A stretch of 63,047 nucleotides of DNA, counting the filler, from Babesia bigemina (lineage: Eukaryota): the NCBI RefSeq assembly GCF_000981445.1. It is 6 parts of 6 records of this genome, joined end to end, with 100 filler letters (N's around TTAATTAATTAA, not from the genome) between each part and the next. Parts side by side here need not be neighbours in the genome. Positions count along the whole stretch, not along the records: positions 1 to 17,434 come from NW_012237197.1; positions 17,535 to 19,886 come from NW_012237198.1; positions 19,987 to 24,132 come from NW_012237199.1; positions 24,233 to 33,582 come from NW_012237201.1; positions 33,683 to 59,559 come from NW_012237202.1; positions 59,660 to 63,047 come from NW_012237205.1. One strand, written 5' to 3'. Under the pieces are notes generated by a model. That model did no database searches. It was given only the letters and a program-made list of their open reading frames with translations, and was not told the origin of the DNA. The translations under genes were made by a program, and so were the position numbers. Of this stretch, positions 1 to 63,047 are shown piece after piece. The stretch's first letter is position 1, and every line of letters starts with the position of its first letter.

Positions 1-13
1 TCCGCTGCCTGCG

Positions 14-88
14 TTGTGATGGCTTCATGTCGGCAGAATGCTTAATGAATTACAACAGTACTGCGATGAGTGGCAGGGCGGGGCGTAA
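14..88 (+). CDS. cat: 3' end of chloramphenicol acetyltransferase (vector, low-quality read end)
   Basis: Encodes ...HVGRMLNELQQYCDEWQGGA*, the CAT C-terminus. Confidence 0.9.
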
Positions 89-307
89 TTTTTTTAAGGC
101 AGTTATTGGTGCCCTTAAACGCCTGGTTGCTACGCCTGAATAAGTGATAATAAGCGGATGAATGGCAGAAATTCGATGATAAGCTGTCAAACATGAGAAT
201 TGGTCGACGGCCCGGGCGGCCGCAAGGGGTTCGCGTTGGCCGATTCATTAATGCAGCTGGCACGACAGGTTTCCCGACTGGAAAGCGGGCAGTGAGCGCA
301 ACGCAAT

Positions 308-400
308 TAATGTGAGTTAGCTCACTCATTAGGCACCCCAGGCTTTACACTTTATGCTTCCGGCTCGTATGTTGTGTGGAATTGTGAGCGGATAACAATT
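308..400 (+). promoter_or_regulatory. CAP site, lac promoter and lac operator (vector)
   Basis: TAATGTGAGTTAGCTCACTCAT (308-329), -35 TTTACA (344-349), -10 TATGTT (368-373), operator AATTGTGAGCGGATAACAATT (380-400). Confidence 0.97.
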
Positions 401-439
401 TCACACAGGAAACAGCTATGACCATGATTACGCCAAGCT

Positions 440-457
440 ATTTAGGTGAGACTATAG
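440..457 (+). promoter_or_regulatory. SP6-like promoter with one substitution (vector)
   Basis: ATTTAGGTGAGACTATAG versus SP6 ATTTAGGTGACACTATAG; this variant is recalled as typical of pCC1 vectors. Confidence 0.8.
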
Positions 458-503
458 AATACTCAAGCTTGCATGCCTGCAGGTCGACTCTAGAGGATCC
501 CAC

Positions 504-3500
504 CGCCACGTCCATAATAGCAATCACGCCAGCTGTTAGCCTCGTACTCACGTGAACACTGAACTAATAGGAAACACAGCTGCTCGTACACCCGAGTCAA
601 CACATCCGCAAGAATTTCCAAACATTTCGCAGGGTCCGCGGGATATACGAAACTGTCCGCGTTGCTGTTAAAATCGCAAGCATACCGCCCGCCTGCGTGT
701 CCATAACCCTGGATGGCGACAAGTACAGTCTCCGAATACGCGCAAACATCGCGAAGGCTATTCGACAGCTTTGTAGCCGTGACATTTTCTGGGTAGGCCT
801 CCAACGTGTCCGGGTCCTTATCCGATAGAGACAACTCAGCATCCGACTCGTCTTTCTCTGGCTTTTCAAACAGGTCACTGAACCCATTGAGCGCCAGTTC
901 CTGGTGCACTGGATCGTACGACAGACCGGAGAGCCATTGAAGCATGTCGTATATACTGCGTGGATGTTTCTTGGAACTGAGAGTGCCCAGGTGACATACT
1001 TCGTAGTACCATCTAAGGCAATCGTGTAGGTAATCGAATAAGTCGAGCAGCGTTACTCCGTCACCGTGTCTGTTGTTAGATGTTTTCCATGCTTTTAACT
1101 GCTCCAATTTCTCTGCGTCAGTAGTCTTCCGTTTCAGTTTTTCGTTAACGGTCTGGCCGCTAATCGTATTACGCAACACCCCGTTGTGTACAGCTTCCGA
1201 TTCGGAGACTTTATACCCCGCGTCTTGCAAGCACGCTCCGAGAGGATTGTTTTTACCACGCAAATTAGTTTTCAATTCACTCCAAGACACAACGCATTTG
1301 GATCGCAAGTCAGACACGTCGTGACACATTACTGGTATCAAGGTGAGGAAGGCTTTGGCGCAGTTGGTTGCGTCGGCGGTTAATCTTTTGTAATTTTCAG
1401 TTTCATTCCACTGAATACTTGTCCCCGAATACCTGCTGACGTAAGCCATGTTCAGCTGCTTGACGAATGCCGTGATGCCTTCCTTCAGAACATCAATTAG
1501 CGGACTAAGTGGCCCGGAGAAGCCAGTGGGCACCAGAGACTGTATGGCATTTTCAAGCGTGTCAAGGTTGTTTGTGAATGTGCTGTCGAAGTGCTCCGAA
1601 GATTCGAGACCGGAGAGCAACTGATCCACCGGGGAATGTATCGCATCAACTATAGTTGTGAAAGACATCATATCCGGTTGGCTTGAGATGTTTGATGACA
1701 ACAGTTGAAAGAATGTTTTCGCGTATGACGCTCCGTCCGGCAACTCGGAATCCGCATTCAAGTTATTGAACTCGCCAATGTCCGCGTTGAGATTCTTAAA
1801 AAAACCTTTGATACCACTTTTCAAATCGTTGTCTATGGTTTTCGCCATTAATGCACGCCGCTGCTCCACAAACGTTCCTAGTGCTTTAAGATCATTGATT
1901 TTTGACTTGACATAGCGCTTAAGTGCGTCTTGTTTTATGTCTCTCTTGGCCTTCTCAACTTCTTCTCTGATATTTTCTTGTATGGCTTCTCTGCAATTTT
2001 CGACGGCTTCAGGGAGAGTGGAATGAAGTACATTTGTGACGGCTGTATCTAATTTTCTGAGTTGATCTTTTTGGAGGGTGTCGAGATCGGTTTTTATCTT
2101 TTGAAGACCTGATCTGTTATTAACCATGGCGATGCGCTCCTTTCTGAAATCACCTAACATTTTCTTCAGTCCGCCTGGTTGTTCATCGGATGCTTTCTCA
2201 ATGGTGGCGCACAATTTTGCAATATTAGATGTAACATCTTTAAAGAGTTTTAGAACGTCATTATGTGCATTATCAATTTGCGATAATGCGGTAATCGTTT
2301 GCGTTCTCAATACTCCCATGGTATCATTGAGGGCGATGTACGCGTCGAGGCGTCCATTGATGTCATTTAATAGTCTACCGTCTCCACTCGCCACTATACC
2401 TTCAAATGGATGTTTCGTAACATTGTGAATCGCTACATCTATCGCGGCTGCAGCATTGTCGCTATCATCGCCGAGGGAATTAGGCTGTGTTGCTTTCTCA
2501 AGTTGGTGTTGCAGTGTCTCAATCTTAGGCTTAACGGCTTCCAATGCCTTATCAACTTTTTCGCCGGGATTGCCTGATATAAGTTGTTTGCCAAGATCTT
2601 CAACATCTGGTATTGCACTTTCTATTCGATTAATTAGTGACGTTTTAGCAAACCGCTTAAGCTCTAATGCAACCTGCTTGAAGTTGTTCAATAAGGACTT
2701 CACGATAGCTCTAATAATAATCTCGATATTGTGTCTATATTTATGCTTCGCTTTTGTCAAACCCAACTGCTCTTCTATTTGTTGAGCTGCCCTTCCAAGT
2801 GAAAAATTTAGATGGTTCTTAAGTTGAAGTTCAACATGGTCGGCAAATTCCTGAAATCGATCGGCAATATTACCCACCGTTGATCTATTAAGATGCGTTA
2901 CGGCAGCTTCCTGTATTTCTGTGTAAATATGCGATGGGAGGTGTTTCTTTATTGCATCCTTCACCGCCTCATCATCCTTGTCTGTCATCTGGCTAACGTT
3001 TTTGTGAAGTCTCACATACTGGTTTATCTTGTAAGTCACAATGCTCTCATCTTTATCTTTTAATATATCTCCAATCCACTCAGTCAATACGTTACTGCTG
3101 AATCCTTCTTCTCCAAAACCATTGGCGTAATCTGTGACACCTTTTGCAATCAATTTAAGTGCTCCAGTTATTTCACCATCTTCCACACCAGTCATGCTGT
3201 CAACAACCTGCTTAACCTCATGTTTAATCTTCTGCCAATTCTTATATATACTATCATCTGCATCATCTAGTTCTGGGACTTTCATTGGTTCTCCAATTTT
3301 TCCTTTAATGAACTTCACCTCCTCTTCAATATGCTTCATAATCCCTTTGATATTATCACTTTCCGTTTTCACACCTAACTGATGGCCAAGCATTCCAATT
3401 TTCTTTCTCACATCCTGGACTGCGAAATTCACGTCCTCTTTCAGCTTCCATAATTTATTCACGTAAACTTTTTCGAGACCTGTGATCATTATGTTAGCTT

Positions 3501-4637
3501 TAGGCACCAGTTCTTTAACAAGTCGATCAGCAGCTCTACCAGCATGGTAGAGTGATTGAGCCTTCAGCGTCAACTGCCTAATCGCCTCTTGTATATCCTT
3601 CTTGGTTCGTGCATTTTCTGTGTCTTTCACCTGCTGTAATATTATTTCAACCCTCTCTAACGCATCGATCATAGTCTGATCCGCATTCTTGATCCACACC
3701 GTCAGGTGTTCGACGTATTTTTTCAACATTTCGTCCACGATACCGATGTGTCCTTGTATATTTTCCATATTGTCAGCCAATGTTGTACTGATACGCCTTA
3801 TCTCATTATCAGTTGTCATGTGAACAGCGTGACGCAGTTTGTCAAGCACCTTATTAACATTCTCGCACAGCTTCTCCATACGCCACTTGTCTTCCTTTGC
3901 GTTCTTCGTGACGTGATTTATTTCCATTTTAATTTTCTCGAAGTCACTCATAACCTTCATTTGCAGAGGCCCATCAAGCTTTTTTATGGCCTCTTTCACT
4001 GCATTAACATTATCGTCCAACCCATCAAACACCGTCGTGGCCAAGGTGGAGACTACACTGTCTAGGGACTGGGACTTTAACTTATCAACTGCCGCAATAT
4101 TTTCACCAATTTTTCGTTTTAATGCTTTTAACGTGCCTTCACCTTCTTCTTTCACAACTTTATCTATTTTCTTTTGCAAATCTCCATCCCACTCCCCCAG
4201 CGCCGTGCTCACAGCCATAACGGCCTTAGACAATCCGCCAGGATTGTGCATACTGTTTTTAATTTTTTGGAGTGTTTCAGTCATTTTCTCTACAGGATAA
4301 TAATGCTTGACGTTTTCATCATCTTTCACCGCACCAAGCACCCCCAGCAAAAACGCCATCACCCCGTCACACAGCCTATCCAGGTCAGAGTACACTATCC
4401 CCTGGCCGTCGTAGCCTTTGGACTCTTTGTTGAAGCCGAGGAAGGTTTCGAGGCCGGTGCAGAGGTTAGTAAGGATATTAGTAGGGTTGTTATTTGAGGT
4501 AATTTTGAGGTTTTAAATTTTGTCAAATTTCTTGTCAAGCTCCCTAGGCGACACATGGTCAGGGCAGTGGCAAGAGGTGGAAGAGGGAAGGGAAGGGTGA
4601 CAAGGCACAAGTTATTGTGATGGTTTATAGAGATCAT
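504..4637 (-). pseudogene. ves1: ves1/VESA1-like gene; 3' end cut by vector; leader has a 1-nt frameshift (~4580) and an in-frame TAA (4513-4515); body ORF 504-4395 open
   Basis: GIVYSDLDRLCDGVM motif, long coiled-coil region, YVSRYSG, start of Cys-rich domain; leader aligned by eye with intact paralog at 17996. Confidence 0.75.
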
Positions 4638-4661
4638 AGCGGTATTATGGCGAGGTAATTC

Positions 4662-5161
4662 GAGCGATGTGTAGTGGATAAAGGAGCGATGTAGAGTGGA
4701 TAAAGGGGCGATGTAGAGTGGATAAAGGGGCGATGTAGAGTGGATAAAGGGGCGATGTAGAGTGGGTAAAGGGGCGATGTAGAGTGGGTAAGGGAGCGAT
4801 GTAGAGTGGATTAGGGAGCGATGTGGAGTGGGTTAAGGGGCGATGTAGAGTGGATAAAGGGGCGATGTAGAGTGGGTAAAGGGGCGATGTAGAGTGGGTT
4901 AAGGGGCGATGTAGAGTGGGTTAAGGAGCGATGTAGAGTGGGTTAAGGGGCGATGTAGAGTGGGTTAAGGGGCGATGTAGAGTGGATAAAGGGGCGATGT
5001 AGAGTGGGTAAAGGGGCGATGAGGAGTGGTTAAGGGGCGATGTAGAGTGGGTTAGGGAGCGATGTAGAGTGGGTTAGGGAGCGATGTAGAGTGGGTAAAG
5101 GGGCGATGTAGAGTGAGTTAGGGAGCGATGTAGAGTGGATAGAGGAGCGATGTAGAGTGGA
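4662..5161 (-). repeat. 22-bp minisatellite array upstream of ves gene
   Basis: Tandem GGCGATGTAGAGTGGATAAAGG variants on + strand (CCACTCTACATCGCCCCTTTAT in gene orientation). Confidence 0.95.
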
Positions 5162-5179
5162 TGATAATCACTAACTTTG

Positions 5180-5609
5180 TCACCATGTCATCGCTGCCGT
5201 AACCATGTCACCGCTGCCTTGACCATGTCCTCGCTGCCGTAACCATGTCATCGCTGCCGTTACCATGTCATCTGCTTGGTAACCATGTCATCGCTGCTGT
5301 GACCATAACCATGTCATCGCTGCCGTCACATGTAATCGCTGCCGTAACCATGTCATCGCTGCCGTAACCATGTCATCGCTGCCGTGTCCATCTCATCGCT
5401 GCCGTGACCATGTCATCGCTGCCGTAACCATGTCATCGCTGCCGTGTCCATCTCATCGCTGCCGTAACCATGTCATCGCTGCCGTAACCATCTCATCGCT
5501 GCCGTGACCATGTCATCGCTGCCGTTACCATGTCATCGCTGCCGTGACCATGCCATCGCTGTCGTGACCATGTCATCGCTGTCGTGACCATGTCATCGCT
5601 GTCGTGACC
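5180..5609 (-). repeat. 20-bp minisatellite array
   Basis: Tandem ACCATGTCATCGCTGCCGTG/A. Confidence 0.95.
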
Positions 5610-5970
5610 ATCAACTTGGTCAGCACTTTGGTCAGCACTTTGGTCAACACCTTGGTCAACACGTTGGTCGTGGCATTGGTCACCACGTTGGTCACCACGT
5701 TGGTCAACACGTTGGTCAGCACGTTGGTCACCACGTTGGTCAGCACGTTGGTCAGCACTTTGGTCAGCACGTTGTTCATCACTTTGGTCAGCACATTGGT
5801 CAGCACTTTGGTCACCACTTTGGTCAACACTTTGGTCACCACTTTGGTCAGCACCTTGGTCAGGTGCTTGGTCACCACCTTGGTCATGGCATTGGTTATG
5901 ACATTGGTCAGCACTTTGGTCAGCACGTTGGTCAACACTTTGGTCACCACTTTGGTCAACACTTTAGTTA
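5610..5970 (-). repeat. 12-bp minisatellite array
   Basis: Tandem TTGGTCAGCACT / TTGGTCACCACG variants. Confidence 0.95.
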
Positions 5971-6087
5971 ACTACTACACAATCACACACAACGATTGAT
6001 GAGTGATGCAACAGATTAAAGCACAAATCATAAGTTAGGTGAGTAGGTGATGCTAGGTGAGTGTAGGTAGTAAACACGTGAGTACGA

Positions 6088-9000
6088 TTACGGTTGCAGG
6101 TAAAACACCCTGTTAAGCTTGTTGACACGTGCGGCGGCGAGGAGTGATTGAGCGGCTATCCTATGACTCGAGGGACTATGTAGATGCGATTTGATGTGGA
6201 GGAGGTCGAGGCGGATGACCATGATGTGGAGGAGGTAGAGGAAGGAGAGGAGCCAGAGTGCGAGGGTTAGTGTCATGAAGGGGAAACGGATTGTGTATAT
6301 GAATTTGTCAATAGAGTGGAACAGTTGCATCAATACGGATTCTCCGTCGAGAACTTTCTTTAATGCGTTGCACAAATCGTTACACGTCCTCTTGTAGTCC
6401 ACATCATCGGTTCCACTCAGCTTCTTGCGGTCCACTAAAGTGAATCCGTATGTGCACAAAACCGACGATGTAGATGGGCAGTTTATTATGGAATCACACA
6501 ACGAGTGATGCGTAGATCCTGGCGATTTCTCGTTTGCCTTACATTTCTTCGGACATTTAGCGACACGGCATTTAGGCGTGGCACCGCCACATTTAGAGTT
6601 GCATTCCTCATACATTTTTTGAAGCAAGATGTAGAAAGTCTCTGTCAGATACACCATCCACGAAACGTATTTATCAGCGTGCTTAAACGAGAATGTGGCA
6701 CTGATATCATTACTCAAGGGACTCAAGTATTTACCGCACGTGGCCGCTGTTTTAGAGCTACATACGAGGCTGATAAGGTCACCTGATGTATGCGTCTTTG
6801 ATTTCCCAGAGTGACTAGAGTTAAATACAGAAGCGACATTCAACTCGTCATATGGGCGTTGCAGATTGGCTTTGGTCACTGCTTCGTCAAAAGCCTCTTT
6901 CTTGTGCTTCTTACCACCGTCATTCCACGTTGTTATAAACAGGTGATAAAACGCAAACATGTCACCCAGAGTCTGCGGCGGTCTACCTAGTACGCATACT
7001 AGAGAGGAGCAGAGTACAGTGAGTGGTGAGGACGGAGTGCCACAGAACTCCTTCAGTACTTTGTACAGTCTCGAACCCTTGCTTGTATGCGACGCCGTGA
7101 TGCTGATGTCGGCAAATCCCATTGGCGTTTTGCAAGGCTTGCCGAAATGGTTTGGTGCTGAACATGACAGCTTGCAGTCAGCCTTGTTATACGGATGAGG
7201 AAGGAAACCGGGAAGACCATCCTCCAAAAAGAATTGTAACGGTGACTTAACACCGCACTTAGGGTGTTGCTTGCACGTTTGGTTAGCTGTTTGGTCAGCT
7301 ATTTGCTTGCAGTTTTGGTCAGCACACTGCTTCTCATTGCACTTCCAACTTGAGCCGCCAACACCTTGCCCATACCAACACTCCGCCCATCCGCTGTATT
7401 GCGTCGAATTACTGCACTGCTCGTACAGGAAGCGCAACTGATGGAACAGTCTGTACAACAGTTCCACCAATACATCTAGACACTTAGCTGCGCTGGACGG
7501 ATATGCCAACTTGCCCGCGTTGGTGTAGAAATCGCAGGCGTAAATACCGTCATTATGCCCGTAGCCGAGGATGGATAGCAAAACGTCTTCTGCGTAGGTG
7601 GTGACTTCGGTGAGTTTGTCGGCCAGCGACGCGGCTGTGATGTCCTTCGGGTAGGCTGGCAGGGTGTCTGCTTCCTCACCTTCGAAAGTCGGACCGTCAT
7701 CGTCGGCGGTGGCGTCGCCTATCTTTTCCTCCTTCTCGAAGAGGCCACTGAAACCGTCGTAGGATAATGCGTGATACACCGGGTTATACGGAAGCCCGTT
7801 GAGCCAAAGCAATATGTCGAACACGGAAGAGGGATGCCGAGGTCTAGGATGAACAACGAGGTGACCGACGTGATTGTAGGCGTCCAGGTAATAGAACAGT
7901 CTCGACAGTAGACCTTCGTATTTTCTGTAATGCGCCAGGTATTCTTTGTAGGTTCCCAAGTTTTCTGGGTTCTCGTTGAAAGATTGGTAACGAGCGAATC
8001 CTCTGCTCATTCTGAGGGCGACTTCCTTACCGGTTTGATCCTTCAGCTGATCGATGTCATACCCCTCCTCCTGCAAATACTTTTTCAATTCATCCGCCTT
8101 TCGGGCACTTTTTGCGTTGCCGGTAACTTTGTAATCCGTCCACTCCGTAGCGCCCTTGTAGAACAGATGGTGGAGACCGTGGAAGTATGCCGGCCCGATG
8201 GTCAAAAACGCTTTTGCGCAATTGTTTACAGCCTTCTCATCGTGCTCCCACCTAACATTTGCGCCATCATACCTCGAGATATACACCTTGCCCAGCGCGC
8301 CGACCAACTCCCGGCAGCCACCGGAGACACCTTGCAGCATGGCAGTGACCGGGTTGGGGAAGCCGTCCGTTGTCAAGTCGGCAACGGCGGCGGTGAGATC
8401 GTCGAGCTTGGTAGGGAGATCGCGGTCGTATTTGTTGGAGGTGTAAACATGGCTGATCAGTCCGCTAAGGGCGGCATAGAGTTTGGTGAGTTTAGAGGTA
8501 TACGGATCCTGGGACCTGGGGAGTGAGGGATGCTTCTTATGTTCCTCCTCGTCAAGCCGGTTGATCTCGCTGTCGATGTACGATTTAACTGGTGCGAAGA
8601 ATGTCTCTAGGCTACGGCACAGAGTTGGAATGTCGGAGTTACTAAGAAGCCTGTTCACGTTGTCGCCGGAGTCGTTGCCGTTGAACGCCTCCATGAACCC
8701 CTTCAGGCCGATGTGCTGGTCGTGTTCGATTTGCGTTGGTAATTCTGACAACTCCAGCTTTACTTTCTCCACAAACTGCTCCAGTAGCCATTTTATGGAG
8801 TCAACGTACCGTCTGCGGGCGTGGGTTGTCAGGGCTGTTTCGGCCACGTTCACTTGTGTCTTGAGGTAACGTTGCATAGCTTGAACGTAGTGCTTTTCAG
8901 TAACTTCGGCATCTTTAAGGAATTTTTCAACGGCTTTGATAGGGCCGGACTCTAGATCACTTCGCAAATGACCCAGCTCGCTATGAATCTTATTGATGCT

Positions 9001-10995
9001 GTTTGTGGCAAGCTCGGAATCCGCAAAGTACTTCGTTTTCAGTTCAAATAATTTTGCTTTCGCGCTATCGGGGTCCTCACTGGTAACGTTCCTGATATCT
9101 TTGCACAGACTTTTTATCTTGTTCATTACATCTTGAGCATGTGTTTGCAGCGCGACTTTCTCAACCTCTGCGTTGCCTTCCAGGGTGCCGTCCAATTTAT
9201 TAATTACGTCAAGATACTTCTCAACGATAACAGTAACCTCCTTCTGCAGTTTTGCTGCACCGGTAATTGCGGCAGCATTACAAAGAGTGCCGATATCTGG
9301 TTCTATGCCCGCGGCCTTCTCTTGCATCGATGATTTCAATGTAGTACCGGCTCTGCCTGCAAATGTATTCCAACCTGAATTGCTCATTGTCGTTATTGAA
9401 TTTAGATAGTTTAAGACAATCTCAAAACAATATCCAAGGTTGCCTGCTTCATTTGCTATTTGTGCCGTGGTAAACAACACTCCAAACGTTCCCAATTTAT
9501 TTTTCAAATTGTTCTCACCAAGCTTTTTTATCATGGCATCCAAACCAGGTGTTTTTTTTGATGTCACAACAAGCCCATTCTGCGCTGTCATACCCGCCAC
9601 TAACGCCTCCTTCAAATGTTCCAGGTAATTCCCAACGTTTTTTTTAATTTTTTCAATAAGTGGCTTAATCACCGTAGACACATCCCATTCACCACTTGTT
9701 TGGTTGAACACACTAAACTGATGTGGCACAATCATGTTTTCCTCCAGCTCTTTTAGCTTCTTCACCGCGCATTCTCCTTTCCCATCTCCCTCCGGTCCCT
9801 TAACCTTCGTAACTACTGCATTATATTGGTTTCTCAACTCCTCAAATTTTCCGTGTAGTATGCTTGTCGACGCTTCGATCTGCTGGGCCGCTTGCGTGAT
9901 TTGGTTAGGATATTTATATAAAGAGCCTTCGTCGATACACTCCAATATTTTATTCACCTGCGTCTCTGCTGTCGTGATGGCATCCTTCGCATTGTCGATC
10001 CATTGCCCCAAATGCTTGAGGCAAATTTGAAGTGAATTATTGATTTGTTTCAGTTTGGCCAATATCGGTCGGACTTCCTTAGTCAGGTAGTCCAGCAAGG
10101 CTCTAACCTGATCTTGTATGTTACACTCTACATTCACCTGTAAACTGCTGAGTGTTTGACTAATGTACTGTTTAGTTGTATCCAACTCACTCTGCTGTTT
10201 GGCACGCACCGTCTCCAGCCGCTCGCTCTCATACGCAACGGTCGCACGAACATTGTCAAGCTTATCACGCAACTTATCATTAAGCTCTACAATTGATTTT
10301 TTGAGTTCATTATCAGCTACAGTGGTATCTATGTCACTAGTGAACTGTTCAGCTCTTTGCTGAAATTCTTTCAGCTTCGCGTCAATTTGCTTCGTGGCAT
10401 CTTCAACTTGCTGGTCCTTGTAATTTATCTTCTGACGTGAATCATCATGCTCTCGTAGGATCTTGTCTGAAGCTTCTTTAAGAAGCGTTAATTCACCTGT
10501 AAAGCTATTAAGTTTTTCACTCACCTTTTTATTAGACTGCTCCACTGCCTTATTATACCTCCCCACCCCTTCGACCACCTCCGCAATCGCAACACTAAAA
10601 CCTTTTTTACCGGCGTGTTTTTTCTCGTTAAGTATCTTAATTGCATCGGTAATTGTCTCTTTATGCTGCCCTAAATGCTCTTTGATGTTACTGAGAACAC
10701 CACTCAAAAACGCCACCACCCCGTCACACAGCCTATCCAGGTCAGAGTACACAATGCCAGAGCCGTCGTAGCCTTTTGATTCAGAGTTGAAGCCGAGGAA
10801 AGTCTCGAGGCCGTCACAAAGGTTAGTATGGATGTTAGTAAGGTTATTATTTAAGGTATTTTAAAGCTTATCAATTTCTGCAAATTTCATGTCAAGCTCC
10901 CTAGGCGGCACATGGTCAGGGCAGTGGCAAGAGGTGGAAGAAGGGAAGGGAAGGGTGACAAGGCACAAGTTATTATAATGGTTAATGGAGGTCAT
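6088..10995 (-). pseudogene. ves1: ves1/VESA1-like gene (class I tail); single in-frame TAA at 10861-10863 in leader; 1554-aa body ORF 6088-10752 intact
   Basis: MTSINH leader ATG at 10995, SDLDRLCD motif, FLEDGLPGFLPH Cys-rich domain, TM helix and tail DLLHIKSHLHSPSSHRIAAQSLLAAARVNKLNRVFYLQP. Confidence 0.75.
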
Positions 10996-11020
10996 AGCGG
11001 TATTATGGCGAGGTAATTCG

Positions 11021-11341
11021 AGCGATGTAGAGTGGGTTAAGGGGCGATGTAGAGTGGGTAAAGGGGCGATGTAGAGTGGATAAAGGGGCGATGGAGAGTG
11101 GGTTAGGGAGCGATGTGGAGTGGGTAAAGGGGCGATGAAGGGTGGGTAAAGGGGCGATGTAGAGTAGATAAGGGGCGATGTAGAGTGGGTTAAGGGGCGA
11201 TGTAGAGTGGGTTAAGGGGCGATGCAGAGTGGATAAAGGGGCGATGTAGAGTGGGTTAGGCAGCGATGTAGAGTGGATAAAGGGGCGATGTAGAGTGGGT
11301 TAAGGGCGATGTAGAGTGGGTTAAGGGCGATGTGGAGTGGA
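11021..11341 (-). repeat. 22-bp minisatellite array
   Basis: Tandem GCGATGTAGAGTGGGTTAAGGG variants. Confidence 0.95.
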
Positions 11342-11369
11342 TGATAATCACTACTTATGTCAGATGCTT

Positions 11370-11638
11370 GGTCACCATGTCATCGCTGCCGTAACCGAGA
11401 CATCGCTGCCGAAACCACTGTCATCGCTGCCGTGACCAAGACATCGCTGCCGTGACCATGTCATCGCTGCCGTGACCATGTCACCGCTGCCGTAACCATG
11501 TCATCGCTGCCGTGACCATGTCATCGCTGCCGTTACCATGTCATCGCTGCCGTTACCATGTCATCGCTGCCGTGACCATGTCATCGCTGCCGTGACCATG
11601 TCATCGCTGCCGTAACCATGTCATCGCTGCCGTGACCA
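11370..11638 (-). repeat. 20-bp minisatellite array
   Basis: Tandem ACCATGTCATCGCTGCCGTG. Confidence 0.95.
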
Positions 11639-12418
11639 CTAACTTGGTCACCACGTTGGTCACCACGTTGGTCAGCACCTTGGTTGACACGTTGGTCAAC
11701 ACGTTGGTCAACACATCGGTCAACACGTTGGTCAGCACGTTGGTCAGCACTTTGGTCAGCACATTGGTCAGCACATTGGTCACCACGTTGGTCACCACGT
11801 TGGTCATGGCATTGGTCACCACTTTGGTCATGGCATTGGTCACCACTTAGGTCAACACTTTGGTCAGCACATTGGTCAGCACATTGGTCACCACGTTGGT
11901 CACCACGTTAGTCGTGGCATTGGTCATGGCATTGGTCAGCACGTTGGTCACCACGTTAGTCGTGGCATTGGTCATGGCATTGGTCAGCACTCTGGTCAGC
12001 ACATTGGTCAGCGTTTAGGTCAACACTTTGGTCAGCACCTTGGTCAGCACATTGGTCAACACGTTGGTCAACACATTGGTCAACACTTTGGTCAGCGCCT
12101 TGGTCATGGCATTGGTCAGCACATTGGTCAGCACTTTGGTCATGGCATTGGTCATGGCATTGGTCAGCACTTAGGTCAGGTGCTTGGTCACCACTTTGGT
12201 CAACACTTTAGTCACCACTCTGGTCATGGCATTGGTCAGCACTTTGGTCAGTTGTTTGGTCAGCACATTGGTCATGGCATTGGTCAGCACTTTGGTCATG
12301 GCATTGTTCAGCACTTTGGTCAGCACCTTGGTCAGCACTTTGGTCAACACTTTGGTCAACACGTTGGTCAGCACCTTGATCACCACGTTGGTCAGCACAT
12401 TGGTCACCACTTTAGTTA
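11639..12418 (-). repeat. 12-bp minisatellite array
   Basis: Tandem TTGGTCAGCACA / TTGGTCATGGCA variants. Confidence 0.95.
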
Positions 12419-12537
12419 ACTATTACACAGTCACATACAACGATTAATGAGTGATTCAAAACATTAGATGACAATTCGTAGGTTAGGTGAGTAGGTGATA
12501 TGCTAGGTGAGTGTAGATAGTGAACACGTGAGTACGA

Positions 12538-16642
<4,105 letters not shown>

Positions 16643-16987
16643 TTAAGCCAGCCCCGACACCCGCCAACACCCGCTGACGCGCCCTGACGGGCTTGTCTGC
16701 TCCCGGCATCCGCTTACAGACAAGCTGTGACCGTCTCCGGGAGCTGCATGTGTCAGAGGTTTTCACCGTCATCACCGAAACGCGCGAGACGAAAGGGCCT
16801 CGTGATACGCCTATTTTTATAGGTTAATGTCATGATAATAATGGTTTCTTAGACGTCAGGTGGCACTTTTCGGGGAAATGTGCGCGGAACCCCTATTTGT
16901 TTATTTTTCTAAATACATTCAAATATGTATCCGCTCATGAGACAATAACCCTGATAAATGCTTCAATAATATTGAAAAAGGAAGAGT

Positions 16988-17434
16988 ATGAGTATTCAAC
17001 ATTTCCGTGTCGCCCTTATTCCCTTTTTTGCGGCATTTTGCCTTCCTGTTTTTGCTCACCCAGAAACGCTGGTGAAAGTAAAAGATGCTGAAGATCAGTT
17101 GGGTGCACGAGTGGGTTACATCGAACTGGATCTCACAGCGGTAAGATCCCTGACAGTTTACCCCCCAAGAACGTTTTCAATGATGAGCACTTTTAAAGTT
17201 CTGCTATGTGGAGCGGTATTATCACGTATTGACGCCAGGCAAAAGCACCTCGTCGCCGCAACACTATTCTCACAAGACTTGGTTGAATACTCCCCGTTCA
17301 CGAAAAGCTTTTTCGGAAGGCTTGACAGGAAAAAAAATATCACTGCTGCCCAAACCCTAGGAAAACCCTGGGGCCATTTTCTTTTGAACTATCTGGGGGA
17401 CCAAGGAGTAACATTTTTTGCCAAAAGGGGGGAT
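16988..17434 (+). CDS. bla: TEM beta-lactamase N-terminus (vector; degrades into low-quality read end)
   Basis: [65 protein letters not shown]. Confidence 0.95.
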
Positions 17435-17534
17435 NNNNNNNNNNNNNNNNNNNNNNNNNNNNNNNNNNNNNNNNNNNNTTAATTAATTAANNNNNNNNNN
17501 NNNNNNNNNNNNNNNNNNNNNNNNNNNNNNNNNN
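17435..17534. other. Artificial contig spacer (44 N + TTAATTAATTAA + 44 N)
   Basis: Six-frame stop linker within an N run, 100 nt. Confidence 0.97.
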
Positions 17535-17965
17535 TCCTTTATCCCATTTAAATTGGCCCTTAATCCCTTCCAAATCGCCCTTAATCCACTTTACTTGGTC
17601 CCTAACCCATTCAACATGGTTCCTTTATCCATTCTACATCGCCCCTTAATCCACTTTACATCGCTCCCTTACCCACTTTACATCGCCCCTTAACCTCCTC
17701 TACATCGCCCCTTTATCCACTTACATCGCCCCTTACCCACCTTACATCGCCCCTTAACCCACTCTACATCGCTCCTCTATCCACTCTACATCGCTCCCTA
17801 ACCCACTCCACATCGCTCCTTAACCCACTCTACATCGCTCCTCTATCCACTCTACATCGCCCCTTTACCCACTCCACATCGCCCCTTTATCCACTCTACA
17901 TCGCTCCCTAACCCACTCCACATCGCTCCTTTACCCACTCTACATCGCCCCTTGTCCACTCTACA
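17535..17965 (+). repeat. 22-bp minisatellite array (degenerate at contig start)
   Basis: Tandem CCACTCTACATCGCYCCTTWAY. Confidence 0.9.
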
Positions 17966-17995
17966 ACCCTCGAATCACCTTGCCATATTACCGCT

Positions 17996-19876
17996 ATGAC
18001 CTCTATAAACCATCCTAATAACTTGTGCCTTGTCACCCTTCACTTCCCTTCCTTCACCTCTTGCCACTGCCCTGACCATGTGCCGCCTAGGGAGCTTGAC
18101 AAGAAATTTGACAAAATTTTAAACCTAAAAATTACCTCAACTAATAACCCTATCAACATCCTTACTAACCTCTGCACCGGCCTCGAAACCTTCCTCGGCT
18201 TCAACTCTGAGTCCAAAGGCTACGACGGCACTGGGATTGTGTACTCTGACCTGGACAGGCTGTGCGATGCGGTGATGGGATTTTTGAGTGGTGTGCTTGG
18301 TGCGGTGAAAAACGAAAATGAAGTGACAACTTATGATAATTACATGACTAAAAAGCTTAATGAAGTACTAGACACCTTAACTAAAAATATTGGCTCCGGG
18401 CGTGCTGGGCTTGCGGCGTCTGTCCGCGCGGTGAAGGAGTGGTTGGAGGGGTATGGAAAGAGTGTTAATCAAAAATGCGAAGATGTAAAAACGCCGTTGA
18501 TACTTATAAGAAATGACATTAATAATGTCGAACAAAAGTTTCAAGAGCAAAAAAATAAAACACTCAGAGACCAGCATAAGGCATGGAAACATATATTAGA
18601 GTTGTATCTCGGACACGCTGATGTGGCTGAAAAGGCGCAAGATAAATTAGATTCACAACTAATAAGAAAGTTAGAGACGCCGGTAACGGCAATAAAAGAT
18701 GCGGTTAAATTGTTGGAAGAGTCGGCGAGAAACAAGAAATTGGCGGAGGAGCTGAAGGCTGTCGATGAGGAGTTACTCCGTCAACGGAGAAGCATTGAAA
18801 ATAGGATGGCTCAGGAATTTAGAAATCTACGAGAAAATTTGACTGCTTTAACCGAAATGAAGGATGAAAAGTTTGCCCGTCTCAAAAACGTTGTGAAAGA
18901 AGCCAAGGTAGAAGCTAATAAATTGATTTCAGAATACAAAGGAACGTACAACAATGAGATTGACAGACTTTTTAAAGAGGTCACAATTGCACTGAACGAT
19001 ATCACAAAAAAGTCTGGCCCGGAAAGAAAATGCAAGCTCAACGAACTATTTGGCCAAATAAAAAAGAAAGTGAGCAATATTGGTATTGAAATTGGCAGCA
19101 GCAATGTGGAGTTAGCAGAGTGGAAGGTGGCCGCTGGAAATGTTTTGGAAAACGCTATGAGAACATGTGAAGATGTTGTTGAGAAGCTAAATATAACGTC
19201 GAATAACGATTTGAAAACACCGTTGCATCGTGTCAAGTTGAAAGCGACGGAGCTAAACGATGCCTATCAGGGTGCAAATAATAAGCTTCAGCAAGTTGCT
19301 CAGAAAGCTGAGGCTGCGTTTAAGCAACTTGGAACGCTTCATACCGACGTTAAGGAGAAGGTGCCGAAAGGACTTGATGATTTTAATAATGGCGCCGTTG
19401 AATGGAATGTTAATGGTCAAATCGTTGCACTTACAAGCTCGATTACAAGTAATGTTGAGGGGTATATGAAGGAGTTGTCGGCAACATTTACTGACGCAGC
19501 AGCAAGTGCCAGCTGGTCGGGTAATTTGAGACCAGGTGTTACAAAATTGGTTGGAGCTTTGCAAAATGGTAATCTGGGAACGGAGTTGAAGATATTAGGA
19601 GGCGTGCTGCAACAGGCCAATTCGAAAGCTCATAATAATATAAATGATGCATTATATAATTTGGAAATCACTCTTAGTCATTTCAAGCAGGCTATGGTGC
19701 ATTGGGGGGAACTTCCATCTGAGTTTTCGTCTCATGATATCCTGAAAGATCCCAAAGGCGCTTTTAGTACCCAAGCTATTGCCGACAATTTTAAAACAAA
19801 TCTAGGCCCCCTTTGCCCCAGGCGGCCCAAAAGCGTAGACGAATTTGACAGGCCAATCCGGCCGCGCGGGAAATAA
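17996..19876 (+). CDS. ves1: ves1/VESA1-like protein, N-terminal part; 3' end lost in low-quality contig end
   Basis: MTSINH leader, SCHCPDHVPPREL, GIVYSDLDRLCDAVM, coiled-coil region. Confidence 0.8.
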   Translation: MTSINHPNNLCLVTLHFPSFTSCHCPDHVPPRELDKKFDKILNLKITSTNNPINILTNLCTGLETFLGFNSESKGYDGTGIVYSDLDRLCDAVMGFLSGVLGAVKNENEVTTYDNYMTKKLNEVLDTLTKNIGSGRAGLAASVRAVKEWLEGYGKSVNQKCEDVKTPLILIRNDINNVEQKFQEQKNKTLRDQHKAWKHILELYLGHADVAEKAQDKLDSQLIRKLETPVTAIKDAVKLLEESARNKKLAEELKAVDEELLRQRRSIENRMAQEFRNLRENLTALTEMKDEKFARLKNVVKEAKVEANKLISEYKGTYNNEIDRLFKEVTIALNDITKKSGPERKCKLNELFGQIKKKVSNIGIEIGSSNVELAEWKVAAGNVLENAMRTCEDVVEKLNITSNNDLKTPLHRVKLKATELNDAYQGANNKLQQVAQKAEAAFKQLGTLHTDVKEKVPKGLDDFNNGAVEWNVNGQIVALTSSITSNVEGYMKELSATFTDAAASASWSGNLRPGVTKLVGALQNGNLGTELKILGGVLQQANSKAHNNINDALYNLEITLSHFKQAMVHWGELPSEFSSHDILKDPKGAFSTQAIADNFKTNLGPLCPRRPKSVDEFDRPIRPRGK

Positions 19877-19886
19877 CGCGATTAAA

Positions 19887-19986
19887 NNNNNNNNNNNNNN
19901 NNNNNNNNNNNNNNNNNNNNNNNNNNNNNNTTAATTAATTAANNNNNNNNNNNNNNNNNNNNNNNNNNNNNNNNNNNNNNNNNNNN
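19887..19986. other. Artificial contig spacer
   Basis: N run with TTAATTAATTAA. Confidence 0.97.
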
Positions 19987-20027
19987 GCTAATGAAGGTCA
20001 TAGCGGTATAAGGCGAGGTAATTCAAG

Positions 20028-20850
20028 GGATGTAGAGTGGATAAAGGAGCGATGTAGAGTGGGTTAGGGAGCGATGTAGAGTGGATAAGGGGCGATGTAG
20101 AGTGGATAAGGGAGCGATGTGGAGTGGGTTAGGGAGCGATGTAGAGTGGGTTAAGGGGCGATGTAGAGTGGATTAGGGAGCGATGTAGAGTGGATAAAGG
20201 GGCGATGTAGAGTGGATAAAGGAGCGATGTGGAGTGGATAAAGGAGCGATGTAGAGTGGGTTAGGGAGCGATGTAGAGTGGGTTAAGGGGCGATGTAGAG
20301 TGGGTTAGGGAGCGATGAAGAGTGGATAAAGGGGCGATGTAGAGTGGGTAAGGGAGCGATGTAGAGTGGGTTATGGAGCGATGTAGAGTGGATTAAGGGG
20401 CGATGTAGAGTGGATAAAGGAGCGATGTAGAGTGGGTAAAGGGGCGATGTAGAGTGGGTAAGGGAGCGATGTGGAGTGGATGATAAATACCACTCTGATC
20501 ACCATGTCATCGCTGCCGTGACCATGTCATCGCTGCCGTGTCCATGTCATCGCTGCCGTGACCATGTCATCGCTGCCGTGTCCATGTCATCGCTGCCGTA
20601 ACCATGTCATCGCTGCCGTGACCATGTCATCGCTGCTGTGTCCATGTCATCGCTGCCGTGACCATGTCATCGCTGCCGTGACCATCAACTTGGTCAACAC
20701 GTTGGTCAGCACGTTGGTCAGCACGTTGGTCATGGCATTGGTCAGCACCTTGGTCACCACTTTGGTCACCACTTTGGTCATGGCATTGGTCACCACTCTG
20801 GTCATGGCATTGGTCAGCACTTTGGGCAGCATCTTGATCAGCATTTTAGT
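20028..20850 (-). repeat. Composite array: 22-mer (20028-20481), 20-mer (20500-20685), 12-mer (20686-20850)
   Basis: Same three units in the same order as elsewhere; the conserved start motif of a further minus-strand gene is visible at ~19990-20024. Confidence 0.93.
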
Positions 20851-20969
20851 TTACTGTTACACAATCACATACAACGATTAATGAGTGATACAACAGATTA
20901 AAGCACAATTCATAAGTTAGGTGAGTAGGTGATGCTAGGTGAGTGTAGACAGTAAACACGTGAGTACGC

Positions 20970-23900
20970 TTATGGTTGTAGATAAAACACCCTGCCCAGT
21001 TTGTTAACACGTGCCGCGGCGAGTAGTGATTGAGCAGCGATGCGATGACTCGAGGGACTATGCAAATGCGATTTGATGTGGAGCAGGTCTAGGCGGATGA
21101 CCATGATGTGGAGGAGGTATAGGAGAGAGAGGAGCCAGAGGGCGACGTTGAGCCAGATGAAGGGGGAGCGGATTTTGAATAGGAAGTGGTCGCACGTGTC
21201 GAACAGGTTCTTGAAGTACTGCGATTTTAGGACAGCAGTTAATTGATTATAGAAATCATGGCATTGCTTGTTGGCATCGAGCGCATTTGGGTCACCAAAT
21301 GCAAAGCCATATCTGTAAAATGTTGGTGAAACACCCTTACATTTTACCATGGATGAGCATTTGCAATGCGGTTGGCCTGGTACATTTTCCTTCGGCTCAT
21401 CACTCTTTCCATGTTCGCCGCGTTTGCACTTGCTGCTGTTAAGGCAACTACGACAGCCCCAGTCTGCGCAGAAGATATTGCAAAAGTCGTCACATAGATT
21501 CTTGAGATACTCCCAGAACGTCCATGGAAGGTACACCGCCCAGGACACGTATGTGTCACAGTGTTTCATGGCGAAGTAACAATATGCATCTTCGGCTAAG
21601 GGATATATATAGGGAGCGCAGTTAACATTTTTCTTTTTGCCTTTACATGTGTCGGTGGTTGTTAGGGTCGTAAGATGAGGATGTTCGCAGTCGGTGTGAG
21701 TTGCAGACTTAGAACCGTAGGCGTCAACCAGTGCTTTAGTAAAGACAGTGCTATCAGTTTGCAGTTGAATGGAGAGGTTGTTAACAGATGCCTCAAATGC
21801 GGATCGCATATCACTCAGGTTCATGCGTTTACTTGACCCACAGCTGTTAGCAAGCGACTGGACGAAACTGAAATGCTCCGGTAAGGTGGACGGCGGTTTC
21901 GGAATTAGGCACAGCAAACCATTGAGATGGGTATTAGCAAAGAATTTCCTTATGATGTGACATATGTCTCCACCCGTCTTAGTGGAACCGGAGAATCCCC
22001 TGAATCCAAGCGGCGTAAGACAGGGCATACCTTTCTTGGATGTTGAAGGGCAATTGAGGCACTCGTACCTGCAACCAATTTTGCTAAGTTGGTGAGGTAG
22101 ATGCCCCGGTAAGCAATCGTTAAGATAGGACATTAACGGGGAAGTTGGTCGGCAATTTGCTTGGCTGTTTACTTGGCACTTTGGTTGGTCATTTGGTTTG
22201 CCGTTTGGTTGGCACGCTGCTTTGTCTTCTGAGTGGTCGATACACTGCGATTTGCCTGAAGCAATATCTTTGCCGTACATACAATCGCGCCAACCAAAGT
22301 TGTATGCGGCATAGCTACACTGGCCGAGCAGGAATTTTAGCGGCGGGAACAAGCGGCGTAATATGTCGAGCAACATGTCGAAGCAATCTTCGCCGCTTTG
22401 GGGGTAGTGGAATTTCATGGAATTATTCGACAAGTCAGACGCGTAGGTGGTGAACTCGTCTCCTGTTCCGGCTATTGTGGTTAAAACATCGTACGCGTTT
22501 GCACATATGTCAGTTACCGCTGTTCGCATATCTTCATATGATACGTTACGTGGGTAAGCTTCCAAGGGTACCGTTTGGTTATTCACCAATGATATCTTAA
22601 AATTGTCGCCAACTACTGGTTCTATTTCTAACCCGTCGACCACTTCATCTACATCTTCCTTGCCCCTTTTATACAGCTCTTCCAAAATATGCGTGATAGC
22701 TGCGTCTAGCTTAACGTGACGTACAGGGTTGTGCGTAAGTCCAGATAGCCAAACTAACATATCGTAAACGGAACATGGATGCCTCTTTGATGTTAGAGTA
22801 GACAGGTGACCTACTTCGTTATATTGGTCCAAGTGATGGTACAGGCAATCAAGAATATTGCTAATATCGAAATGTGTTTTTTCCTTCGGCTTACCTGTCT
22901 TAATATCTTGATTCGATTCGCACGCTTTGATGTGATCAAAAACCGTACCGCGTTCTAATTTATTCTCCACGAGCTTTTCAAGAATATTTGCACCGGTGAA
23001 CTTATACTTGCACTGCAGCTCCCCGTCCTGATGCGACTTCTGACTGGTAGGAACAATGTAACCGCAATGCTTGAGGAACTCACCAAGGGGGTTTTCTTTG
23101 TCAATTTCATCCTTTAGATGAATGGCTTTCCCTTGCCAACTATGTTCACACCTCCTCTTCAACTCCCCGAGGTCCTCCACCCACATCGGCAGGCAGCTCA
23201 TAAACACCTTGGCGCAGCGCGTAGCGTCGACGGTTAATTCGTCGGTAACTTTTTTCTCCTTGATAACTTTCCACTCCATCTTAGGATGCCCATCATACCT
23301 ACTCACATACGCCTTTTCCATCTCCGCTACCAGCCCTTGCATCCCTGCCTTCAGCGCATCCAGGAGTTGCGGGTGGTGCGGGTTCGCGAAGTCAGCGGGG
23401 TCGAACGTGGACAGGGCGGAGGTCAGCTCGTGGAGGTGGGAGCGGAATTCGGCGTCGAAGGTGAAGGTGCGATTGTTGTCGTGGAGGTGGGTGAGGAGGT
23501 CGTAGGTGCGGGCTTGGAGGCCGGCGACCAGTTGGGAGGAGGGGGAGGCTTCGGTGGAGATGTGGGTAAAGAGGGGATTGAAATAGAAATCAAGATGTTT
23601 TGACAAATCTTTCACGCTTGGATATCTCAGTGGATCAATGTACGACTGAAGGTTGCTGCCAATAGTGTTCATCAGACCCTTGAGGCCGGTTGTCTGATTT
23701 GTGAAAATAGTCTTACTGATGATATTTTTCTGGTAGTGAACGAACTTTTTCAGCTCCTCTAACTCGGCAGTTTTACGGGTTACAAACTGCGAGAGGGCCG
23801 ATTTTTTAAGGGTCTTGATTTTTTCGGTGACTTCGTATTTGACTTTGGCGGTGATGTCGGAAATGCATTCATTGATTCTATTTGGAATGGCAGTACTGTT

Positions 23901-24132
23901 GAACATATTTGCAAAAACCATTATCTGTGTTAGATTTGAGGGCACTGTGTCACTGTTATAGCTGCGGGCGTCGCCAATGATATTGGTATTAATTTCCTTG
24001 TACATTTCTCTAAGATGTATCTGGGTACCATACAGCGTGTCAGAATGGATCATTGTTTGCAAATCTTCTAACAAATTTTGCACGCCTCTACTTTTATTTG
24101 GAATCACATCTTTCACCGTACCGGCATCGCGT
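20970..24132 (-). CDS. ves1: ves1/VESA1-like protein, 5'-partial; class II Cys domain with class I tail
   Basis: SPLMSYLNDCLPGHLPH, GFRGFSGS, LPEHF, TM helix, ARVNKLGRVFYLQP. Confidence 0.85.
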
Positions 24133-24232
24133 NNNNNNNNNNNNNNNNNNNNNNNNNNNNNNNNNNNNNNNNNNNNTTAATTAATTAANNNNNNNNNNNN
24201 NNNNNNNNNNNNNNNNNNNNNNNNNNNNNNNN
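24133..24232. other. Artificial contig spacer
   Basis: N run with TTAATTAATTAA. Confidence 0.97.
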
Positions 24233-24510
24233 ACTCTTTATCTCCCCTTTACCCACTCTACATCGCTCCTTTAGCCACTCTACATCGCCCGCTTTATCCA
24301 CTCTACATCGCCTCCTTAACCCACTCTACATCGCTCCTTTACCCACTCTACATCGCTCCCTAACACACTCCACATCGCCCCTTATCCACTCTACATCGCC
24401 CCTTAACCCACTCTACATCGCCCCTTAACCCACTCTACATCGCCCCTTAACCCACTCCACATCGCTCCTTTACCCACTCCACATCGCTCCCTTATCCACT
24501 CTACATCGCT
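24233..24510 (+). repeat. 22-bp minisatellite array
   Basis: Tandem CCACTCTACATCGCCCCTTAAC variants. Confidence 0.93.
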
Positions 24511-24511
24511 A

Positions 24512-27500
24512 ATTAAGTCCCTCCAATCCGAAAAATCTAAGCTTTCTTGCCCCTTCAAATACTCTGATAAGGAGACTTACTGTCAGTACTACGAGAAGCA
24601 AATTAGTGACACTACTAAGAAGCTTAAAGAATCTGGGAAAAAAGAAAATGAAATCGCTGAAAATCACAATATAAAGTTTAAGAAAACATGTCTAGAAGAG
24701 TGTATAAATGCTCACAAAAAACATCCTCCATCTCCTGCCTTGAAGTCTGTTGAAGAGAAGATTGTCCAGCTTGGTCACCTTGCTGGTAAGCTTGGCGGAT
24801 TTGTTGGTGAAAGTGACAGTGTTAACAAAGCCGTTAAGAATGCTATTATCGCTGTAATTAACAGTAATGAAGAGCTTAAAAATGAATACTCTTCTCATGT
24901 TACTACCCTTTCTGAGTCTGTCAAATCTGCTGACCAGGCTGTTGGCACCGTTGAAATTGAGCAGCTTAGTCAGCGAGTTAGTCAAGAAATTACTCTAATT
25001 ACTCAACGTATTAATAGCCCTAAAAACCTTCCTAATAATCTTCCTCCTTCCCCCTCTCCCTCTGCTGACTCAGCCGAATTGCAGCCCAAGTTGGAGGCTT
25101 TGAGGAAGGTGGAGAAGCTTTGTGGATTTTATGAGAATCTTAATACTAAACAAAATGATCCTAAAAAGCTCTTAGATAATTTATGTTCCGGCCTCGAAAA
25201 ATTCCTCGGCTTCAACTCTGACTCCAAAGGCTACGACGGCAGTGGGATTGTGTACTCCGACTTGGACAGGCTGTGTGACGGGGTGATGGCGTTTTTGAGT
25301 GGTGTTCTCAGTAACATCAAAGAGCATTTAGGGCAGCATAAAGATATTATTCAGCCTGTAATTGATACACTTAACACCAATAAACACGGCGGTAAAAAAG
25401 GTTTTAATGAAGCGATTGGAAGTGTGGTCGAAGGGGTGGGGAGGTATAATAAGGCAGTGGAGCAGTCTAATACCTCCATAAAAACTCCGATAAGAAATTT
25501 GTATAGCTACTTGAAACCTGAAAAAGGTGAGTTAACTATCGGTCTTAATGCTTTGCAGGTCACCGAGCAGCCTGGACAACACGTTGTCGACCAAGCCGAG
25601 AGGCTGGTGGCGACAACCCTTCAGAAATCTAAGCAATTTGACAGCGAACTTAAACGCGTCGAAACACATATTAATGATCTAAATGCAAATTGTAAAACAC
25701 TTGTAAATCACGCACGTAAGAATGTTAGCTATGAGACTAAGCGGCTGGAGGAGCTGTCGAAAAGCGGCAAGACCAGCATGACCGACATGGAGCGGAAAAT
25801 CACCGACACGTGCCAGACGCTCAAGGAGGCCATCAAATCGGGTATAACGGCAGAAGTGGAAATCCTTGTTCGTGATTTGAAGAAAAAAGTATTCGATATT
25901 TTGATGCAACTTAAGGACATTAACGAGAAATTGAAGGAGTACGTTAGGAATCTTGATCAGTGGATGTTGAAGGCAAACGCAGTGGCGAGCGAAGCTGCGG
26001 ATGAAGCTAAATTCATAAATGGGAGACGGCCCGGATTTGAAGATCAGAATGCAATTAAAAAGATTGTGAGGGAACTGAACGAAAGGAGCGGCGTGCTTTG
26101 CAGGTATATAGATGACGTTAAGGAAGAATTTAATACGAAAGTCAAAGCAGCGCTTCAGCAAGTGAAAGACATGGATGGGAAGCTGAAAGAGGATTTGAAG
26201 AAGGTGAAGGATGAAGTAGGCAAAAAAGTAAAAGAGATCAAAGAGGCGATTGGATACCTCTACAATAAAGTCACTGGCACACTTGGACCGGTGAGTAATG
26301 AGAAGACGATTGAGGAGATTATGAAACATATTAAAGGGCAGGTGGAGATCATCAAGCAGAAAGTTGGAAGTGAAGACACACCAAATAAAAATGATCCACT
26401 TAGCATCGATTATAATTGGGATGCACTGAAGACAAAGATTATGGACCGCGTGAGTGAGATATACGATAAGAAAGGAATAGGAAATATGAATTATCTTGGT
26501 AATATCGAGAAGGGCGTTGCAACGTACGCTGCGTTGTTTAATGACGCAAGAGTAGGAAATGGATTAGAAAAGACGGTTGGTGGATGGGTAGAAGGCATAG
26601 TCATGAGTCATGCGGTTCAAAGTTTGCTTAAGGAGTATTTTGACCAAAATAAAACCAGCGGCTACTTCGATGGCAGTTTAAAGAATGACATTCCTGGAGC
26701 TTTACGAAGGTATGTAACACCCAATCTAATGCTGAGTGTCAAAGAGGCTGTTCGTACGATCAAACCCTCCCACAACTTCTACACTGCTAGCACTGTCAAT
26801 GAAAAGCTGATATACATTAGGGAGTATCTCGGCCAATTATCCAATGACGTAATGAGAAAGGAAGGTGAGATTGTTTCCGCTGTTGCAGGTTTTGTAGAAC
26901 TTCAAAAGGATGTTGTACAGTACGGTAGGGGGATTACACAGAGAAAATTTTTTCTCACTTCTGCTGTACGCGTTGTTCTCTCAGCTCTCAAACACACTGC
27001 AGAGAAAATTGCTGAACAACTTCAAAATTTCACCGACGACGGAGCTATAGGGTTGGGTAGTCGAGTTAAAGCATCCATATTAACTGTAAATCAAATTGGG
27101 GGTGAATTCGAGACTATCGGTAATTCGTTAGGTGCTAAGATTCAAGCAGCGCTTGACGGTGTAAAACCAAGCATTAAGAATCTCCACTATAATGTGGACA
27201 AGTCGGTTGAACTCAGCGCTAGAGAAGGCGTACCTAATGATGCCAAGGCCGTCGACACTGCGATCAAAGGCGTGACTGAAGAGCTTGAAAAGAAATTGAT
27301 AGCGAATGGAGATACAGTCACGCTTGACAAAGATACAACATTTGCTCAATACAACGGTTTCGTCGACCAAACTAAAGTGGGTGGTGAACCAGACGCATTA
27401 GAGGGCACCCTCCCAACCAAGATCAAAGAGATTGGCACGTACGCTGACACTGGATTCAGCGTTGATCCAACCAGGGAGGCTCTGGAAAAATGGTCGGAAA

Positions 27501-30500
27501 ATCTCGCCAATAATCTCAAATCCCTCTTAACGGCATTTGCCAAAAGCGGAACATTTATACAAGAGAAGTTGAACACACTCACAAAGGAGACTATCGGGAA
27601 GGATCTCAAACAAATTAAAGAAAAACTTTCCGAGTTGCAGAAAGAGTTGGAATCTGGTCCCATTCAGAAGGCAACAGTTTTCTCTGATGAAGCCCAAAAG
27701 TTACAACAGAAATGCATCCAATCCCTCCACGTCCACGTTGAGGCCAAAATCAAGCAAGCAAACTCCGACGTGACCACCGAGGCCCGCAAGCAGTACCTTT
27801 GCGCTGTCAAGTCGCTGCTCACTGTATTCTCGAACAAGGTTAAGAGCGAGTTGAATGCTGTTCTTCGAGACATAAACAATGACTTAAACATAGGTCACAA
27901 AAAGTTCATGAGTACGTTTGGAGAGACCTTCGTCAAAAGTGTTAACGACATTGACGCCGTTAATGCAAACGACTTCGCTGCCGAAAAATCCCCGCTTAGC
28001 GTATCAGCCGATTTACTAAACACCGCCGTGAGAACATTGTTCAGCGAATTAGAGAAGCAGAAGGACTTCGCCCCTGACTTCAAGAGAATCGCATCTACGC
28101 AAGCGGCCGCCCGTAAGCTACTTTACAACCTAACGAAATCTCGACAGTTTGATCATGTATTTTCCTTAGATTTGGATGAGCTCAAGACAGTCCTCGCTCA
28201 ATGTCTTCCTCAAAAATTCGGTGACGGCAAGTGTCCGTTGCTGCTTGAGGCTCTGCTTAAGGGCTTCATGCCTCTGGTCGAAGAGTTAGAAAAGCAGTAT
28301 GTCGGCAGATATTCTGGTAGAGTGTACGATGTGTCCGACGAACGTAGCTACGCCAAAGTGTTTATCACTTGTTTCTATACGCTTCATAAGACGCTGAATA
28401 AGTTGAACAAGGGGTGTATGAACGGTGGCCCCTGGAATGACAAACCATGTTGTGAAAAGGGGAAACGCGGCGAGAATCCATTTGGTCAATTTATGATTCA
28501 GTGCGGATTCCGGATCGCCAAGGATGCGGACTCCAAAGACGGCGAATTGAAGCATCCCTCTGACAAGTTCACCAGTAAGGCGATCCACGACAAACTTCTC
28601 GACAGCAAATTCATAGATCCCGAATTACGCACGCACCTTATTAAGTGCGAATCCAATATACACAACAAGCCCGATCAGTTCGACATTTTCGATCTCCTCG
28701 ACTGCACTCTTCATCACTTTGACAGGTACAACGAGCTGTGTCACATACCCACTGCGTCATCAACCAAAGTGCCAAGCAGCATATACGATATGCTCATATG
28801 GTTTTGTAGTCTACCCTACAGTGCCGTCTATCCAACGCTGTTACGTGACACTATAAGCGATCTTCTTACTGACAAAGCTAAGCAAAAGCCACAGGCGCAC
28901 GACGGGCTGGAGTTCACATTCATCGATCCGGCGTCGCAATCCCTAGCAGCGTACCCAAAGAGCATACCGTACAGTGAAGTAGTCTCCGCACTCGAACATC
29001 TTTGTTCCAAATCGCACGATGTTCTCACTTGCATCGTAGGCTACGGCGACGCATACAGCACCTACGGCAGCGACTATTGCAACAATTCATTTGGATTTAA
29101 GTATCCCTCCTCAGGGGAGGATTGTTTGCAGATGATCACTGATCTCCTCCGTAGGCTTCTCCATTGTCTTCGGTATCTGCATAAACAGTGCGGCGTAACA
29201 GCCAAGCACAACGGTTGGTCCGACTGCAGATTCGGCAAGGACGTTAAGTCAGCCAAATGGGAGTGCAAAGATCACTCAACCGACGAACCTAATTGCCAAG
29301 CAAACGACAAGGCAACGTGCCAAGCAACTTGCCAAGCAAAATCGCCGCTTCAGTCCTACTTAACCGATTGCTTATATGGCCACTTGCCTCATCAACTCAC
29401 CAGTGTTGGATGTAAATCAACATGCAAGTCGTGTCCTGGTAGCTCTCCCGGGATGCCGTGTTTAACGCCACTTGGGTTCAGCGGCTTTTCAGGCTCAACT
29501 CGCAAGGGTACGGACCTATGCGAGGTGCTCGATGCATTCTTCTCTAACGATTATCTGTCATCGCTGTTCACGCTAGCTCCGCGACCGCCGGAAACGCTAC
29601 CGGAGCACATCGGATTTGCTTTGTCACTAGCAGCGGCGCTTAATGCTGGACAGCCGGTCAGGAAGCCCGCTCAAGAATCGTTCAGCGATGCATTCGAGAA
29701 GTCCATCAAGGGAGCCACCATCAGCCTTTATGAGAATCCCTCAAATTATACTGCTGCCGTTAAAAATGCCTATAAAAACACACAAAGTCACGAAGGTCAT
29801 AGCCATCCCCCAGCGACGGAGGCGGACGTATACACGCTTATGTTCCCATCAACTTGTTTGCGTTCAAGCGACGACAGGCTGTACTGTGCTCCATACCTGT
29901 ATACGTTAGGCATGGATACGCATCATTATCTTGCCTACCAACATACGAATCTCTATCTGTCATGGACGATGTATCTGCCCTGGACATTCTATTCATACCT
30001 TAGAAGTCTACTTGAGGCCTTCAAAAATGTTTCCTGCCAGGAATGGGAGTGCAGCAAATGTATGCATCGCGGAAAATGCAAGAAGGGCCAGCATGGCGTC
30101 GACTACAACTGCCAGTGCAAAGGTATAATAGAGTGCCGTGGCGTAAGTAGCGCATTCCACAAATACGGTTTCACATTCGGCGACCCTGCAATTCTGTCTG
30201 AGGTGGAAGGGAAACGATATTGCCACAACTTCTACAACCAACTCGTTAACGTCTTAAAATCGAATTGCTTTGCTAAGTTATTTGATAAATGCGACGAATT
30301 CCTCTGGATCATCAGACAACCGTTCACATACTTGGTTCTCGCACTCTGGTCACTATCCCTCTTCTACCTCCTTTGCGTAATGGTTGGCAGACTGGATGTG
30401 CTCCACATCAAATCACACTTACGATCACCGTCATCGCACAGGATAACGGCGCAATCACTGTTGGCTGCAGCGCAAGTCGGAAGGCTTGCCAAGATATCGT

Positions 30501-30514
30501 ATCTACAACCGTAA
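24512..30514 (+). CDS. ves1: ves1/VESA1-like ORF (class II tail) with no start codon; frame open back to the 22-mer array
   Basis: IKSLQSEKSKLSCPFKY... in frame with LKSVEEKIVQLGHLAGKLGGFVGES, SDLDRLCD, Cys-rich domain, TM helix, AQVGRLAKISYLQP. Confidence 0.8.
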   Translation: MKSLQSEKSKLSCPFKYSDKETYCQYYEKQISDTTKKLKESGKKENEIAENHNIKFKKTCLEECINAHKKHPPSPALKSVEEKIVQLGHLAGKLGGFVGESDSVNKAVKNAIIAVINSNEELKNEYSSHVTTLSESVKSADQAVGTVEIEQLSQRVSQEITLITQRINSPKNLPNNLPPSPSPSADSAELQPKLEALRKVEKLCGFYENLNTKQNDPKKLLDNLCSGLEKFLGFNSDSKGYDGSGIVYSDLDRLCDGVMAFLSGVLSNIKEHLGQHKDIIQPVIDTLNTNKHGGKKGFNEAIGSVVEGVGRYNKAVEQSNTSIKTPIRNLYSYLKPEKGELTIGLNALQVTEQPGQHVVDQAERLVATTLQKSKQFDSELKRVETHINDLNANCKTLVNHARKNVSYETKRLEELSKSGKTSMTDMERKITDTCQTLKEAIKSGITAEVEILVRDLKKKVFDILMQLKDINEKLKEYVRNLDQWMLKANAVASEAADEAKFINGRRPGFEDQNAIKKIVRELNERSGVLCRYIDDVKEEFNTKVKAALQQVKDMDGKLKEDLKKVKDEVGKKVKEIKEAIGYLYNKVTGTLGPVSNEKTIEEIMKHIKGQVEIIKQKVGSEDTPNKNDPLSIDYNWDALKTKIMDRVSEIYDKKGIGNMNYLGNIEKGVATYAALFNDARVGNGLEKTVGGWVEGIVMSHAVQSLLKEYFDQNKTSGYFDGSLKNDIPGALRRYVTPNLMLSVKEAVRTIKPSHNFYTASTVNEKLIYIREYLGQLSNDVMRKEGEIVSAVAGFVELQKDVVQYGRGITQRKFFLTSAVRVVLSALKHTAEKIAEQLQNFTDDGAIGLGSRVKASILTVNQIGGEFETIGNSLGAKIQAALDGVKPSIKNLHYNVDKSVELSAREGVPNDAKAVDTAIKGVTEELEKKLIANGDTVTLDKDTTFAQYNGFVDQTKVGGEPDALEGTLPTKIKEIGTYADTGFSVDPTREALEKWSENLANNLKSLLTAFAKSGTFIQEKLNTLTKETIGKDLKQIKEKLSELQKELESGPIQKATVFSDEAQKLQQKCIQSLHVHVEAKIKQANSDVTTEARKQYLCAVKSLLTVFSNKVKSELNAVLRDINNDLNIGHKKFMSTFGETFVKSVNDIDAVNANDFAAEKSPLSVSADLLNTAVRTLFSELEKQKDFAPDFKRIASTQAAARKLLYNLTKSRQFDHVFSLDLDELKTVLAQCLPQKFGDGKCPLLLEALLKGFMPLVEELEKQYVGRYSGRVYDVSDERSYAKVFITCFYTLHKTLNKLNKGCMNGGPWNDKPCCEKGKRGENPFGQFMIQCGFRIAKDADSKDGELKHPSDKFTSKAIHDKLLDSKFIDPELRTHLIKCESNIHNKPDQFDIFDLLDCTLHHFDRYNELCHIPTASSTKVPSSIYDMLIWFCSLPYSAVYPTLLRDTISDLLTDKAKQKPQAHDGLEFTFIDPASQSLAAYPKSIPYSEVVSALEHLCSKSHDVLTCIVGYGDAYSTYGSDYCNNSFGFKYPSSGEDCLQMITDLLRRLLHCLRYLHKQCGVTAKHNGWSDCRFGKDVKSAKWECKDHSTDEPNCQANDKATCQATCQAKSPLQSYLTDCLYGHLPHQLTSVGCKSTCKSCPGSSPGMPCLTPLGFSGFSGSTRKGTDLCEVLDAFFSNDYLSSLFTLAPRPPETLPEHIGFALSLAAALNAGQPVRKPAQESFSDAFEKSIKGATISLYENPSNYTAAVKNAYKNTQSHEGHSHPPATEADVYTLMFPSTCLRSSDDRLYCAPYLYTLGMDTHHYLAYQHTNLYLSWTMYLPWTFYSYLRSLLEAFKNVSCQEWECSKCMHRGKCKKGQHGVDYNCQCKGIIECRGVSSAFHKYGFTFGDPAILSEVEGKRYCHNFYNQLVNVLKSNCFAKLFDKCDEFLWIIRQPFTYLVLALWSLSLFYLLCVMVGRLDVLHIKSHLRSPSSHRITAQSLLAAAQVGRLAKISYLQP

Positions 30515-30659
30515 TTGTATTCACGTTTGTAATTCACAGCAACTCACGTAACGACTCACCTACTCACCTAACCGACAAACGTAGTCTAATGTCTCGAATT
30601 ACTCTAGCGGCAACCTGGGAACTAGATAGCGTTGAGATTAAGTGATGACTGAACGACAA

Positions 30660-31229
30660 AGAAACATGGTAACCTAGCACCCAAGCAAAGTGCTAAGCTG
30701 GCAACCAGGCAAAGTGCTGAGCTAGCAACCAGGCAAAGTGCTGAGCTAGCAACCAGGCAAAGTGCTAAGCTGGCAACCAGGCAAAGTGGTAACCTAGCAA
30801 CCAGGCAACGTGGTAAGCTAGCACGCAGGCAACGTGGTGACCTAGCAACCAGGCAACGTGTTGACCTAGCAACCAGGCTAAGTGCTAAACTAGCAACCAG
30901 GCAAAGTGGTAAGCTAGCATCCAGGTAAAGTGGTAAACTAGCAACCAGGCTAAGTGGTAAGCTAGTAACCAGGCAACGTGTTGACCTAGCAACCAGGCAA
31001 AGTGCTAAGCTAGCAACCAGGCAAAGTGCTAAGCCAGCACCCAGGCAACGTGTTGACCTAGCACTCAGGCAAAGTGCTAAGCTAGCACTCAGGCAAAGTG
31101 CTAAGCAAGCATCCAGGCAAAGTGGTAAGCTAGCACCCAGGCAAAGTGCTAACCTAGCACCCAGGCAAAGTGCTAACCTAGCACCCAGGCAAAGTGCTAA
31201 CCTAGCACCCAGGCAAAGTGGTAAGCTGG
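30660..31229 (+). repeat. 21-bp minisatellite array
   Basis: Tandem CCAGGCAAAGTGCTAAGCTAGCA-type units. Confidence 0.95.
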
Positions 31230-31513
31230 CGGATGAACCGTAATTTGGTAGGTGTTGTGGCACGTTGATTGCCTGGTGCCTTGAGTTAGGCGTTGACTGT
31301 GAGAGGTGTCTGCGTTGCCCATTGAGTCAGTGTTACGTGAGGCTGGGTGATTGGTCGCTAACGTAGGCGGTCGTGAAGGCCGCGGCGAGTGACCTAAGTC
31401 GTGTGTTGCGAGTCACTGGCGGGGTGGCGCAATCCGAGTTGGCCTGGTTAAGTAGCATTTATAGGCGGCAATGTAACGATCGTTAATATCACATTTAGGC
31501 ACGTAGCCGACAC
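31230..31513 (+). repeat. Conserved ~285-bp non-coding element (second copy at 59660-59950, inverted)
   Basis: Aligns by eye with the reverse complement of 59660-59950; both follow a 21-mer array. Confidence 0.85.
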
Positions 31514-31734
31514 GCTCCGCCAGCATGGCGCCGATACCGCGGCTCGTAGCACGGTGCTGCTGCACTGTGGGAGTTGAGCGCACGGGTCGCTGCAATTTTA
31601 ATGGCGTTGCAAATAGTGAATAATTTAGAGTGACAGTTGTTGCCGATCACATGCGTCGCGTCAGGTTTAGCAGTGGTATCCTGGGCAGCGTGGGTGTCGG
31701 TGGCCTGGGCTGGGGGGATACAGGGGTTAGGGTG

Positions 31735-32250
31735 CGTGTTGCAGTTGGTGAGTGCGTTGGTAGGTGATTGATATGTTCGCAGGTTGAGGGGACTGGGCGC
31801 GGAAGTGGTAGTGTTGCAGTTGGTGAGTGCTGCTTGAGTGATTGACATGTTTGCAGGTTGAGGGGAGTGGGAGGGGCAGTGGTAGTGTTGCAGTTGGTGA
31901 GTGCTTGCTTAGGTGATTGATATGTTTGCAGGTTGAGGGGAGTGGGAGCGGCAGTGTAAGTGTTGCAGTTGGTGAGTGCTTGCTTAGGTGATTGATATGT
32001 TTGCAGGTTGAGGGGAGTGGGAGCGGCAGTGTAAGTGTTGCAGTTGGTGAGTGCTTGCTTAGGTGATTGATATGTTTGCAGGTTGAGGGGAGTGGGAGCG
32101 GCAGTGTAAGTGTTGCAGTTGGTGAGTGCTGCTTAAGTGATTGATATGTTCGCAGTTGAGGGGACTGGGAGCGGCAGTGTAAGTGTTGCAGTTGGTGAGT
32201 GCGTTGCTAGGTGATTGATAAGTTTGCAGGTTGAGGGGACTGGGAGTGGG
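31735..32250 (+). repeat. 75-bp tandem repeat (~7 units) containing splice-like signals
   Basis: TATGTTTGCAG recurs at 31921, 31996, 32071; each unit contains GTGAGT...TTTGCAG. Confidence 0.9.
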
Positions 32251-32724
32251 AAGATGAGTGATTGGACTCCTCCGTGTACGTGTGGCAAGAGCTGTACAAA
32301 GCGTGACTGTAAATGCTGTTCATGGTGTTGTAGGGGATGTAACAAATATTGTCGTCTATGTGCCAGTTTCCGAATTTCGCGCATGAGTGGAGCATGGCTG
32401 TGCGATCATTCGAGATGTCAAAAATGTGACACCAGCTGTCAATGTTACTGTTGTGTGGCAAAACGCCCTGCTGTCTATGTTCGTACTTCCACCGGTGAAC
32501 GGTTTGTTGCTTCTGCCCCCGGCGCTCTGTCTCAAATCTCCACTCAACAGCTCTCTGACAGCGTCTCTCTTCGAGCATCTTCTACCGATGACTCTACGTC
32601 ATCCAATTTTAATCCCCTCCCTTACATCATCACCCCCGTCGCCCTCATCATCGTCGTCATCTGCGCCATGATCTACTTCCGCATCCGGCCGTTCCACAGG
32701 GTGCGGTATCTACTGCGCAGCTGA
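32230..32724 (+). CDS. Small Cys-rich membrane protein (probable terminal exon)
   Basis: CTCGKSCTKRDCKCCSWCCRGCNKYC, Ser/Thr stalk, TM PYIITPVALIIVVICAMIYF, basic tail; preceded by TTTGCAG acceptor at 32229. Confidence 0.7.
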   Translation, partial: VEGTGSGKMSDWTPPCTCGKSCTKRDCKCCSWCCRGCNKYCRLCASFRISRMSGAWLCDHSRCQKCDTSCQCYCCVAKRPAVYVRTSTGERFVASAPGALSQISTQQLSDSVSLRASSTDDSTSSNFNPLPYIITPVALIIVVICAMIYFRIRPFHRVRYLLRS

Positions 32725-32770
32725 TTACAATCATCTAACTGGCAACTGACATCTAATGTTATAGACAGTA

Positions 32771-32929
32771 ATGATTGCGTTGATGATCAATCGCATGAGC
32801 AGCGAGGTGACTACCTCCCCCGCCCCTTACATCATCGCCTCCGTCGCTTTCATCATCGTCGTCATCTGCGTCATGATCTACTTCCGCATTCGGCCGTTCC
32901 ACAGGGTGCGGTATCTACTGCGCAGCTAG
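32771..32929 (+). CDS. 52-aa ORF or alternative exon duplicating the TM and tail of the upstream gene
   Basis: MIALMINRMSSEVTTSPAPYIIASVAFIIVVICVMIYFRIRPFHRVRYLLRS*, translated by hand (below ORF-track cutoff). Confidence 0.45.
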   Translation: MIALMINRMSSEVTTSPAPYIIASVAFIIVVICVMIYFRIRPFHRVRYLLRS

Positions 32930-33012
32930 TCACAATAACCGAACTGGCCACTGACATGTAATGTTGTAGACAGAGTAATCATTGCGTTGATGACAAATCA
33001 CATGAGCAGTGA

Positions 33013-33174
33013 GGTGACCATGACCCTCCCTACTCCGCCATCGCCGCCGTCATCGTTGCCATCATCGTCGCCATCATCCTGCTCGACCTGTGCATCTTCC
33101 GCTTCCCGGTGGGCCGCAACATCCGCGATTTCCTCGTACGCAAGATACCGTTCTGCATCGCATTCTACAGCTAA
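33013..33174 (+). CDS. Third, divergent TM and tail segment with no ATG (putative exon)
   Basis: GDHDPPYSAIAAVIVAIIVAIILLDLCIFRFPVGRNIRDFLVRKIPFCIAFYS*. Confidence 0.5.
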   Translation, partial: GDHDPPYSAIAAVIVAIIVAIILLDLCIFRFPVGRNIRDFLVRKIPFCIAFYS

Positions 33175-33298
33175 TCTCAGCGATTTGTTAGCGTAAACAA
33201 TGTAATCCAAATCCCAATGATCACGTAACTGGCAACTGACATCTAATGTTCTAGACAGAGTAATGATCGCGTTGATGACCAGTCACATGAGCAGTGAG

Positions 33299-33582
33299 GT
33301 GACCAACGTGCTGACCAATGCCATGACCAGAGTGGTGACCAATGCCATGACCAAAGTGCTGACCAAAGTGATGACCAACGTGGTGACCAGAGTGGTGACC
33401 AAGGTGATGACCAAAGTGCTGACCAATGCCATGACCAACGTGCTGACCAATGCCATGACCAAAGTGTTGACCAATGCCACGACCAAAGTGGTGGCCTATG
33501 TGCTGACCAAGGTGCTGACCAAAGTGCTGACCAATGTGCTGACCAACGTGATTACCAAGTTATGGTCACGGCAGCGGTGACA
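33299..33582 (+). repeat. 12-bp array followed by the start of a 20-bp array
   Basis: GACCAAAGTGCT / GACCAATGCCAT units, then GGTCACGGCAGCGGTGACA. Confidence 0.92.
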
Positions 33583-33682
33583 NNNNNNNNNNNNNNNNNN
33601 NNNNNNNNNNNNNNNNNNNNNNNNNNTTAATTAATTAANNNNNNNNNNNNNNNNNNNNNNNNNNNNNNNNNNNNNNNNNNNN
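33583..33682. other. Artificial contig spacer
   Basis: N run with TTAATTAATTAA. Confidence 0.97.
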
Positions 33683-35005
33683 TACATCGCTCTTAACCCA
33701 CCCTACATCGCCCTTTGTCCACTCTACATCGCTCTTAACCCACCCTACATCGCCCCTTAACCCACTGTACATCGCTCCCTAATCCACTCTACATCGCTCC
33801 CTAATCCACTCTACATCGCTCCCTAATCCACTCTACATCGCTCCCTAATCCACTCTACATCGCTCCCTAACCCACTCCACATCGCTCCCTAATCCACTCT
33901 ACATCGCCCCTTTATCCACTCTACATCGCCCCTTTACCCACTCTACATCGCTCCCTAACCCACTCTACATCGCTCCTCTATCCACTCTACATCGCCCCTT
34001 TTTCCACCTTACATCGCCCCTTTATCCACTCTACATCGCCCCTTTACCCACTCTACATCGCCCCTTAATCCACTCTACATCGCCCCTTTACCCACTCTAC
34101 ATCGCCCCTTAATCCACTCCACATCGCTCCTTTATCCACTCTACATCGCCCCTTTATCCACTCCACATCGCTCCTTGACCCACCTTATATCGCTCCCTAA
34201 CCCACTCTACATCGCTCCCTAACCCACTCTACATCGCTCCCTAACCCACTCTACATCGCTCCCTAACCCTGTCTACATCGCCCCTTTATCCACTCCACAT
34301 CGTCCCTTAACCCACTCTACATCGCCCCTTTATCCACTCCACATCGCTCCCTAACCCACTCCACATCGCCCCTTTACCCACTTTACATCGCTCCTCTACC
34401 CACTCCACATCGCTCCTTTATCCACTTTACATCGCCCCTTCATCCACTCTACATCGCCCCTTAACCCACTCCACATCGCCCCTTTATCCACTCTACATCG
34501 CCCCTTTATCCACTCTACATCGCTCCCTTATCCACTCTACATCGCCCCTTTATCCACTCTACATCGCTCCCTTATCCACTCTACATCGCCCCTTTATCCA
34601 CTCTACATCGCTCCTTTATCCACTCTACATCGCCCCTTTACCCACTCTACATCGCCCCTTTACCCACTCTACATCGTTGCCTAACCCACTCCACATCGCT
34701 CCCTAACCCACTCTACATCGCCCCTTTATCCACTCTACATCGCCCCTTTATCCACTCCACATCGCTCCCTAACCCACTCTACATCGCTCCTCTATCCACT
34801 CTACATCGCCCCTTTATCCACTCCACATCGCTCCTCTATCCACTCTACATCGCTCCCTAACCCACTCTACAACGCCCCTTAACCCACTCTACATCGCCCC
34901 TTAACCCACTCTACATCGCCCCTTTATCCACTCCACATCGCTCCCTATCCACTCTACATCGCCCCTTAACCCACTCTACATCGCCCCTTTATCCACTCTA
35001 CATCC
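33683..35005 (+). repeat. 22-bp minisatellite array (~1.3 kb)
   Basis: Tandem CCACTCTACATCGC(C/T)CCT(T/A)... units. Confidence 0.96.
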
Positions 35006-35032
35006 CTCTAATCACCTCGCCATAATACCGCT

Positions 35033-38000
35033 ATGATTTTTATAAACCACAATAATAACTTGTGACTTGTCACCCTTCACTTCCCTTACTTCTTCTACTG
35101 TCGCCTCGTCTGCCGACTCGGCTCTTTCTACTGGCAAGCCTACTAAGTCTACTACTCCCGCGAAAAAAAGTTTTGAAGAGATTAAAAAAGACATTAATGA
35201 AGAAGTTACAAAGCTTCCTAAAACCATAAAAGAACTTGAAAATGACTCTTCTAATGATGATGTTACTAAGCGTTTATCTGACTGTCAGTCCAAGTTGGAG
35301 GCTTTGCAGACTGTGAATAAGCTTGCTGAATTTGCTGATTCACTTACTAAAAAACCTGAAAATGATAATATTTTAACGCATTTATGTTCCGCCCTCGAGA
35401 AATTCCTCGGCTTCGACCCGAAATCAAAAGGCTACGACGGCAGTGGTATTGTGTACTCTGACCTTGACAGGCTGTGTGATGCAGTGATGGGATTTTTGAG
35501 TGGTGTGCTTAAGGATGTCAGCGAGAAACAGCCTTACAGTGTGGGTAAAAATGATTTAAAACATTTTGTTGAGACAGAATTAAAAACTAAATTATCCACC
35601 GGGCGTGAGGGTTTTAAGGTCATTGAGCAGGTGGCGAGGAAGGTGCGGGAGTATAATGATAAAGTAAAAACATCGAATGAAAAAGTGAAAAACATCATAA
35701 ATGAAATGAAAAACAGCGTCGGTGAGACGTTGACAAAAAAGATGCATGCTATAAATAATGATCATCCTGTAGAAACTGACGTCACGGCAGCCGAAGCCTT
35801 GGCCAACGAGTATGCTTCAAAAGGTACGGATTTCATAAACGGTTTCCGTGTTCGAAAGGATTTCAATATTAAACAAGGTGCGAAGTACGATGATATAGAC
35901 GAATTTAAGGACTTGAATCCTGACGTACAACAGAAAATTACTAATGCTATACAAAACATTTCGTATGAAGCTACACGGCTTGGTGCGTTGTCTGCGAAGG
36001 AAATAAGTAACTTTGATGAGATGACAGCGAAGATCAAAGATACGTTTAGTTCGCTTAAAAGATGCGTGAATGATCAGATCGGCCTTAAAGTACATGCCCT
36101 CGTTTCCGAATTAGTGAAAATAATAAACAACATTTGGAACTCGCTAAATGAAATTGCCGATACGCTGCGGCAATATATAACAGAGTTGGTGGAGTGGATT
36201 ATTGAGGCAGACAAAATCATGACTGAAGCAATCAAGGGGGCGAGGGAAATTGAACAGAAGAATCCGGGCTGGAGAGAGCAGCTAACAATTGAGGGTAAAG
36301 CAAACGAATTGAAAAACAAAGGTGAACAGCTTTATCAGAAATTCGAGAGTGCAAAGCAGAAAGTTGAGAACAATGTAAAAGCAGCGCTTGGGAAGGTGAA
36401 AGAGATGGACGGGAAGCTGAAGGAGGATTTGTATAAGGTTAAGCAAGCGGTGGATGCGCAGGTGGCGGAGATTAAAAATAAGATTGGACAGATGTACAAG
36501 CAAATTGACCCAAGTGTCAACCAGGTAACGGCGGATAACAAGCAAAAGATTGATACACTAATGAAGCACATTAAATCAAAAATTGGAGTGATTGCGGGAA
36601 GTGGCGTAAGAGTAACGAAAGGACTAGATATAATAAAAAAAACAATTAAAACATACGTCAGAGCGTTTAGAGAAAGCTTGGGGGGAAAGGTTGAAGAATG
36701 GTTAACAGATATTATAAAGAAGGAACCAGTGAAATGGTATATTTCAAAGTATGCCTTAAATAATAAGAATATAATTCATCAGGAATACCGGAATGCTACT
36801 GATGACGATGATGTGTATTCACAACTTGCCACTAAAATTGCAAGCGTTATTAAGGGGCAGTTCGAAAGTGAAGTTAACGGCAACATGATCCGTAAAGCTG
36901 TTGAAGACGTAGCTTCGAATCAAAATGCAAACATCGAAAACAATTTGCAAGACATTAAAACCATTTGCACAAGTTTTGCAGACGCACTTGATCGGAAACT
37001 TAAGAACAGCGCCTTGAAAGGTTCCCAGGTTCAAAATCCTGAAATTACATCTTTCATCAAAAGTATAGCAAGCACAATTGAGAAAGCGCTCAGGGAATCG
37101 GACTATGATTCTTCAACGGCCATCCCCGATTTTTATCTTATATCTGGTCTCCACTCCATCCTCCCGTCGTTGGCTGCTTCCGCAAGGCATCTAGCAAAGG
37201 AAGTTGATAGCCTCGCCTTGCAGCCTAACGGAAACAGTATTGGCAAACAATTGGACGACGCAGCGTCCACGGCTAATGAGCTATACGGTAGGTTCGAGAC
37301 GGTGCTTGGCTTACCACCTGATCCCGACCGTGAAAAACCCAATCACGCCAAAGCCGTCGACACCGCGATCGAGGGTGTGACTGCAGAGCTTGCGAAAAAG
37401 CTGAAGCCAGGTGACGCTAATGCGGTCAAGCTTGATAAAGACGATACGTTCCGGCAATACAATGGTTTCGTCGAGCAAGATAATTTGGCCGCCCTTACTA
37501 ACCCTGACTTCAACATCATCAAAAGCGCAGGCTCCCTCCCCGCGGCGATCGGTGTGATCAGAGAAAAAATGGTGAAAGACCTAGATGAGGCATGCAAGGA
37601 GACAAAAAACGCAACCGTATTCGACACATTATCCAAAGAAATCAAAAATAGTCTAAATGCGCTTGTCAATGCGTTTGCAGAAGCTGGTGAAGAGGTTAAA
37701 AAAAAATTGGTAACTTTTAATAATACGAAAATCGGCAAAACTGCACACGGCGTTGAAGCCGCAAGCGACACTTTGCAGAAACTTCAGAAGAATCTCCTCG
37801 ATTTGCTAACCGGTAAACTGGAACCTCTCATTAAGTTGGCCAACAAATGCATCAGAAGTGACGCCGACGTGTTTAAAAAACGATGCATTGACAGCCTCAC
37901 ACAACATGTCAACACTGAATCTCAAGAAGCAGTAGACAAGCTCATCACTCAAGCAAGAAAGCTGTGCATATCGTCAATGAAGTCTTCCCTCGAACAATTT

Positions 38001-40727
38001 TCGGGGAAGGTCACCGAGGAGCTGAAGCCCCTGCCCACCCTCATCGACACCGACAGGCGGCACGGCTTTAAGGGTTTTATGCGGACGTTGGAAGGGACGA
38101 TTGGAGATGATGGTGGGACGACGGACGAGAATATTGCGAGACTCAAGGGTCTCGTAGGTCAGCTGTCAGGGCATGTGAAACATAAGGACACGTTCCAAAA
38201 TCTGTCGCAGAAATTCAAACAGTTCTGGCATCCACTCCACGACTACCTCAAAGAAGAGACCAAAAGAGTTCACGCAGCGAATAACGAGAAAACCAATCCC
38301 GAGCCCACCGGCGAGGAACCACTCTACACCTCCAAACTCGACGCTGCTAATACCGCGCTCAACAGCCTACTCGATCACATTAGTAATCACCGCTACAACC
38401 ACGAAGTGCCCTTCATGCTAGATCAGCTCTCCGCTGCAATTGCCACCCTCGCTCCCGAATCCTTTGCCAGGACCACGACCCCCCTGCTTGACGGTATAAG
38501 TAAGGGGCTGGGTAAGTTTGCGGCTGAACTAGGGAAGGCGTACATCTCTGCCTACGACAGTGAGACGTTTGGCGGCGAAATGTTCGAGAAGCAGAAATTA
38601 ACGCCGTATGGCGCCAAATTCGCCAAAATATGCTTCACCGTGGTATGCACCCTAAAGGCCACTTTGACCGACTTGACGCACAATTGCAAGAGTCTACGTG
38701 GACAGCAAATTAATAAGTCCACCGACGTGGGAAGATCGTTTGTCGCCCACGGCTACGCGGTCTCCGATGCGACGCTGCAAAACGGCGAGTTGCAAAACAA
38801 ACCGACAGTGGCGGGGGAGAACGTTGCCAAGCGGCTGCTGCTACCAATTCGCGGCGCCAACGAGAACCAACACCTTAGATGGTGTGAATCGAACAAGCAG
38901 AGAAAAGCCGACCACTTCCACGTCTTCGACGCCATTGACTGCATATTCAGTCACTTCGAGCAGTACAATGAACTGTGCCACCTGCTCACGGCCTCAGCGA
39001 AGCAGCACCCGTGCTCCGTGTACGACATATTGATCTGGCTCAGCGGTTTCCCGTACACTGCAGTATATGCTTCGATGCGTGATATAACCATCAGTGATCT
39101 GTTTGACAACCCGCATAAGAAGGCGGCCGGCGACGACGAACTTGAGCTCACATCGACTGACATGGCAGCCCAATCCATAACGGCGCACCCCCGAAACATA
39201 TCGTATACTTACGTACGTAAAGCTGTGGACCATATCTGTGCGACGTCGTATGACGTGTTGACTGCCGTCGTCGGCACTGGCGACTCCAGGACCGTTTACG
39301 CCTCCGACTTCTGCAACAACTCATTCAATTTCCATTACCCATCCGATCCGTCGGACTGCCTTGACATGCTGCTGGACCTACTGCGCCGATTGTTGCCCGT
39401 GTTCCGGTTCCTGGAACTGCAGTGTAACATCAAGCCTGAACACCACGGCTGGTCACACTGCCGCTACGGGAGGGACATCCCTACAACCAAATCGCAGTGT
39501 AACGAGCACTCAAGCGAGGAACCAAACGGCCAAGCAAAGTGCCAAGTAAATTGCCAAGCAACGTCCCCGCTTATGTTATACCTCAGTGACAGCCTCCCTG
39601 GCCATCTGCCGCACCAACTGCAGTCAGTGGGATGCAGGGCGAAATGCAGCACCTGCTCCAAGAGCGCTCCAGGGCAACCGTGCCTGCTTCCTCTCGGATT
39701 TAAGGGCTTCTCGGGAAGCTCCAAAACGGGCAGGCAGTTGCGTGACGTAATCAATACCTTCCTCAGTACAGGCTTAATATCCTCACTGATGTGCCTTCTG
39801 CCCAAGCCACCATCGACGCTGCCCGAGCACTTCCAGTTTGTATTTACCTTGGTTGGTGCGTTTAATGCTAGCAGAGATGGCAACTCAAATGCCGTCAATG
39901 CTGCGTTTGTGAAGGCAATCAAGAAGCAGTCCATCGACTTGTATGCGGAGCCATCAGAACTCACAGGCGCGCTTAGTGACGCTTACAGAAGCAGCCAAAG
40001 TCATGAGGGTAGAAATCATCCGAGACCTACGGAGGCCGACCTGTCAAGTCTGTCTAAAACAGAGTCCTGCAAATACGCTAGTACTGACGATGTTCACTGC
40101 GCTCCGTACCTGACCACGTTGCACAGCGATGCATACCAATACGCGGCCGAAAAGCACGCCGGCCTCTACCTGTCATGGGCAGTGTACTTACCGTGGTCGT
40201 TCTGGCAGTGTCTTGAATCTTTGTTCAGGGCGTTTACCAATATATCCTGCCAGGATTGGGGATGTCGTCGCTGTACGCACGGCACAGCTTGTAAACGGGG
40301 TAAGCATGGCGCTGCCTATAACTGCCAGTGCAAAGGCCTCGTTGAATGCCGCGGTGTCATAAGCACGTTATATAGTTTCGGGTTCACGTTCGGCAATCCT
40401 GAAAAATTGTTAGACGCTGAAGGTAGAAGGTATTGCCACAATTTCTACAAACAACTCAACAATGTATTAAATTCCAACTACTTCAGAACGCTGTTCGAAA
40501 AATGCGACGAATTCATATTCACCATTAGACAGCCGTTTATATGGCTTAACGTCGCACTCTGGTCACTATCCCTCTTCTACCTCATCTGCGTAATGGTTGG
40601 CAGACTGGATGTGCTCCACATCAAATCACACCTGAGATCACCGTCATCGCACAAGATAACGGCGCAATCACTGTTGGCTGCAGCGCAAGTCGGAAGGCTT
40701 GCCAAGATATCGTATCTACAACCGTAA
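35033..40727 (+). pseudogene. ves1: ves1/VESA1-like gene (class II tail); leader ATG at 35033 meets TGA at codon 11 and is out of frame with the intact 1886-aa body ORF (35067-40727)
   Basis: ATG ATT TTT ATA AAC CAC AAT AAT AAC TTG TGA; body has SDLDRLCD, Cys-rich domain, TM, AQVGRLAKISYLQP. Confidence 0.72.
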
Positions 40728-40869
40728 TTGTATTCACACTTGTAATTCACATCAACTCACGTAACTACTCACCTACTCACCTAACCGACAAACGTAGTCT
40801 AATGTCTCGAATTACTCTAGCGGCAACCTGTGAACGAAATAGCACCTAGATTAGGTGATGACTAAACGA

Positions 40870-41158
40870 CAAAGCAATGTGTTGACCTAGCAACCAGGCA
40901 AAGTGCTATGCTAGCAACCAGGCAAAGTGCTAACCTAGCACGCAGGTAAAGTGCTAAGCAAGCAACCAGGCAAAGTGCTGAGCTGGCAACCAGGCTAAGT
41001 GCTGAGCTGGCAACCAGGCAAAGTGCTAAGCTAGCACCCAGGCAAAGTACTAAGCAAGCAACCAGGCAAAGTGCTAAGCTGGCACACAGGCAAAGTGCTA
41101 AGCTAGCACCCAGGCAAAGTGCTAAGCTAGCAACCAGGCTAAGTGGTAAGCTGGCACC
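40870..41158 (+). repeat. 21-bp minisatellite array
   Basis: CCAGGCAAAGTGCTAAGCTAGCA-type units. Confidence 0.95.
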
Positions 41159-41169
41159 TGACCAAGTTA

Positions 41170-41600
41170 TGGTCACGGCAGCGATGACATGGTCACGGCA
41201 GCGATGACATGGTCACGGCAGCGATGACATGGTTACGGCAGCGATGACATGGTCTCGGCAGCGGTGACATGGTCACGGCAGCGATGACATGGTTACGGCA
41301 GCGATGACAGTTGATGGTCACGGCAGCGATGACAGTTGATGGTCACGGCAGCGATGACAGTTGATGGTCACGGCAGCGATGACAGTTGATGGTCACGGCA
41401 GCGATGACAGTTGATGGTCACGGCAGCGATGACAGTTGATGGTCACGGCAGCGATGACAGTTGATGGTCACGGCAGCGATGACAGTTGATGGTCACGGCA
41501 GCGATGACAGTTGATGGTCACGGCAGCGATGACATGGACACAGCAGCGATGACATGGACACGGCAGCGATGACATGGACACGGCAGCGATGACATGGTGA
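41170..41600 (+). repeat. 20-bp array containing a run of 25-bp variant units
   Basis: GGTCACGGCAGCGATGACAT and GGTCACGGCAGCGATGACAGTTGAT. Confidence 0.95.
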
Positions 41601-41617
41601 CCAGAGTGGTGAGTATT

Positions 41618-43668
41618 ATCCACTCCACATCGCCCCCTAACCCACTCTACATCGCTCCCTAACCCACCCTACATCGCTCCCTTATCCACTCCACATCGCC
41701 CCTTTACCCACTCTACATCGCTCCTCTATCCACTCTACATCGCCCCTTAACTCACTCTGCATCGCTCCCTAATCCACTCTACATCGCCCCTTAACCCACT
41801 CTACATCGCCCCTTTAACCACTCTACATCGCTCCTTCATCCACTCTACATCGCTCCCTAACCCACTCTACATCGCTCCCTAACCCACTCTACATCGCTCC
41901 TTAACCCACTCTACATCGCCCCTTTATCCACTCTACATCGCCTCTTTATCCACTCCACATCGCTCCCTAATCTACTCCACATCGCCCCTTTATCCACTCT
42001 ACATCGCCCCTTATCCACTCTACATCGCCCTTTATCCACTCTACATCGCCCCTTTATCCACTCTACATCGCTCCTTAACCCACTCTACATCGCCCCTTTA
42101 TCCACTCTACATCGCCCCTTATCCACTCCACATCGCCCCTTTATCCACTCTACATCGCTCCTTAACCCACTCTACATCGCCCCTTATCCACTCCACATCG
42201 CCCCTTTATCCACTCTACATCGCCCCTTATCCACCCTACATCGCTCCCTTATCCACTCTACATCGTCCCTTTACCCACTCTACATCGCTCCTTTATCCAC
42301 TCTACATCGCCCCTTTATCCACTCTACATCGCCCCTTAACCCACTCTACATCGCCCCTTTATCCACTCTACATCGCCCCTTTATCCACTCTACATCGCTC
42401 CTTAACCCACTCCACATCGCTCCTTATCCACTCTACATCGCTCCTTAACCCACTCCACATCGCCCCTTAACCCACTCTACATCGCTCCCTTATCCACTCT
42501 ACATCGCCCCTTTATCCACCCTACATCGCTCCCTAACCCACTCCACATCGCCCCTTTACCCACTCTACATCGCCCCTTTATCCACTCTACATCGCTACTT
42601 AACCCACTCTTCATCGCTCCCTAACCCACTCTACATCGCTCCCTAACCCACTCTACATCGCTACTTAACCCACTCTTCATCGCTCCCTAACCCACTCTAC
42701 ATCGCTCCTTTACCCACTCTACATCGCTCTTTAACCCACTCCACATCGCTCCCTAATCCACTCCACATCGCCCCTTTATCCACTCTACATCGCTCCCTTA
42801 TCCACTCCACATCGCCCTTTACCCACACTACATCGCTCCTTTATCCACTCTACATCGCTCCCTAACCCACTCCACATCGCTCCTTAACCCACTCTACATC
42901 GCCCCTTTACCCACTCTACATCGCCCCTTTATCCACTCTACATCGCCCCTTAATCCACTCTACATCGCCCCTTTATCCACTCTACATCGCCCCTTAATCC
43001 ACTCTACATCGCCCCTTATCCACTCCACATCGCTCCTTAACCCACTCTACATCGCCCCTTTATCCACTCTACATCGCTCCTTTATCCACTCTACATCGCC
43101 CCTTTATCCACTCTACATCGCTCCCTTATCCACTCTACATCGCCCCTTAACCCACTCTACATCGCTCCTTAACCCACTCTACATCGCTCCTTTACCCACT
43201 CCACATCGCTCCCTAACCCACTCTACATCGCCCCTTTATCCACCCTACATCGCTCCCTAACCCACTCTACATCGCTCCCTAACCCACTCCACATCGCCCC
43301 TTATCCACTCTACATCGCCCCTTTATCCACTCCACATCGCTCCCTTATCCACTCTACATCGCTCCCTTATCCACTCTACACCGCCCCTTTATCCACTCTA
43401 CATCGCCCCTTTATCCACTCCACATCGCTCCCTAACCCACTCTACATCGCTCCTCTATCCACTCTACATCGCCCCTTTATCCACTCCACATCGCTCCTCT
43501 ATCCACTCTACATCGCTCCCTAACCCACTCTACAACGCCCCTTAACCCACTCTACATCGCTCCTTATCCACTCTACATCGCCCCTTTATCCACTCTACAT
43601 CGCCCCTTAACCCACTCTACATCGCCCCTTTACCCACTCTACATCGCTCCTTAACCCACTCTACATCC
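41618..43668 (+). repeat. 22-bp minisatellite array (~2 kb)
   Basis: Tandem CCACTCTACATCGCCCCTTTAT variants. Confidence 0.96.
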
Positions 43669-43695
43669 CTCGAATTACCTCGCCTTAATACCGCT

Positions 43696-46600
43696 ATGAC
43701 CTCTATAAACCATTACAATAACTTGTGCCCTGTCACCCTTCATTTCCCTGCTTCCACCTCTTGCCACTGCCCTGACCATGTGCCGCCTAGGGAGCTTGGC
43801 GAGAAATTTCATGAAAATAAAAAGTGCGAAATTACCTCAAATAACAACCCTACTAACATCCTTAATAATCTCTGCTCTGGCCTTGAGACCTTTCTCGGCT
43901 TCAACTCTGCTAACAAAGGCTACAATGGCACTGGGATAGTGTACTCCGACCTTGATAGGCTGTGTGACGGGGTGATGGGATTTTTGAGTGGTGTTCTCAG
44001 TAACATCTACAAGCATTTAGGGCAGCATAAAAACACTTTAAATGATGCAATTACGTCACTTAACACCAATAAACACCTTGGTAAAAAAGGTTTTAATGCT
44101 GCGATTGTGAAGGTGGTCGCAGGGGTGCGGGGGTATAATGATAAGGTGAAGAGGTCAAATGATGATATCAAGAGACCGATTGAAACGCTATTAACACATG
44201 TCAATGAAGAAGTTATGAAGAAGGTAAGTGCAATTTTAAATGATAATGCTGCTTCAGGTCAGAATACATACAGTGACAAGGACATCGAGAAAGTCAAGCG
44301 AGCCGTGACGGAGGCTACCAATCTGGTCAAAACATGCATTGACTCGTCTAACGCCTATTTATTTGGCATAGACAGCCAACGAAAAAACATAAATGACTTA
44401 AATCACGAATTAAAACTTAATGTACATAATGTTACAAAACATGTAAAACATGAGAGTGGACGCCTTCACGACTTAGCGTGGAAGGCGAAGGGTGACTTGG
44501 AAGCAATGGATAAAGTCATTAATGATAAGCTCAAAACGGTGAAAGAGAACGTTAATTGCAGAATAAAAATAGAGGTGAATGAACTTGTCGAAAATCTGAA
44601 GTTAAAAGTCTCGGCAATCTTGATACAACTTAAGCAAATTAGTGAGAATCTGGCAGACAGTCTGAGCAATCTAGAATTGTGGATGGAAAAAACCAAACAT
44701 ATGATTGACAATGCAGTTGCAAAGCTTGATTTAATCATCAATAAAACTGTTGGAAGAGAAAACCGAGAATTCATAACATCGATGACGGAGCAGATTGGAA
44801 GAGATGTTAAACAGCTTCACAGTGCGGGACAAGATGCGAAAAACAGAGTAGCTGCGTTGGTTAGGGATGCACATCTGAAAGTACGTGAGTTACAGACGGC
44901 ACTGCAGTTTGATTTGGGCACAATTAAAGATGAGATCAGAAGTAAGGTCAGCAAGGTTGTCTCAGCGATTGTGTCGCTTGGGAGACAGTTTTACGACGGT
45001 AGCATCAAAACGCCAACAAATATTGAGGAGATTATAACACATATTCAAGGAGAGGTGAAAAGCATTAAAGGGCATGTTGGTGAACCAAGAGAACCAGGAA
45101 ACCTTAAACCAACAGATGGCAGCGTATACCAAAATTGGGAAGAGTTCAAAAAGAATTTAAAAGATCTGGTCAATCAGATTAAAGGAGAAAGCGTAGGTAG
45201 GGGTGTAAATGGTAAGGGTATAGAACATATTAAAACAGGAGTCATCAAGTATGCTGCGTCGTATAAAGAGTCTAAAGGAGAGGACACTGGATTCGCAAAA
45301 ATTTCGAAGGATTGGGTCACGGAAGTAGTTGGAACAAAAGCAGTCAAAAAATGGCTTGACAAGTATATTGAAGATAATATTTTTAACACTTATTTTAATG
45401 GAGAGCTGAGTGCTAGGGGACGTGATAGCTTAGGTACATACGTTATTAAAAAAGTGACGGAGCACATACAGGAAGTGGCTGGTAAAATCGAGCCGGATAA
45501 AACATTTGCTGAGAATAACGGTCTAGAAGACTACTTACCATACGTGAAAAATTATCTCAAGAAGTTTGCCACGGACGTAGTGAATAAGCGGGATGAGATA
45601 ATACGGGCTTTCGAAGGTCAAGTATTACATGATGTTCAGGTCGTATCGTTTGTCAAGTCGGGTAGGCATAATAACACTAATCTCAAACTTGCCGTCCAGG
45701 CCACCCTAGGTGTGCTGTCCGTTCTGGCCGAACGAGTTGCAAAGCAACTGGAGGCATTCATTGACGAAAGGCAAATAAACCTCGGTGGCAACGTGACGCA
45801 CATTTCGAGCAAGGTCGATGAAATCGAAGAACATGTCGACATCCGTGCACGAAAGTACACGAATGCTCTAGGCTATGCAATCGACAAAGCGCTGCAAAAT
45901 GTTCGTGGAGCAATTAATACGCTGTCCGGTCAGGTTGACCAGGCGCTGGAAGGCGGATCTGTGCCCGGCCGCGAGACAAGCGATTCAGCCGCCGCATACG
46001 TGGACAAAAAAATCAAACAGGTTACAGACACGCTTGACGAGCAGCTGCCGTGGGACCCTGCAGTCGTTGCATATAACACGCGTGGTGTCAAGCTTGAGAA
46101 ACTAACCAGATACGAGACAGGTGCGGCAGACAGCAGGAAAGGAAAGAAAAAAGAACTCGAAGATGCCATAACAATAATAGATACTGATGTGAAGCGTATT
46201 CTACAGCCATTAGACACGTTTAATGAAAATGCATTAGATCAGTTCAAAGTTGTGACTAGCAAACTTAGTGCTTTCATGGAAGATTATTCTAGCGCAGCCA
46301 ATGAGATCAAAACGATTCTGCAGACAATCAGAACTGAGCGAATCGACAATCGTTTACTCAATTATATTAAGAATGGAATTGCAACGCTGCGAACCGTTAG
46401 GTTGAATGCGGTCATCAACAAGGCAGAGCAGTTTCCCGATGAAGCGGATGTGTTCCAAAATAACTGCGTAGATGTCCTAGAAAAACACGTTGAAAATGAA
46501 GTTAACATTGCACATACTGCAATTCTATATACAGCGCGAAGGCATTACATCACCACGATCCAGTTGTTACTTCAAAGCTTCGCATCCAAAGTGCACAGCG

Positions 46601-49302
46601 AATTAGCACCCCTGCCTCAACAAATTGAGTATGAGAAATTCACCGGTTTCAAAGGATTCATGAATGCATTGCACGACTCAATGACTTCTACTATTGGTAA
46701 TAGACTAGATAAAGAGAAGGTACGTGACTTATCGTCAGCCTTACAATTATTCTGGACACCACTCAACGAGTATCTGCTGGGAGAAATTAAACGAGTTCAC
46801 GAAGCAAATAACGAGAAGACCAATCCCAAGCCATCTGGCGACGGACAACTATACACCTCCAAGATTGATTCCGTTACTAATGAACTAAACATTCTGCTAA
46901 ATCATCTTTGTGAACATAATAGGTACGACTACCGTGTTCCTCGTATGCTCGAAATCCTCTTAGGAGAAGCTCAAGGTCTCCACCCTGAGTCCTTTTCTCA
47001 GCCGAACACTCCGCTGCTAGAAACCATTGCCCACGGCTTCCGGGGTCTGGTTGGTGTACTTGGACAGGCCTACATCTCCGCGTACGACAGTGAGACCATC
47101 CAATGGACAGAAACTGCCCTTAGCACCGGTTTAACACAAGACGCTCACCGCTGCGCCAAAATATTCTTGACCGCTTTTTCCACAATTTACGATGCTGTGC
47201 ATGACTTGAGGATAAATTGCAATAGTCTGAGGGGACACCAAATTCACTCGTCCTCTGATCTCGGCGGATTGTTCCTACGGCACGGCTTTAAGGTGTCCGC
47301 AGAAAACAAACAGCACTGGGAGCTGCAGAACAAGAGCGTCATAAACGGTGAATACGTCGCGAACAGACTTAGCTTTAGGGTCGAAGGTGCGAAAGACAAC
47401 GAGCATCTTAAGGAGTGCGAATCGAATAAACGCAAGTCTAACGTCCTTTTTAATCTTTTCGATATTCTCAAATGCATTCTGCATCACGTCGACCAGTACA
47501 ACGCCATATGTCACATCGCTATACTCCCCAAACCTAGAACGCCATGTACCGTTTTCGAGATGCTGGCGTGGCTCTCAGGGCTCACTTACACTTCCGCGTA
47601 CCAGGCGCTGCTATCAGACGGGTTCACCAACGTGCTTGATAATCCGGATACGCCGCTTGCTGGCGACGGAGAGATCAGCGTATTCGACATCGAGCAGTCA
47701 TACCTAGAGGCGCACCCGCAGACCATCACGTATAAGAGCATACGGACGGTGTTGCAATACCTTTGTTCGAAATCGTACGATTTGCTTACCACCGTTGTTG
47801 GCCACGGCGACGCGGCGACATTCTACGCTTGCGACTATTCGAATAACACGCTGAATCTGTACTACCCGAGCTCCGGCGAAGATTGTTTGCAGATGTTGCT
47901 TGACTTCCTCCGTAGAATTTTGCAGCCGCTCAGGTATTTGTTTGAACGATGCAGTGTCGCAGACAAGAACTACGGATGGGCCGACTGCCACTACGGCAGG
48001 GACGTACCTACGACCAAATCGCACTGCAACATCAAGCCAACGGACGATGTAACGTGCCTACCAAACTGTCAACCAAATTGCAAACCAAATTGTCAACCAA
48101 CATCGCCATTGATGAACTACCTAAGTGACTCTCTACTCGGCTACCTGCCACATAGATTGGAGTCTGTTGGATGCAAATCTAAATGCTCCACCTGCCCCTC
48201 CACATCCAGGCTGGGAATGCCGTGCGTCACACCGCTGGGTTTCAGGGCGTTCTCCGGGTCGACCAAAACAGGCCGTCAGCTATGTGAGATAATTCGCGAA
48301 TTCTTAGGTAGTGGCGTGGTTTCATCATTGTTTGGCTTGTCACCAACTCCGCCGAAAACGCTGCCGGAGCATTTCAGTTTCGGGTTAAGCTTGGTTAATA
48401 AGTGGGTCAAAGTTGCATCTTATATTACTGATGCAGGTATAAAACCAGTATCACAAACTAAGATTGAAGCATCTATTCAGACGCTCTCCATTAAGCTCTG
48501 CACTGACACGGGTAAGCTTACCAATGTACTTCGTGACGCTTATGGCAGCAGTCAGCATGAGCACCAAGATCAAAATCATCTCGAAGTCTATGCCGATGTA
48601 TCTAGCCTATGCATGACTAGAAGTTGCACCGACAGGGATATGCGCTGCGCTCCATACCTATCCACACTGTGTTCGGACACGTATCAATACCTTGTTCATA
48701 AGAACTTTGCCACGTACCTTACATGGGCTGTCTACCTGCCGTGGGATTTCTGGAATCAACTGAATAATTTGTGTAACGCATTCAAGAACATTTTCTGCCA
48801 AGACTGGGGATGCCATACGTGTCTGCGTGCTGAGAAATGTAAGCGTGGACAGCATGGCCTCGTCGAGAAAGTTGAGAATCAACCTGACAAGCCTCATTGC
48901 AATTGTCCATCGATGGTTCAGTGCAAGGGTGTATCCGCAACACTGTACCAGTTCGGTTTCTGTTTTGGTAACGCGGCGACATTAAATAACGAGGCATCGG
49001 CTAAGAAGTGTTCTGATTTCTGCTCTCAGCTGGACAAGGTGTTGAAATCGGAATATTTTGTTAAGCTGTTCAAAGAATGTGACATATTCATTTGGACTAT
49101 CAGAGAACCGTTCACCTACTTGGTTCTCGCGCTCTGGTCACTATCCCTCTTCTACCTCATCTGCGTCATGGTTGGCAGACTGGATGTGCTCCACATCCGC
49201 TCACACCTGAGATCACCATCATCGCACAGGATAACGGCGCAGTCATTGTTGGCTGCTGCGCAAGTCGGAAGGCTTGCCAAGATATCGTACCTTCAACCGT
49301 GA
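43696..49302 (+). CDS. ves1: ves1/VESA1-like protein, 1868 aa (class II tail), uninterrupted from leader ATG
   Basis: MTSINH leader, SDLDRLCD, GFRAFSGS, LPEHF, TM, AQVGRLAKISYLQP. Confidence 0.88.
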   Translation: MTSINHYNNLCPVTLHFPASTSCHCPDHVPPRELGEKFHENKKCEITSNNNPTNILNNLCSGLETFLGFNSANKGYNGTGIVYSDLDRLCDGVMGFLSGVLSNIYKHLGQHKNTLNDAITSLNTNKHLGKKGFNAAIVKVVAGVRGYNDKVKRSNDDIKRPIETLLTHVNEEVMKKVSAILNDNAASGQNTYSDKDIEKVKRAVTEATNLVKTCIDSSNAYLFGIDSQRKNINDLNHELKLNVHNVTKHVKHESGRLHDLAWKAKGDLEAMDKVINDKLKTVKENVNCRIKIEVNELVENLKLKVSAILIQLKQISENLADSLSNLELWMEKTKHMIDNAVAKLDLIINKTVGRENREFITSMTEQIGRDVKQLHSAGQDAKNRVAALVRDAHLKVRELQTALQFDLGTIKDEIRSKVSKVVSAIVSLGRQFYDGSIKTPTNIEEIITHIQGEVKSIKGHVGEPREPGNLKPTDGSVYQNWEEFKKNLKDLVNQIKGESVGRGVNGKGIEHIKTGVIKYAASYKESKGEDTGFAKISKDWVTEVVGTKAVKKWLDKYIEDNIFNTYFNGELSARGRDSLGTYVIKKVTEHIQEVAGKIEPDKTFAENNGLEDYLPYVKNYLKKFATDVVNKRDEIIRAFEGQVLHDVQVVSFVKSGRHNNTNLKLAVQATLGVLSVLAERVAKQLEAFIDERQINLGGNVTHISSKVDEIEEHVDIRARKYTNALGYAIDKALQNVRGAINTLSGQVDQALEGGSVPGRETSDSAAAYVDKKIKQVTDTLDEQLPWDPAVVAYNTRGVKLEKLTRYETGAADSRKGKKKELEDAITIIDTDVKRILQPLDTFNENALDQFKVVTSKLSAFMEDYSSAANEIKTILQTIRTERIDNRLLNYIKNGIATLRTVRLNAVINKAEQFPDEADVFQNNCVDVLEKHVENEVNIAHTAILYTARRHYITTIQLLLQSFASKVHSELAPLPQQIEYEKFTGFKGFMNALHDSMTSTIGNRLDKEKVRDLSSALQLFWTPLNEYLLGEIKRVHEANNEKTNPKPSGDGQLYTSKIDSVTNELNILLNHLCEHNRYDYRVPRMLEILLGEAQGLHPESFSQPNTPLLETIAHGFRGLVGVLGQAYISAYDSETIQWTETALSTGLTQDAHRCAKIFLTAFSTIYDAVHDLRINCNSLRGHQIHSSSDLGGLFLRHGFKVSAENKQHWELQNKSVINGEYVANRLSFRVEGAKDNEHLKECESNKRKSNVLFNLFDILKCILHHVDQYNAICHIAILPKPRTPCTVFEMLAWLSGLTYTSAYQALLSDGFTNVLDNPDTPLAGDGEISVFDIEQSYLEAHPQTITYKSIRTVLQYLCSKSYDLLTTVVGHGDAATFYACDYSNNTLNLYYPSSGEDCLQMLLDFLRRILQPLRYLFERCSVADKNYGWADCHYGRDVPTTKSHCNIKPTDDVTCLPNCQPNCKPNCQPTSPLMNYLSDSLLGYLPHRLESVGCKSKCSTCPSTSRLGMPCVTPLGFRAFSGSTKTGRQLCEIIREFLGSGVVSSLFGLSPTPPKTLPEHFSFGLSLVNKWVKVASYITDAGIKPVSQTKIEASIQTLSIKLCTDTGKLTNVLRDAYGSSQHEHQDQNHLEVYADVSSLCMTRSCTDRDMRCAPYLSTLCSDTYQYLVHKNFATYLTWAVYLPWDFWNQLNNLCNAFKNIFCQDWGCHTCLRAEKCKRGQHGLVEKVENQPDKPHCNCPSMVQCKGVSATLYQFGFCFGNAATLNNEASAKKCSDFCSQLDKVLKSEYFVKLFKECDIFIWTIREPFTYLVLALWSLSLFYLICVMVGRLDVLHIRSHLRSPSSHRITAQSLLAAAQVGRLAKISYLQP

Positions 49303-49447
49303 TCATCGTCACATTTGTAATTCACGTAACTACTCACTTAGCGAATCACCTACTCACCTAAATAACAAACGTAGTCTAATGTCTCGAATTACTCTAGCGG
49401 CAACCTGTGAACTAAATAGCACCTAGATTAGGTTATGACTGATAGAC

Positions 49448-50528
49448 AAAGCTAAGTGCTTAGCTAGCATCCAAGCTAAGTGCTAAGCAAGCACACAAGT
49501 TACGTGTTAACCTAGCACCCAGGCAAAGTGCTAAGCTAGCATTCAGGCAAAGTGCTAAGCTAGCACCCAGGCAAAGTGCTAAGCTAGCAACCAGGCAAAG
49601 TGGTAAGGTAGCAACCAAGTTAAGTGCTAAGCAAGCACACAAGCAACGTGTTGACCTACCATCCAGGCAACGTGCTGACCTAGCAAACAGGCGAAATGGT
49701 AAGCTAGCAACCAGGCGAGGTGCTAACCTAGCAACCAGGCAACGTGTTAAGCTAGCAGCCAGGCAAAGTGCTAACCTAGCATCTAGGCAAAGTGCAAAGC
49801 TAGCACCCAGGCAAAGTGCTAAGCTAGCACCCAGGCAAAGTGCTAAGCTAGCACACAGGCAAAGTGGTAAGCTAGCACTCAGGCAAAGTGCTAAGCAAGC
49901 ATCCACGCAACGTGTTAAGCTGGCAACCAGGCAAAGTGTTGACCTAGCAACCAGGCAAAGTGCTAAGCTAGCAACCAGGCAAAGTGCTAAGCTAGCAACC
50001 AGGCAAAGTGCTAACCTAGCACCCAGGCAAAGTGCTAACCTAGCACCCAGGCTAAGTGCTAACCTAGCAGCCAGGCGAGGTGCTAACCTAGCAACCAGGC
50101 AACGTGTTAAGCTAGCAGCCAGGCAAAGTGCTAACCTAGCATCTAGGCAAAGTGCAAAGCTAGCACCCAGGCAAAGTGCTAAGCTAGCACCCAGGCAAAG
50201 TGCTAAGCTAGCACCCAGGCTAAGTGCTAACCTAGCAGCCAGGCAAAGTGCTAAGCTAGCACCCAGGCTAAGTGTTGACCTAGCACCCAGGCTAAGTGCT
50301 AAGCTAGCATCCAGGCAAAGTGCTAAGCTGGCAACCAGGCAACGTGTTGACCAATGCCATGACCAAAGTGCTAAGCTAGCACTCAGGCAAAGTGGTGACC
50401 TAGCACCCAGGCAAAGTGGTAAGCGAGCACTCGAGCTAAGTGCTAAGCAAGCACCCAGGCAAAGTGGTAAGCTAGCACACAGGCAACGTGTTGAGGTGGC
50501 ACCCAGGCAAAGTGTTAACCTAGCACCT
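49448..50528 (+). repeat. 21-bp minisatellite array
   Basis: CCAGGCAAAGTGCTAAGCTAGCA-type units. Confidence 0.95.
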
Positions 50529-50539
50529 CACCAAGTTAG

Positions 50540-51698
50540 TGGTCACGGCAGCGATGACATGGTCACGGCAGCGATGACATGGTTAAGGCAGCGATGACAT
50601 GGTCACGGCAGCGATGACATGGTTAAGGCAGCGATGACATGGACACGGCAGCGATGTCTTGGTCACGGCAGCGATGACATGGTTACGGCAGCGATGTCTT
50701 GGTCACGGCAGCGATGTCTTGGTCACGGCAGCGATGTCTTGGTCACGGCAGCGATGACATGGCTACGGCAGCGATGACATGGTTACGGCAGCGATGACTG
50801 GTCACGGCAGCGGTGAAATGGTTACGGCAGCGATGACATGGTCACGGCAGCGATGACATGGTCACGGCAGCGATGACATGGTTACGGCAGCGATGACATG
50901 GTTACGGCAGCGATGACATGGTTACGGCAGCGATGAGATGGTTACGGCAGCGATGACATGGTTACGGCAGCGATGACATGGTTACGGCAGCGATGACATG
51001 GTTACGGCAGCGATGAGATGGTTACGGCAGCGATGACATGGTTACGGCAGCGATGACATGGTTACGGCAGCGATGACATGGTCACGGCAGCGATGACATG
51101 CTTACGGCAGCGATGACATGGTCACGGCAGCGATGTCTTGGTTACGGCAGCGATGACATGGTTACGGCAGCGATGACATGCTTACGGCAGCGATGACATG
51201 CTTACGGCAGCGGTGACATGGTCACGGCAGCGATGACATGGACACGGCAGCGATGACATGCTTACGGCAGCGATAACATGGTCACGGCAGCGATGACATG
51301 GTCACAGCAGCGATGTCTAGGTTACGGCAGCGATGACATGGCTACGGCAGCGATGACATGGTTACGGCAGCGATGACTGGTCACGGCAGCGGTGAAATGG
51401 TTACGGCAGCGATGACATGGTCACAGCAGCGATGTCTAGGTTACGGCAGCGATGACATGGCTACGGCAGCGATGACATGGTTACGGCAGCGATGACTGGT
51501 CACGGCAGCGGTGAAATGGTTACGGCAGCGATGACATGGTCACGGCAGCGATGACATGGTCACGGCAGCGATGACATGGTCACGGCAGCGATGACATGGT
51601 CACGGCAGCGATGACTGGTCACGGCAGCGATGACATGGTCACGGCAGCGATGAGATGGTCACGGCAGCGATGATATGGTCACGGCAGCGATGACAGTG
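50540..51698 (+). repeat. 20-bp minisatellite array (~1.15 kb)
   Basis: GGTYACGGCAGCGATGACAT units. Confidence 0.96.
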
Positions 51699-51730
51699 GT
51701 GACCAAGTTGATGACCTAAGTGATGATTAT

Positions 51731-51876
51731 CACCCACTCTACATCACCCTTAACCCACTCTACATCGCCCCTTTACCCACTCCACATCGCTCCCTTTATC
51801 CACTCTACATCGCTCCCTAATCCACTCTACATCGCCCCTAATCCACTCTACATCGCCCCTTAATCCACTCTACATC
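51731..51876 (+). repeat. Short 22-bp array
   Basis: About 6-7 CCACTCTACATCGC units. Confidence 0.92.
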
Positions 51877-51904
51877 CCTTGAATCACCTCGCCATAATAC
51901 CGCT

Positions 51905-54900
51905 ATGACCTCTATAAACCATCACAATAACTTGTACCTTGTCACCCTTCCCTTCCCTTCTTCCAAGTCCCAGGCTCTTAAGTCTGTTGAAGAGAAGATT
52001 GTCCAGCTTGGTGAATTGGCTGGTAAGCTTGGAGGATTTGTTGGTGAGAGTGAGAGTGTTAAGAAAGCCGTTGTGAAGGCTATTATCGCCCAAATTAACA
52101 GTAATGAAGAGCTTAAAAATCTTTACTCTTCTCATGTTACTACCCTTTCTGAGTCTGTCAACTCTGTTGGCAAGGCTGATGACACCGATGAAATTAGTGA
52201 GCTTAAGCAGAAAGTTGCTGATCAAATTAAGCTTCTTAAAGAACGTGAATTGCAACTTCAAAATCAATTAAAAGATCCTTCTTCTTCCCCCTCTCCCTCT
52301 GCTGACTCAGCCGAATTGCACTCCAAGTTGGAGGCTTTGAGGAAAGTGGAGAAGCTTTGTGAATTTTATGAGAAACTTAAAACTATGCCAAATGAGCCAA
52401 AAAAGCTCTTAGAGAATCTTTGTGACGGCCTTCAGACTTTCCTCGGCTTCGACTCTGCTTCCAAAGGCTACGATGGCAGTGGTATTGTGTACTCTGACCT
52501 AGATAGGCTGTGTGACGGGGTGATGGGATTTTTGAGTGGTGTGCTTGGTGCGGTGAAAGATGATGATGCGGTTAAAACGTATGATAAAGATACCACAAAA
52601 AACATTAATACAGTTATTAAGACTTTGAATGATAATATTGGCTCCGGGCGTGCTGGGCTTGTGGAGTCTGTCGCGGAGGTGAAGGGGTGGTTGGAGGGGT
52701 ATGAATTAGAATACAGCAAAAAAGCAAGCAACGTCACAGAGTTTTTAGGTGAGTTGAAAAGCAACATAGCAGGTAAATATACATCTCAAATTCGTGCAGG
52801 TGAGAAATTGACTAGACAGCTGGAGGAGTGGAGGCGCATCGTGGAGAACATCCAGAGTGACATAAAAACTATTGAAACTAATTATGTAATTTATTTAGAC
52901 GATGAATTGAGATGTAAAATACGTAGTGAAATAATATTAGTTAAAAAATCCGTAGAGGTTTTACGTGATTCAGCTTGCAACATTAGTGTCAACGAACAGG
53001 CCAAGCACGTAGATACGCATTTAGATGAGCAAAAACGAAATCTGGAAAAAGCAGTCACAGATGGGAGTGAAAACGTTAAACGCACTTTACAAATAAATTT
53101 TACAAAAATACTCGACGCAATGTATGACTTACGTGAACAAAGAAAACACCACTTTGAAAAGTGCTATGAGAGGTTAAGGGAGGCGAATAAACACTTGAAA
53201 AGTCGTTTAGACAAATATAGCGGCACTACTCGAGATGAGATATTTAGGTTATTTGATGAGATAATAAAAGAAGTAAAGAAGATTTACGGTGATATGAACT
53301 ACAAAAAAGGGGAACTGGAAATGTTAGTCGAGGGGGCTGAGAAGACGCTGTCTGAATTATCTAAGAATTTTGAGAAAGATGTGAAAGCGGGTGTGAAGCA
53401 GGATTTGACGGCATTGAATGGTAACGTAAATGCACTAAAAAATGGTATGAGATCAATTTCCAACGGTCATGAGATTGTAGGAAAGGCGTTGACTCAGCTT
53501 AGTGCGTCTAAGCAACAGCTGCTGAGAACGACAGATCCAATTACGCAGAATTCAGAAGCACTGGTAGGTAAGTATAATGAAGACTTGAAGAAAAAATTCT
53601 ACACCTTTGCGGAGGCACTAAAGGCGGCGAAATTGGATACTTTTCAAACAGAATTGCAGGCTGAATCCCGAAAACTTCGTAATTATTTTGAAAATCTGAT
53701 GAAGATAAGTACTATACAAAAAGTGTCAACATCGGGCAGAAGTGAGGTCAAGGATCTTGTAGAGGAACTAAATGGTGCCATCGGTACCATTAATCAGAGG
53801 TATGACTCTCTTTCGACAGCATCATTAGTAGTTACTACAAATGCATTCGCCTCTGCTGTTAACACTGCAGCAGGGGCCATCAATAGACTCGGCACAATAA
53901 TAAAACAGGAGTTCACTCAGGCGAAGCAAACGATCGATGACACCAAAGACAACAAAGAGTTGTTAACAGCTGTCGACGAACTCAAAAATCTTCAGTTGCT
54001 GCAAAACTCTATATACGGCGAGAGAGGAACAGCCGATGCACCTAAAACAGGATCGCTCGCCAAACTGATCGAGGAGTTGAGTACTGCAATCGGCACTACT
54101 TCAGGTGACGATGGCGGCAAACTTAACAAAGCGATTGGCGCATTTGAGACGTCTGCTAAACAACAAATCATTGATGCTGCGACCAGCGCAATAGAAAAGG
54201 CTGCAGCTCAAGTGACTGCAGAAATGCAGAAATTTAGGGAAGAAGACGGTGGCGTATTTAGTAAGACTGAGTTGGGCAAAAAAGTTGCAGTTTTAAAAAC
54301 ACATATCAAAACACTCGAGGGATTCATAAAGGAGAAAACACAAGGTACGCTTCACTTAAAGCTGAATGAAATTCAAAAAGATCTTGATATGCTCGATAAG
54401 CTAAAAATAGAAGACACAAACGAAGAACATGATGGTGGAATTAACAAAATGAAAAAAGCAGCAGATAAGAAAATGCAAGAGTTGTATAATGAGATATTTG
54501 ATAAAGTAAATGCTGTTTTTAACACGCTAAATGACGCCGATAGAAATCTAACACATACCATCGATATTGTCAGTGAAGGAGTTCACAGTGCGTATGCGGC
54601 GTCAACTAAATCTGTAGAAAATATAAAGGAATACTTGCTTAGTGTCACAAGTCAAGCTTTCGACACCGTAACGTCTGCCGTCCGAATATTGTTCTCCGAA
54701 CAACACGTCGCCGACCTTGGAGGTCTTAAGACGTTGGTGGATGGTCAATTAAGAAAAATGGAACAAATAATTCAGAAAGATAGAAGAACAGCAATTAAAG
54801 GCCTGTTGCAAAATCTAAATGGCCGCACGTATATTGTTAAAGCAGGTAAATATCCGAGGTTTGAGATGCCTTCCGGTACGTCTATGCTGGATGCAATCAT

Positions 54901-57571
54901 ACAGGTCGCGCAGTCCTCGACGTCGACGCTAAATGGCGAAGCATATCTTCAGCAATTCCGACAATTATCGGAGAAATTCCACGCCTACTATAATAACGTT
55001 GACATTTATGTCGACAACCAAGTTAAAGATCCAACCTCCCCCCCGCCCACCGACCAAACCACCGACCCAGCCACCCAGCTAACCAAAATCAAAACTGACT
55101 TCGACAATTTACTTGGACATCTTAAAAGTAATGGTGATCGTAATAGAATATATAATTATGATAAAAAGTTCGTTGACCTACATTCTTCCCTCTCCACCTC
55201 CCTCCACCTCCTATCCCCCTCCGCCTTCGCCAACCCCCGGCACCCGGAGCTGCTCGATGCGGTCAGACAGGGGCTGCAGGGGTTTGTCGAGCAGATGGAG
55301 CGGGTGTATGTGAACGGGTATGATGGAGGGGAAGGGATTACATGGATGAAAAGTGATAATAAAACGTTAACCGACGATGCTGAAAAATGTGCCAAAATTT
55401 TTCTCACTTGTCTGCCGGGTCTGAACAAGCATCTCAACCACCTCCGGATGCATTGTGACAGGGATCCCAAAACAGGTCCTTGGAATAAATTACAGATCAA
55501 TAGAGCGAACACTAATAACATGATAGGCCTTTGGTTTGACTGCCGTGGTTACAGGGTTTCTTCGGAACAATCGAAGCAGGATGGAGAGTTGCGGAACAAA
55601 TCGGAGTGCAACGGTAATCATATTCACGGTTTCCTCGTTAACAAAAATGACAAAAATTATCTTTTCGAACACGATGAAGCCGATAAAGATAGTCGTCCAC
55701 TCAGAAAGCTTCTCGGCTACCTCAACACCTATTACCAGGTCACCCACCTGCAGCACATCTCGTCACCTAAGGCCCCGCGCAACGTGTATCAGATGCTCCA
55801 GTGGCTGAGTGGGCTGCAGTATAATGGTGTGTATGGTAAAATTCGAAACTATTTTGGCGATTTGTTTACTGAGCTGCAAAGTGATTACAAGTTAGCGAAA
55901 GCAGAGTTAGCCGTTACCAGGCCGCACGACCTGAGAGGTGTAGTAACAGACAATATAGTGCGATCAAGTTGCCTATCTACTGCACTTAGCAATGTTTGCA
56001 AATATGCCGAAGTTGTATTAATCGCCATTCTCGGCCACGGTCATGGCCATCCGCATAGCCGATACGCCGTTGACTTCAACACCAACGCGGATAATCTAGG
56101 CTATCCTAGTAGCGCCGCTTCATGCTTTGATATGCTGGTAGATATATCGTATCGAGTGTATCACCAACTGTGTTTCCTGCACAGACAGTGTGAAAATCAC
56201 GATGACAGCGGCGGCTGGCGATCATGTCATTACGGCAAGGGCGTCGATGGGTCATCATGGAACTGCAATACCACCAAATGTCCTAACCAAATATGTGACC
56301 AAAGAGCTAACCAAATTGCCCAGCAAAAGGCTGACCAAAAAGCTGACCAAACGTGTGACCAACACCCTAAGTGCGGTTTGAAATCGCCACTTCAGTCATT
56401 TTTGGAAGATGGTCTCCCCGGCTTCTTACCGCATCAGTTTACTAGTCCCGGTTGTAAGTTAACGTGCACTGTGGCCAATCATGGAGGCATCCCGTGCAAA
56501 ACTCCAATGGGCTTTACTGATCTAGCCACCATGGCGTCACGTTCGCAGACAGGCGAGGAACTCAAGAAGGCGCTGGAAGAATTCAGCGCCGAAATCCATG
56601 ATCCGCTTACCATTTTCTGCACCTTCCTAACATGTGTTCTCCGCAGGTCTCCGCAAACGCTGGGAGATATGTTTGCGTTCTTCTACGGTTATCTTCATCA
56701 TTTTGCCGAAAGTGAGCACAAGAAGAAAGCCTTTGATGCCGCCGTAAAGGATGCCATCTTTGGTCAGGAATACAATGATCTCAACCCATCAAAGATGTTT
56801 GGCACTAGTCGTCATGGTCAAGGTACGGAGCATTCCAGAGGTGACGTGTTCAGCATCGTCGAATGTTTTGCTGGCGACGAAGAAATATGTGGGTTCTACC
56901 TCCAGTCACTGAGCTTTAATATTTATAATATATTTTCGGAATGCCATAAGAACCACTATCTGTCATGGATTGTCTATCTCACAGAGACATTCTACAATCT
57001 TCTCTGCAAATTGCGTGACGACTGCCGCAATAATTGCAACAAGCCAGGAACCAGGTGTCAGGGTAAGATATGCGCTAAGAACTGTCAAGTACAATCTAGA
57101 TATAAAATCAAAAAGGAAGTGTGGGCGTGGACTATTAGTCACGAAAAGGATTGCCAATCCATCGCTCAGTGTCCGCTAACTCTACCCACATTAAATAGAT
57201 ATGGATTTGCATTTTGGAGTGCATATAGTCTTAGCAACAACAAGCATCAGAAAAGAACATGTGAAGACTTTTGCAAAGCATTGAATAATGTGCTGAGCGA
57301 CAAAGAATCGAAACACGCCCCTCTTGCCGAATTGGTATTCAGGACCATCCCCGAATTCCTTTTCAAAATCCGCGAACCCTTCATCTGGCTCAACGTCGCG
57401 CTCTGGCTCCTCTCCCTCCTCTATCTCCTCCACATCATGGTCATCCGCCTAGACCTCCTCCACATCAAATCGCATTTGCACTCACCATCATCACATCGCA
57501 TCGCTGCTCAGTCACTACTTGCTGCTGCTCGCGTTAACAAGCTTAACAGGGTGTTTTATCTGCAACCATAA
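51905..57571 (+). CDS. ves1: ves1/VESA1-like protein, 1888 aa (class I tail)
   Basis: MTSINH leader, LGELAGKLGGFVGES, SDLDRLCD, FLEDGLPGFLPH, TM, ARVNKLNRVFYLQP. Confidence 0.88.
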   Translation: MTSINHHNNLYLVTLPFPSSKSQALKSVEEKIVQLGELAGKLGGFVGESESVKKAVVKAIIAQINSNEELKNLYSSHVTTLSESVNSVGKADDTDEISELKQKVADQIKLLKERELQLQNQLKDPSSSPSPSADSAELHSKLEALRKVEKLCEFYEKLKTMPNEPKKLLENLCDGLQTFLGFDSASKGYDGSGIVYSDLDRLCDGVMGFLSGVLGAVKDDDAVKTYDKDTTKNINTVIKTLNDNIGSGRAGLVESVAEVKGWLEGYELEYSKKASNVTEFLGELKSNIAGKYTSQIRAGEKLTRQLEEWRRIVENIQSDIKTIETNYVIYLDDELRCKIRSEIILVKKSVEVLRDSACNISVNEQAKHVDTHLDEQKRNLEKAVTDGSENVKRTLQINFTKILDAMYDLREQRKHHFEKCYERLREANKHLKSRLDKYSGTTRDEIFRLFDEIIKEVKKIYGDMNYKKGELEMLVEGAEKTLSELSKNFEKDVKAGVKQDLTALNGNVNALKNGMRSISNGHEIVGKALTQLSASKQQLLRTTDPITQNSEALVGKYNEDLKKKFYTFAEALKAAKLDTFQTELQAESRKLRNYFENLMKISTIQKVSTSGRSEVKDLVEELNGAIGTINQRYDSLSTASLVVTTNAFASAVNTAAGAINRLGTIIKQEFTQAKQTIDDTKDNKELLTAVDELKNLQLLQNSIYGERGTADAPKTGSLAKLIEELSTAIGTTSGDDGGKLNKAIGAFETSAKQQIIDAATSAIEKAAAQVTAEMQKFREEDGGVFSKTELGKKVAVLKTHIKTLEGFIKEKTQGTLHLKLNEIQKDLDMLDKLKIEDTNEEHDGGINKMKKAADKKMQELYNEIFDKVNAVFNTLNDADRNLTHTIDIVSEGVHSAYAASTKSVENIKEYLLSVTSQAFDTVTSAVRILFSEQHVADLGGLKTLVDGQLRKMEQIIQKDRRTAIKGLLQNLNGRTYIVKAGKYPRFEMPSGTSMLDAIIQVAQSSTSTLNGEAYLQQFRQLSEKFHAYYNNVDIYVDNQVKDPTSPPPTDQTTDPATQLTKIKTDFDNLLGHLKSNGDRNRIYNYDKKFVDLHSSLSTSLHLLSPSAFANPRHPELLDAVRQGLQGFVEQMERVYVNGYDGGEGITWMKSDNKTLTDDAEKCAKIFLTCLPGLNKHLNHLRMHCDRDPKTGPWNKLQINRANTNNMIGLWFDCRGYRVSSEQSKQDGELRNKSECNGNHIHGFLVNKNDKNYLFEHDEADKDSRPLRKLLGYLNTYYQVTHLQHISSPKAPRNVYQMLQWLSGLQYNGVYGKIRNYFGDLFTELQSDYKLAKAELAVTRPHDLRGVVTDNIVRSSCLSTALSNVCKYAEVVLIAILGHGHGHPHSRYAVDFNTNADNLGYPSSAASCFDMLVDISYRVYHQLCFLHRQCENHDDSGGWRSCHYGKGVDGSSWNCNTTKCPNQICDQRANQIAQQKADQKADQTCDQHPKCGLKSPLQSFLEDGLPGFLPHQFTSPGCKLTCTVANHGGIPCKTPMGFTDLATMASRSQTGEELKKALEEFSAEIHDPLTIFCTFLTCVLRRSPQTLGDMFAFFYGYLHHFAESEHKKKAFDAAVKDAIFGQEYNDLNPSKMFGTSRHGQGTEHSRGDVFSIVECFAGDEEICGFYLQSLSFNIYNIFSECHKNHYLSWIVYLTETFYNLLCKLRDDCRNNCNKPGTRCQGKICAKNCQVQSRYKIKKEVWAWTISHEKDCQSIAQCPLTLPTLNRYGFAFWSAYSLSNNKHQKRTCEDFCKALNNVLSDKESKHAPLAELVFRTIPEFLFKIREPFIWLNVALWLLSLLYLLHIMVIRLDLLHIKSHLHSPSSHRIAAQSLLAAARVNKLNRVFYLQP

Positions 57572-57693
57572 TCGTACTCACGTGTTTACTAGCTACACTC
57601 ACCTAGCATATCACCTACTCACCTAACTTATGAATTGTGCTTTAATCTGTTGTATCACACATTAACCGTTGTATGTGATTGTGTAATAGTTAA

Positions 57694-58422
57694 CTAAAGT
57701 GCTGACCAAGCACCTGACCAAAGTGGTGACCAAAGTGGTGACCTAGTGAGTGACCAACGTGATGACCAACGTGTTGACCAAGTTGATGGACACGGCAGCG
57801 ATGACATGGTTACGGCAGCGATGACATGGTGACGGCAGCGATGACATGAACACGGCAGCGAAGTCTTGGTTACGGCAGCGATGACATGGTCACGGCAGCG
57901 ATGACATGGTTACAAGTGGTGATTATTATCCACTCTACATCGCCCCTTTATCCACTCCACATCGCTCCTTTATCCACTCTACATCGCCCCTAACCCGCTC
58001 CACATCGCTCCTTAACCCACTCTACATCGCCCCTTAATCCACTCTACATCGCTCCTCTATCCACTCTACATCGCTCCCTAACCCACTCTACATCGCTCCC
58101 TAACCCACTCTACATCGCTCCTTAACCCACTCTACATCGCCCCTTTATCCACTCTACATCGCTCCCTAATCCACTCTACATCGCCCCTTTATCCACTCTA
58201 CATCGCTCCCTAATCCACTCTACATCGCTCCCTAACCCACTCCACATCGCTCCCTAACCCACTCTACATCGCCCCTCTATCCACTCTACATCGCTCCTTA
58301 TCCACTCCACATCGCCCCTTTACCCACTCTACATCGCTTCTTTACCCACTCCACATCGCTCCCTAACCCACTCTACATCGCCCCTTTATCCACCCTACAT
58401 CGCCCCTTTATCCACTCCACAT
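57694..58422 (+). repeat. Composite array: 12-mer (57694-57782), 20-mer (57787-57913), 22-mer (57928-58422)
   Basis: Same units and order as the other intergenic regions. Confidence 0.93.
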
Positions 58423-58451
58423 TCCTTGAATTACTTCGCCATATTAACGCT

Positions 58452-59559
58452 ATGACCTCTATAAACCATCCTAATAACTTGTGCCTTGTCACCCTTTACT
58501 TCCCCTCTTCCACCGCTTGCCACTGCCCTGACCGTGTGCCGCCTAGGGAGCTTGGCATGAAATTTGACAAAATTTTGAACCTCAAAATTACCTTAAATAA
58601 TAACCCTACTAACATCCTTAATAACCTCTGCACCGGCCTCGAAACCTTCCTCGGCTTCAACTCTGCTTCCAAAGGCTACGACGGCTCTGGCATTGTGTAC
58701 TCCGACCTGGATAGGCTGTGTGACGGGGTGATGGGATTTTTGAGTGGTGTTCTCAGTAACATCAAAGAGCATTTAGGGCAGCATAAAGATATTATTCAGC
58801 CTGTAATTGATACACTTAACACCAATAAACACGGCGGTAAAAAAGGTTTTAATGAAGCGATTGGAAGTGTGGTCGAAGGGGTGCGGGGGTATAATAAGGC
58901 AGTGGAGCAGTCTAATACCTCCATAAAAACTCCGATAAGAAATTTGTATAGCTACTTGAAACCTGAAAAAGGTGAGTTAACTATCGGTCTTAATGCTTTG
59001 CAGGTCACCGAGCAGCCTGGACAACACGTTGTCGACCAAGCCGAGAGGCTGGTGGCGACAACCCTTCAGAAATCTAAGCAATTTGACAGCGAACTTAAAC
59101 GCGTCGAAACACATATTAATGATCTAAATGCAAATTGTAAAACACTTGTAAATCACGCACGTAAGAATGTTAGCTATGAGACTAAGCGGCTGGAGGAGCT
59201 GTCGAAAAGCGGCAAGACCAGCATGACCGACATGGAGCGGAAAATCACCGACACGTGCCAGACGCTCAAGGAGGCCATCAAATCGGGTATAACGGCAGAA
59301 GTGGAAATCCTTGTTCGTGATTTGAAGAAAAAAGTATTCGATATTTTGATGCAACTTAAGGACATTAACGAGAAATTGAAGGAGTACGTTAGGAATCTTG
59401 ATCAGTGGATGTTGAAGGCAAACGCAGTGGCGAGCGAAGCTGCGGATGAAGCTAAATTCATAAATGGGAGACGGCCCGGATTGAAGATCAGAATGCAATA
59501 AAAAGATTGTGAGGGAACTGAACGAAAGAGCGGCGTGCTTTGCAGGTATATAGATGACG
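58452..59559 (+). CDS. ves1: ves1/VESA1-like protein, N-terminal part, truncated by contig end
   Basis: MTSINH leader, SDLDRLCD; body near-identical to 25292-26117; stop at 59501 follows apparent 1-nt read-end deletions. Confidence 0.8.
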
Positions 59560-59659
59560 NNNNNNNNNNNNNNNNNNNNNNNNNNNNNNNNNNNNNNNNN
59601 NNNTTAATTAATTAANNNNNNNNNNNNNNNNNNNNNNNNNNNNNNNNNNNNNNNNNNNN
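59560..59659. other. Artificial contig spacer
   Basis: N run with TTAATTAATTAA. Confidence 0.97.
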
Positions 59660-59950
59660 GTGTCGGCTAGGTGCCCAAATGTGATATTAACGATGGCTAC
59701 ATCGCTGCATATAAATGCCATTTAACCAGGCCAACTCGGATTACGCCACCGTGCCAGTGACTCGCAACACACGACTTAGGTCACCCGCCGCGGCGCTCAC
59801 GGACGCCTACGTTAGCAACCAATCACCCAGCCTCACGTGACACTGACTCAATGGGCAACGCGGACACCTCTCACAGTCAACGCACAACTCAACTCACCAG
59901 ACAATCAACGTGCTACAACACCTACTAAATTACGGTTCATCCGCCAGCTT
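59660..59950 (-). repeat. Conserved non-coding element (copy of 31230-31513)
   Basis: Reverse-complement alignment by eye. Confidence 0.85.
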
Positions 59951-60270
59951 CGCACTTTGCCTTGATGCCAGCTTATCACTTTGCCTGGGTGCCAGCTTAA
60001 CACTTTGCCTGGCTGCCAGCTTAACACTTTGCCTGGTTGCTAGGTCAGCACGTTGCCTGGTTGCCAGCTTAGCACTTTGCCTGGCTGCCAGCTTACCACG
60101 TTGTCTGGTTGGTAGGTTAGCACTTTGCCTGTGTGCTAGGTCGCCACGTTGCCTGAGTGCTAGCTTAGCACTTTGCCTGGGTGCTAGGTCAACACTTTGC
60201 CTGGTTGCTAGCTTAGCACTTTGCCTGGTTGCTAGCTTAGTACTTTGCCTGGTTGCTAGGTTAGCACGTT
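59945..60270 (-). repeat. 21-bp minisatellite array
   Basis: Tandem TGCTAGCTTAGCACTTTGCCTGG-type units on + strand. Confidence 0.95.
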
Positions 60271-60415
60271 GGATTGTCGTTCAGTCATCACCTACTTTAG
60301 CTGCTATTTAGTTCACAGGTTGCCGCAAGAGTAATTCGAGACATTAGACTACGTTTGTCGGTTAGGTGAGTAGGTGAGTAGTTACGTGAGTTGATGTGAG
60401 TTACAAATGTGACGA

Positions 60416-61450
60416 TCACGGTTGTAGATACGATATCTTGGCAAGCCTTCCGACTTGCGCTGCAGCCAACAGTGACTGCGCCGTTATTTTGTTCGACGAC
60501 GGTATCCTCAGGTGTGACCTGATGTGGAGCACATCCAGTCTGCCAATCATGACGCAAAGGAGGTACAGGAGGGATAGTGACCAAAGTGCGAGGACCATGT
60601 AGGTGAACGGTTCTCTGATGGTCCAAATGAAGTTGTCACATTCCTCAAATAATTTGGTGAAGTATTGCGATTTTAGCAGATTACTCAGTTGTGTATTGAA
60701 ACTAAGGCAGAATTTTCTGTTAGTTCCATACAGCGTTTTTGCGTCGCCAAAAGTGAACCCGTACTGGTAGAACGTAGTCATCACTCCACGACAGCTTATC
60801 AGTGCCTTGCACTTGCAGCTGTACTCGACACCATGCTTTCCCGGCTTGCACGAACATTTCGTACAACCGGAGCCTCCACAATCCATTTGCTGGAACGCAT
60901 CGAGCAACGATTTAAGGTAACTGTAGAATGTCCACGGCAGATATACAGCCCATGACAGGTAGAGATCGGCGTGCTTTTTGGCGAGGTACGTGTACGCATC
61001 GGAAGATGTGGAGCAGAGGTAGGGAGCACAGTGAATATCTTTGTTATGAGGTAGATCACATGATTCTCTTGACAGGCTTGACAAGTCAGCCTCCGTAGAT
61101 TTGGAATGGTCCGAACTGTTGTGGCCCGTTTGGTTGCGATATGCATTCTGCAGCGCACCTGTGAGTTTGCTTGTCTCCTTGTATAGCTCGATTGAGAGCG
61201 CTTTCGTTTTCGTTTGAAAAGCTAAGCTGACATCACTAGCGGCTTTAGCGTTATCTAACATATTACTTAAGGTCAACGCAAATTGGAAGTGCTCTGGCAA
61301 CGTAGATGGCGGCTTGGGCAGCAGACCGAACAGCGTGTTAATATTAGAATTGTCGAGGAATTTGGTCAGCACGTTACATATGTCCTTACCTGTCTTCGTG
61401 CTTCCAGAGAAACCTCTGAAGCCAAGTGGTGTTATACATGGCGCACCACC
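60416..61450 (-). pseudogene. ves1: 3' remnant of a ves1/VESA1-like gene (class II tail) interrupted by a retrotransposon
   Basis: Frame reads GAPCITPLGFRGFSGSTKTG...LPEHF...AQVGRLAKISYLQP; ves homology stops at ~61447-61450 and an in-frame stop lies at 61463-61465. Confidence 0.85.
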
Positions 61451-61452
61451 AG

Positions 61453-63047
61453 TTAAATTAAGTTATCTCATCTTATAGTGTGCTATGTGGCTACGTGCCT
61501 AGGGCCGGTTTTCGTGTTTGCGGGGCTAACGCCTCACGCTGAAACCGGTTGCGGGATCCACGCCGGTCCATTGCCGGACGTCACTGGTGCCATCCATGCG
61601 GGCATCCATCCAGTTTGGGCTTGAGGGTCTTCTACGGAATCGTAGTCTTCTTTCGGCTTCATATCCCTCATCACTATTTTATGTGTTTCTTGGATCACTA
61701 CCCTTTGTATGTGGGCTTCCATGCGATCCGATATGCCCAGGTCCCGTCTATACTTGCTGTGTTCTTTCGTCACTATTCCCTCCCACGTCATAACGTAGGG
61801 GATAACCCTGATCTTGGTGTGCTGGTTAAACTGTCGCGCCTTGAGGTCCTCAATAAGGTCTTCATACTTCTGCTTCTTGAACTTCTCCGTATCCACTAGG
61901 TTGTCTTGATTGGTGATTCCTATCTCCACGATGGTTATGGTGTTCCTCCGCCGATCCGCCAGGATGATGTCTGGCCTGTTGTATTCCTTAGTCTTCTGAG
62001 TCTTGACCGTCTTGTCGTACGCGATCCATCCGTATTTTCCATGTACTTCACTCTCGATCTTGTGGGCGTCTATCTTCTCCTTGGGTAGTCCTATTTGCCT
62101 CCCGAGTACTGAGTGGACCCGTTTTGCTACCTCGTTGTGCCTCTTCGTATATTCTAGGTGTAGTAGTTTCTGGCACTTCGTCGCGAGGTGATCCACGTTC
62201 TTGCCGTTGTTGCATCTTGTGCATTTCTTGGACGAAGACATCCATTGCAGATTCCTATCCTGGACTTCCGCTACGTTCGCTTCTTCTTCCGGAGTGAGTA
62301 TTCCACACGTCAGGTACAAGGACGACGCCTCAATGTCCAGCTTGGGGTCCTCACGCTTGGCATACAGAACCTTATGAGTTGATTTTACGTGCATTCTGTT
62401 GTACAGCCATTTGTTTTGGGCCACCCTGAGGTCCCTGAGGCTCTTGTCCGTAGTGTCCTCCATTCCGAATTCCATTCCATATCTTCCTTCCAGGTGCATC
62501 TTGATGTGAGATATGTGCGCGTATGTGTCGCGAAAATGCTGCATGATCGCAGCTCTCCTGGTTGACGTCACCTCGTCTGCTGAAAGCGTCAACCACAGTC
62601 GTAGCAGCATGGCTTCCGCTCTAAATACCATGCTGTGGAGCCCTCTCCCCATCTCTTTCCGGGGGAGGTAGAGCCTCTGTGTGTTCGCCCACTTCTTGTG
62701 TCCGTGCTTCGCGTTAATTATTCTCCGTACTGCCAGGTCGATCTTGTCGAAATGCGTGATGTCCATAGGGATCACGCCGATGTAGTAGTTGATGACGCTG
62801 AGGGCGTACTGGTTGATGGCCATCGAGAGGTTTTTCCCCGACAGCTTTGACGCAGCCAGTAGCTCCGTTCTCCTGCATATCTCCTGTAGTATTATGTCGA
62901 ACATTCCGTCGCTTGTCAGTGAGTTTGAAGTCTCTGTGACTCCCAAGTACTTGTACGTTTCCGGGCCTTCCATCTGCTTGGCGATGCTGGCGCACGCCTC
63001 CGTGTTGGTTGCCGACTTGTCGCGGTTGATCCTGAGTCCTATGTCGT
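61453..63047 (-). mobile_element. Non-LTR retrotransposon of the restriction-like endonuclease (RLE) type, R4-like; 3' portion including ~80-nt 3' UTR
   Basis: Domain order RT > CCHC > RHN > PD-(D/E)xK-like endonuclease, short 3' UTR with AT-rich end, abrupt junction with ves coding sequence. Confidence 0.9.
61534..63045 (-). CDS. Reverse transcriptase C-terminus, CCHC zinc knuckle and RLE endonuclease (5'-partial)
   Basis: Frame open to window end: DIGLRINRDKSATN...YKYLG (late RT motifs), RLYLPRKEMGRGL, CTRC..DHLATKC, YTKRHNEV, RPDIIL..TIVEIGIT..KKQKY. Confidence 0.92.
   Translation of the reverse strand, partial: DIGLRINRDKSATNTEACASIAKQMEGPETYKYLGVTETSNSLTSDGMFDIILQEICRRTELLAASKLSGKNLSMAINQYALSVINYYIGVIPMDITHFDKIDLAVRRIINAKHGHKKWANTQRLYLPRKEMGRGLHSMVFRAEAMLLRLWLTLSADEVTSTRRAAIMQHFRDTYAHISHIKMHLEGRYGMEFGMEDTTDKSLRDLRVAQNKWLYNRMHVKSTHKVLYAKREDPKLDIEASSLYLTCGILTPEEEANVAEVQDRNLQWMSSSKKCTRCNNGKNVDHLATKCQKLLHLEYTKRHNEVAKRVHSVLGRQIGLPKEKIDAHKIESEVHGKYGWIAYDKTVKTQKTKEYNRPDIILADRRRNTITIVEIGITNQDNLVDTEKFKKQKYEDLIEDLKARQFNQHTKIRVIPYVMTWEGIVTKEHSKYRRDLGISDRMEAHIQRVVIQETHKIVMRDMKPKEDYDSVEDPQAQTGWMPAWMAPVTSGNGPAWIPQPVSA

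Follow-up and report, generated by a model that had tools for sequence, protein, structure and literature searches.

Babesia bigemina is a blood parasite of cattle, and the question at stake is how it varies its antigen on the red-cell surface. For B. bovis, Brayton et al. (2007; PMC2034396) proposed that truncated non-LAT ves1 genes serve segmental gene conversion as "functional pseudogenes", and truncated ves1 copies are likewise presented as proposed donors to an expressed locus in the review by Allred (PMC6630957). Truncated ves1 donors are thus an existing proposal for B. bovis; the literature searched yielded no stereotyped headless array. The ves1b and ves1ba genes of B. bigemina (Jackson et al., 2014; PMC4066756) resemble the genes analyzed here in protein family, C-terminal types, mosaicism and transposition between loci, and that paper could not tell expression models apart. 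Headless arrays, leader and repeat spacer are undescribed in those of its sections and supplement legends that were consulted, and the string "truncat" occurs 0 times in its main text.

Two systems outside Babesia are similar in other respects, as far as the available parts of their descriptions go. Pneumocystis msg-I genes, with their UCS and CRJE (PMC10622565), are likewise chromosome-end, mostly open genes that need a 5' part from elsewhere and carry a conserved element near each gene start. The silent VSG arrays of Trypanosoma brucei, with their 70-bp repeats (PMC3170485), share the tandem subtelomeric arrangement, upstream repeats, conserved 3' ends and mosaics.

Tandem ves1b units in the window

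The window, i.e., the whole stretch of DNA analyzed (63,047 nucleotides), strings together unplaced draft contigs on which B. bigemina-type ves1b genes lie in tandem. The units run head to tail, and each gene lies behind a spacer of 12/24-bp, 20-bp and 22-bp repeats:

499..4637, minus strand: ves1b cassette, leader and SCHC front, one-base deletion at 4583/4584, TAA at 4513-4515, open body
4664..5965, minus strand: spacer of 12-bp (5616-5965), 20-bp (5182-5611) and 22-bp (4664-5160) repeats
6088..10995, minus strand: ves1b-type cassette with ..RVFYLQP end, TAA at 10861-10863, 1590-codon open body
11022..12410, minus strand: spacer of 12-bp, 20-bp and 22-bp repeats
12538..16368, minus strand: ves1b-type body interrupted at its 5' end by cloning vector
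17574..19876, plus strand: 22-bp repeat, then an open leader (ATG 17996) followed by the core and part of a body, to contig end
19987..20843, minus strand: spacer (12, 20 and 22-bp) and eighth leader, cut by contig end
20970..24132, minus strand: ves1b-type body, 3' part
24246..30514, plus strand: 22-bp repeat abutting a leaderless coding sequence (gene 24512), 2000 open codons
30670..31227, plus strand: 24-bp repeat after a ..KISYLQP-type 3' end
33683..40727, plus strand: 22-bp repeat ending at 35004, then a leader interrupted by TGA at 35063-35065 and joined off-frame to a 1879-codon open body
40887..43667, plus strand: spacer of 24-bp, 20/25-bp and 22-bp repeats
43696..49302, plus strand: cassette with open leader and SCHC front, 1868 codons
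49454..51876, plus strand: spacer of 24-bp, 20-bp and 22-bp repeats
51905..57571, plus strand: cassette of 1888 codons whose open leader joins near residue 126 of headed P0015
57696..58422, plus strand: spacer of 12-bp, 20-bp and 22-bp repeats
58452..59559, plus strand: cassette with open leader, ending at contig end
61534-63045: RT/endonuclease-type ORF with Babesia relatives

Eight genes have a visible 5' end, and seven of their leaders are readable. The 3' end of gene 4637(-) is out of sight because its body gives way to cloning vector near 498. Gene 24512 begins to read at residue 54 of the headed protein P0015, and its core region is nearly identical to that of gene 58452. A retroelement interrupts one ves1b body.

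The best matches of a window protein are B. bigemina ves1b-type proteins (54% over residues 1-300), the conserved C-terminal end is present, and the window C-termini nest among B. bigemina ves1b-type homologs in a tree; the name ves1b is tied in via four homologs labelled BbigVes1b in the 2014 table. A Pfam search with the window proteins gave coiled-coil-type matches only and none to VESA1_N, a model that does not discriminate, being matched by none of five headed homologs and by one relative from the sister species B. ovata.

Compared with the truncated ves1 genes of B. bovis, as the parts of those sources at hand present them, the window bodies are near full length, open and arranged head to tail, with a fixed spacer, selective loss of the head and no divergent alpha/beta pairing, none being found inside any contig of the window. 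While about 85% of T. brucei VSGs are pseudogenes (PMC3170485, in the part available), the breaks in the window are confined to the front.

Breaks at the front of the genes

The first-pass annotation held that disablements cluster at the 5' end while the bodies stay open, and both halves of this claim stand: three stops fall in 336 front codons, whereas the 13,927 codons of the bodies have none (Fisher p 1.3e-5, or 1.3e-4 with two contig-end breaks counted). The leader ATG is found in all eight copies; three of the seven readable leaders are broken, and four (17996, 43696, 51905 and 58452) are open into the body. In gene 10995(-), the TAA at 10861-10863 is codon 45, and in gene 35033(+), the TGA at 35063-35065 is codon 11 with the body in a different frame, both as first reported. 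Gene 4637(-) has the expected TAA at 4513-4515 and a one-base deletion relative to sister copies, the latter at 4583/4584 rather than at about 4580. Placing the stops within the leader was too narrow: all are in the front, but two of the three belong to the SCHC block, at codons 41-45, outside the 20-codon leader.

Both TAAs were borne out by read contigs: two runs of what is probably the source sample contain them. The deletion fared less well: three X1-run contigs over the site have the base and the deletion is limited to short pieces of the X2 run, which makes a base-call error a possible source of the frameshift. One TAA-bearing read contig has a single difference, its place unlisted. The independent DNA run X3 covers leader and core, not the SCHC block, and its loose ends give a weak hint of the leader running on into other sequences.

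The leader and the missing head

The leader is joined to three downstream sequences (SCHC.., KSQ.. and SSTV..), all present as described. Its conservation does not begin at the ATG, identity being 88% upstream and 87% inside. In a dN/dS-type comparison of five related copies, pN/pS is 0.90 in codons 1-48 and 0.25 in the core (codon-position Fisher test, p 0.015); within the front, the leader alone (codons 1-20) gives 0.43 on few changes and codons 21-48 give 1.66. In the bodies, 26 of 27 windows have a pN/pS below 1, and the median is 0.41. In public B. bigemina models, the places where the leader meets the N-terminal region are many and differ in frame (off-frame in 5/30 leader models), five chromosome-end models span 11-74 nt beyond what the protein length needs, and about 25 of the 76 headless models have an open frame starting at the leader ATG.

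The canonical ves1b head is absent from 8/8 visible 5' ends, in keeping with the proposed 5' truncation, and no head coding sequence was found within the window; the conserved core is kept in all eight, the truncations stopping before it. Front stops, relaxed front codons, head loss and variable, often off-frame joins, together with the equal conservation upstream, indicate that the leader is most likely a non-coding flank and the loci 5'-truncated, as the first-pass annotation had proposed.

Two of its alternatives fare poorly. If the leader were the end of an intron, with an unseen head exon spliced on, its pyrimidine richness, the one YAG common to five SCHC copies and the two public models that join it directly before an ESIDW-type segment would be accounted for. 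Every YAG, however, lies upstream of both TAAs, so that splicing would not skip them, no head to splice was found in the window, and the span of all three MAP-type headed models equals 3 x aa + 3 nt exactly, which leaves no room for an intron in their coding region; we consider splicing very improbable. Model spans and acceptor positions also led us to reject the leader as intron 1 before the ESIDW-type segment. Equally slight is the chance that the loci are 5'-truncated retrocopies made by a Babesia non-LTR element: the retroelement ORF in the window lends the idea some weight and the 5' ends do vary, yet no poly(A) follows any of the eight visible 3' ends, conserved UTRs continue into class-specific repeats, and no truncation of these 5-6 kb genes reaches beyond their first few hundred codons.

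Beyond the window, 76 of 87 public B. bigemina models are without head in a set biased by the headless query; the 11 headed ones make up 9/20 models on chromosomes and 2/67 on unplaced contigs. Unlike the Pneumocystis arrangement, as the accessible part of its description gives it (PMC10622565), there is here no single-copy head, with 11 headed models seen, nor a fixed junction of CRJE type: the joins vary, and among the 120 listed homologs the leader occurs in 29, head motifs in 22 and both in none. The conserved core could stand in for such a junction. B. ovata models have a pyrimidine-rich leader of their own, joined at several points, in a similar layout.

Headed and headless genes share sequence. 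Headed C-termini need seven changes, at least five forced by supported branches, on an 83-row tree built without the 12 of 87 B. bigemina homologs that have no recognizable C-end. Exact runs of 78, 73 and 47 aa, which carry no direction of transfer, are common to headed and headless proteins 42-54% identical overall. Such patches and scattered tree labels need recombination alone, and could arise among truncated duplicates without a donor job, turned over by unequal exchange at chromosome ends, whose bodies look intact only since they are young copies of functional genes; low body pN/pS could be inherited from expressed ancestors, and the retroelement insertion would fit as well. Random decay should then strike mostly the 5-kb bodies rather than the 150-bp front, the opposite of what is observed, and neither the uniform halt ahead of the core nor the similar layout in B. 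ovata is expected; we judge simple duplication unlikely.

A possible silent archive and the expression data

We lean towards headless ves1b arrays being a silent archive from which patches are copied into the headed ves1b genes that are expressed. The genes have what donors should have, an open body and no usable 5' end, with the head missing from all eight, though 4/7 still have an in-frame ATG; they may plausibly be silent donors that conversion alone completes. The headless genes sit behind a shared repeat spacer and the likely non-coding "MTSINH" flank, from which deletions may have spread into the unused N-terminal coding region, halting before the core. Core and class-specific 3' end/UTR would serve as homology anchors, the G-rich 22-bp repeat may promote recombination, and bodies would be copied piecewise into a few complete genes, varying the surface antigen. 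Against this reading, headed genes are many rather than one site, with 11 headed models among 87, of which only some may be active.

More tentatively, B. bigemina and B. ovata might keep most ves1b genes in chromosome-end arrays that point inward, as headless cassettes built for the purpose, with a G-quadruplex-forming spacer and the core as anchors; dominant VESA1b antigens would be mosaics on few headed loci, and mis-started models would hide the archive. If most ves1b copies are headless donors, real expression loci are few and can be located by their head, many public gene models start in the wrong place, contain artificial introns or fuse neighboring genes, and switching is directly testable via head-primed transcripts.

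Alternatively, array genes may be expressed where they lie, starting at the leader ATG or a post-core Met, the three broken copies being early pseudogenes. The four open leaders allow this, as does a Met directly after the core in 70/72 models, though gene 10995 has none; gene 24512 is leaderless, and off-frame joins, equal conservation upstream of the ATG and the relaxed codons 21-48 also weigh against in-place expression. Of the 26 matched headless models of B. ovata, 25 are near zero (RPKM <0.5), and one, matched by length only, reaches 309; one headed gene stands at RPKM 487, 6/7 headed genes are nearly silent too, the top row (RPKM 2105) is not classifiable as headed or headless, and ten well-expressed rows matched no stored protein. 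Overall, expression in place seems rather improbable. In the published B. bigemina proteome, whose rows were matched to models by molecular weight (no match for 8/23 rows; three matches, 0313900, 0314000 and 0212370, left out as spurious), peptides are assigned to chromosome-end models, and peptides on array-type bodies fit direct expression as well as conversion. The iBAQ of BBBOND_0300010 (P0089) is above that of every row labelled ves1b.

Disabled fronts and open bodies

Six unplaced contigs are chained in the window, with N-linker-N blocks at 17435, 19887, 24133, 33583 and 59560; gene neighbourhood is valid only inside one contig, and base-call errors are possible close to contig ends. By homology the long ORFs are ves1b-type: their top homologs come from Babesia bigemina and B. 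ovata (157 found, the best 120 listed), and 4 of the homologs are labelled BbigVes1b in a 2014 proteomics table. Two ves genes are cut by vector:

1-498: cloning vector left in the assembly; cuts one ves gene, whose body (499-4512) ends in vector
about 16370-17434: cloning vector left in the assembly; cuts a second ves gene

The first-pass annotation reported disablements at the gene fronts above intact bodies. All three, namely two TAAs (4513-4515, with a frameshift, and 10861-10863) and one TGA (35063-35065, with a frame offset), are confirmed in the sequence. Of 8 copies of the leader, the ~20-codon MTSINH-type front, 7 are readable, with 3 broken and 4 open. The bodies contain 0 stops in 13,927 codons vs 3 in 336 front codons, counting 48 codons per readable leader copy (Fisher p = 1.3e-5; 1.3e-4 with two contig-end breaks added), and the clustering of disablements at the front is real. 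Both TAAs are present in contigs of two runs, which argues against single-read errors, though not independently, the runs probably coming from the source sample. The claimed frameshift fares less well: the one-base deletion is uncertain, as one run shows it in short pieces and the other run's 3 contigs lack it.

Over five copies, pN/pS is 0.43 in codons 1-20, 1.66 in codons 21-48, 0.90 in codons 1-48 and 0.25 in the conserved core downstream (front vs core codon-position Fisher p = 0.015), and identity is 88% before the leader ATG (27 bp upstream) vs 87% after it. Silent-site divergence is lower in the front (0.13) than in the core (0.34), suggesting that the front spread recently between bodies. 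Of 27 body windows with 60% identity or more, 26 have a pN/pS under 1; the exception, at 1.13, is the pre-core stretch common to genes 24512 and 51905 (named by the position where reading starts).

Missing heads and variable joins

Headed homologs open with M..KKLTDCPEN..IDWLIQV, and coding sequence for a head of this type was not found anywhere in the window. Gene 24512 begins at residue 54 of the headed homolog P0015, straight after the 22-bp repeat and without a leader; in gene 51905 the leader is joined at about residue 126 of the same protein. The core ..GIVYSDLDRLCD.. is kept at 8 of 8 visible 5' ends. Leader and head never occur together in the best 120 of 157 homologs, of which 29 carry the former and 22 motifs of the latter. 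Of 87 named B. bigemina models, 11 are headed, another 34 have their start within the leader, whatever the frame, and 42 start elsewhere, one of these with a degenerate head judged by eye; all these shares are biased, the query having been headless. Join points of the leader are many and different, and off-frame in 5 of 30 leader models; five chromosome-end models span 11-74 nt beyond what protein length requires, which may represent gene-finder introns mending frames; loci with a doubled leader, as in homologs P0018 and P0089, are seen in reads.

Splicing to an unseen exon is one alternative. Every pre-core YAG lies upstream of both TAAs, so splicing would leave them in place. Coding introns are absent from 3 of 3 MAP-type headed models; splicing is very improbable.

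A probable archive of headless cassettes and its alternatives

The most likely reading, held at somewhat better than even, is that headless cassettes form an archive from which headed loci are supplied through segmental gene conversion. Placing the headed state on a C-terminal tree (83 rows, 10 of them headed) takes 7 changes, of which supported branches force at least 5; shuffled labels average 9.3, and 11 of 500 shuffles are as low as 7. By this tree the headed rows cluster in part and are no separate lineage. Identical runs of 78 (P0016), 73 (P0102) and 47 residues (P0015) link these headed proteins to headless ones at 42-54% overall identity; in the remaining 8 headed proteins such runs are 17-36 residues. 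Genes on separate contigs (58629-59558 vs 25180-26110) are almost identical for ~310 codons from the core on and differ in their fronts, as recent conversion or an assembly duplicate would produce.

Expression in place, the bodies being translated where they stand, is a minority reading. In the 2014 proteome, in which one strain's sample was searched against another strain's models and tabulated without peptide sequences, 4 of 18 ves1b-labelled rows could be matched to sequences, and 4 of 4 have the head. Peptides are assigned to many chromosome-end 'hypothetical' models, and array-type bodies therefore seem to reach protein; BBBOND_0300010 (P0089, off-frame leader) has an iBAQ of 11,090 vs 8,525 for the top ves1b-labelled row. 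Both conversion into a headed locus and direct expression would account for such protein.

Idle truncated duplicates are slightly more probable than expression in place and well behind the archive. Further expression evidence, also indirect, comes from B. ovata. Its models carry a different leader, rich in pyrimidines, whose join falls at several points; 8 of 76 models have a head. Where the B. bigemina ortholog is unplaced, 158 of 180 rows fall below RPKM 1 (eye count). Where models were matched to rows (9 of 33 by accession, the rest by length, the top row at RPKM 2105 being unclassified), 25 of 26 headless models are below 0.5 and the remaining one is at 309, while 1 of 7 headed models reaches 487 and the others are below 2.5. 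These values weakly favour silent headless models, with the model at 309 a real counter-example. P0243, P0245, P0248 and other B. ovata models (3,300-7,100 aa, 2-4 core copies each) resemble runs of tandem headless genes that gene prediction has merged.

For B. bovis, donor roles for truncated ves1 copies and segmental conversion have been published (PMC2034396, PMC6630957). In searches of openly readable text on Babesia ves genes, Jackson et al. 2014 (PMC4066756) included, no account of headless ves1b arrays or of this spacer was found; figures, subscription papers and the B. ovata gff3 lie outside that scope and may bear on novelty.

Spacers and a reverse transcriptase

Within contigs the head-to-tail unit runs stop, ~130 bp of 3' UTR, 12-bp or 24-bp repeat, 20-bp repeat, 22-bp repeat, leader, gene. 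All 4 ..FYLQP(RV/KV) ends are followed by one UTR type and the 12-bp repeat, and all 4 ..KISYLQP ends by the other UTR type and the 24-bp repeat; the kind of repeat in a spacer goes with the 3' end class ahead of it. Units of both kinds resemble 12-bp minisatellites in the cysteine-rich coding region (56296-56362, 39529-39561). Large genes are forward at chromosome starts and reverse at chromosome ends in the table rows covered, only some of which are tied to sequences, and the arrays would therefore read inward. Many 22-bp units carry CCCTAA/CCCTTAA-like words on the sense strand of the gene, a polarity that presumably fits a telomere-like repeat beside inward-reading genes. G-quadruplex motifs number 23 in nine 22-bp arrays (5,940 bp) vs 1 in the bodies (38,310 bp); they are reported to be enriched near B. 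bovis ves genes (PMC9047050).

One spacer contains an insert, and a reverse transcriptase (RT) lies at the window's end:

31250-33300: insert inside a spacer, holding a 75-bp repeat
32215-32724, plus strand: 169-codon cysteine-rich frame within this insert, with a hydrophobic stretch at its end
61534-63045 and 60416-61462, minus strand: 3' part of an RT ORF, 77% to a B. ovata RT

The hydrophobic tail of the cysteine-rich frame has two more copies inside the insert. The RT ORF has relatives in B. caballi, B. divergens and microsporidia, and carries CCHC and PD..E-like motifs, typical of restriction-like-endonuclease non-LTR elements. About 70 bp beyond its end lies a ves1b 3' fragment of matching orientation, an arrangement resembling insertion of the element into a ves gene. 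An origin of the cassettes as 5'-truncated retrocopies is as improbable as splicing. RT gene expansion is noted in PMC10463595, and B. ovata RT rows have RPKM of 15-298.

What the first reader, a model, noticed from the sequence alone, without database searches (positions are those of the whole stretch)
4638..58451. Invariant intergenic grammar: 3' flank > 12/21-mer > 20-mer > 22-mer > gene
Seen: every ves-to-ves interval (4638-6087, 10996-12537, 20002-20969, 40728-43695, 49303-51904, 57572-58451) has the same ordered, gene-oriented series of minisatellites with conserved junctions (e.g. GTG(A/G)TGA(T/G)TAT..(A)TCCACTC). Only copy number varies; the 22-mer array ranges from ~150 bp to ~2 kb. 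All genes are head-to-tail, unlike the head-to-head ves1 alpha/beta pairs of B. bovis. Inference: the unit is a cassette whose arrays act as recombination or silencing modules, analogous to the 70-bp repeats upstream of trypanosome VSG genes.
Basis: partly seen in the sequence, partly recalled or inferred. Interest (0 to 1): 0.8.

Follow-up and report, generated by a model that had tools for sequence, protein, structure and literature searches.

The report
Headless antigen-gene archive with ordered repeats
In the cattle blood parasite Babesia bigemina, surface-antigen genes that lack their normal start sit head-to-tail behind a fixed series of short DNA repeats, and they likely form a chromosome-end reserve from which the parasite would copy pieces into intact genes to escape immunity.

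Summary
The ordered spacer is real. In 6 of 6 named intervals the order is 3' flank > first array > 20-mer > 22-mer > ~90-bp leader > gene, with conserved junctions. Corrections: the first array is a 12- or 24-mer, set by the upstream gene's tail type (4 and 4); 2 of 8 flanks leave the series; the window is six unordered draft contigs with vector. All 9 visible 5' ends start in a 22-mer array, joined to coding sequence at different residues. In the published reference, like genes form inward-pointing arrays at six assembled chromosome ends, while head-bearing ves1b lie mostly inside. The 12/24-mer matches an in-gene repeat; the 22-mer is G4-prone and partly complementary to the 20-mer. Visible exchange tracts lie mostly inside coding sequence (77 of 87), so a true 70-bp-repeat role is unproven. 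Best reading: a subtelomeric donor archive whose spacers give shared homology for cassette copying. Not found in the papers searched.

The parts
1..500 (.). Cloning vector end; not parasite DNA
   Evidence: lac/M13 sites and polylinker seen (recognised from recall)
490..4663 (-). g1: ves1b, headless, leader frame broken; 3' part cut by the clone end
4664..5160 (-). 22-mer array, interval 1
5182..5611 (-). 20-mer array, interval 1
5616..5965 (-). 12-mer array, interval 1
5966..6087 (-). Type A 3' flank of g2
6088..11021 (-). g2: ves1b, headless, tail type A, stop between leader and conserved block
11022..12537 (-). Interval 2: flank A (12411-12537), 12-mer (11644-12410), 20-mer (11374-11638), 22-mer (11022-11340)
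12538..16338 (-). g3: ves1b 3' part, tail type A; 5' part cut by the clone end
16339..17434 (.). Cloning vector (pUC-type, start of blaTEM-116)
17574..19886 (+). 22-mer array (17574-17965), leader and 5' part of g4 (leader ATG in frame), cut by a gap
19987..20969 (-). Interval 3: flank A (20848-20969), 12-mer (20690-20847), 20-mer (20501-20685), 22-mer (20029-20481), start of a leader, then a gap
20970..24132 (-). g5: ves1b 3' part, tail type A
24240..30514 (+). 22-mer array (24240-24510) joined without leader to g6, which starts at about residue 54 of a full-length ves1b; tail type B
30515..33582 (+). Exception: flank B, 24-mer (30670-31227), unique stretch, 75-mer array (31736-32246), small Cys-rich membrane gene and tail fragments (32215-33175), 12-mer (33300-33558), first 20-mer unit, gap
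33683..40727 (+). 22-mer array (33683-35004), leader (frame broken) and g7, tail type B
40728..43667 (+). Interval 4: flank B, 24-mer (40887-41156), 20/25-mer (41165-41594), 22-mer (41616-43667)
43668..49302 (+). Leader and g8, leader ATG in frame, tail type B
49303..51876 (+). Interval 5: flank B, 24-mer (49454-50527), 20-mer (50540-51700), 22-mer (51734-51876)
51877..57571 (+). Leader joined at about residue 126 of a full-length ves1b; g9, tail type A; in-frame 12-nt repeat at 56296-56362 that matches the 12-mer
57572..58422 (+). Interval 6: flank A, 12-mer (57696-57782), 20-mer (57786-57913), 22-mer (57926-58422)
58423..59559 (+). Leader and 5' part of g10; near-identical to g6 from the DLDRLCD block on (mosaic)
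59660..61420 (-). g11 3' part (60416-61420, tail B), flank B, 24-mer (59946-60271) and the same unique stretch as at 31228
61421..63047 (-). 3' half of a B. bigemina LINE-like retrotransposon abutting g11

Best explanation
These are 5'-truncated ves1b genes, each capped by the same ordered repeat-and-leader module, that likely form a chromosome-end donor archive: the shared spacer would supply the homology for copying and swapping whole cassettes between arrays, while antigen variation likely reaches intact, expressed ves1b genes by segmental conversion inside coding sequence. Shown: order, junctions, loss of the head, variable join points, mosaic genes, G-rich 22-mer. Taken from a published table: inward-pointing arrays at assembled chromosome ends. 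Inferred: that this window is subtelomeric, that the spacer drives cassette copying, that the G4-prone 22-mer and the 20/22 fold-back would stall forks and start recombination, and that the module grew from pieces of ves1b itself.
For: Head absent: 12 head peptides find nothing better than E 0.04 in the window, while the downstream block is found 8 of 8 times at E<1e-19. 9 of 9 visible 5' ends lie in a 22-mer array, 8 of 9 through the leader. Join points differ: g6 at residue 54, g9 at residue 126 of P0017, five genes at a short form. The leader is broken in 3 of 7 readable copies and shows no third-position bias (changes 3/4/5 and 3/4/0 by codon position, against 2/3/8 in the conserved block), yet gene bodies stay open for 1054-2002 codons in 8 of 8. 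Of 90 B. bigemina hits 30 start with the leader and 15 with the head; of 30 B. ovata hits 0 start with the leader. In Jackson 2014 Table S1, 29 of 30 large genes seen near six assembled chromosome ends point inward, neighbours about 1.2-3 kb apart; the exception bears a head; 10 of 10 end genes matched to my hits lack the head. Six near-identical tracts link head-bearing to headless proteins. Outside the conserved blocks the genes share little, so the spacer is their longest common sequence. 22-mer: 19.7% of windows pass G4Hunter 1.2 against 1.3% of non-array DNA; 23 of 29 G3 motifs lie in it. The 22-mer-to-leader join is present in runs of three studies.
Against: No breakpoint was mapped into an array; 77 of 87 tracts are internal and only one pair shares a tract reaching the leader, though 90% clustering of the database hides whole-cassette duplicates. 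22-mer arrays share at most 27-179 exact bases, so they are not kept identical. The leader ATG is in frame and open in 4 of 7 copies, 14 reference proteins keep a fixed 85-residue spacing, and peptides map to many end genes, with the highest value among the ves1b-like rows I saw at a leader-type gene, so some cassettes may be expressed as they stand. 45 of 90 hits start at neither head nor leader, and gene models can miss exons. The query was itself leader-type, which biases the counts. No genome was held, so the repeats could not be mapped genome-wide.
Confidence: 0.55

Rival explanations
1. True 70-bp or CRJE-like system: a telomeric expression site carries the same 22-mer and leader, and whole cassettes are swapped into it at that module, translated from the leader ATG or spliced to an upstream head exon.
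For: Leader ATG open in 4 of 7; 30 of 90 reference proteins start there; 22-mer arrays hold 2 AG in about 5.5 kb of sense strand and five genes have a CTGAC...TAG acceptor-like site; the first gene of chromosome III is leader-type and has the highest abundance among the ves1b-like rows seen, on 3 quantified peptides; the dominant ves1c of B. caballi lies near a telomere.
Against: Join points and first-AG phases differ (phase 2 in five genes, 0 in three); two genes have stops downstream of that AG; no codon bias in the leader; AG poverty follows from 5% G; the 5 table rows labelled BbigVes1b that are among my hits all bear the head.
Confidence: 0.2
2. The arrays are mainly silencing or chromatin modules that keep the archive off, like subtelomeric repeats of Plasmodium.
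For: Fixed position upstream of every gene; a telomere-like word CCCTAACCC occurs 40 of 41 times in the 22-mer; likely subtelomeric setting.
Against: Genes without a head would need little silencing; the Babesia telomere unit is TTTAGGG and its complement CCCTAAA occurs 0 times in the arrays; tenfold length range.
Confidence: 0.1
3. Neutral by-product: one ancestral gene-plus-spacer unit was duplicated in tandem and its low-complexity pieces expanded by slippage; the order is inherited and does nothing.
For: 12/24-mer match an in-gene repeat (24 of 35 best hits at one place, 5 of 6 units p<=0.007); 20-mer and 22-mer look like a fold-back pair; arrays drift independently.
Against: Short junctions and the leader stay 85-95% alike between genes whose bodies hardly align; the module is joined at several different coding positions and occurs doubled in some reference proteins, so it has moved as a unit.
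Confidence: 0.13
4. Assembly artefact of a draft sequence.
For: Six contigs, vector, low-quality ends.
Against: Six intervals lie inside contigs; units and the 22-mer-to-leader join occur in independent runs; the leader starts 30 reference proteins.
Confidence: 0.02

Closest known systems
BbigVes1b of Babesia bigemina (Jackson et al. 2014, PMC4066756)
   Same: Same protein family: hits include BBBOND_0303890, 0300080, 0312140, 0305380 and 0305430, labelled BbigVes1b in Table S1; same DLDRLCD block and membrane tail; mosaicism known.
   Different: The passages and supplements I read do not describe loss of the head, the leader or the repeat spacer; most end-array genes are labelled hypothetical in that table.
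Pneumocystis msg-I archive with CRJE and UCS (PMC10622565)
   Same: Subtelomeric genes lacking the family's N-terminal part, each beginning with a conserved junction that has a purine/pyrimidine-skewed tract; mosaic alleles.
   Different: CRJE is 33 bp, coding and at a fixed position; here the join moves and is often out of frame, long arrays precede it, many intact genes exist, and no single expression site is known.
Trypanosoma brucei 70-bp repeats and silent VSG arrays (PMC4858185)
   Same: Oriented repeats of variable length upstream of archived antigen genes, conserved 3' end.
   Different: One AT-rich unit there, three or four GC-balanced units in fixed order here; presence at an expression site and use as conversion boundary are not shown here.
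B. bovis ves1alpha/beta LAT with segmental gene conversion (PMC7485966, PMC9047050)
   Same: Short internal conversion tracts; predicted G4 motifs enriched near ves loci.
   Different: Head-to-head intact pairs, mostly interstitial; no ordered minisatellite spacer in the passages read.

Membership tests
BbigVes1b | Homology to genes labelled BbigVes1b | tested here: met
   five labelled genes are among the 120 listed hits
BbigVes1b | Conserved C-terminal membrane domain and tail | tested here: met
   8 of 8 genes with a visible 3' end
BbigVes1b (intact gene) | N-terminal head (KKLTDCPENL...IDWL, seen) | tested here: not met
   absent from the window; 9 of 9 5' ends start in a 22-mer array
B. 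bovis-type LAT | Head-to-head ves1 pair sharing a bidirectional promoter | tested here: not met
   all ves genes within a contig lie on one strand
Trypanosome 70-bp repeat system | Oriented repeats upstream of archived genes | tested here: met
Trypanosome 70-bp repeat system | Same repeat at the expression site | not testable with these tools
   no genome held; expression site unknown
Trypanosome 70-bp repeat system | 5' conversion boundary lies in the repeats | tested here: inconclusive
   77 of 87 tracts internal, one pair reaches the leader; whole duplicates are hidden by clustering
Trypanosome 70-bp repeat system | AT-rich ~70-bp unit | tested here: not met
   units of 12-24 bp, 52-57% G+C
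Pneumocystis msg-I / CRJE system | Conserved junction element at the start of each archived gene | tested here: met
   leader in 8 of 9
Pneumocystis msg-I / CRJE system | Junction at a fixed, in-frame position | tested here: not met
   variable residues, frame broken in 3 of 7
Pneumocystis msg-I / CRJE system | Single expression site holding the head and the same junction | not testable with these tools
Subtelomeric silencing repeat | Heterochromatin marks and repression of neighbours | not testable with these tools
   no chromatin data

The most novel reading that the evidence does not exclude
B. bigemina has left the B. bovis paired-locus model and evolved a trypanosome- or Pneumocystis-like system: a telomeric expression site into which headless ves1b cassettes are swapped at a G4-forming 22-mer plus leader, the whole spacer having been built from amplified fragments of the antigen gene itself.
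Probability: 0.15. Interest if true: 0.85.

Novelty: new variant of a known kind. Interest (0 to 1): 0.6.

Why it matters
It splits B. bigemina ves1b into intact, mostly interior genes and a large headless reserve at chromosome ends, an arrangement known from trypanosomes and Pneumocystis but not found for Babesia in the papers searched. It names concrete sequences (22-mer, leader, DLDRLCD block, two flank types) at which switching boundaries can be looked for, explains why these regions assemble badly (37-44% of ves1b loci had no assembly in other strains), and warns that many annotated ves1b starts are probably not real. The multi-copy 22-mer may also be a sensitive species marker; specificity was tested only against JGI metagenomes (0 matches).

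Tried and rejected
Genome-wide mapping: no genome held. Pfam: no ves domain and no family above its cut-off in 14 ORFs. Metagenome scan for two 22-mer cores: 0 matches. RNA: no RNA holder listed; all laid runs are contigs. In one search the 22-mer depth is several hundred times that of the gene 3' end in X3 and X4 (and high with no 3'-end cover in X5) against about 13 times in X7; contigs cannot show RNA level, so this is a lead only. No listed contig bridges the 12|20 or 20|22 junction (list cut), and the 12-mer was covered in 1 of 4 runs; order in other isolates is therefore untested except 22-mer > leader. Arrays as coding repeats: rejected for the 20-mer and 22-mer (periods not multiples of three). 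20-mer derived from the head codons (W-L-x-Q-x-H-G-S-D likeness): p 0.007-0.02 in 2 of 16 tests chosen after seeing the hit; weak. Leader derived from N-terminal coding sequence: p<=0.02 for 4 of 7 leaders against g6, none against g9, 1 of 7 (p 0.03) against g7; modest. 20-mer and 22-mer as inverted relatives: alignment p 0.005-0.16 over 4 unit pairs, duplex p 0.007-0.026 over 6 pairs, fold z -2.4; 24-mer shows no such pairing, so a hairpin across the first junction is not general. 22-mer as decayed Babesia telomere repeat: TTTAGGG form absent. Protein atlas did not answer. B. ovata supplement held none of six locus-tag stems. Earlier scan findings: none relevant. Paper searches for a prior description found none; subscription papers, older probe papers and figures (for example Jackson Fig. 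3, S1, S4) could not be seen.

Full report
What the window is. It is six draft contigs joined by N-TTAATTAATTAA-N spacers at 17435-17534, 19887-19986, 24133-24232, 33583-33682 and 59560-59659, with cloning vector at the start and at about 16339-17434 (by recall). The large ORFs hit only B. bigemina and B. ovata proteins among the 120 listed of 162 hits. Five hits are labelled BbigVes1b in Table S1 of Jackson et al. 2014, so the genes are ves1b. Pfam gave nothing above cut-off for 14 ORFs. No whole genome was held.

The observation. In 6 of 6 named intervals the gene-oriented order is 3' flank, first array, 20-mer, 22-mer, leader, gene. Short junctions are conserved (7 of 7, 6 of 6 and 8 of 8 for the three motifs). 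The first array is a 12-mer after genes ending in FYLQP (4 of 4) and a 24-mer after genes ending in SYLQP (4 of 4; Fisher p 0.029), each with its own 3' flank. Two of eight flanks leave the series after the 24-mer and enter a shared unique stretch (91% alike over 286 bp). One 12-mer > 20-mer series follows tails of a small Cys-rich membrane family whose 10 hits are all B. bigemina. The arrays of the series make up 19.7% of the window.

The genes have no head. Full-length ves1b proteins begin with a conserved head about 140-240 residues before the DLDRLCD block. Twelve head peptides find nothing better than E 0.04 in the window, while the block is found in 8 of 8 genes that show it. All 9 visible 5' ends lie in a 22-mer array; 8 pass through a leader of about 90 bp and g6 joins the array directly. 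The join falls at residue 54 (g6) or 126 (g9) of the full-length P0017, near residue 88 of P0116 (g7), and at a short form matching residue 81 of P0023 in the other five. The leader holds an ATG that is open to the gene in 4 of 7 readable copies and broken in 3, with no third-position bias in five aligned copies (small numbers). Gene bodies stay open for 1054-2002 codons in 8 of 8. Among 90 B. bigemina hits, 30 start with the leader, 15 with the head and 45 with neither; among 30 B. ovata hits, 8 have the head and none the leader. The query was leader-type, so these shares are biased. Some reference proteins carry the leader twice, and one run shows the same doubled context.

Where such genes lie. 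Table S1 of Jackson 2014 gives coordinates. With chromosome lengths large genes in the rows I saw lie near six assembled chromosome ends; 29 point away from the end, neighbours about 1.2-3 kb apart, like the 0.9-3.0 kb intervals here. Only some of the 30 could be matched to my hits: the 10 end genes matched by name or mass lack the head, and the one gene pointing the other way, BBBOND_0300080, has it. Ten of 12 head-bearing hits with locus tags lie inside chromosome III by tag number. That assembled ends are near telomeres, and that this window comes from such an end, is inferred. If so, the G-rich strand of the 22-mer would run toward the chromosome end.

What the repeats are. The 12- and 24-mer match, in sense only, an in-frame four-codon repeat 1.2-1.3 kb before the ves1b stop: 24 of 35 best whole-gene hits fall there against 0 of 21 for the 20-mer, 22-mer and leader, and 5 of 6 common units pass a shuffled-unit control at p<=0.007. 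The 20-mer is partly complementary to the 22-mer (duplex z -3.2 to -9.0 in 6 of 6 intervals; p 0.007-0.026 with unit shuffling), which suggests a fold-back origin; support by alignment is weaker. The 22-mer is strongly skewed and G4-prone on the antisense strand (19.7% against 1.3% of windows; 23 of 29 G3 motifs). Allred 2022 reports predicted G4 enrichment near B. bovis ves loci and proposes it focuses conversion. The 22-mer arrays share only 27-179 exact bases with each other, so they turn over separately. The 20-mer, its 25-mer variant and the 22-mer occur in 4 of 4 runs laid, and the 22-mer-to-leader join in three studies.

Where recombination shows. g10 and g6 differ completely upstream, converge across the conserved block at 25188-25291, and then differ at 2 sites in about 740 bp: a breakpoint in coding sequence, not in an array. 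Among 101 proteins, 87 tracts of at least 80 residues at 96% identity or more were found; 77 are internal, 7 reach a C-end and 3 an N-end, of which one includes the leader. Six tracts join head-bearing to headless proteins. This fits the short, microhomology-bounded segmental conversion measured in B. bovis. The test cannot see whole-cassette copies, which the database merges at 90% identity.

Mechanism. The most likely reading (0.55) is a donor archive. Steps shown: headless genes, one cap module joined at different coding positions, mosaic bodies, exchange with intact genes. Steps inferred: the spacer, as the longest sequence that divergent cassettes share, would align them for duplication and exchange between chromosome ends; G4 or fold-back structure would raise breakage there; useful variation would then pass to intact genes through internal conversion. 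The main result against it is proteomic: peptides map to many end genes, and leader-type BBBOND_0300010 has 1,519,361 normalised units against 988,927 for BBBOND_0303890, on 3 quantified peptides from another strain. Mosaic intact genes would give the same peptides, so this does not decide. The expression-site swap (0.2), silencing (0.1), neutral drift (0.13) and artefact (0.02) remain.

Comparison and novelty. It works like the Pneumocystis msg-I archive and the silent VSG arrays but is a member of neither: the junction is not fixed in frame, the units are not 70-bp AT-rich, and presence at an expression site is untested. Searches found no description of the spacer or of headless ves1b arrays. 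What I saw of each paper: PMC4066756 passages, most of section 22, supplementary legends and table rows, no figures; PMC5660447, PMC10463595, PMC6630957, PMC9047050, PMC7485966, PMC9141347, PMC10622565 and PMC4858185 passages only; PMC7999288 a term search with no hits. Tandem ves1 at a chromosome end is already noted in the Fig. S4 legend. Verdict: new variant of a known kind, interest 0.6.

Noticed in passing
window 61421-63047 (-): 3' half of a LINE-like retrotransposon abutting the 3' third of a ves1b gene; 100% identical to a 10-member B. bigemina cluster, with relatives in B. ovata, B. caballi and Theileria equi; two related gene models mix RT and ves sequence. The family is already reported. 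Whether it favours ves arrays is open.
   Followed up: partly
window 31736-32246 (+): 75-bp array whose unit looks like a short exon plus a GT...AG intron of 34-51 nt, repeated about seven times upstream of a Cys-rich membrane ORF.
   Followed up: partly
window 32215-33175 (+): Small Cys-rich single-membrane gene family; 10 hits, all unnamed B. bigemina proteins, some with locus tags next to ves1b genes; two further tail fragments follow in 205-bp units.
   Followed up: partly
window 31228-31513 and 59660-59945: Shared unique stretch after the 24-mer in two places (91% alike); an 11-base word in it recurs in the LINE 3' end at 61489. It may be the promoter of the small gene.
   Followed up: no
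all eight 3' flanks, e.g. 57610-57628: Invariant TCACCTACTCACCTAA; the opposite strand reads as repeated splice-donor-like AGGTGAGT words. A protein-binding site or an antisense transcript are both possible.
   Followed up: no
window 41165-41594: 25-mer variant of the 20-mer (five-base insertion) homogenised locally and present in 4 of 4 runs laid.
   Followed up: yes
window 57926-57960, runs X3, X4, X5: 22-mer depth far above the gene end and the 20-mer in three runs guessed to be RNA, not in X7; a lead for a repeat-derived RNA, not evidence.
   Followed up: no
Jackson 2014 Table S1: Most chromosome-end ves1b-like genes are labelled hypothetical or undefined, so published ves1b counts and expression ranks may leave them out.
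   Followed up: partly

What the first reader, a model, noticed from the sequence alone, without database searches (positions are those of the whole stretch)
5610..60460. Downstream repeat type is perfectly coupled to the antigen C-terminal class
Seen: all four genes ending ARVNKL(N/G)(R/K)VFYLQP (stops at 6088, 12538, 20970, 57571) are followed by one ~120-nt 3' flank and the 12-mer array. All four ending AQVGRLAKISYLQP (30514, 40727, 49302, 60416) are followed by a different ~140-nt flank and the 21-mer array. Inference: tail, 3' flank and array move as one block and could act as a class barcode restricting recombination partners or regulation.
Basis: seen in the sequence. Interest (0 to 1): 0.7.

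Follow-up and report, generated by a model that had tools for sequence, protein, structure and literature searches.

The report
Two swappable ves1b antigen gene ends
Eight surface-antigen genes of the cattle parasite Babesia bigemina end in one of two fixed blocks (membrane tail, 3' flank, repeat array) that likely travel together only because they lie side by side and are swapped onto many antigen bodies, so they are probably not a barcode that limits recombination.

Summary
The coupling is real, with one error. All 8 ves1b-type genes pair tail with flank and array: ARVNKL tails have a 123-125-nt flank and a 12-mer array; AQVGRL tails have a 142-147-nt flank and a 24-mer array (not 21-mer). 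The two ends are diverged homologues: both flanks hold the same invariant 16-nt motif, and one half of the 24-mer resembles the 12-mer. The class-specific block starts only about 55 codons before the stop. It does not fence off partners. On a tree of the upstream domain of 127 relatives, tail class changes 21 times (14 forced by strong branches), and both tails sit in both deep domain clades. Hybrid ends break at the two exact blocks the classes share, and a 12-mer array also follows a non-ves gene. Both tail types carry the published label ves1b (11 of 11 looked up), so this is a split inside ves1b that I did not find in print. Best reading: tight linkage of two ancient 3' cassettes too diverged to recombine internally, like the class-linked 3' flanks of Plasmodium rif genes. 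A regulatory role, especially for the shared 16-mer, is untested because no RNA data were available.

The parts
6088..6255 (-). A-type transmembrane + cytoplasmic tail (last 55 codons + stop) of a ves1b gene (ORF 6088-10860)
   Evidence: protein identical over 1496 aa to P0218, labelled ves1b
5965..6087 (-). A-type 3' flank, 123 nt; shared 16-nt motif at 6035-6050
5616..5964 (-). 12-mer array (about 29 copies)
4664..5611 (-). 20-mer then 22-mer arrays, shared by both classes, leading to the next ves1b start
12538..12705 (-). A-type tail
12413..12537 (-). A-type flank, 125 nt; 16-mer at 12483-12498
11644..12412 (-). 12-mer array (about 64 copies)
20970..21137 (-). A-type tail on a gene whose upstream Cys-rich domain is of the type found in the four B genes (discordant ectodomain)
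   Evidence: alignment
20847..20969 (-). A-type flank, 123 nt; 16-mer at 20917-20932
20690..20846 (-). 12-mer array (about 13 copies)
57404..57571 (+). A-type tail
57572..57696 (+). A-type flank, 125 nt; 16-mer at 57611-57626
57697..57782 (+). 12-mer array (about 7 copies)
30347..30514 (+). B-type tail
30515..30659 (+). B-type flank, 145 nt; 16-mer at 30556-30571
30660..31227 (+). 24-mer array (about 23 copies), followed by unique sequence rather than the 20-mer
40560..40727 (+). B-type tail
40728..40872 (+). B-type flank, 145 nt; 16-mer at 40769-40784
40873..41156 (+). 24-mer array (about 11 copies), joined to the 20-mer array by an A-like junction
49135..49302 (+). B-type tail
49303..49449 (+). 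B-type flank, 147 nt; 16-mer at 49346-49361
49450..50527 (+). 24-mer array (about 45 copies) holding two 12-mer-type units at 50342-50365
60416..60583 (-). B-type tail of a 5'-truncated ves1b that abuts a LINE-like element
60274..60415 (-). B-type flank, 142 nt; 16-mer at 60362-60377
59946..60273 (-). 24-mer array (about 14 copies)
33300..33558 (+). Exception: 12-mer array behind a non-ves small membrane-protein tail, with a third flank that lacks the 16-mer

Best explanation
B. bigemina ves1b genes end in one of two homologous 3' cassettes (last ~55 codons, flank with a shared 16-nt motif, 12- or 24-mer array) that likely stay intact because they are short and too diverged to recombine internally, while likely being swapped as whole units onto different antigen bodies. 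Shown: the anatomy, the 8/8 coupling, 61-67% identity between classes in the tail and 49-60% in the flank, repeated tail switches on the tree of the upstream domain, and hybrids that change class at the two exact shared blocks. Inferred: ectopic gene conversion or crossover resolves in shared sequence just upstream of the transmembrane segment, at the LHIKS block, at the 16-mer, or in the shared 20/22-mer arrays; so tail, flank and first array are inherited as a haplotype. On this reading the array type is a passenger marker of ancestry, spread by slippage, not a signal that picks partners.
For: Class-specific identity is confined to the last ~60 alignment columns in the window (within 0.87-0.97, between 0.68-0.70); gene 20970 joins a B-like Cys-rich domain to an A cassette. 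Among 137 fetched non-LREAIDW B. bigemina-type proteins, 58 have strict A tails, 69 strict B and 10 other; domain type by tail is 34/19/21/44 in the 118 classifiable, so 40 of 118 are discordant. The same seven residues (IWLNVAL) precede 16 A and 22 B tails. Tree of residues -450..-57: both tails in both deep clades, 21 label changes, 14 forced by branches with support of 95 or more. Only two exact blocks of 15 nt or more are shared between classes, at -116 and +37; P0034 and P0081 switch from B to A at the first, and one 76-nt contig of run X3 has A-type letters left of the 16-mer and a B flank right of it. 12-mer units lie inside a 24-mer array, a 12-mer array follows a non-ves gene, and the 20-mer follows 4 of 4 A and 2 of 4 B arrays. 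Same-tail best-hit rate falls from 98% in the transmembrane part to 83-85% within 800 aa and 65-67% beyond, as linkage predicts.
Against: Tail class stays clustered on the tree (21 changes against a shuffled mean of 42; 0 of 500 shuffles as low), and after collapsing near-copy families same-tail best hits are still 0.68-0.71 at -500..-1200 aa against 0.51-0.52 shuffled. Domain type and tail are associated (odds ratio 3.7, p = 0.0008), though the two queries favoured concordant pairs. Neutral linkage does not explain why both cassettes persist at similar numbers (58 and 69), nor the invariant 16-mer (run of 16 invariant columns, 3 of 100,000 column shuffles). The X3 contig has only 13 class-specific letters on the A side, below the 31-letter bridging rule, and does not reach a tail. 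No genome was held, so flank-level discordance could not be counted genome-wide.
Confidence: 0.65

Rival explanations
1. Functional dimorphism: the two cassettes give any ves1b ectodomain one of two fates (mRNA stability or stage through the 3' UTR; trafficking or partner choice through the tail), and selection keeps tail and flank matched; the shared 16-mer would be a family-wide 3' UTR element.
For: Both classes are common and internally uniform (58 and 69 of 137); transmembrane part and tail end disagree in only 2 of 127 strict cases; the 16-mer is invariant in 8 of 8, 38-44 nt after the stop; no B. ovata-named protein is among the 127, and 63 of 78 ovata-like ends share a third tail. Precedent: the VSG 3' UTR 16-mer (PMC5698767, passages); rif A/B 3' UTR groups (PMC2257938, passages).
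Against: No expression data. Four flanks fold no better than shuffles (z -0.35 to 1.86); no Rfam match. Invariance of the 16-mer also follows if it is a conversion breakpoint. Rarity of hybrids follows from low identity alone.
Confidence: 0.22
2. One reading: the array type directs pairing so that genes recombine only within their class.
For: Same-tail best hits 83-85% within 800 aa against 50-54% shuffled; 21 of 24 near-copy families have one tail type, and 7 of 119 near-copy links cross classes.
Against: Most of that signal near the tail disappears when near-copies are collapsed (0.55-0.61 against 0.50-0.51); at least 14 forced switches; three pairs 91-95% identical at -450..-300 carry opposite tails; longer arrays shared by both classes lie right next to the class arrays; 12-mer units occur inside a 24-mer array.
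Confidence: 0.08
3. The arrays are coding exons of separate or antisense transcripts, spliced at the donor-like GTGAGT words on the antisense strand of the flanks.
For: Periods are multiples of 3 with long open frames; ACTCAC occurs 2-4 times in the first 65 nt of each flank.
Against: In the frames open in both classes, unit-to-unit changes are mostly non-synonymous (16/111 and 19/173 sense; 9/136 and 26/214 antisense); the one frame with half synonymous changes in A (64/63) is full of stops in B.
Confidence: 0.03
4. Assembly artefact: collapsed repeats created the coupling.
For: The window is a concatenated draft with vector remnants.
Against: Tail and array are under 150 nt apart; the eight copies differ from each other; contigs from other runs show the same joins.
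Confidence: 0.02

Closest known systems
BbigVes1b family of Babesia bigemina (Jackson et al. 2014, PMC4066756; labels from Yamagishi et al. 2017, PMC5660447 Table S2)
   Same: Large single-ORF proteins with a Cys-rich C-terminal domain, one transmembrane segment and a short tail; 6 of 6 A-tail and 5 of 5 B-tail relatives looked up are labelled ves1b.
   Different: The A/B split lies inside ves1b. It is not the ves1a/ves1b split and not the ves1ba hybrids. Neither paper mentions it or any 3' array in the passages I saw; figures were not visible.
Plasmodium falciparum rif A/B subgroups (PMC2257938, passages)
   Same: [quoted passage not shown]
   Different: RIFIN classes differ along the protein and in localisation; here only the last ~55 codons are class-specific and the marker includes a minisatellite.
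B. bovis locus of active transcription (PMC2034396, section on VESA1)
   Same: [quoted passage not shown]
   Different: B. bovis alpha/beta are whole-gene classes in head-to-head pairs; the window genes are in tandem within contigs.
Trypanosoma brucei VSG 3' UTR 16-mer (PMC5698767, passages)
   Same: An invariant 16-nt word shortly after the stop of a variant antigen family.
   Different: Analogy only; sequence homology was not tested or claimed. The VSG motif is shown to stabilise mRNA; the Babesia motif is not even shown to be transcribed.

Membership tests
BbigVes1b (VESA1) | Conserved C-terminal domain homologous to annotated B. bigemina VESA1 | tested here: met
   Best hits 92-95% identical over the last 149 aa, named B. 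bigemina; 50-57% over 410 aa for the A query
BbigVes1b (VESA1) | Single transmembrane segment near the C-terminus | tested here: met
   19-residue hydropathy maximum 2.0-2.35 at -60 to -63 in the last 100 residues of 8 of 8
BbigVes1b (VESA1) | Published subfamily label ves1b | tested here: met
   P0218 (identical to gene 6088 over 1496 aa) and 10 further A/B-tail relatives labelled ves1b; one further cluster member had no label
BbigVes1b (VESA1) | Exposure on the infected red cell and antigenic switching | not testable with these tools
   No wet-lab or RNA data
BbigVes1ba hybrids | A tail equals the ves1a-type 3' end | tested here: not met
   None of 6 A-tail accessions is among the 14 ves1ba rows; all are labelled ves1b
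   Both tails in both domain clades; 14 forced switches
   12-mer array follows A tails in 4 of 5 cases and a non-ves gene in 1 of 5; 12-mer units inside a 24-mer array
3' UTR regulatory element (VSG-16-mer-like) | Invariant word at a fixed distance after the stop | tested here: met
   8 of 8, +38 to +44, no other match in the window
3' UTR regulatory element (VSG-16-mer-like) | Lies in the mRNA and affects its level | not testable with these tools
   Needs RNA data or a reporter

The most novel reading that the evidence does not exclude
ves1b genes use a two-state, plug-in 3' cassette: any ectodomain can be given either of two membrane tails together with a matched 3' UTR and array, setting its mRNA fate or its partner at the red-cell membrane, with an invariant 16-nt element serving both as a family-wide mRNA signal (like the VSG 16-mer) and as an exchange point.
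Probability: 0.2. Interest if true: 0.65.

Novelty: new member of a known kind. Interest (0 to 1): 0.3.

Why it matters
As described it is an ordinary result of linkage, but it adds a subdivision of ves1b that I did not find in print, two short class-specific markers, and one invariant motif common to all eight genes. These allow the two classes to be counted in RNA or population data and make the open question of how B. bigemina controls ves1 expression testable. If the cassettes proved functional, they would be a modular way to assign variant antigens to two fates.

Tried and rejected
No whole genome was held, so the genome-wide tail-versus-array table could not be made. A tail-plus-motif pattern found 0 matches in metagenome and prokaryote genome contigs. 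Run search: no RNA holder listed; no evidence either way on expression. Laid contigs are short and tables were cut (32 of 1046 and 24 of 680 pieces; 24 of 133 and 18 of 37 loose ends shown), so they cannot give a discordance rate. Run X3 had no cover on the B tail and X2 none on the B stretch; not used as evidence. My first idea, that A and B are ves1ba and ves1b, was rejected by the published labels. Pfam gave no family above its cut-off for 12 ORFs. No Rfam match; no unusual folding. Resemblance of the 24-mer to a coding repeat was weak (1 of 3 B genes above background). Motif searches in the supplements of PMC10463595 and PMC5660447 gave one unrelated-looking coding hit and none (long cells are cut). 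Earlier-finding look-ups returned nothing. Atlas search of the small Cys-rich protein gave only scores under 0.9. No complex or structure prediction was run, as no binding claim is made. Two papers asked for were not held.
Full report
What the window is. The large ORFs are variant erythrocyte surface antigen (ves1) genes: the C-terminal 149 aa of gene 60416 is 92-95% identical to proteins named Babesia bigemina. The window is six contigs joined by N44-12nt-N44 linkers, with cloning-vector ends on the first, so only order within contigs is meaningful. Within contigs, tandem genes run: stop, flank, 12- or 24-mer array, 20-mer array, 22-mer array, next start. Two B arrays run into a unique sequence instead, shared over 298 nt.

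Observation. All eight stops and tails are as stated. A tails have a 123-125-nt flank and a 12-mer array; B tails have a 142-147-nt flank and a 24-mer array. The two ends are homologous. Between-class identity is 0.61-0.67 in the last 57 codons and 0.49-0.60 in the flank, against 0.80-0.95 within class. A 16-nt word is exact in 8 of 8 flanks at +38 to +44 and has no other match in the window at up to 2 mismatches (expected 0.04). The first half of the 24-mer resembles the 12-mer unit (unit inventories).

Which classes are these? I first took them for Jackson's ves1b and ves1ba (PMC4066756; I read the abstract, sections 22 part 1, 25 and 26, a keyword search and the supplementary legends; figures not visible). 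The subfamily column of Table S2 of PMC5660447 rejects that: 6 of 6 A-tail, 5 of 5 B-tail and 2 of 2 LREAIDW-type proteins looked up are labelled ves1b, none ves1ba. The dimorphism is therefore inside ves1b.

How far does the block reach? In the window the class signal is confined to the last ~60 columns, and gene 20970 joins the B-like Cys-rich domain to an A cassette. I fetched 239 relatives (best 120 of 280 and best 120 of 386). Of these, 156 end like the window genes; I dropped 3 named B. ovata and set aside 16 LREAIDW-type, which have neither strict tail. Of the remaining 137, 58 have a strict A tail, 69 strict B and 10 other. Three window genes are in this set, and the two queries favour concordant combinations. 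Domain type by tail is X/A 34, X/B 19, Y/A 21, Y/B 44 in 118 classifiable proteins (odds ratio 3.7, p = 0.0008). On a tree of residues -450..-57 of the 127 strict proteins, both deep clades hold both tails; the label changes 21 times, 14 forced by strong branches, against 42 for shuffled labels. Best hits share the tail in 98% (transmembrane part), 83-85% (to -800 aa) and 65-67% (beyond), against 50-54% shuffled. With one protein per near-copy family (67 families) this drops to 0.55-0.61 near the tail and 0.68-0.71 at -500..-1200 aa, against 0.50-0.52. So there is linkage and some residual clustering, but no barrier.

Where do hybrids break? Only two exact blocks of 15 nt or more are shared by A and B cassettes in the window: the LHIKS codons at -116 and the 16-mer at +37. 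P0034 and P0081 have a B transmembrane part and switch to A at LHIKS. In run X3 a 76-nt contig matches the B flank from the 16-mer on with no differences over 63 nt and carries 13 upstream letters identical to two A flanks (3-5 differences from the four B flanks). A loose end with B-flank letters at the same motif appeared on the A reference; I infer it is the same record. This is weak evidence: it is under the 31-letter bridging rule and does not reach a tail. Two 12-mer-type units lie inside the 24-mer array of gene 49302, and a 12-mer array follows a non-ves gene at 33300. Concordant joins in other runs, among the pieces shown: X2 record 12 spans A tail, flank and 12-mer array; X2 record 13 and X4 record 31 bridge the A stop; X4 record 17 bridges the B stop; records of X1, X3 and X4 bridge B flank and 24-mer.

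Mechanism. Shown: two homologous cassettes, short, uniform within class, diverged between classes, attached to many ectodomains. Inferred from general knowledge that homologous exchange needs near-identical sequence, and from the evidence for ves1 recombination in PMC4066756: exchanges resolve outside the cassette or at its two shared blocks, so tail, flank and first array are inherited together. The 12-mer may derive from, or exchange with, a coding repeat about 1.2 kb upstream: A-specific 9-mers peak there in 2 of 3 X-type genes (6 and 7 hits against at most 2 elsewhere). The matching B signal is weak. The arrays are unlikely to code. What linkage does not explain is the similar abundance of both cassettes, the invariant 16-mer and the repeated ACTCAC words; these keep a regulatory reading alive at about 0.2.

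Comparison and novelty. Class-linked downstream sequence is known for Plasmodium rif genes (PMC2257938, passages); repeat blocks downstream of ves1 are described for the B. bovis expression locus (PMC2034396, keyword passages and part 1 of the VESA1 section); a conserved 3' UTR 16-mer stabilises VSG mRNA (PMC5698767, passages). I found no description of the A/B ends or arrays of B. bigemina in searches or in keyword passages of PMC4066756, PMC5660447, PMC6630957 and PMC10463595. Figures of these papers, one supplementary file of PMC4066756 and subscription papers on B. bovis ves1 were not visible and may bear on this. Verdict: a real, apparently unreported but mechanistically ordinary feature; interest 0.3.

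Noticed in passing
window 61447-63047 (-): LINE-like reverse transcriptase ORF (77% to a B. ovata RT, 53% B. caballi, 49% B. divergens) abuts ves1b gene 60416 where homology to intact relatives begins; likely an insertion into an antigen gene. LINE-like elements are reported for B. bigemina (PMC9141347, passages).
   Followed up: partly
window 31736-32246 (+): A 75-nt tandem repeat whose unit looks like a short exon plus a short GT...AG intron, directly upstream of a small Cys-rich membrane-protein ORF; possibly tandem micro-exons.
   Followed up: no
window 32215-33300 (+): Small Cys-rich transmembrane ORF followed by a ~205-nt duplication of its tail and flank and a third transmembrane tail, then a 12-mer array; no clear family (Atlas scores under 0.9). 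Its flank shares short words with ves flanks.
   Followed up: partly
first 65 nt after each of the eight stops: ACTCAC occurs 2-4 times in every flank (25 of 65 occurrences on either strand in the window); on the antisense strand it reads like a splice donor. Unexplained.
   Followed up: partly
window 1-495 and 16339-17434: Cloning-vector sequence fused to ves ORFs at both ends of the first contig, including a beta-lactamase-like fragment (identified by eye); the apparent truncation of ORFs 490-4512 and 12538-16368 is artificial.
   Followed up: yes
about 1.15-1.3 kb upstream of each stop (e.g. 7277-7305, 56296-56362): A short coding repeat differs by Cys-rich domain type (ADQ-like in 49 of 53 X-type, CQx in 50 of 63 Y-type strict proteins) and the X form resembles the 12-mer array unit.
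   Followed up: partly
runs X3, X4 loose ends on window 57625-57651: Letters of a third flank variant after the 16-mer, intermediate between A and B; may belong to the LREAIDW-type ves1b genes, which have neither strict tail.
   Followed up: no

What the first reader, a model, noticed from the sequence alone, without database searches (positions are those of the whole stretch)
61400..61540. Retrotransposon inserted co-directionally inside a variant antigen gene: possible ves-targeting
Seen: ves homology (GAPCITPLGFRGFSGS, conserved in all class II copies here) ends within ~15 nt of the element's 3' end, and both are on the minus strand. Established: many RLE elements insert site-specifically in multicopy loci (R2/R4 in rDNA, CRE/SLACS and NeSL in spliced-leader genes). 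Inference: the multicopy ves family may be this element's safe-haven target, linking a retroelement to antigenic-variation repertoires. One junction cannot show specificity, and any target-site duplication lies outside the window.
Basis: partly seen in the sequence, partly recalled or inferred. Interest (0 to 1): 0.85.

Follow-up and report, generated by a model that had tools for sequence, protein, structure and literature searches.

The report
Retrotransposon crowding Babesia variant-antigen genes
A jumping gene interrupts one of a blood parasite's surface-disguise (ves) genes, and in a related species nearly all of its relatives lie beside such genes, but at many different positions, likely because spare ves genes are where insertions survive rather than because it aims at one sequence.

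Summary
The junction is in the sequence. The 3' 1,596 bp of a non-LTR retrotransposon with a restriction-like endonuclease (R2-like fold) ends at 61452; ves1 homology resumes at 61447, 4 nt away, same strand. The protein piece is identical to a 1,347-aa multicopy protein whose named cluster mates are Babesia bigemina. LINE-like elements in this species are already published. R2-style targeting fails: no listed contig of five runs laid continues into this codon; at least five different ves positions appear in B. bigemina, B. ovata and B. caballi gene models, one copy is antisense to ves, one adjoins a non-ves gene, and ves-less Theileria equi carries 13 models. But the link to ves loci is real and was not found in print: 100 of 103 B. 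caballi element loci lie within three genes of a ves-like gene (31% expected); 9 of 15 B. bigemina chromosomal fragments within five (15% expected, partial list). Best reading: loosely specific insertion with survival in dispensable ves arrays (0.5); a regional, chromatin-guided preference remains open (0.33). The 5' junction and target-site duplication lie beyond the contig end and were not seen.

The parts
61452..63047 (-). 3' 1,596 bp of a non-LTR retrotransposon (whole element about 4.6 kb); cut by the end of the contig and window
   Evidence: 100% identical to the first 1,596 nt of a 4,608-nt contig of run X1; only copy in the window
61534..63045 (-). C-terminal 503 aa of the element's single ORF (end of RT, thumb, linker, zinc knuckle, endonuclease)
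   Evidence: identical to residues 845-1347 of P0001; AlphaFold pLDDT 90; seven best Foldseek hits are R2 proteins, E 4e-11 to 2e-9
62173..62223 (-). CCHC zinc knuckle (C275, C278, H286, C291 of the 503-aa piece)
   Evidence: invariant or nearly invariant in a 92-sequence alignment
61651..62073 (-). restriction-like endonuclease, PD..E..K type (P358 D359, E374, K390, K393, Y394); limits approximate
   Evidence: P358, D359 invariant and K390, K393, Y394 nearly invariant; profile match to the R2 endonuclease stretch
61452..61533 (-). 82-nt 3' UTR ending in a short AT-rich tail, no poly(A)
   Evidence: sequence; no unusual folding, z -0.46; tail varies between copies
61448..61451 (-). 4 extra nucleotides between element end and ves homology; inferred untemplated or slipped letters from the start of reverse transcription
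   Evidence: element end 61452; ves homology from 61447
60416..61447 (-). 3' 343 codons and stop of an interrupted ves1 gene (likely ves1b type), including the membrane anchor and conserved tail
   Evidence: 92-93% identical to five intact B. bigemina proteins; reading frame still open
59898..60329 (.). 24-bp tandem repeat array downstream of the ves stop, shared with other ves genes of the window
59560..59659 (.). artificial spacer between contigs (44 N, 12-mer, 44 N)
   Evidence: five identical spacers in the window

Best explanation
A recently active non-LTR retrotransposon with a restriction-like endonuclease has inserted into a ves1 gene, and its family is concentrated at ves loci at many different positions, likely because it inserts with only loose sequence preference and copies survive mainly in the dispensable ves arrays of a haploid, gene-dense genome. 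Shown: element anatomy, the 3' junction, many near-identical copies, several different ves positions and both orientations, strong enrichment next to ves-like genes. Inferred: target-primed reverse transcription (from the R2-like fold and the 4 extra letters at the junction); purging of copies from core genes and their short intergenic regions; further spread of copies when ves blocks are duplicated or converted.
For: Young family: 7 of 13 other cluster members are 99.5% or more identical to P0001 over their aligned length, four with a full 1,347-aa frame counting P0001. Different sites: window site 343 codons from the ves end; P0130 joins ves about 2,700 codons from its end; B. ovata P0483 has collinear ves halves around a full element, far upstream of the window's site; B. 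caballi P0032 and P0501 join about 200 codons apart. Antisense case: the tail of P0493 reads a ves gene in reverse, 30 of 35 codons compatible, best of 200 shuffles 19. Non-ves cases: P0192; 3 of 103 B. caballi loci are 18-60 genes from any ves-like gene; 5 of 15 B. bigemina fragments are 45 or more genes from any listed ves (list incomplete). T. equi holds 13 models. Enrichment: 89 of 103 loci adjacent (21% expected), 100 of 103 within three genes (31%); 29 of 31 models confirmed by my own searches within three genes of cluster 01 alone (21%), 48 of 54 merged regions within five (28%). B. caballi is 74.8% coding (PMC10463595).
Against: The enrichment is extreme: 3,485 of 5,748 gene gaps lie more than five genes from a ves-like gene and hold 3 of 103 loci, so selection must purge nearly all intergenic insertions too, which I could not test. 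Other B. caballi multigene families carry few copies (2 loci beside 131 gaps of clusters 06, 10, 11; 0 beside 53 of cluster 09), though they are small. Two B. ovata paralogs only 39% identical (P0119, P0483) are joined to the element within about ten codons of each other, a hint of a hot spot, but one rests on a predicted gene model. Six of the seven ves joins seen are co-directional, but fusion models favour that orientation.
Confidence: 0.5

Rival explanations
1. The element actively prefers ves arrays as a region (through their chromatin, their frequent breaks or co-transcription with ves), without a fixed target sequence; ves is a true safe haven.
For: 97% of B. caballi loci within three genes of a ves-like gene; 57 of 117 ves clusters hold a copy; the bias is seen in B. 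caballi and B. bigemina and in B. ovata gene models although the elements are only about 50% identical between species and ves sequences are highly divergent. Two B. bigemina genes annotated with an RT-like domain are 1,931- and 128-fold higher in blood stages than in kinetes (PMC9806345; membership of this family not checked). The three most expressed B. caballi ves1c genes have an RT model 1, 2 and 3 ids away (36% of cluster 01 genes have one within three).
Against: Selection alone predicts the same direction. No chromatin-binding or N-terminal zinc-finger domain was found in the 1,347-aa protein (only RVT_1 in Pfam). Relatives live in T. equi and microsporidia. 5 of 15 B. bigemina fragments are far from listed ves genes.
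Confidence: 0.33
2. Sequence-specific targeting of a conserved ves site, as R2 does in 28S rDNA or ingi/RIME in RHS genes.
For: RLE elements are mostly target-specific (PMC4640811); the window's site lies beside the most conserved ves motif (glycine two residues before the motif in 124 of 126 matches); P0119 and P0483 join within about ten codons.
Against: No listed contig piece among 73 laid (19 pieces shown) or continues from the element into this codon; at least five ves positions and both orientations; DNA at the homologous codons differs among the eight window copies.
Confidence: 0.06
3. This particular junction is an assembly chimera or a recombination product at a contig edge, not an insertion at this codon.
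For: It lies on a 3.4-kb unplaced contig that ends inside the element; no contig of X1-X6 bridges it; the 5' ves half is unseen.
Against: The join falls exactly on the element's 3' end as defined by other copies and carries 4 letters that belong to neither side; complete insertions inside ves genes exist elsewhere (P0483).
Confidence: 0.07

Closest known systems
LINE-like elements of Babesia and Theileria equi (PMC9141347)
   Same: Reported for B. bigemina (0.97% of the assembly), B. ovata, B. divergens and T. equi, absent from B. bovis; very likely this family.
   Different: That paper gives no insertion sites and never mentions ves (0 occurrences).
B. caballi cluster 03, 141 RT gene models (PMC10463595)
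   Same: 31 of 33 B. caballi homologs found here map by accession offset onto that list.
   Different: The passages read report the expansion but not its position next to ves genes.
R2 (Bombyx, Taeniopygia, Platysternon; solved structures)
   Same: Single ORF, RT, zinc knuckle and RLE; best structural and profile matches.
   Different: 11-13% identity; R2 has one rDNA site, this family has many sites; no N-terminal zinc finger or Myb hit in Pfam.
R4 clade (Dong, EhLINE; microsporidian Dong-R4 LINEs)
   Same: RLE, short AT-rich tail, dispersed copies; Dong targets TAA repeats (PMC3812793), EhLINE lacks targeted insertion and nicks a 5-nt motif (PMC1635306 abstract); Dong-R4 LINEs dominate one microsporidian genome (PMC13174016) and the nearest named relatives here are microsporidian. 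EhLINE's place in R4 and the likeness of the thumb motif to R4 elements are recalled, not from a call.
   Different: No labelled R4 reference was available, so clade membership is untested.
ingi/RIME and L1Tc in trypanosome RHS genes (PMC7563717)
   Same: A retroelement piling up in a polymorphic multigene family of a blood parasite and leaving split pseudogenes.
   Different: RHS has one hot-spot site and is a nuclear protein family; here the sites are many and the family is the variant surface antigen itself.

Membership tests
RLE non-LTR retrotransposon | non-LTR RT domain in one long ORF | tested here: met
   PF00078 E 5e-30 in P0001, to which the window piece is identical
RLE non-LTR retrotransposon | C-terminal CCHC knuckle and PD..(D/E)..K endonuclease | tested here: met
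   conserved residues, R2 profile and fold matches
RLE non-LTR retrotransposon | dispersed copies with a shared 3' end and different flanks | tested here: met
RLE non-LTR retrotransposon | target-site duplication or deletion at the 5' junction | not testable with these tools
   contig ends inside the element; no genome held
Site-specific RLE element (R2, R4, CRE/SLACS, NeSL type) | same nucleotide position in the target repeat in most copies | tested here: not met
   different flanks and at least five ves positions
Site-specific RLE element (R2, R4, CRE/SLACS, NeSL type) | fixed orientation to the target | tested here: not met
   one antisense case against six sense cases; biased sample
Site-specific RLE element (R2, R4, CRE/SLACS, NeSL type) | endonuclease cuts the target sequence in vitro | not testable with these tools
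   bench test
R4/Dong clade | RT groups with labelled R4, Dong, Rex6, EhLINE sequences | not tested
   tree of 38 rows had no labelled R4 reference
R4/Dong clade | short AT-rich or TAA-type tail or target | tested here: inconclusive
   tails are AT-rich and repeat a short unit in some copies, but several rows are mixed consensuses (agreement 0.6-0.7)
ves1 (VESA1) of B. bigemina | conserved C-terminal domain with membrane anchor | tested here: met
   92-93% identity to five full-length B. bigemina proteins; Pfam has no hit for this part; subtype ves1b inferred from related ids labelled ves1b in PMC5660447 file 2
RHS-type single hot spot | one site used repeatedly within the gene family | tested here: inconclusive
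   not met family-wide; one pair of B. ovata joins within about ten codons

The most novel reading that the evidence does not exclude
Babesia carries an active retrotransposon that homes to its variant-antigen arrays by region rather than by sequence, is transcribed in the blood stage, and by its nicks, its repeats and its reverse transcriptase helps to prune and reshuffle the ves repertoire; it could also be the lost source of the reverse transcription proposed for the origin of intron-poor ves1-alpha in B. bovis (PMC4066756).
Probability: 0.25. Interest if true: 0.85.

Novelty: new member of a known kind. Interest (0 to 1): 0.55.

Why it matters
Apicomplexans have few mobile elements, and how Babesia ves repertoires turn over is an open question. 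An intact, young retroelement whose copies sit almost wholly in ves arrays gives a testable source of gene inactivation, ectopic recombination points and RT activity there, and insertion markers for tracing ves rearrangement between isolates. It also warns annotators: several ves and 'RT' gene models in B. bigemina, B. ovata and B. caballi are element-ves fusions. If the bias is only selection, it is an expected outcome, though not yet described for these parasites in the papers I could search.

Tried and rejected
No genome is held for this window, so junctions could not be collected genome-wide. Metagenome contigs gave no relative of the protein and no match to a 21-nt tail pattern. Earlier scan notes: nothing. 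Asking whether four 30-nt flanks are ves: their translations scored no better than shuffles against 135 ves sequences (14 to 52 of 60 shuffles as good), which has too little power to say either way. Pfam on the 503-aa piece and the ves piece found nothing above threshold. The 3' UTR has no unusual structure. Host or tick contamination was considered and rejected: near-identical copies lie on megabase contigs named B. bigemina and relatives occur in four other piroplasms. The tail of P0128 matched no ves sequence in either sense and stays unassigned. The tree is the quick one; the careful search did not finish and three rows were skipped for short or broken matches. No complex prediction was sent.

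Full report
What is there. The window is a bundle of six contigs joined by identical artificial spacers, almost all ves1 genes and their repeats. The finding lies on the last contig, 59660-63047. On its minus strand a 503-aa frame, open at the window end, stops at 61534 and is followed by an 82-nt AT-ending UTR and then by 343 codons of a ves1 gene that stop at 60416. The 503 aa are identical to the end of a 1,347-aa protein (P0001) whose named cluster mates are Babesia bigemina; the organism is inferred from these names.

The element. P0001 has a non-LTR RT domain. The window piece carries a CCHC knuckle and a PD..E..K endonuclease whose key residues are invariant or nearly so in 92 relatives; a profile of these matches R2 best, and a confident model (pLDDT 90) has seven R2 structures as its only Foldseek hits with E under 0.001. 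The family is young: 7 of 13 other members of the two clusters are at least 99.5% identical over their aligned length. One contig of run X1 holds 4,608 nt of it, identical over the 1,596 nt in the window. Relatives occur in B. ovata (two families), B. caballi, B. divergens and T. equi; the next named relatives are microsporidian and mite sequences. A quick tree groups the Babesia copies (SH-aLRT 100) among microsporidian and unnamed sequences, with T. equi outside that group on modest support. Clade R4/Dong is a recalled lead and untested.

The junction. Contigs with other flanks leave the window at 61451-61453, fixing the 3' end at 61452. Five intact paralogs, 92-93% identical, match from 61447, and two contigs of run X2 match the ves piece up to 61447 and then depart, which fits an uninterrupted close paralog or allele there. 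Four letters belong to neither side, as expected from the start of target-primed reverse transcription (inference). No listed contig bridges the junction: 73 were laid on 61380-61530 with 19 pieces shown and no joint. The 5' half and any target-site duplication are beyond the contig end, and no genome is held.

Is it site-specific? No. The other 3' flanks differ from the window and from each other. Gene models that fuse element and neighbour give further sites: P0130 joins a long ves-like gene about 2,700 codons from its end; B. ovata P0483 is a ves 5' half, a full element and a collinear ves 3' half (positions 318-867 and 870-1240 of the P0130 ves part); B. caballi P0032 and P0501 join ves1c about 200 codons apart; the tail of P0493 is a ves gene read backwards, so that copy is antisense (30 of 35 codons compatible, best of 200 shuffles 19); P0192 adjoins a myb-like gene. 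Against this: B. ovata P0119 and P0483, 39% identical paralogs, join the element within about ten codons of each other. These sites rest on predicted gene models, which favour co-directional cases.

Is it concentrated at ves loci? Yes. From Table S2 of PMC10463595 (supplement parts 2-5) I took the 141 RT models (cluster 03) and 869 ves-like models (clusters 01, 02, 04, 05, 07, 08 and three further ves1c ids), collapsed consecutive RT ids to 103 loci, and assumed 5,890 ids in genome order. 89 of 103 loci touch a ves-like gene (21% of gaps do), 100 of 103 are within three genes (31%), and 57 of 117 ves clusters hold a copy. The list is sound: 31 of 33 B. caballi homologs from my searches map onto it, the other two one id off. 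With cluster 01 alone and those 31 models, 29 are within three genes (21% expected); after merging loci within 30 ids, 48 of 54 regions are within five (28%). In B. bigemina, 15 chromosomal fragments (8 ids placed by offset) were set against 106 ves ids (PMC5660447 file 2, parts 2-4 of 61, plus four; ves2 and two ves1b clusters missing): 9 of 15 within five genes (15% expected), 5 of 15 at 45 or more. Gene counts are not DNA lengths, and duplicated ves blocks make loci non-independent.

Mechanism. Most likely (0.5) the element inserts with loose preference, as EhLINE does (PMC1635306 abstract), and copies persist where a haploid genome that is about 75% coding can spare DNA: the silent, redundant ves arrays. 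An active regional preference (0.33) is not excluded, because the far-from-ves 60% of gene gaps hold only 3% of loci and other multigene families hold few. T. equi with 13 models and B. bovis with ves but no element (PMC9141347) show that neither needs the other. One-site targeting gets 0.06, a false junction 0.07.

What is in print. LINE-like elements in B. bigemina, B. ovata, B. divergens and T. equi: PMC9141347 (passages, section 3.2, one supplement search). RT gene expansion in B. caballi: PMC10463595 (passages, supplement parts 1-5 of 18; its pptx could not be read). PMC5660447 (abstract, passages, supplement search and three parts), PMC4066756 (passages, supplement search; one file not searched), PMC3505731 and PMC10471129 (term searches) do not name the element in their main text. 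For comparison I read passages of PMC4640811, PMC3812793, PMC7563717, PMC4202319, PMC13174016, PMC9806345 and the abstract of PMC1635306. Ten searches listed no paper linking the element to ves loci; subscription journals, Repbase and unread supplements could hold one.

Verdict. A known kind of element with an association that I did not find described; interest 0.55.

Noticed in passing
window 61534-63045 and relatives: The Babesia elements form one group nested among microsporidian elements (Hamiltosporidium, Nucleospora, Pancytospora), with the T. equi element outside it; this hints at horizontal transfer and perhaps two separate arrivals in piroplasms. Quick tree, midpoint root, no clade test.
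   Followed up: partly
B. caballi gene ids 18120/18130, 30960/30980, 10260/10230: The three most expressed ves1c genes have an RT model 1, 2 and 3 ids away; 16% of cluster 01 genes have one adjacent and 36% within three, so this is suggestive only.
   Followed up: partly
PMC9806345 Table 3: Two B. bigemina genes with an RT-like domain are 1,931- and 128-fold higher in blood stages than in kinetes; whether they are this family was not checked.
   Followed up: no
P0119 and P0483: Two divergent B. ovata ves-like paralogs join the element within about ten codons of each other: a possible local hot spot.
   Followed up: partly
window 30663-31513, 40855-41158, 49451-50527, 59898-60329: 24-bp tandem repeat arrays follow ves1 stop codons and make spurious long frames on both strands.
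   Followed up: no
window 490-4512 (-): This ves frame stops early, before the conserved C-terminal part; it looks broken.
   Followed up: no
window 34001-35000 and 42001-44000: Strongly C-rich stretches (GC skew about -0.8) lie just upstream of plus-strand ves genes.
   Followed up: no
P0031, P0413: Relatives labelled as bacterial genome bins (Candidatus Riesia, Paraclostridium) lie on short contigs and are likely eukaryotic contamination of those bins.
   Followed up: no
P0130, P0128, P0483, P0119, P0032, P0501, P0493, P0192: Public gene models that fuse the element with a neighbouring gene; annotation errors that mark insertion sites.
   Followed up: yes

What the first reader, a model, noticed from the sequence alone, without database searches (positions are those of the whole stretch)
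61453..63047. RLE-type non-LTR retrotransposon with an intact reading frame in a piroplasm-like genome
Seen: an uninterrupted ~500-codon frame with late RT motifs (GLRINRDKS, YKYLG), a CCHC knuckle, the RHN motif and a PD..E endonuclease core, then a short 3' UTR ending ...ATAACTTAATTTAA. Established: this domain order defines R2/R4-group non-LTR elements, and Plasmodium, Theileria and B. bovis genomes are generally described as lacking transposable elements. Mammalian LINEs (L1, BovB) use an APE endonuclease, so this is not typical host contamination. Inference: a recently active retroelement family exists in this Babesia lineage.
Basis: partly seen in the sequence, partly recalled or inferred. 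Interest (0 to 1): 0.92.

Follow-up and report, generated by a model that had tools for sequence, protein, structure and literature searches.

The report
Young retrotransposon inside Babesia antigen gene
This is the 3' third of a copy-and-paste jumping gene (a non-LTR retrotransposon) joined to the tail of a surface-antigen-like gene of a Babesia blood parasite; such elements were already reported in Babesia, but near-identical full-length copies suggest it likely jumped recently, and it likely came from a microsporidian-type donor.

Summary
Observation confirmed. 61534-63045 (-) is an open 503-codon frame, identical to residues 845-1347 of a 1347-aa single-ORF protein whose named cluster mates are Babesia bigemina. 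Full-length copies carry Pfam RVT_1. The knuckle-endonuclease part folds like R2 retrotransposon proteins (TM about 0.7). An 82-nt 3' UTR ends at 61452, abutting the 3' part of a ves-like gene. Relatives occur in B. ovata, B. caballi, B. divergens and Theileria equi, so it is parasite DNA, not contamination. The premise of surprise is overstated: LINE-like elements in these species (0.97% of the B. bigemina genome) were published in 2022. Not found in print by my searches: (1) full-length copies differ by 1-2 of 1347 residues, and the 3' end meets several different flanks, so activity is likely recent; (2) it looks R4/Dong-like rather than R2; (3) the Babesia and T. equi elements nest among microsporidian elements and share their N-terminal module, which points to horizontal transfer. 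One versus two piroplasm invasions is unresolved (AU p 0.12). No listed contig bridges this particular junction. Ongoing mobility is untested.

The parts
61534..63045 (-). 3' part of the element's single ORF (residues 845-1347 of a 1347-aa protein); runs off the window edge
   Evidence: 503 of 503 residues identical to P0122
62941..63039 (-). late reverse-transcriptase motifs (GLRINRDKS to YKYLG)
   Evidence: RVT_1 spans residues 640-881 of the full protein, E 5e-30
62134..62223 (-). CCHC zinc knuckle and RHN motif
   Evidence: C953, Y961 and H965 of P0246 invariant in 113 aligned relatives; C9, H17, C22 invariant in 72
61864..61974 (-). restriction-like endonuclease core, PD..E..K..KY
   Evidence: model of 61651-62238 matches seven R2 chains first, TM 0.67-0.75
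61452..61533 (-). 82-nt 3' UTR ending TTAATTTAAC; natural 3' end of the element (the last base or bases may belong to the target)
   Evidence: three other flanks join at 61452 in runs X1 and X3
60416..61451 (-). 3' part (about 345 codons) of a ves1-like variant surface antigen gene, cut off upstream by the element
   Evidence: 30-57% identical to the C-termini of 7 long ORFs in the window; three paralogs measured have 4.6-5.0 kb of coding DNA upstream of this point; Atlas nearest clusters carry VESA1_N on 14-79% of members
59946..60271 (.). 24-bp tandem array downstream of the ves-like gene; similar arrays follow other ves-like ORFs; not part of the element

Best explanation
This is the 3' third of a multi-copy, single-ORF non-LTR retrotransposon with a restriction-like endonuclease, resident in a Babesia genome and joined to the 3' part of a ves-like gene, into which it likely inserted recently by target-primed reverse transcription. 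Shown: domain order, fold, near-identical full-length copies, several 3' flanks, relatives in four other piroplasm species. Inferred from the R2 paradigm: the 1347-aa protein binds its own RNA at the short 3' UTR, the endonuclease nicks chromosomal DNA, and the freed 3' end primes cDNA synthesis. Inferred from the flanks: insertion is dispersed, with at most a short AT-rich preference, not rDNA-specific. Copies likely persist in the redundant ves arrays because they cost little there. The element is about 4.6 kb long (inferred from one collapsed contig). Inferred from trees: the lineage entered a Babesia ancestor horizontally from the microsporidia-rich branch of these elements and has since been passed down.
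For: Identity to P0122. RVT_1 E 5e-30. Full model pLDDT 87.8; its top seven Foldseek hits are R2 proteins, E 8e-28 to 2e-24, ahead of LINE-1. C-terminal model pLDDT 94, TM 0.67-0.75 to R2. Four distinct 1347-aa copies differ from each other's reference by 0-2 residues; three older copies by 24-38; two of the full-length sequences lie on contigs of 2.8 and 3.5 Mb. Three other flanks at 61452, and a 4608-nt contig starting there. Relatives over RT-endonuclease: B. ovata 79%, B. caballi 53%, B. divergens 52%, T. equi 42%. Pieces 99% alike in runs X2 and X4 from two further studies. Babesia rows form one clade, 100/100, inside a 100/99 clade with Hamiltosporidium, Vairimorpha and T. equi.
Against: No contig listed bridges the ves flank and the element (22 pieces listed, 2771 not shown). 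The 5' junction and any target-site duplication lie outside the window. Near-identity was measured on proteins only and could also come from gene conversion, segmental duplication of ves arrays or assembly collapse. No holder is on record as RNA, so expression is open. In the VIA-align search R2 (Z 31.5) and LINE-1 (Z 30.1) are close for the whole model. The tree was rooted on insect-type elements by assumption; of the 20 rows in the key clade 10 are unnamed or carry non-microsporidian labels.
Confidence: 0.8

Rival explanations
1. The family is real but no longer mobile: the near-identical copies arose by gene conversion or duplication of ves arrays, which recombine often.
For: ves1 loci undergo frequent gene conversion and change position between strains (PMC4066756 passages). 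No RNA evidence. An older, partly broken subfamily exists.
Against: Four different 3' flanks meet the element at the same base (window plus three), which fits separate insertions, not block duplication. All catalytic motifs are intact in four full-length copies apart from single substitutions.
Confidence: 0.12
2. The element is real, but this particular ves-element junction is an assembly chimera.
For: The window is a gapped scaffold (five linker gaps) that ends inside the repeat; no listed contig bridges the junction.
Against: The join has no N and falls exactly on the element's natural 3' end; 4 of 69 Babesia gene models with element sequence are fused to ves-like sequence, in three species.
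Confidence: 0.1
3. The DNA is contamination from a host, tick or co-sequenced microsporidian.
For: The nearest non-piroplasm relatives are microsporidian or unnamed metagenome proteins.
Against: Those relatives are only 42-46% identical over RT-endonuclease; all closer relatives are from other Babesia species and form one clade; copies lie on megabase contigs; no tick or mammal name appears among the 120 rows listed in each (most rows carry no name).
Confidence: 0.02
4. On origin only: the element was inherited vertically from a deep eukaryotic or alveolate ancestor, or came from an arthropod, not from a microsporidian.
For: RLE elements are an ancient group (PMC4640811 passages). Rows labelled mite, wasp, octopus and louse-associated sit in the same clade. 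Microsporidia hold several paralogous lineages, so their non-monophyly does not by itself give a direction.
Against: 42-51% identity between piroplasm and microsporidian elements is high for an alveolate-opisthokont split (my judgement). No other apicomplexan name appears in the listed hits. Holding the 9 named microsporidian rows together against Babesia is rejected, AU p 0.027 (group named after seeing the tree). A shared N-terminal module is found in 7 of 7 piroplasm and 0 of 7 insect-labelled proteins.
Confidence: 0.3

Closest known systems
LINE-like TEs of Babesia and Theileria equi (PMC9141347)
   Same: Same species set (B. bigemina, B. ovata, B. divergens, T. equi; absent from B. bovis, T. 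parva, T. annulata, T. orientalis, C. felis); their B. ovata and B. divergens models carry PF00078 and PTHR35450. Very probably this family; I did not compare their model sequences.
   Different: That paper calls them LINE-like or unknown, with three B. divergens copies classed R2 by MGEScan. It gives no endonuclease type, age, target or origin, and leaves one versus two invasions open.
[quoted passage not shown]
   Same: One ORF, RT then CCHC, RHN and restriction-like endonuclease; no N-terminal zinc fingers; a three-helix N-terminal module where R4/Dong have a diverged SANT/Myb domain (PMC7998251 passages).
   Different: No rDNA or (TAA)n target at the four 3' flanks seen; insect-labelled relatives are only 26-29% identical and lack the piroplasm-microsporidian N-terminal signature.
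R2 retrotransposons (R2Bm 8gh6, R2Tg 9dou)
   Same: Best structural matches for the whole protein and for the knuckle-endonuclease part; the mechanism is inferred from them.
   Different: 14-17% identity; no N-terminal zinc-finger pattern; not in 28S rDNA (no Rfam match in 55000-63047).
Microsporidian non-LTR elements (Hamiltosporidium, Vairimorpha, Dictyocoela, Enteropsectra)
   Same: Nearest named relatives outside piroplasms, 34-44% to the B. bigemina protein and up to 51% to T. equi; same clade. Microsporidian non-LTR elements are known (PMC3486916, PMC4202319 passages).
   Different: The Babesia clade sits on a long stem (0.66 changes per column) and has a longer, low-confidence N-terminal extension.

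Membership tests
RLE-type non-LTR retrotransposon | Non-LTR-type reverse transcriptase | tested here: met
   RVT_1 E 5e-30 with YIDD in the full-length protein; best solved relatives are R2 and LINE-1
RLE-type non-LTR retrotransposon | C-terminal CCHC knuckle, RHN motif and PD-(D/E)xK endonuclease after the RT | tested here: met
   fold matches R2, TM 0.67-0.75
RLE-type non-LTR retrotransposon | No APE endonuclease, integrase or RNase H | tested here: met
   Only RVT_1 at E up to 0.01 in the full protein
RLE-type non-LTR retrotransposon | Interspersed copies with a fixed 3' end | tested here: met
   four flanks at 61452 (and the window); 10-member cluster
RLE-type non-LTR retrotransposon | Target-site duplication and 5' truncation | not testable with these tools
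   5' end lies outside the window; no genome is held
R2 clade | N-terminal zinc finger(s) before the Myb domain | tested here: not met
   no C2H2 or CCHC pattern in residues 1-570; no zinc-finger Pfam on P0246
R2 clade | Insertion at a fixed 28S rDNA site | tested here: not met
   flank is ves-like coding DNA; no Rfam match
R4/Dong clade | Single ORF with RT and RLE, no N-terminal zinc fingers | tested here: met
R4/Dong clade | Diverged N-terminal SANT/Myb-like domain | tested here: inconclusive
   conserved three-helix module with two aromatic anchors, but Myb_DNA-bind_3 hit only 1 of 44 members, E 0.028; the module was not folded alone
R4/Dong clade | rDNA or microsatellite target | tested here: inconclusive
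   four 3' flanks differ and none is a long microsatellite; one shows a doubled AT-rich tail; too few sites, one end only
R4/Dong clade | RT phylogeny with curated R4, Dong, HERO, NeSL references | not testable with these tools
   no labelled reference elements were available; the insect rows in my trees are unclassified
ves1 gene family (flank) | Conserved C-terminal transmembrane and cytoplasmic domain | tested here: inconclusive
   shared by 7 paralogs in the window and matching VESA-labelled Atlas clusters at 0.95-0.97, recognition value below the strong-evidence mark; Pfam VESA1_N hit none of 10 ves-like ORFs or pieces scanned

The most novel reading that the evidence does not exclude
A retrotransposon crossed from microsporidia (or another tick- or arthropod-dwelling parasite) into piroplasms, possibly twice, and is still jumping in Babesia bigemina, where it lands in the variant-antigen arrays, breaking ves genes and supplying recombination anchors and a reverse transcriptase that could retro-copy ves transcripts. 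It would be a currently active retrotransposon in an apicomplexan, tied to antigenic variation.
Probability: 0.3. Interest if true: 0.72.

Novelty: already known. Interest (0 to 1): 0.42.

Why it matters
Most apicomplexan genomes have few or no transposable elements, and those described are mostly Gypsy remnants. A young, full-length, RLE-type family in Babesia makes three open points testable: whether any apicomplexan element is mobile today; whether piroplasm LINEs arose once or twice (left open in PMC9141347); and whether parasites sharing an arthropod host swap elements across kingdoms. Insertions in ves arrays could also serve as strain markers and may explain gene models that fuse reverse transcriptase to ves. 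The bare fact that Babesia has LINE-like elements is not new.

Tried and rejected
No whole genome is held, so copy number, 5' junctions and target-site duplications could not be counted. Pfam on the window part alone gave only a sub-threshold Cas9_C hit, treated as chance. No other element fragment in the window by tblastn or blastn. No RNA holder listed; run X4 is only guessed to be RNA, so it is not used as evidence of expression. Depths are contig depths and were not read as copy number. Preference for ves genes: 4 of 69 gene models fused to ves-like sequence, 7 more with flanks that matched no ves ORF of the window; this cannot separate targeting from tolerance. Monophyly of Babesia plus T. 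equi: not in the best tree, not rejected (AU p 0.116). A Myb fold for the N-terminal module was not shown; the whole-model VIA search barely tests that region. No ribozyme or other Rfam RNA in 55000-63047. The junction resembles the scaffold linker TTAATTAATTAA, but linkers here are always set in N runs and the junction has none: rejected as a linker artefact. Earlier findings: three look-ups, nothing. Paper searches found no study of clade, age, target or origin of the Babesia elements; subscription papers and Repbase are not covered.

Full report
Observation. The - strand from 63045 to 61534 is one open frame of 503 codons that runs off the window edge. Shuffled DNA of the same composition gave a longest frame of 133 codons on average and 353 at most in 1000 shuffles. 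After the stop come 82 nt ending ...ATAACTTAATTTAAC at 61452. No other fragment of the element is in the window.

The whole protein. A search for longer relatives found P0122, 1347 aa, identical over all 503 residues. Its 90% cluster has 10 members, and the 3 named ones are Babesia bigemina. The full protein has one Pfam domain, RVT_1 at 640-881, E 5e-30, with YIDD at 818, upstream of the window. An AlphaFold model of the 1165-aa form (pLDDT 87.8) matches R2 retrotransposon proteins first (seven chains, E 8e-28 to 2e-24), then LINE-1 ORF2p; VIA-align puts R2Tg at Z 31.5 and LINE-1 at Z 30.1, close together. The knuckle and endonuclease part folded alone (196 aa, pLDDT 94) matches only R2 chains below E 1e-5, TM 0.67-0.75. 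A profile of 44 relatives aligns to R2Tg across RT, knuckle and endonuclease, the last two weakly. So it is an RLE-type non-LTR retrotransposon.

Clade. There is no zinc-finger pattern in the first 570 residues and the flank is not rDNA, so it is not an R2 proper. R4/Dong elements are described as RT plus RLE with a diverged N-terminal SANT/Myb domain and no zinc fingers (PMC7998251, passages). The protein has a conserved three-helix module at about 245-310, but Pfam gave a Myb hit in only 1 of 44 relatives. R4/Dong-like is likely, not shown: I had no labelled reference elements.

Parasite DNA, not contamination. The six best hits of the first search are Babesia proteins (169 hits, 120 listed). 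Over RT to endonuclease the identities are B. ovata 79% (a second B. ovata lineage 48%), B. caballi 53%, B. divergens 52%, T. equi 42%. Two full-length sequences lie on contigs of 2.8 and 3.5 Mb. Of 24 listed runs 14 hold part of the stretch and 4 hold half or more of its words. X1 and X3 are one sample and may be the source; X2 and X4, from two other studies, carry pieces such as 385 nt with 2 differences and 497 nt with 3.

Age. Against P0242, the other full-length copies differ at 2, 1 and 2 of 1347 residues; two shorter models at 1 each; three older copies at 24, 35 and 38. In one search three contigs carry the element's end at exactly 61452 with flanks unlike the window's, and a 4608-nt contig begins there, which suggests an element of about 4.6 kb. 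With the window that makes four 3' flanks. One has a doubled AT-rich tail. The bases after TTTAAC differ, so there is no long fixed target. This supports a recent burst of dispersed insertion. It does not show present activity, and gene conversion could add to the likeness.

Insertion site. The frame 60416-61451 is 30-57% identical to the C-terminal part of 7 long ORFs in the window. The shared G-x-P-C-x-x-P-x-G-F motif starts at 61447, five bases from the element end, and the cysteine-rich stretch that precedes it in all 7 paralogs is replaced by element DNA; three paralogs measured have 4.6-5.0 kb of coding sequence upstream. The nearest Atlas clusters carry VESA1_N on 14-79% of members; Pfam VESA1_N itself hit none of the 10 ves-like ORFs or pieces scanned. 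So the element likely interrupts a ves1-like gene. No listed contig bridges this junction (2771 pieces not shown), so the join rests on the assembly. Of 69 Babesia gene models holding element sequence, 4, in three species, are fused to sequence like the window's ves ORFs; this shows recurrence, not targeting.

Origin. A quick tree of 77 rows and a careful tree of 38 hand-picked rows out of the roughly 350 proteins then held (711 columns, LG+C20) agree. Babesia rows form one clade (100/100). It lies in a 20-row clade (100/99) with T. equi, Hamiltosporidium, Vairimorpha and 10 unnamed or otherwise labelled rows, itself inside a 32-row clade (100/100) that also holds Enteropsectra and Dictyocoela elements; insect-type elements were used as the root. 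Forcing the 9 named microsporidian rows together against Babesia and the outgroup is rejected (AU p 0.027; named after seeing the tree). A profile of the N-terminal module built from 37 non-piroplasm rows hits 7 of 7 piroplasm proteins (E 1e-9 to 3e-16), 9 of 11 named microsporidian ones at E under 0.005 (two were in the training set) and 0 of 7 insect-labelled ones. T. equi is closer to microsporidian-type elements (up to 51%) than to Babesia (36-42%), and falls apart from Babesia in the careful tree, but one piroplasm clade is not rejected (AU p 0.116). Horizontal transfer from a microsporidian-type donor is my best reading, about 65%; direction and donor are inferred. Transfer of other TE classes between microsporidia and animals is reported (PMC4202319, passages).

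Mechanism. By the R2 paradigm (established knowledge, applied by inference): the protein binds the 3' UTR of its RNA, the endonuclease nicks the target, the 3' hydroxyl primes reverse transcription, and second-strand synthesis completes the copy. Nothing here was assayed.

What is in print. PMC9141347 (whole text; supplement passages) reports LINE-like TEs in B. bigemina (133,787 nt, 0.97%), B. ovata, B. divergens and T. equi, absent from B. bovis and other Theileria, and leaves one or two gains open. PMC10463595 (passages) notes RT-gene expansions in B. caballi and B. ovata. Term searches in PMC4066756, PMC3505731 and PMC5660447 found no mention of 'reverse transcriptase' in the main texts; their supplements were not read and may bear on this. 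PMC7313128, PMC4640811 and PMC3486916 were seen as passages. Nine searches found no paper on the clade, age, target or origin of these elements. The scan's earlier findings held nothing.

Verdict. The added value is the evidence for youth, ves insertion and a microsporidian-type origin. Interest 0.42; 0.72 if current mobility and transfer are both confirmed.

Noticed in passing
window 4664-5965, 11022-12410, 20029-20843, 33300-35004, 40887-43667, 49454-51876, 57715-58422: Stereotyped tandem arrays with 12-, 20-, 22- and 24-bp units recur in the same order between the ves-like ORFs, up to 94 copies. They could be recombination or regulatory tracts.
   Followed up: no
window 17435-17534, 19887-19986, 24133-24232, 33583-33682, 59560-59659: Five gaps, each two runs of 44 N around 12 bases (TTAATTAATTAA in the one read). 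Order across gaps is the assembler's.
   Followed up: partly
window 490-57571: Seven uninterrupted ves-like frames of 1276-2035 codons; Pfam VESA1_N hits none. PMC4066756 mentions a proposal that intron-poor ves1-alpha arose by retrotranscription; an endogenous RT like this one could have supplied it (speculation).
   Followed up: no
proteins P0251, P0269, P0240, P0153, P0084: Public gene models fuse element sequence to ves-like sequence (four) or to a myb-labelled gene (one), probably gene-calling across insertions.
   Followed up: partly
protein P0124: B. ovata holds a second, distant lineage of the element (48% to the B. bigemina protein against 79% for the first), so two lineages coexisted in Babesia.
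   Followed up: partly
proteins P0160, P0162, P0301, P0303, P0152, P0012, P0312: Elements labelled as mite, wasp, octopus or bacterial MAG fall inside the microsporidia-rich clade; they may be co-sequenced parasites or further transfers.
   Followed up: no
window 61537-63045: Third-position GC of the element frame is 0.67, against 0.45-0.55 in eight ves-like frames.
   Followed up: no
window 62221, run X3: A loose end reads like a cloning-vector polylinker (recalled, not tested), suggesting a clone library.
   Followed up: no
window 58236-59501: 5' part of another ves-like frame that stops 59 bases before an assembly gap; broken gene or sequencing error not settled.
   Followed up: no

What the first reader, a model, noticed from the sequence alone, without database searches (positions are those of the whole stretch)
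61534..63045. RT protein resembles microsporidian non-LTR elements: candidate horizontal transfer
Motifs KSATN, AINQxAxSVINY, GRGLHS, STRRAAI, VDHLATxC, ExGIT.QD.L and IPYVMTWxGIVTK match my recollection of RT proteins annotated in microsporidia more closely than typical metazoan R4/Dong elements. This is recall, not a search result. If true, exchange between intracellular parasites sharing an arthropod host is plausible.
Basis: inference. Interest (0 to 1): 0.75.

Follow-up and report, generated by a model that had tools for sequence, protein, structure and literature searches.

The report
Microsporidian-type jumping gene in Babesia
This is the tail end of an intact, multi-copy jumping gene (a LINE-type retrotransposon) of a tick-borne cattle parasite, and its protein family tree places it among the jumping genes of microsporidia, unrelated fungus-like parasites, so it was likely picked up from them long ago by horizontal transfer.

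Summary
Window 61534-63045 (-) is the last 503 aa of a 1347-aa single-ORF retrotransposon protein (end of RT, thumb, CCHC knuckle, restriction-like endonuclease; folds like R2 proteins). Near-identical full-length copies lie on Mb-scale Babesia bigemina contigs; relatives occur in B. ovata, B. caballi, B. divergens and Theileria equi, so contamination is very unlikely. The nearest named relatives outside piroplasms are microsporidian elements (RT core 47-59% to Vairimorpha apis/Hamiltosporidium, 25-35% to insects). Trees nest the piroplasm elements among microsporidian ones; placing them outside is rejected (AU p 0.012, 0.002, RT-only 0.0005), though not on the window fragment alone (p 0.088). 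Best reading: an old transfer from a microsporidia-centred lineage, still recently mobile in Babesia; this copy interrupts a ves-like gene. Caveats: genuine mite elements sit in the same wider clade, most close relatives are unnamed, and no named tick or other alveolate element was available, so the immediate donor and a tick setting are unproven. LINE-like elements in these species are in print; their origin was not found in the papers searched.

The parts
61534..63045 (-). C-terminal 503 codons (plus stop) of the element's single ORF; 5' part cut off by the end of the window
   Evidence: 100% identical to residues 845-1347 of P0122
62935..63045 (-). last 37 residues of the Pfam RVT_1 domain (KSATN motif; the YKYLG motif lies at its edge)
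   Evidence: RVT_1 = P0122 640-881, E 5e-30
62173..62223 (-). CCHC zinc knuckle C275-x2-C278-x7-H286-x4-C291, followed by the RHN motif
   Evidence: four ligands invariant in 24 of 24 rows of alignment A3; aligned motifs
61864..61974 (-). restriction-like endonuclease core: P358-D359 ... E374 ... K390/K393-Y394
   Evidence: invariant in A3; model matches R2 proteins, E 4e-10 to 2e-8
61452..61533 (-). 3' untranslated end of the element, 82 nt, ending in a short A/T-rich repeat tail
   Evidence: no contig of four runs extends below 61452 and loose ends differ between copies
60416..61451 (-). 3' end of a ves-like (variant surface antigen-like) gene, about 343 codons, interrupted by the element in the same orientation
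   Evidence: 58% identical to residues 1543-1893 of the 1893-aa paralogue at 35046-40727; 7 of 10 long window ORFs match it; the name ves1-like is recalled plus the description in PMC4066756, Pfam VESA1_N did not hit
59560..59659 (.). artificial joint between contigs (N44 - 12-base spacer - N44); the element's contig piece is 59660-63047

Best explanation
This is the 3' third of an intact, multi-copy RLE-type non-LTR retrotransposon of Babesia whose lineage likely entered an ancestor of Babesia and Theileria equi by horizontal transfer from a microsporidian element lineage. Shown: single 1347-aa ORF with RT, CCHC knuckle and PD-(D/E)xK-type endonuclease; near-identical copies; many different 3' flanks; nesting of the piroplasm proteins among microsporidian ones. 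Inferred from the R2 group: the protein would bind its own RNA, nick A/T-rich chromosomal DNA with the endonuclease and copy the RNA at the nick (target-primed reverse transcription). Inferred: one old entry (or two, one each for Babesia and T. equi), then diversification inside piroplasms, loss in the species without it, and recent copying in B. bigemina. Untested: that the transfer took place in a tick or that a microsporidian was the immediate donor.
For: Real host DNA: identical or near-identical proteins on 2.8 and 3.5 Mb contigs named B. bigemina, relatives on 0.8-4.0 Mb contigs of B. ovata, B. caballi, B. divergens, T. equi, and contigs laid from seven public runs. Recent copying: 5 of 7 compared B. 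bigemina proteins differ at 0-4 of 1165 residues. Kinship: RT-core identity of six piroplasm rows is 51-59% to Vairimorpha apis and 47-58% to Hamiltosporidium, equal to Babesia versus T. equi (47-56%), at or above insect versus insect (41-53%) and above V. apis versus Dictyocoela (44%); 25-35% to five insect rows. Nesting: 30-row tree, branches 99.1/99 and 99.4/100 (SH-aLRT/UFBoot) enclose piroplasms with Vairimorpha, Hamiltosporidium, Pancytospora, Nucleospora, then Enteropsectra, leaving Dictyocoela, Amphiamblys and a second Enteropsectra family outside; same nesting in 190-, 93-, 56- and 30-row trees. AU tests reject microsporidia as one clade apart from piroplasms plus outgroup: p 0.012 (LG+F+G4), 0.002 (PMSF C10), 0.0005 on RT only. 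Long-branch attraction would pull the long Babesia stem outward, not inward (inference). Early-branching rows of the clade include named Dictyocoela. Non-LTR elements are reported as ancestral in microsporidia (PMC3486916 passages) and microsporidia exchange transposons with animals (PMC4202319 passages). GC3 of 0.67 against 0.35-0.51 in five related loci fits long residence.
Against: On the window fragment alone (446 columns) the outside placement is not rejected (p 0.088). The sister group of the piroplasm elements is unresolved (open polytomy in all trees) and 28 of the 41 rows of the enclosing clade are not named microsporidia or piroplasms. The wider clade holds genuine animal insertions: L004 carries an intact copy 99.5% identical to a Dermatophagoides protein, in animal-type flanks with an 11-bp target duplication. 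Hits labelled Octopus, Polistes, Scirpophaga and Menopon (flagged contaminant) have unresolved hosts. No named tick, Eimeria, gregarine or Perkinsus element was available for the tree; 17 Eimeria elements classed R2-like exist in print. The careful mixture-model bootstrap trees did not finish and constrained searches were short.
Confidence: 0.72

Rival explanations
1. Horizontal, but through an animal go-between: an acarine (tick or mite) or other invertebrate host carried a member of this clade and passed it to the piroplasm ancestor.
For: Dust-mite elements are true insertions in the same wider clade; piroplasms develop inside tick cells (established knowledge); many close relatives are unnamed; a Polistes-labelled protein lies in the inner clade.
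Against: Grouping piroplasms with the mite elements is rejected (AU p 6e-5 and 2e-4); the mite elements are themselves sister to an Enteropsectra family (96.3/99); no tick-named protein among the 120+120+120 listed hits, though repeats are often masked before annotation, so this is weak.
Confidence: 0.15
2. Deep vertical inheritance from the last common ancestor of opisthokonts and alveolates, with loss nearly everywhere else.
For: Utopia elements are argued to predate the eukaryotic supergroups (PMC4640811 introduction and passages); PMC9141347 offers ancestral presence in Babesia plus Theileria with losses.
Against: Piroplasm-microsporidian RT identity (up to 59%) exceeds that between microsporidian families and matches or exceeds that between insect orders; the nesting would need several paralogous lineages kept since the root of eukaryotes and lost in all other named taxa.
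Confidence: 0.06
3. Reverse direction: an apicomplexan gave the element to the microsporidia of the inner clade.
For: Piroplasm rows branch at the base of the inner clade's polytomy; in the RT-only constrained tree the root fell inside Babesia; some microsporidia live inside gregarines (PMC6190962 abstract).
Against: That rooting is rejected (p 0.0005); deeper branches are microsporidian (Enteropsectra, Dictyocoela, Amphiamblys), so the element would still have entered apicomplexans from that clade first.
Confidence: 0.05
4. Contamination or misassembly: microsporidian DNA in the Babesia assembly.
For: The window is a chain of short joined contigs; no laid contig bridges the element-ves junction at 61452.
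Against: Copies on Mb-scale contigs of five piroplasm species; the five Babesia rows form their own clade at 100/100; found in contigs of independent runs with strain-level differences.
Confidence: 0.02

Closest known systems
Microsporidian non-LTR elements annotated as reverse transcriptase (Vairimorpha apis P0042, V. necatrix P0495, Hamiltosporidium P0173/P0174/P0036, Pancytospora P0496, Nucleospora P0511, Enteropsectra P0484/P0165, Dictyocoela P0168/P0508, Amphiamblys P0092)
   Same: Same single-ORF layout, shared N-terminal R[MVI]P[RK]xGW motif in the full-length rows, KSATN, DHLATxC and E-x-G-[IV]-T signatures; RT core 39-52% identical to the B. bigemina protein.
   Different: Host is an apicomplexan; about 200 extra low-complexity N-terminal residues; GC3 0.67; long Babesia stem branch (0.5-0.65).
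LINE-like elements of B. bigemina, B. ovata, B. divergens and T. equi (Rodriguez and Makalowski 2022, PMC9141347); RT-motif gene cluster of B. caballi (PMC10463595)
   Same: Very probably the same elements: same four species, three B. divergens copies classed R2 by MGEScan; expansion of RT-motif genes in B. caballi.
   Different: Those papers give presence only; the words microsporid and horizontal occur 0 times in the main text of PMC9141347. I did not compare sequences with their models.
R2 retrotransposon proteins (R2Bm 8gh6/8ibw, R2Tg 9nl3/9dou, turtle R2 9nl2)
   Same: The predicted fold of the window fragment matches them over about 470 columns, TM 0.57-0.63, E 4e-10 to 2e-8; RT, CCHC knuckle, RLE order.
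   Different: 11-14% identity; no N-terminal zinc finger found; not inserted in 28S rDNA, flanks vary.
R4 clade, Dong elements (TAA-microsatellite targeting, PMC3812793 passage)
   Same: RLE-type, no N-terminal zinc finger (recalled feature of R4), A/T-rich repeat ends; the mite relative sits in a (TTA)n repeat with an 11-bp duplication; nearest outside group is insect elements incl. a Bombyx protein that may be Dong-like (recalled, not checked).
   Different: Only 22-35% identical to these insect proteins and separated by a 100/100 branch; endonuclease has E-x-G-[IV]-T where they have D-[IF]-x-x-P; this copy sits in a coding sequence, not a microsatellite.

Membership tests
RLE-type (R2 group) non-LTR retrotransposon | RT domain of non-LTR type with Y/FxDD | tested here: met
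   RVT_1 E 5e-30 and YIDD in the identical full-length P0122; profile hits LINE-1 and R2 chains best. Outside the window itself.
RLE-type (R2 group) non-LTR retrotransposon | C-terminal CCHC knuckle and PD-(D/E)xK-type endonuclease | tested here: met
   Invariant C275/C278/H286/C291, P358-D359, E374, K390/K393; top 7 fold matches all R2 proteins.
RLE-type (R2 group) non-LTR retrotransposon | Single ORF, no APE domain, no LTR, simple-repeat 3' end | tested here: met
   Only RVT_1 in P0122; 3' end at 61452 with A/T-rich repeat tails and varied flanks. The 5' end was not seen.
RLE-type (R2 group) non-LTR retrotransposon | Target-site duplication and target-primed reverse transcription | not testable with these tools
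   5' junction is outside the window and no genome is held; an 11-bp duplication was seen only for the mite relative L004.
R4 clade / Dong | RT tree placement with named R4, Dong, Rex6, EhRLE references | not testable with these tools
   No clade-labelled reference sequences were available; the outgroup proteins carry no clade names.
R4 clade / Dong | Sequence-specific insertion (TAA repeats or 26S rDNA) | tested here: inconclusive
   Window copy is in a ves-like coding sequence; 30-base loose ends differ, a few are TAA-rich, which may be tail or target.
R2 clade proper | N-terminal zinc finger(s) and insertion in 28S rDNA | tested here: not met
   No zinc-finger Pfam hit; flank is not rDNA.
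Microsporidia-centred RLE clade (as recovered here) | Supported nesting among named microsporidian elements | tested here: met
   99.1/99 and 99.4/100 branches; AU p 0.012, 0.002, 0.0005; not significant on the C-terminal fragment alone, p 0.088.
Horizontal transposon transfer | Patchy distribution in the recipient phylum | tested here: inconclusive
   Named hits only in five piroplasm species; absence in B. bovis, C. felis and three Theileria is taken from PMC9141347, not re-tested; no eukaryotic genome search was available.
Horizontal transposon transfer | Element divergence lower than host-gene divergence (dS test) | not testable with these tools
   Too old for dS; only protein identity against internal yardsticks was measured.

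The most novel reading that the evidence does not exclude
Microsporidia are the long-term reservoir of a distinct RLE retrotransposon clade that has jumped across eukaryotic supergroups more than once, into piroplasms (possibly twice) and into astigmatid mites; in Babesia it is still active and lands preferentially in the variant-antigen (ves) gene family, making it a foreign source of antigen-gene rearrangement in a phylum thought nearly free of active transposons.
Probability: 0.2. Interest if true: 0.85.

Novelty: new member of a known kind. Interest (0 to 1): 0.63.

Why it matters
Most apicomplexans have no transposons, and the one survey that found LINE-like elements in Babesia and T. equi could not choose between ancestral presence and invasion. 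A microsporidian affinity favours invasion and names the source lineage. It would be a LINE transfer between two unicellular parasites of different eukaryotic supergroups, a class of event rarely shown for LINEs, and would record an old physical association between microsporidia and piroplasm ancestors. Near-identical intact copies make this a candidate active retrotransposon in a livestock parasite, and at least this copy breaks a variant-antigen-like gene.

Tried and rejected
No genome held for the window, so copy number, 5' end and target duplications could not be measured. Pfam and PDB sequence searches with the fragment alone found nothing relevant. Careful PMSF-C20 bootstrap trees did not finish in time; the quick SH-aLRT versions are quoted. 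Naming the unnamed relatives mostly failed: of 10 looked up, 1 Polistes, 1 Octopus, 1 bacterial-bin label, 7 no name; of 10, 2 named Dictyocoela, 1 with the organism cut off, 3 bacterial-bin labels, 4 no name. Metagenome and prokaryote-genome scans gave 80 and 47 loci, only 6 with close relatives and only L004 with informative flanks; no rRNA in 8 loci scanned. ESM Atlas gave only generic RT clusters, commonest phylum Arthropoda, uninformative. No RNA holder listed; runs guessed as RNA were not used as evidence of expression. The host of the Octopus-labelled proteins could not be settled from papers. Piroplasm monophyly is neither shown nor rejected (29/53 support; AU p 0.14). ves targeting was not tested for enrichment: the tail of fused model P0251 matches window ves-like ORFs (E 2e-127), P0153 carries VESA1_N (E 1.5e-6), P0240 is a weak match, P0249 gave none. 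Rows dropped before trees: one search used 190 of 242 eligible rows (47 near-duplicates, 3 frameshifted B. caballi models, 2 over-long rows removed); later trees are hand-picked subsets of 93, 56, 30, 26 and 31 rows. Not-in-print searches; Repbase Reports and subscription journals were not searchable.

Full report
Observation. It runs off the end of the window. It is identical to residues 845-1347 of a 1347-aa protein, P0122, whose cluster has 10 members, 3 of them named Babesia bigemina, some on contigs of 2.8 and 3.5 Mb. The window is a chain of contigs joined by artificial spacers; the element's piece is 59660-63047. No whole genome was held.

Anatomy. P0122 has one Pfam domain, RVT_1 at 640-881, so the window holds the last 37 RT residues, the thumb and linker, a CCHC knuckle (C275, C278, H286, C291) and an endonuclease core (P358-D359, E374, K390/K393), all invariant in 24 of 24 aligned rows. 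The AlphaFold model (pLDDT 82.5, pTM 0.80) has 7 PDB matches at E below 0.001, all R2 retrotransposon proteins. The element's 3' end is 61452, 82 nt past the stop: no contig from four runs extends below it, and loose ends at 61452-61473 differ between copies and are often A/T-rich repeats. One contig of 4608 bases matches 61452-63047 without a difference and continues, which suggests a unit of about 4.6 kb. Beyond 61452 lies the last third of a ves-like gene in the same orientation, 58% identical to residues 1543-1893 of a paralogue in the window; the copy therefore appears inserted inside that gene. No laid contig bridges this junction. The label ves-like is recalled and fits the conserved C-terminal domain described in PMC4066756 (passages); Pfam VESA1_N hit none of the 11 ORFs scanned. 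Five of seven compared B. bigemina proteins differ at 0-4 of 1165 residues, two at 23-37: recent copying plus an older subfamily.

Relatives. Three homologue searches listed 120 of 169, 120 of 134 and 120 of 381 hits; a fourth listed 150 unnamed of 1684. The top named hits are B. ovata (two families), B. caballi, B. divergens and T. equi (13 cluster members on 0.8-3.7 Mb contigs). Next come unnamed environmental proteins and named microsporidia: Hamiltosporidium, Vairimorpha apis and necatrix, Enteropsectra, Pancytospora, Nucleospora, Dictyocoela, Amphiamblys. No tick and no other alveolate is named in these lists. Over the RT core the six piroplasm rows are 51-59% identical to V. apis, 47-58% to Hamiltosporidium and 25-35% to five insect rows; Babesia versus T. 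equi is 47-56%, insect versus insect 41-53%, V. apis versus Dictyocoela 44%. Over the window part, B. bigemina is 32-42% identical to nine microsporidian rows and 22-25% to insects. Six of the seven motifs are absent from 10 of 10 insect proteins; GRGL is not diagnostic.

Trees. In all trees on RT plus C-terminus (190, 93, 56 and 30 rows) the five Babesia rows form one clade (100) and sit, with T. equi, inside a clade with Vairimorpha and Hamiltosporidium (and Pancytospora and Nucleospora where included; 98-99), itself inside successively larger clades adding Enteropsectra, Dictyocoela and Amphiamblys, all apart from the insect outgroup (100). In the 30-row bootstrap tree the two enclosing branches have 99.1/99 and 99.4/100. 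Forcing the named microsporidia into one clade apart from piroplasms and outgroup costs 53 log units and is rejected, AU p 0.012 under LG+F+G4 and 0.002 under PMSF C10, p 0.0005 on RT alone. On the window fragment alone it is not rejected, p 0.088, so the nesting rests on the RT domain of the identical full-length copy. Grouping piroplasms with mite elements is rejected. One entry into piroplasms is neither shown nor rejected. Inside Babesia, B. caballi groups with B. divergens (97.6/100) although the species tree puts it nearer B. bigemina and B. ovata (PMC10463595 passages); with two B. ovata families this points to paralogous lineages or later exchange. Two early-branching rows of the whole clade are named Dictyocoela.

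Complication. The clade is not purely microsporidian. Locus L004 holds an intact copy 99.5% identical to a Dermatophagoides protein, between animal-type genes, in a (TTA)n repeat with an 11-bp duplication on both sides. The mite elements are sister to an Enteropsectra family, which looks like a separate transfer. The immediate donor is therefore open.

Mechanism. Shown: domain order, intact catalytic residues, multiple copies and flanks. Inferred from the R2 group (established knowledge): nicking by the endonuclease and target-primed reverse transcription of the element's RNA, here without strict site specificity. Inferred history: entry from the microsporidia-centred lineage before the Babesia species split, amelioration to host base use (GC3 0.67 against 0.35-0.51 in five related loci), patchy loss, recent bursts. 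A tick as meeting place is plausible but untested; microsporidia that live inside apicomplexan cells are known (PMC6190962 abstract and passages).

What is known. PMC9141347 (passages, section 3.2, term search of its one supplement) reports LINE-like elements in B. bigemina, B. ovata, B. divergens and T. equi, absent from B. bovis, C. felis and three Theileria, and leaves gain versus loss open; it does not mention microsporidia or horizontal transfer. PMC10463595 (passages) notes RT-motif gene expansions. Term searches of PMC5660447, PMC3505731 and PMC4066756 found no mention of reverse transcriptase. PMC4202319 and PMC7313128 (passages) cover microsporidian transposon exchange with animals, not apicomplexans. 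PMC3486916 (passages) reports ancestral non-LTR elements in microsporidia. PMC4640811 (introduction and passages) and PMC3812793 (passage) supplied the RLE clade scheme and Dong's target. PMC9498864 (passages) was no help. Searches found no paper linking these elements to microsporidia; Repbase Reports, subscription journals and most supplements were not seen. The scan held no note on this sequence or genome and one note on a different LINE in a fish.

Verdict. Real, intact retrotransposon of a known kind, already catalogued as present; the microsporidian affinity and probable cross-supergroup transfer appear unreported and are well supported, the route is not. Interest 0.63.

Noticed in passing
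L004 9663-13349: Intact member of the same clade in house-dust-mite-type DNA (99.5% to a Dermatophagoides protein), inserted in a (TTA)n repeat with an 11-bp target duplication; mite elements are sister to an Enteropsectra family, a likely second microsporidia-to-animal transfer.
   Followed up: partly
proteins P0251, P0153, P0240, P0249: Public gene models fuse this element's ORF to ves-like sequence in B. bigemina, B. caballi and (weakly) B. ovata, suggesting repeated insertion in or beside variant-antigen genes; enrichment not tested.
   Followed up: partly
window 490-60300: The rest of the window is a chain of contigs with about ten long ves-like ORFs flanked by 12- and 24-base tandem repeats; five artificial N44-spacer-N44 joints at 17435, 19887, 24133, 33583 and 59560.
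   Followed up: partly
proteins P0320, P0339, P0478, P0479, P0487, P0491, P0506: Several families of this clade are annotated on 0.1-1.3 Mb Octopus sinensis scaffolds; they may come from an unrecognised parasite in that assembly.
   Followed up: no
L081, L082; proteins P0012, P0021, P0152, P0350, P0361, P0371, P0374: Eukaryotic elements of this clade are binned into bacterial genome bins and carry bacterial names in public databases.
   Followed up: no
proteins P0002 and P0124: B. ovata holds two element families only 53% identical in the RT core; one is 80% identical to the B. bigemina family.
   Followed up: partly
alignment A1 columns 320-335 (P0122 about 262-290): A conserved N-terminal W...R[MVI]P[RK]xGW motif is shared by piroplasm, microsporidian and unnamed elements; no Pfam match, possibly the DNA-binding module.
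   Followed up: no
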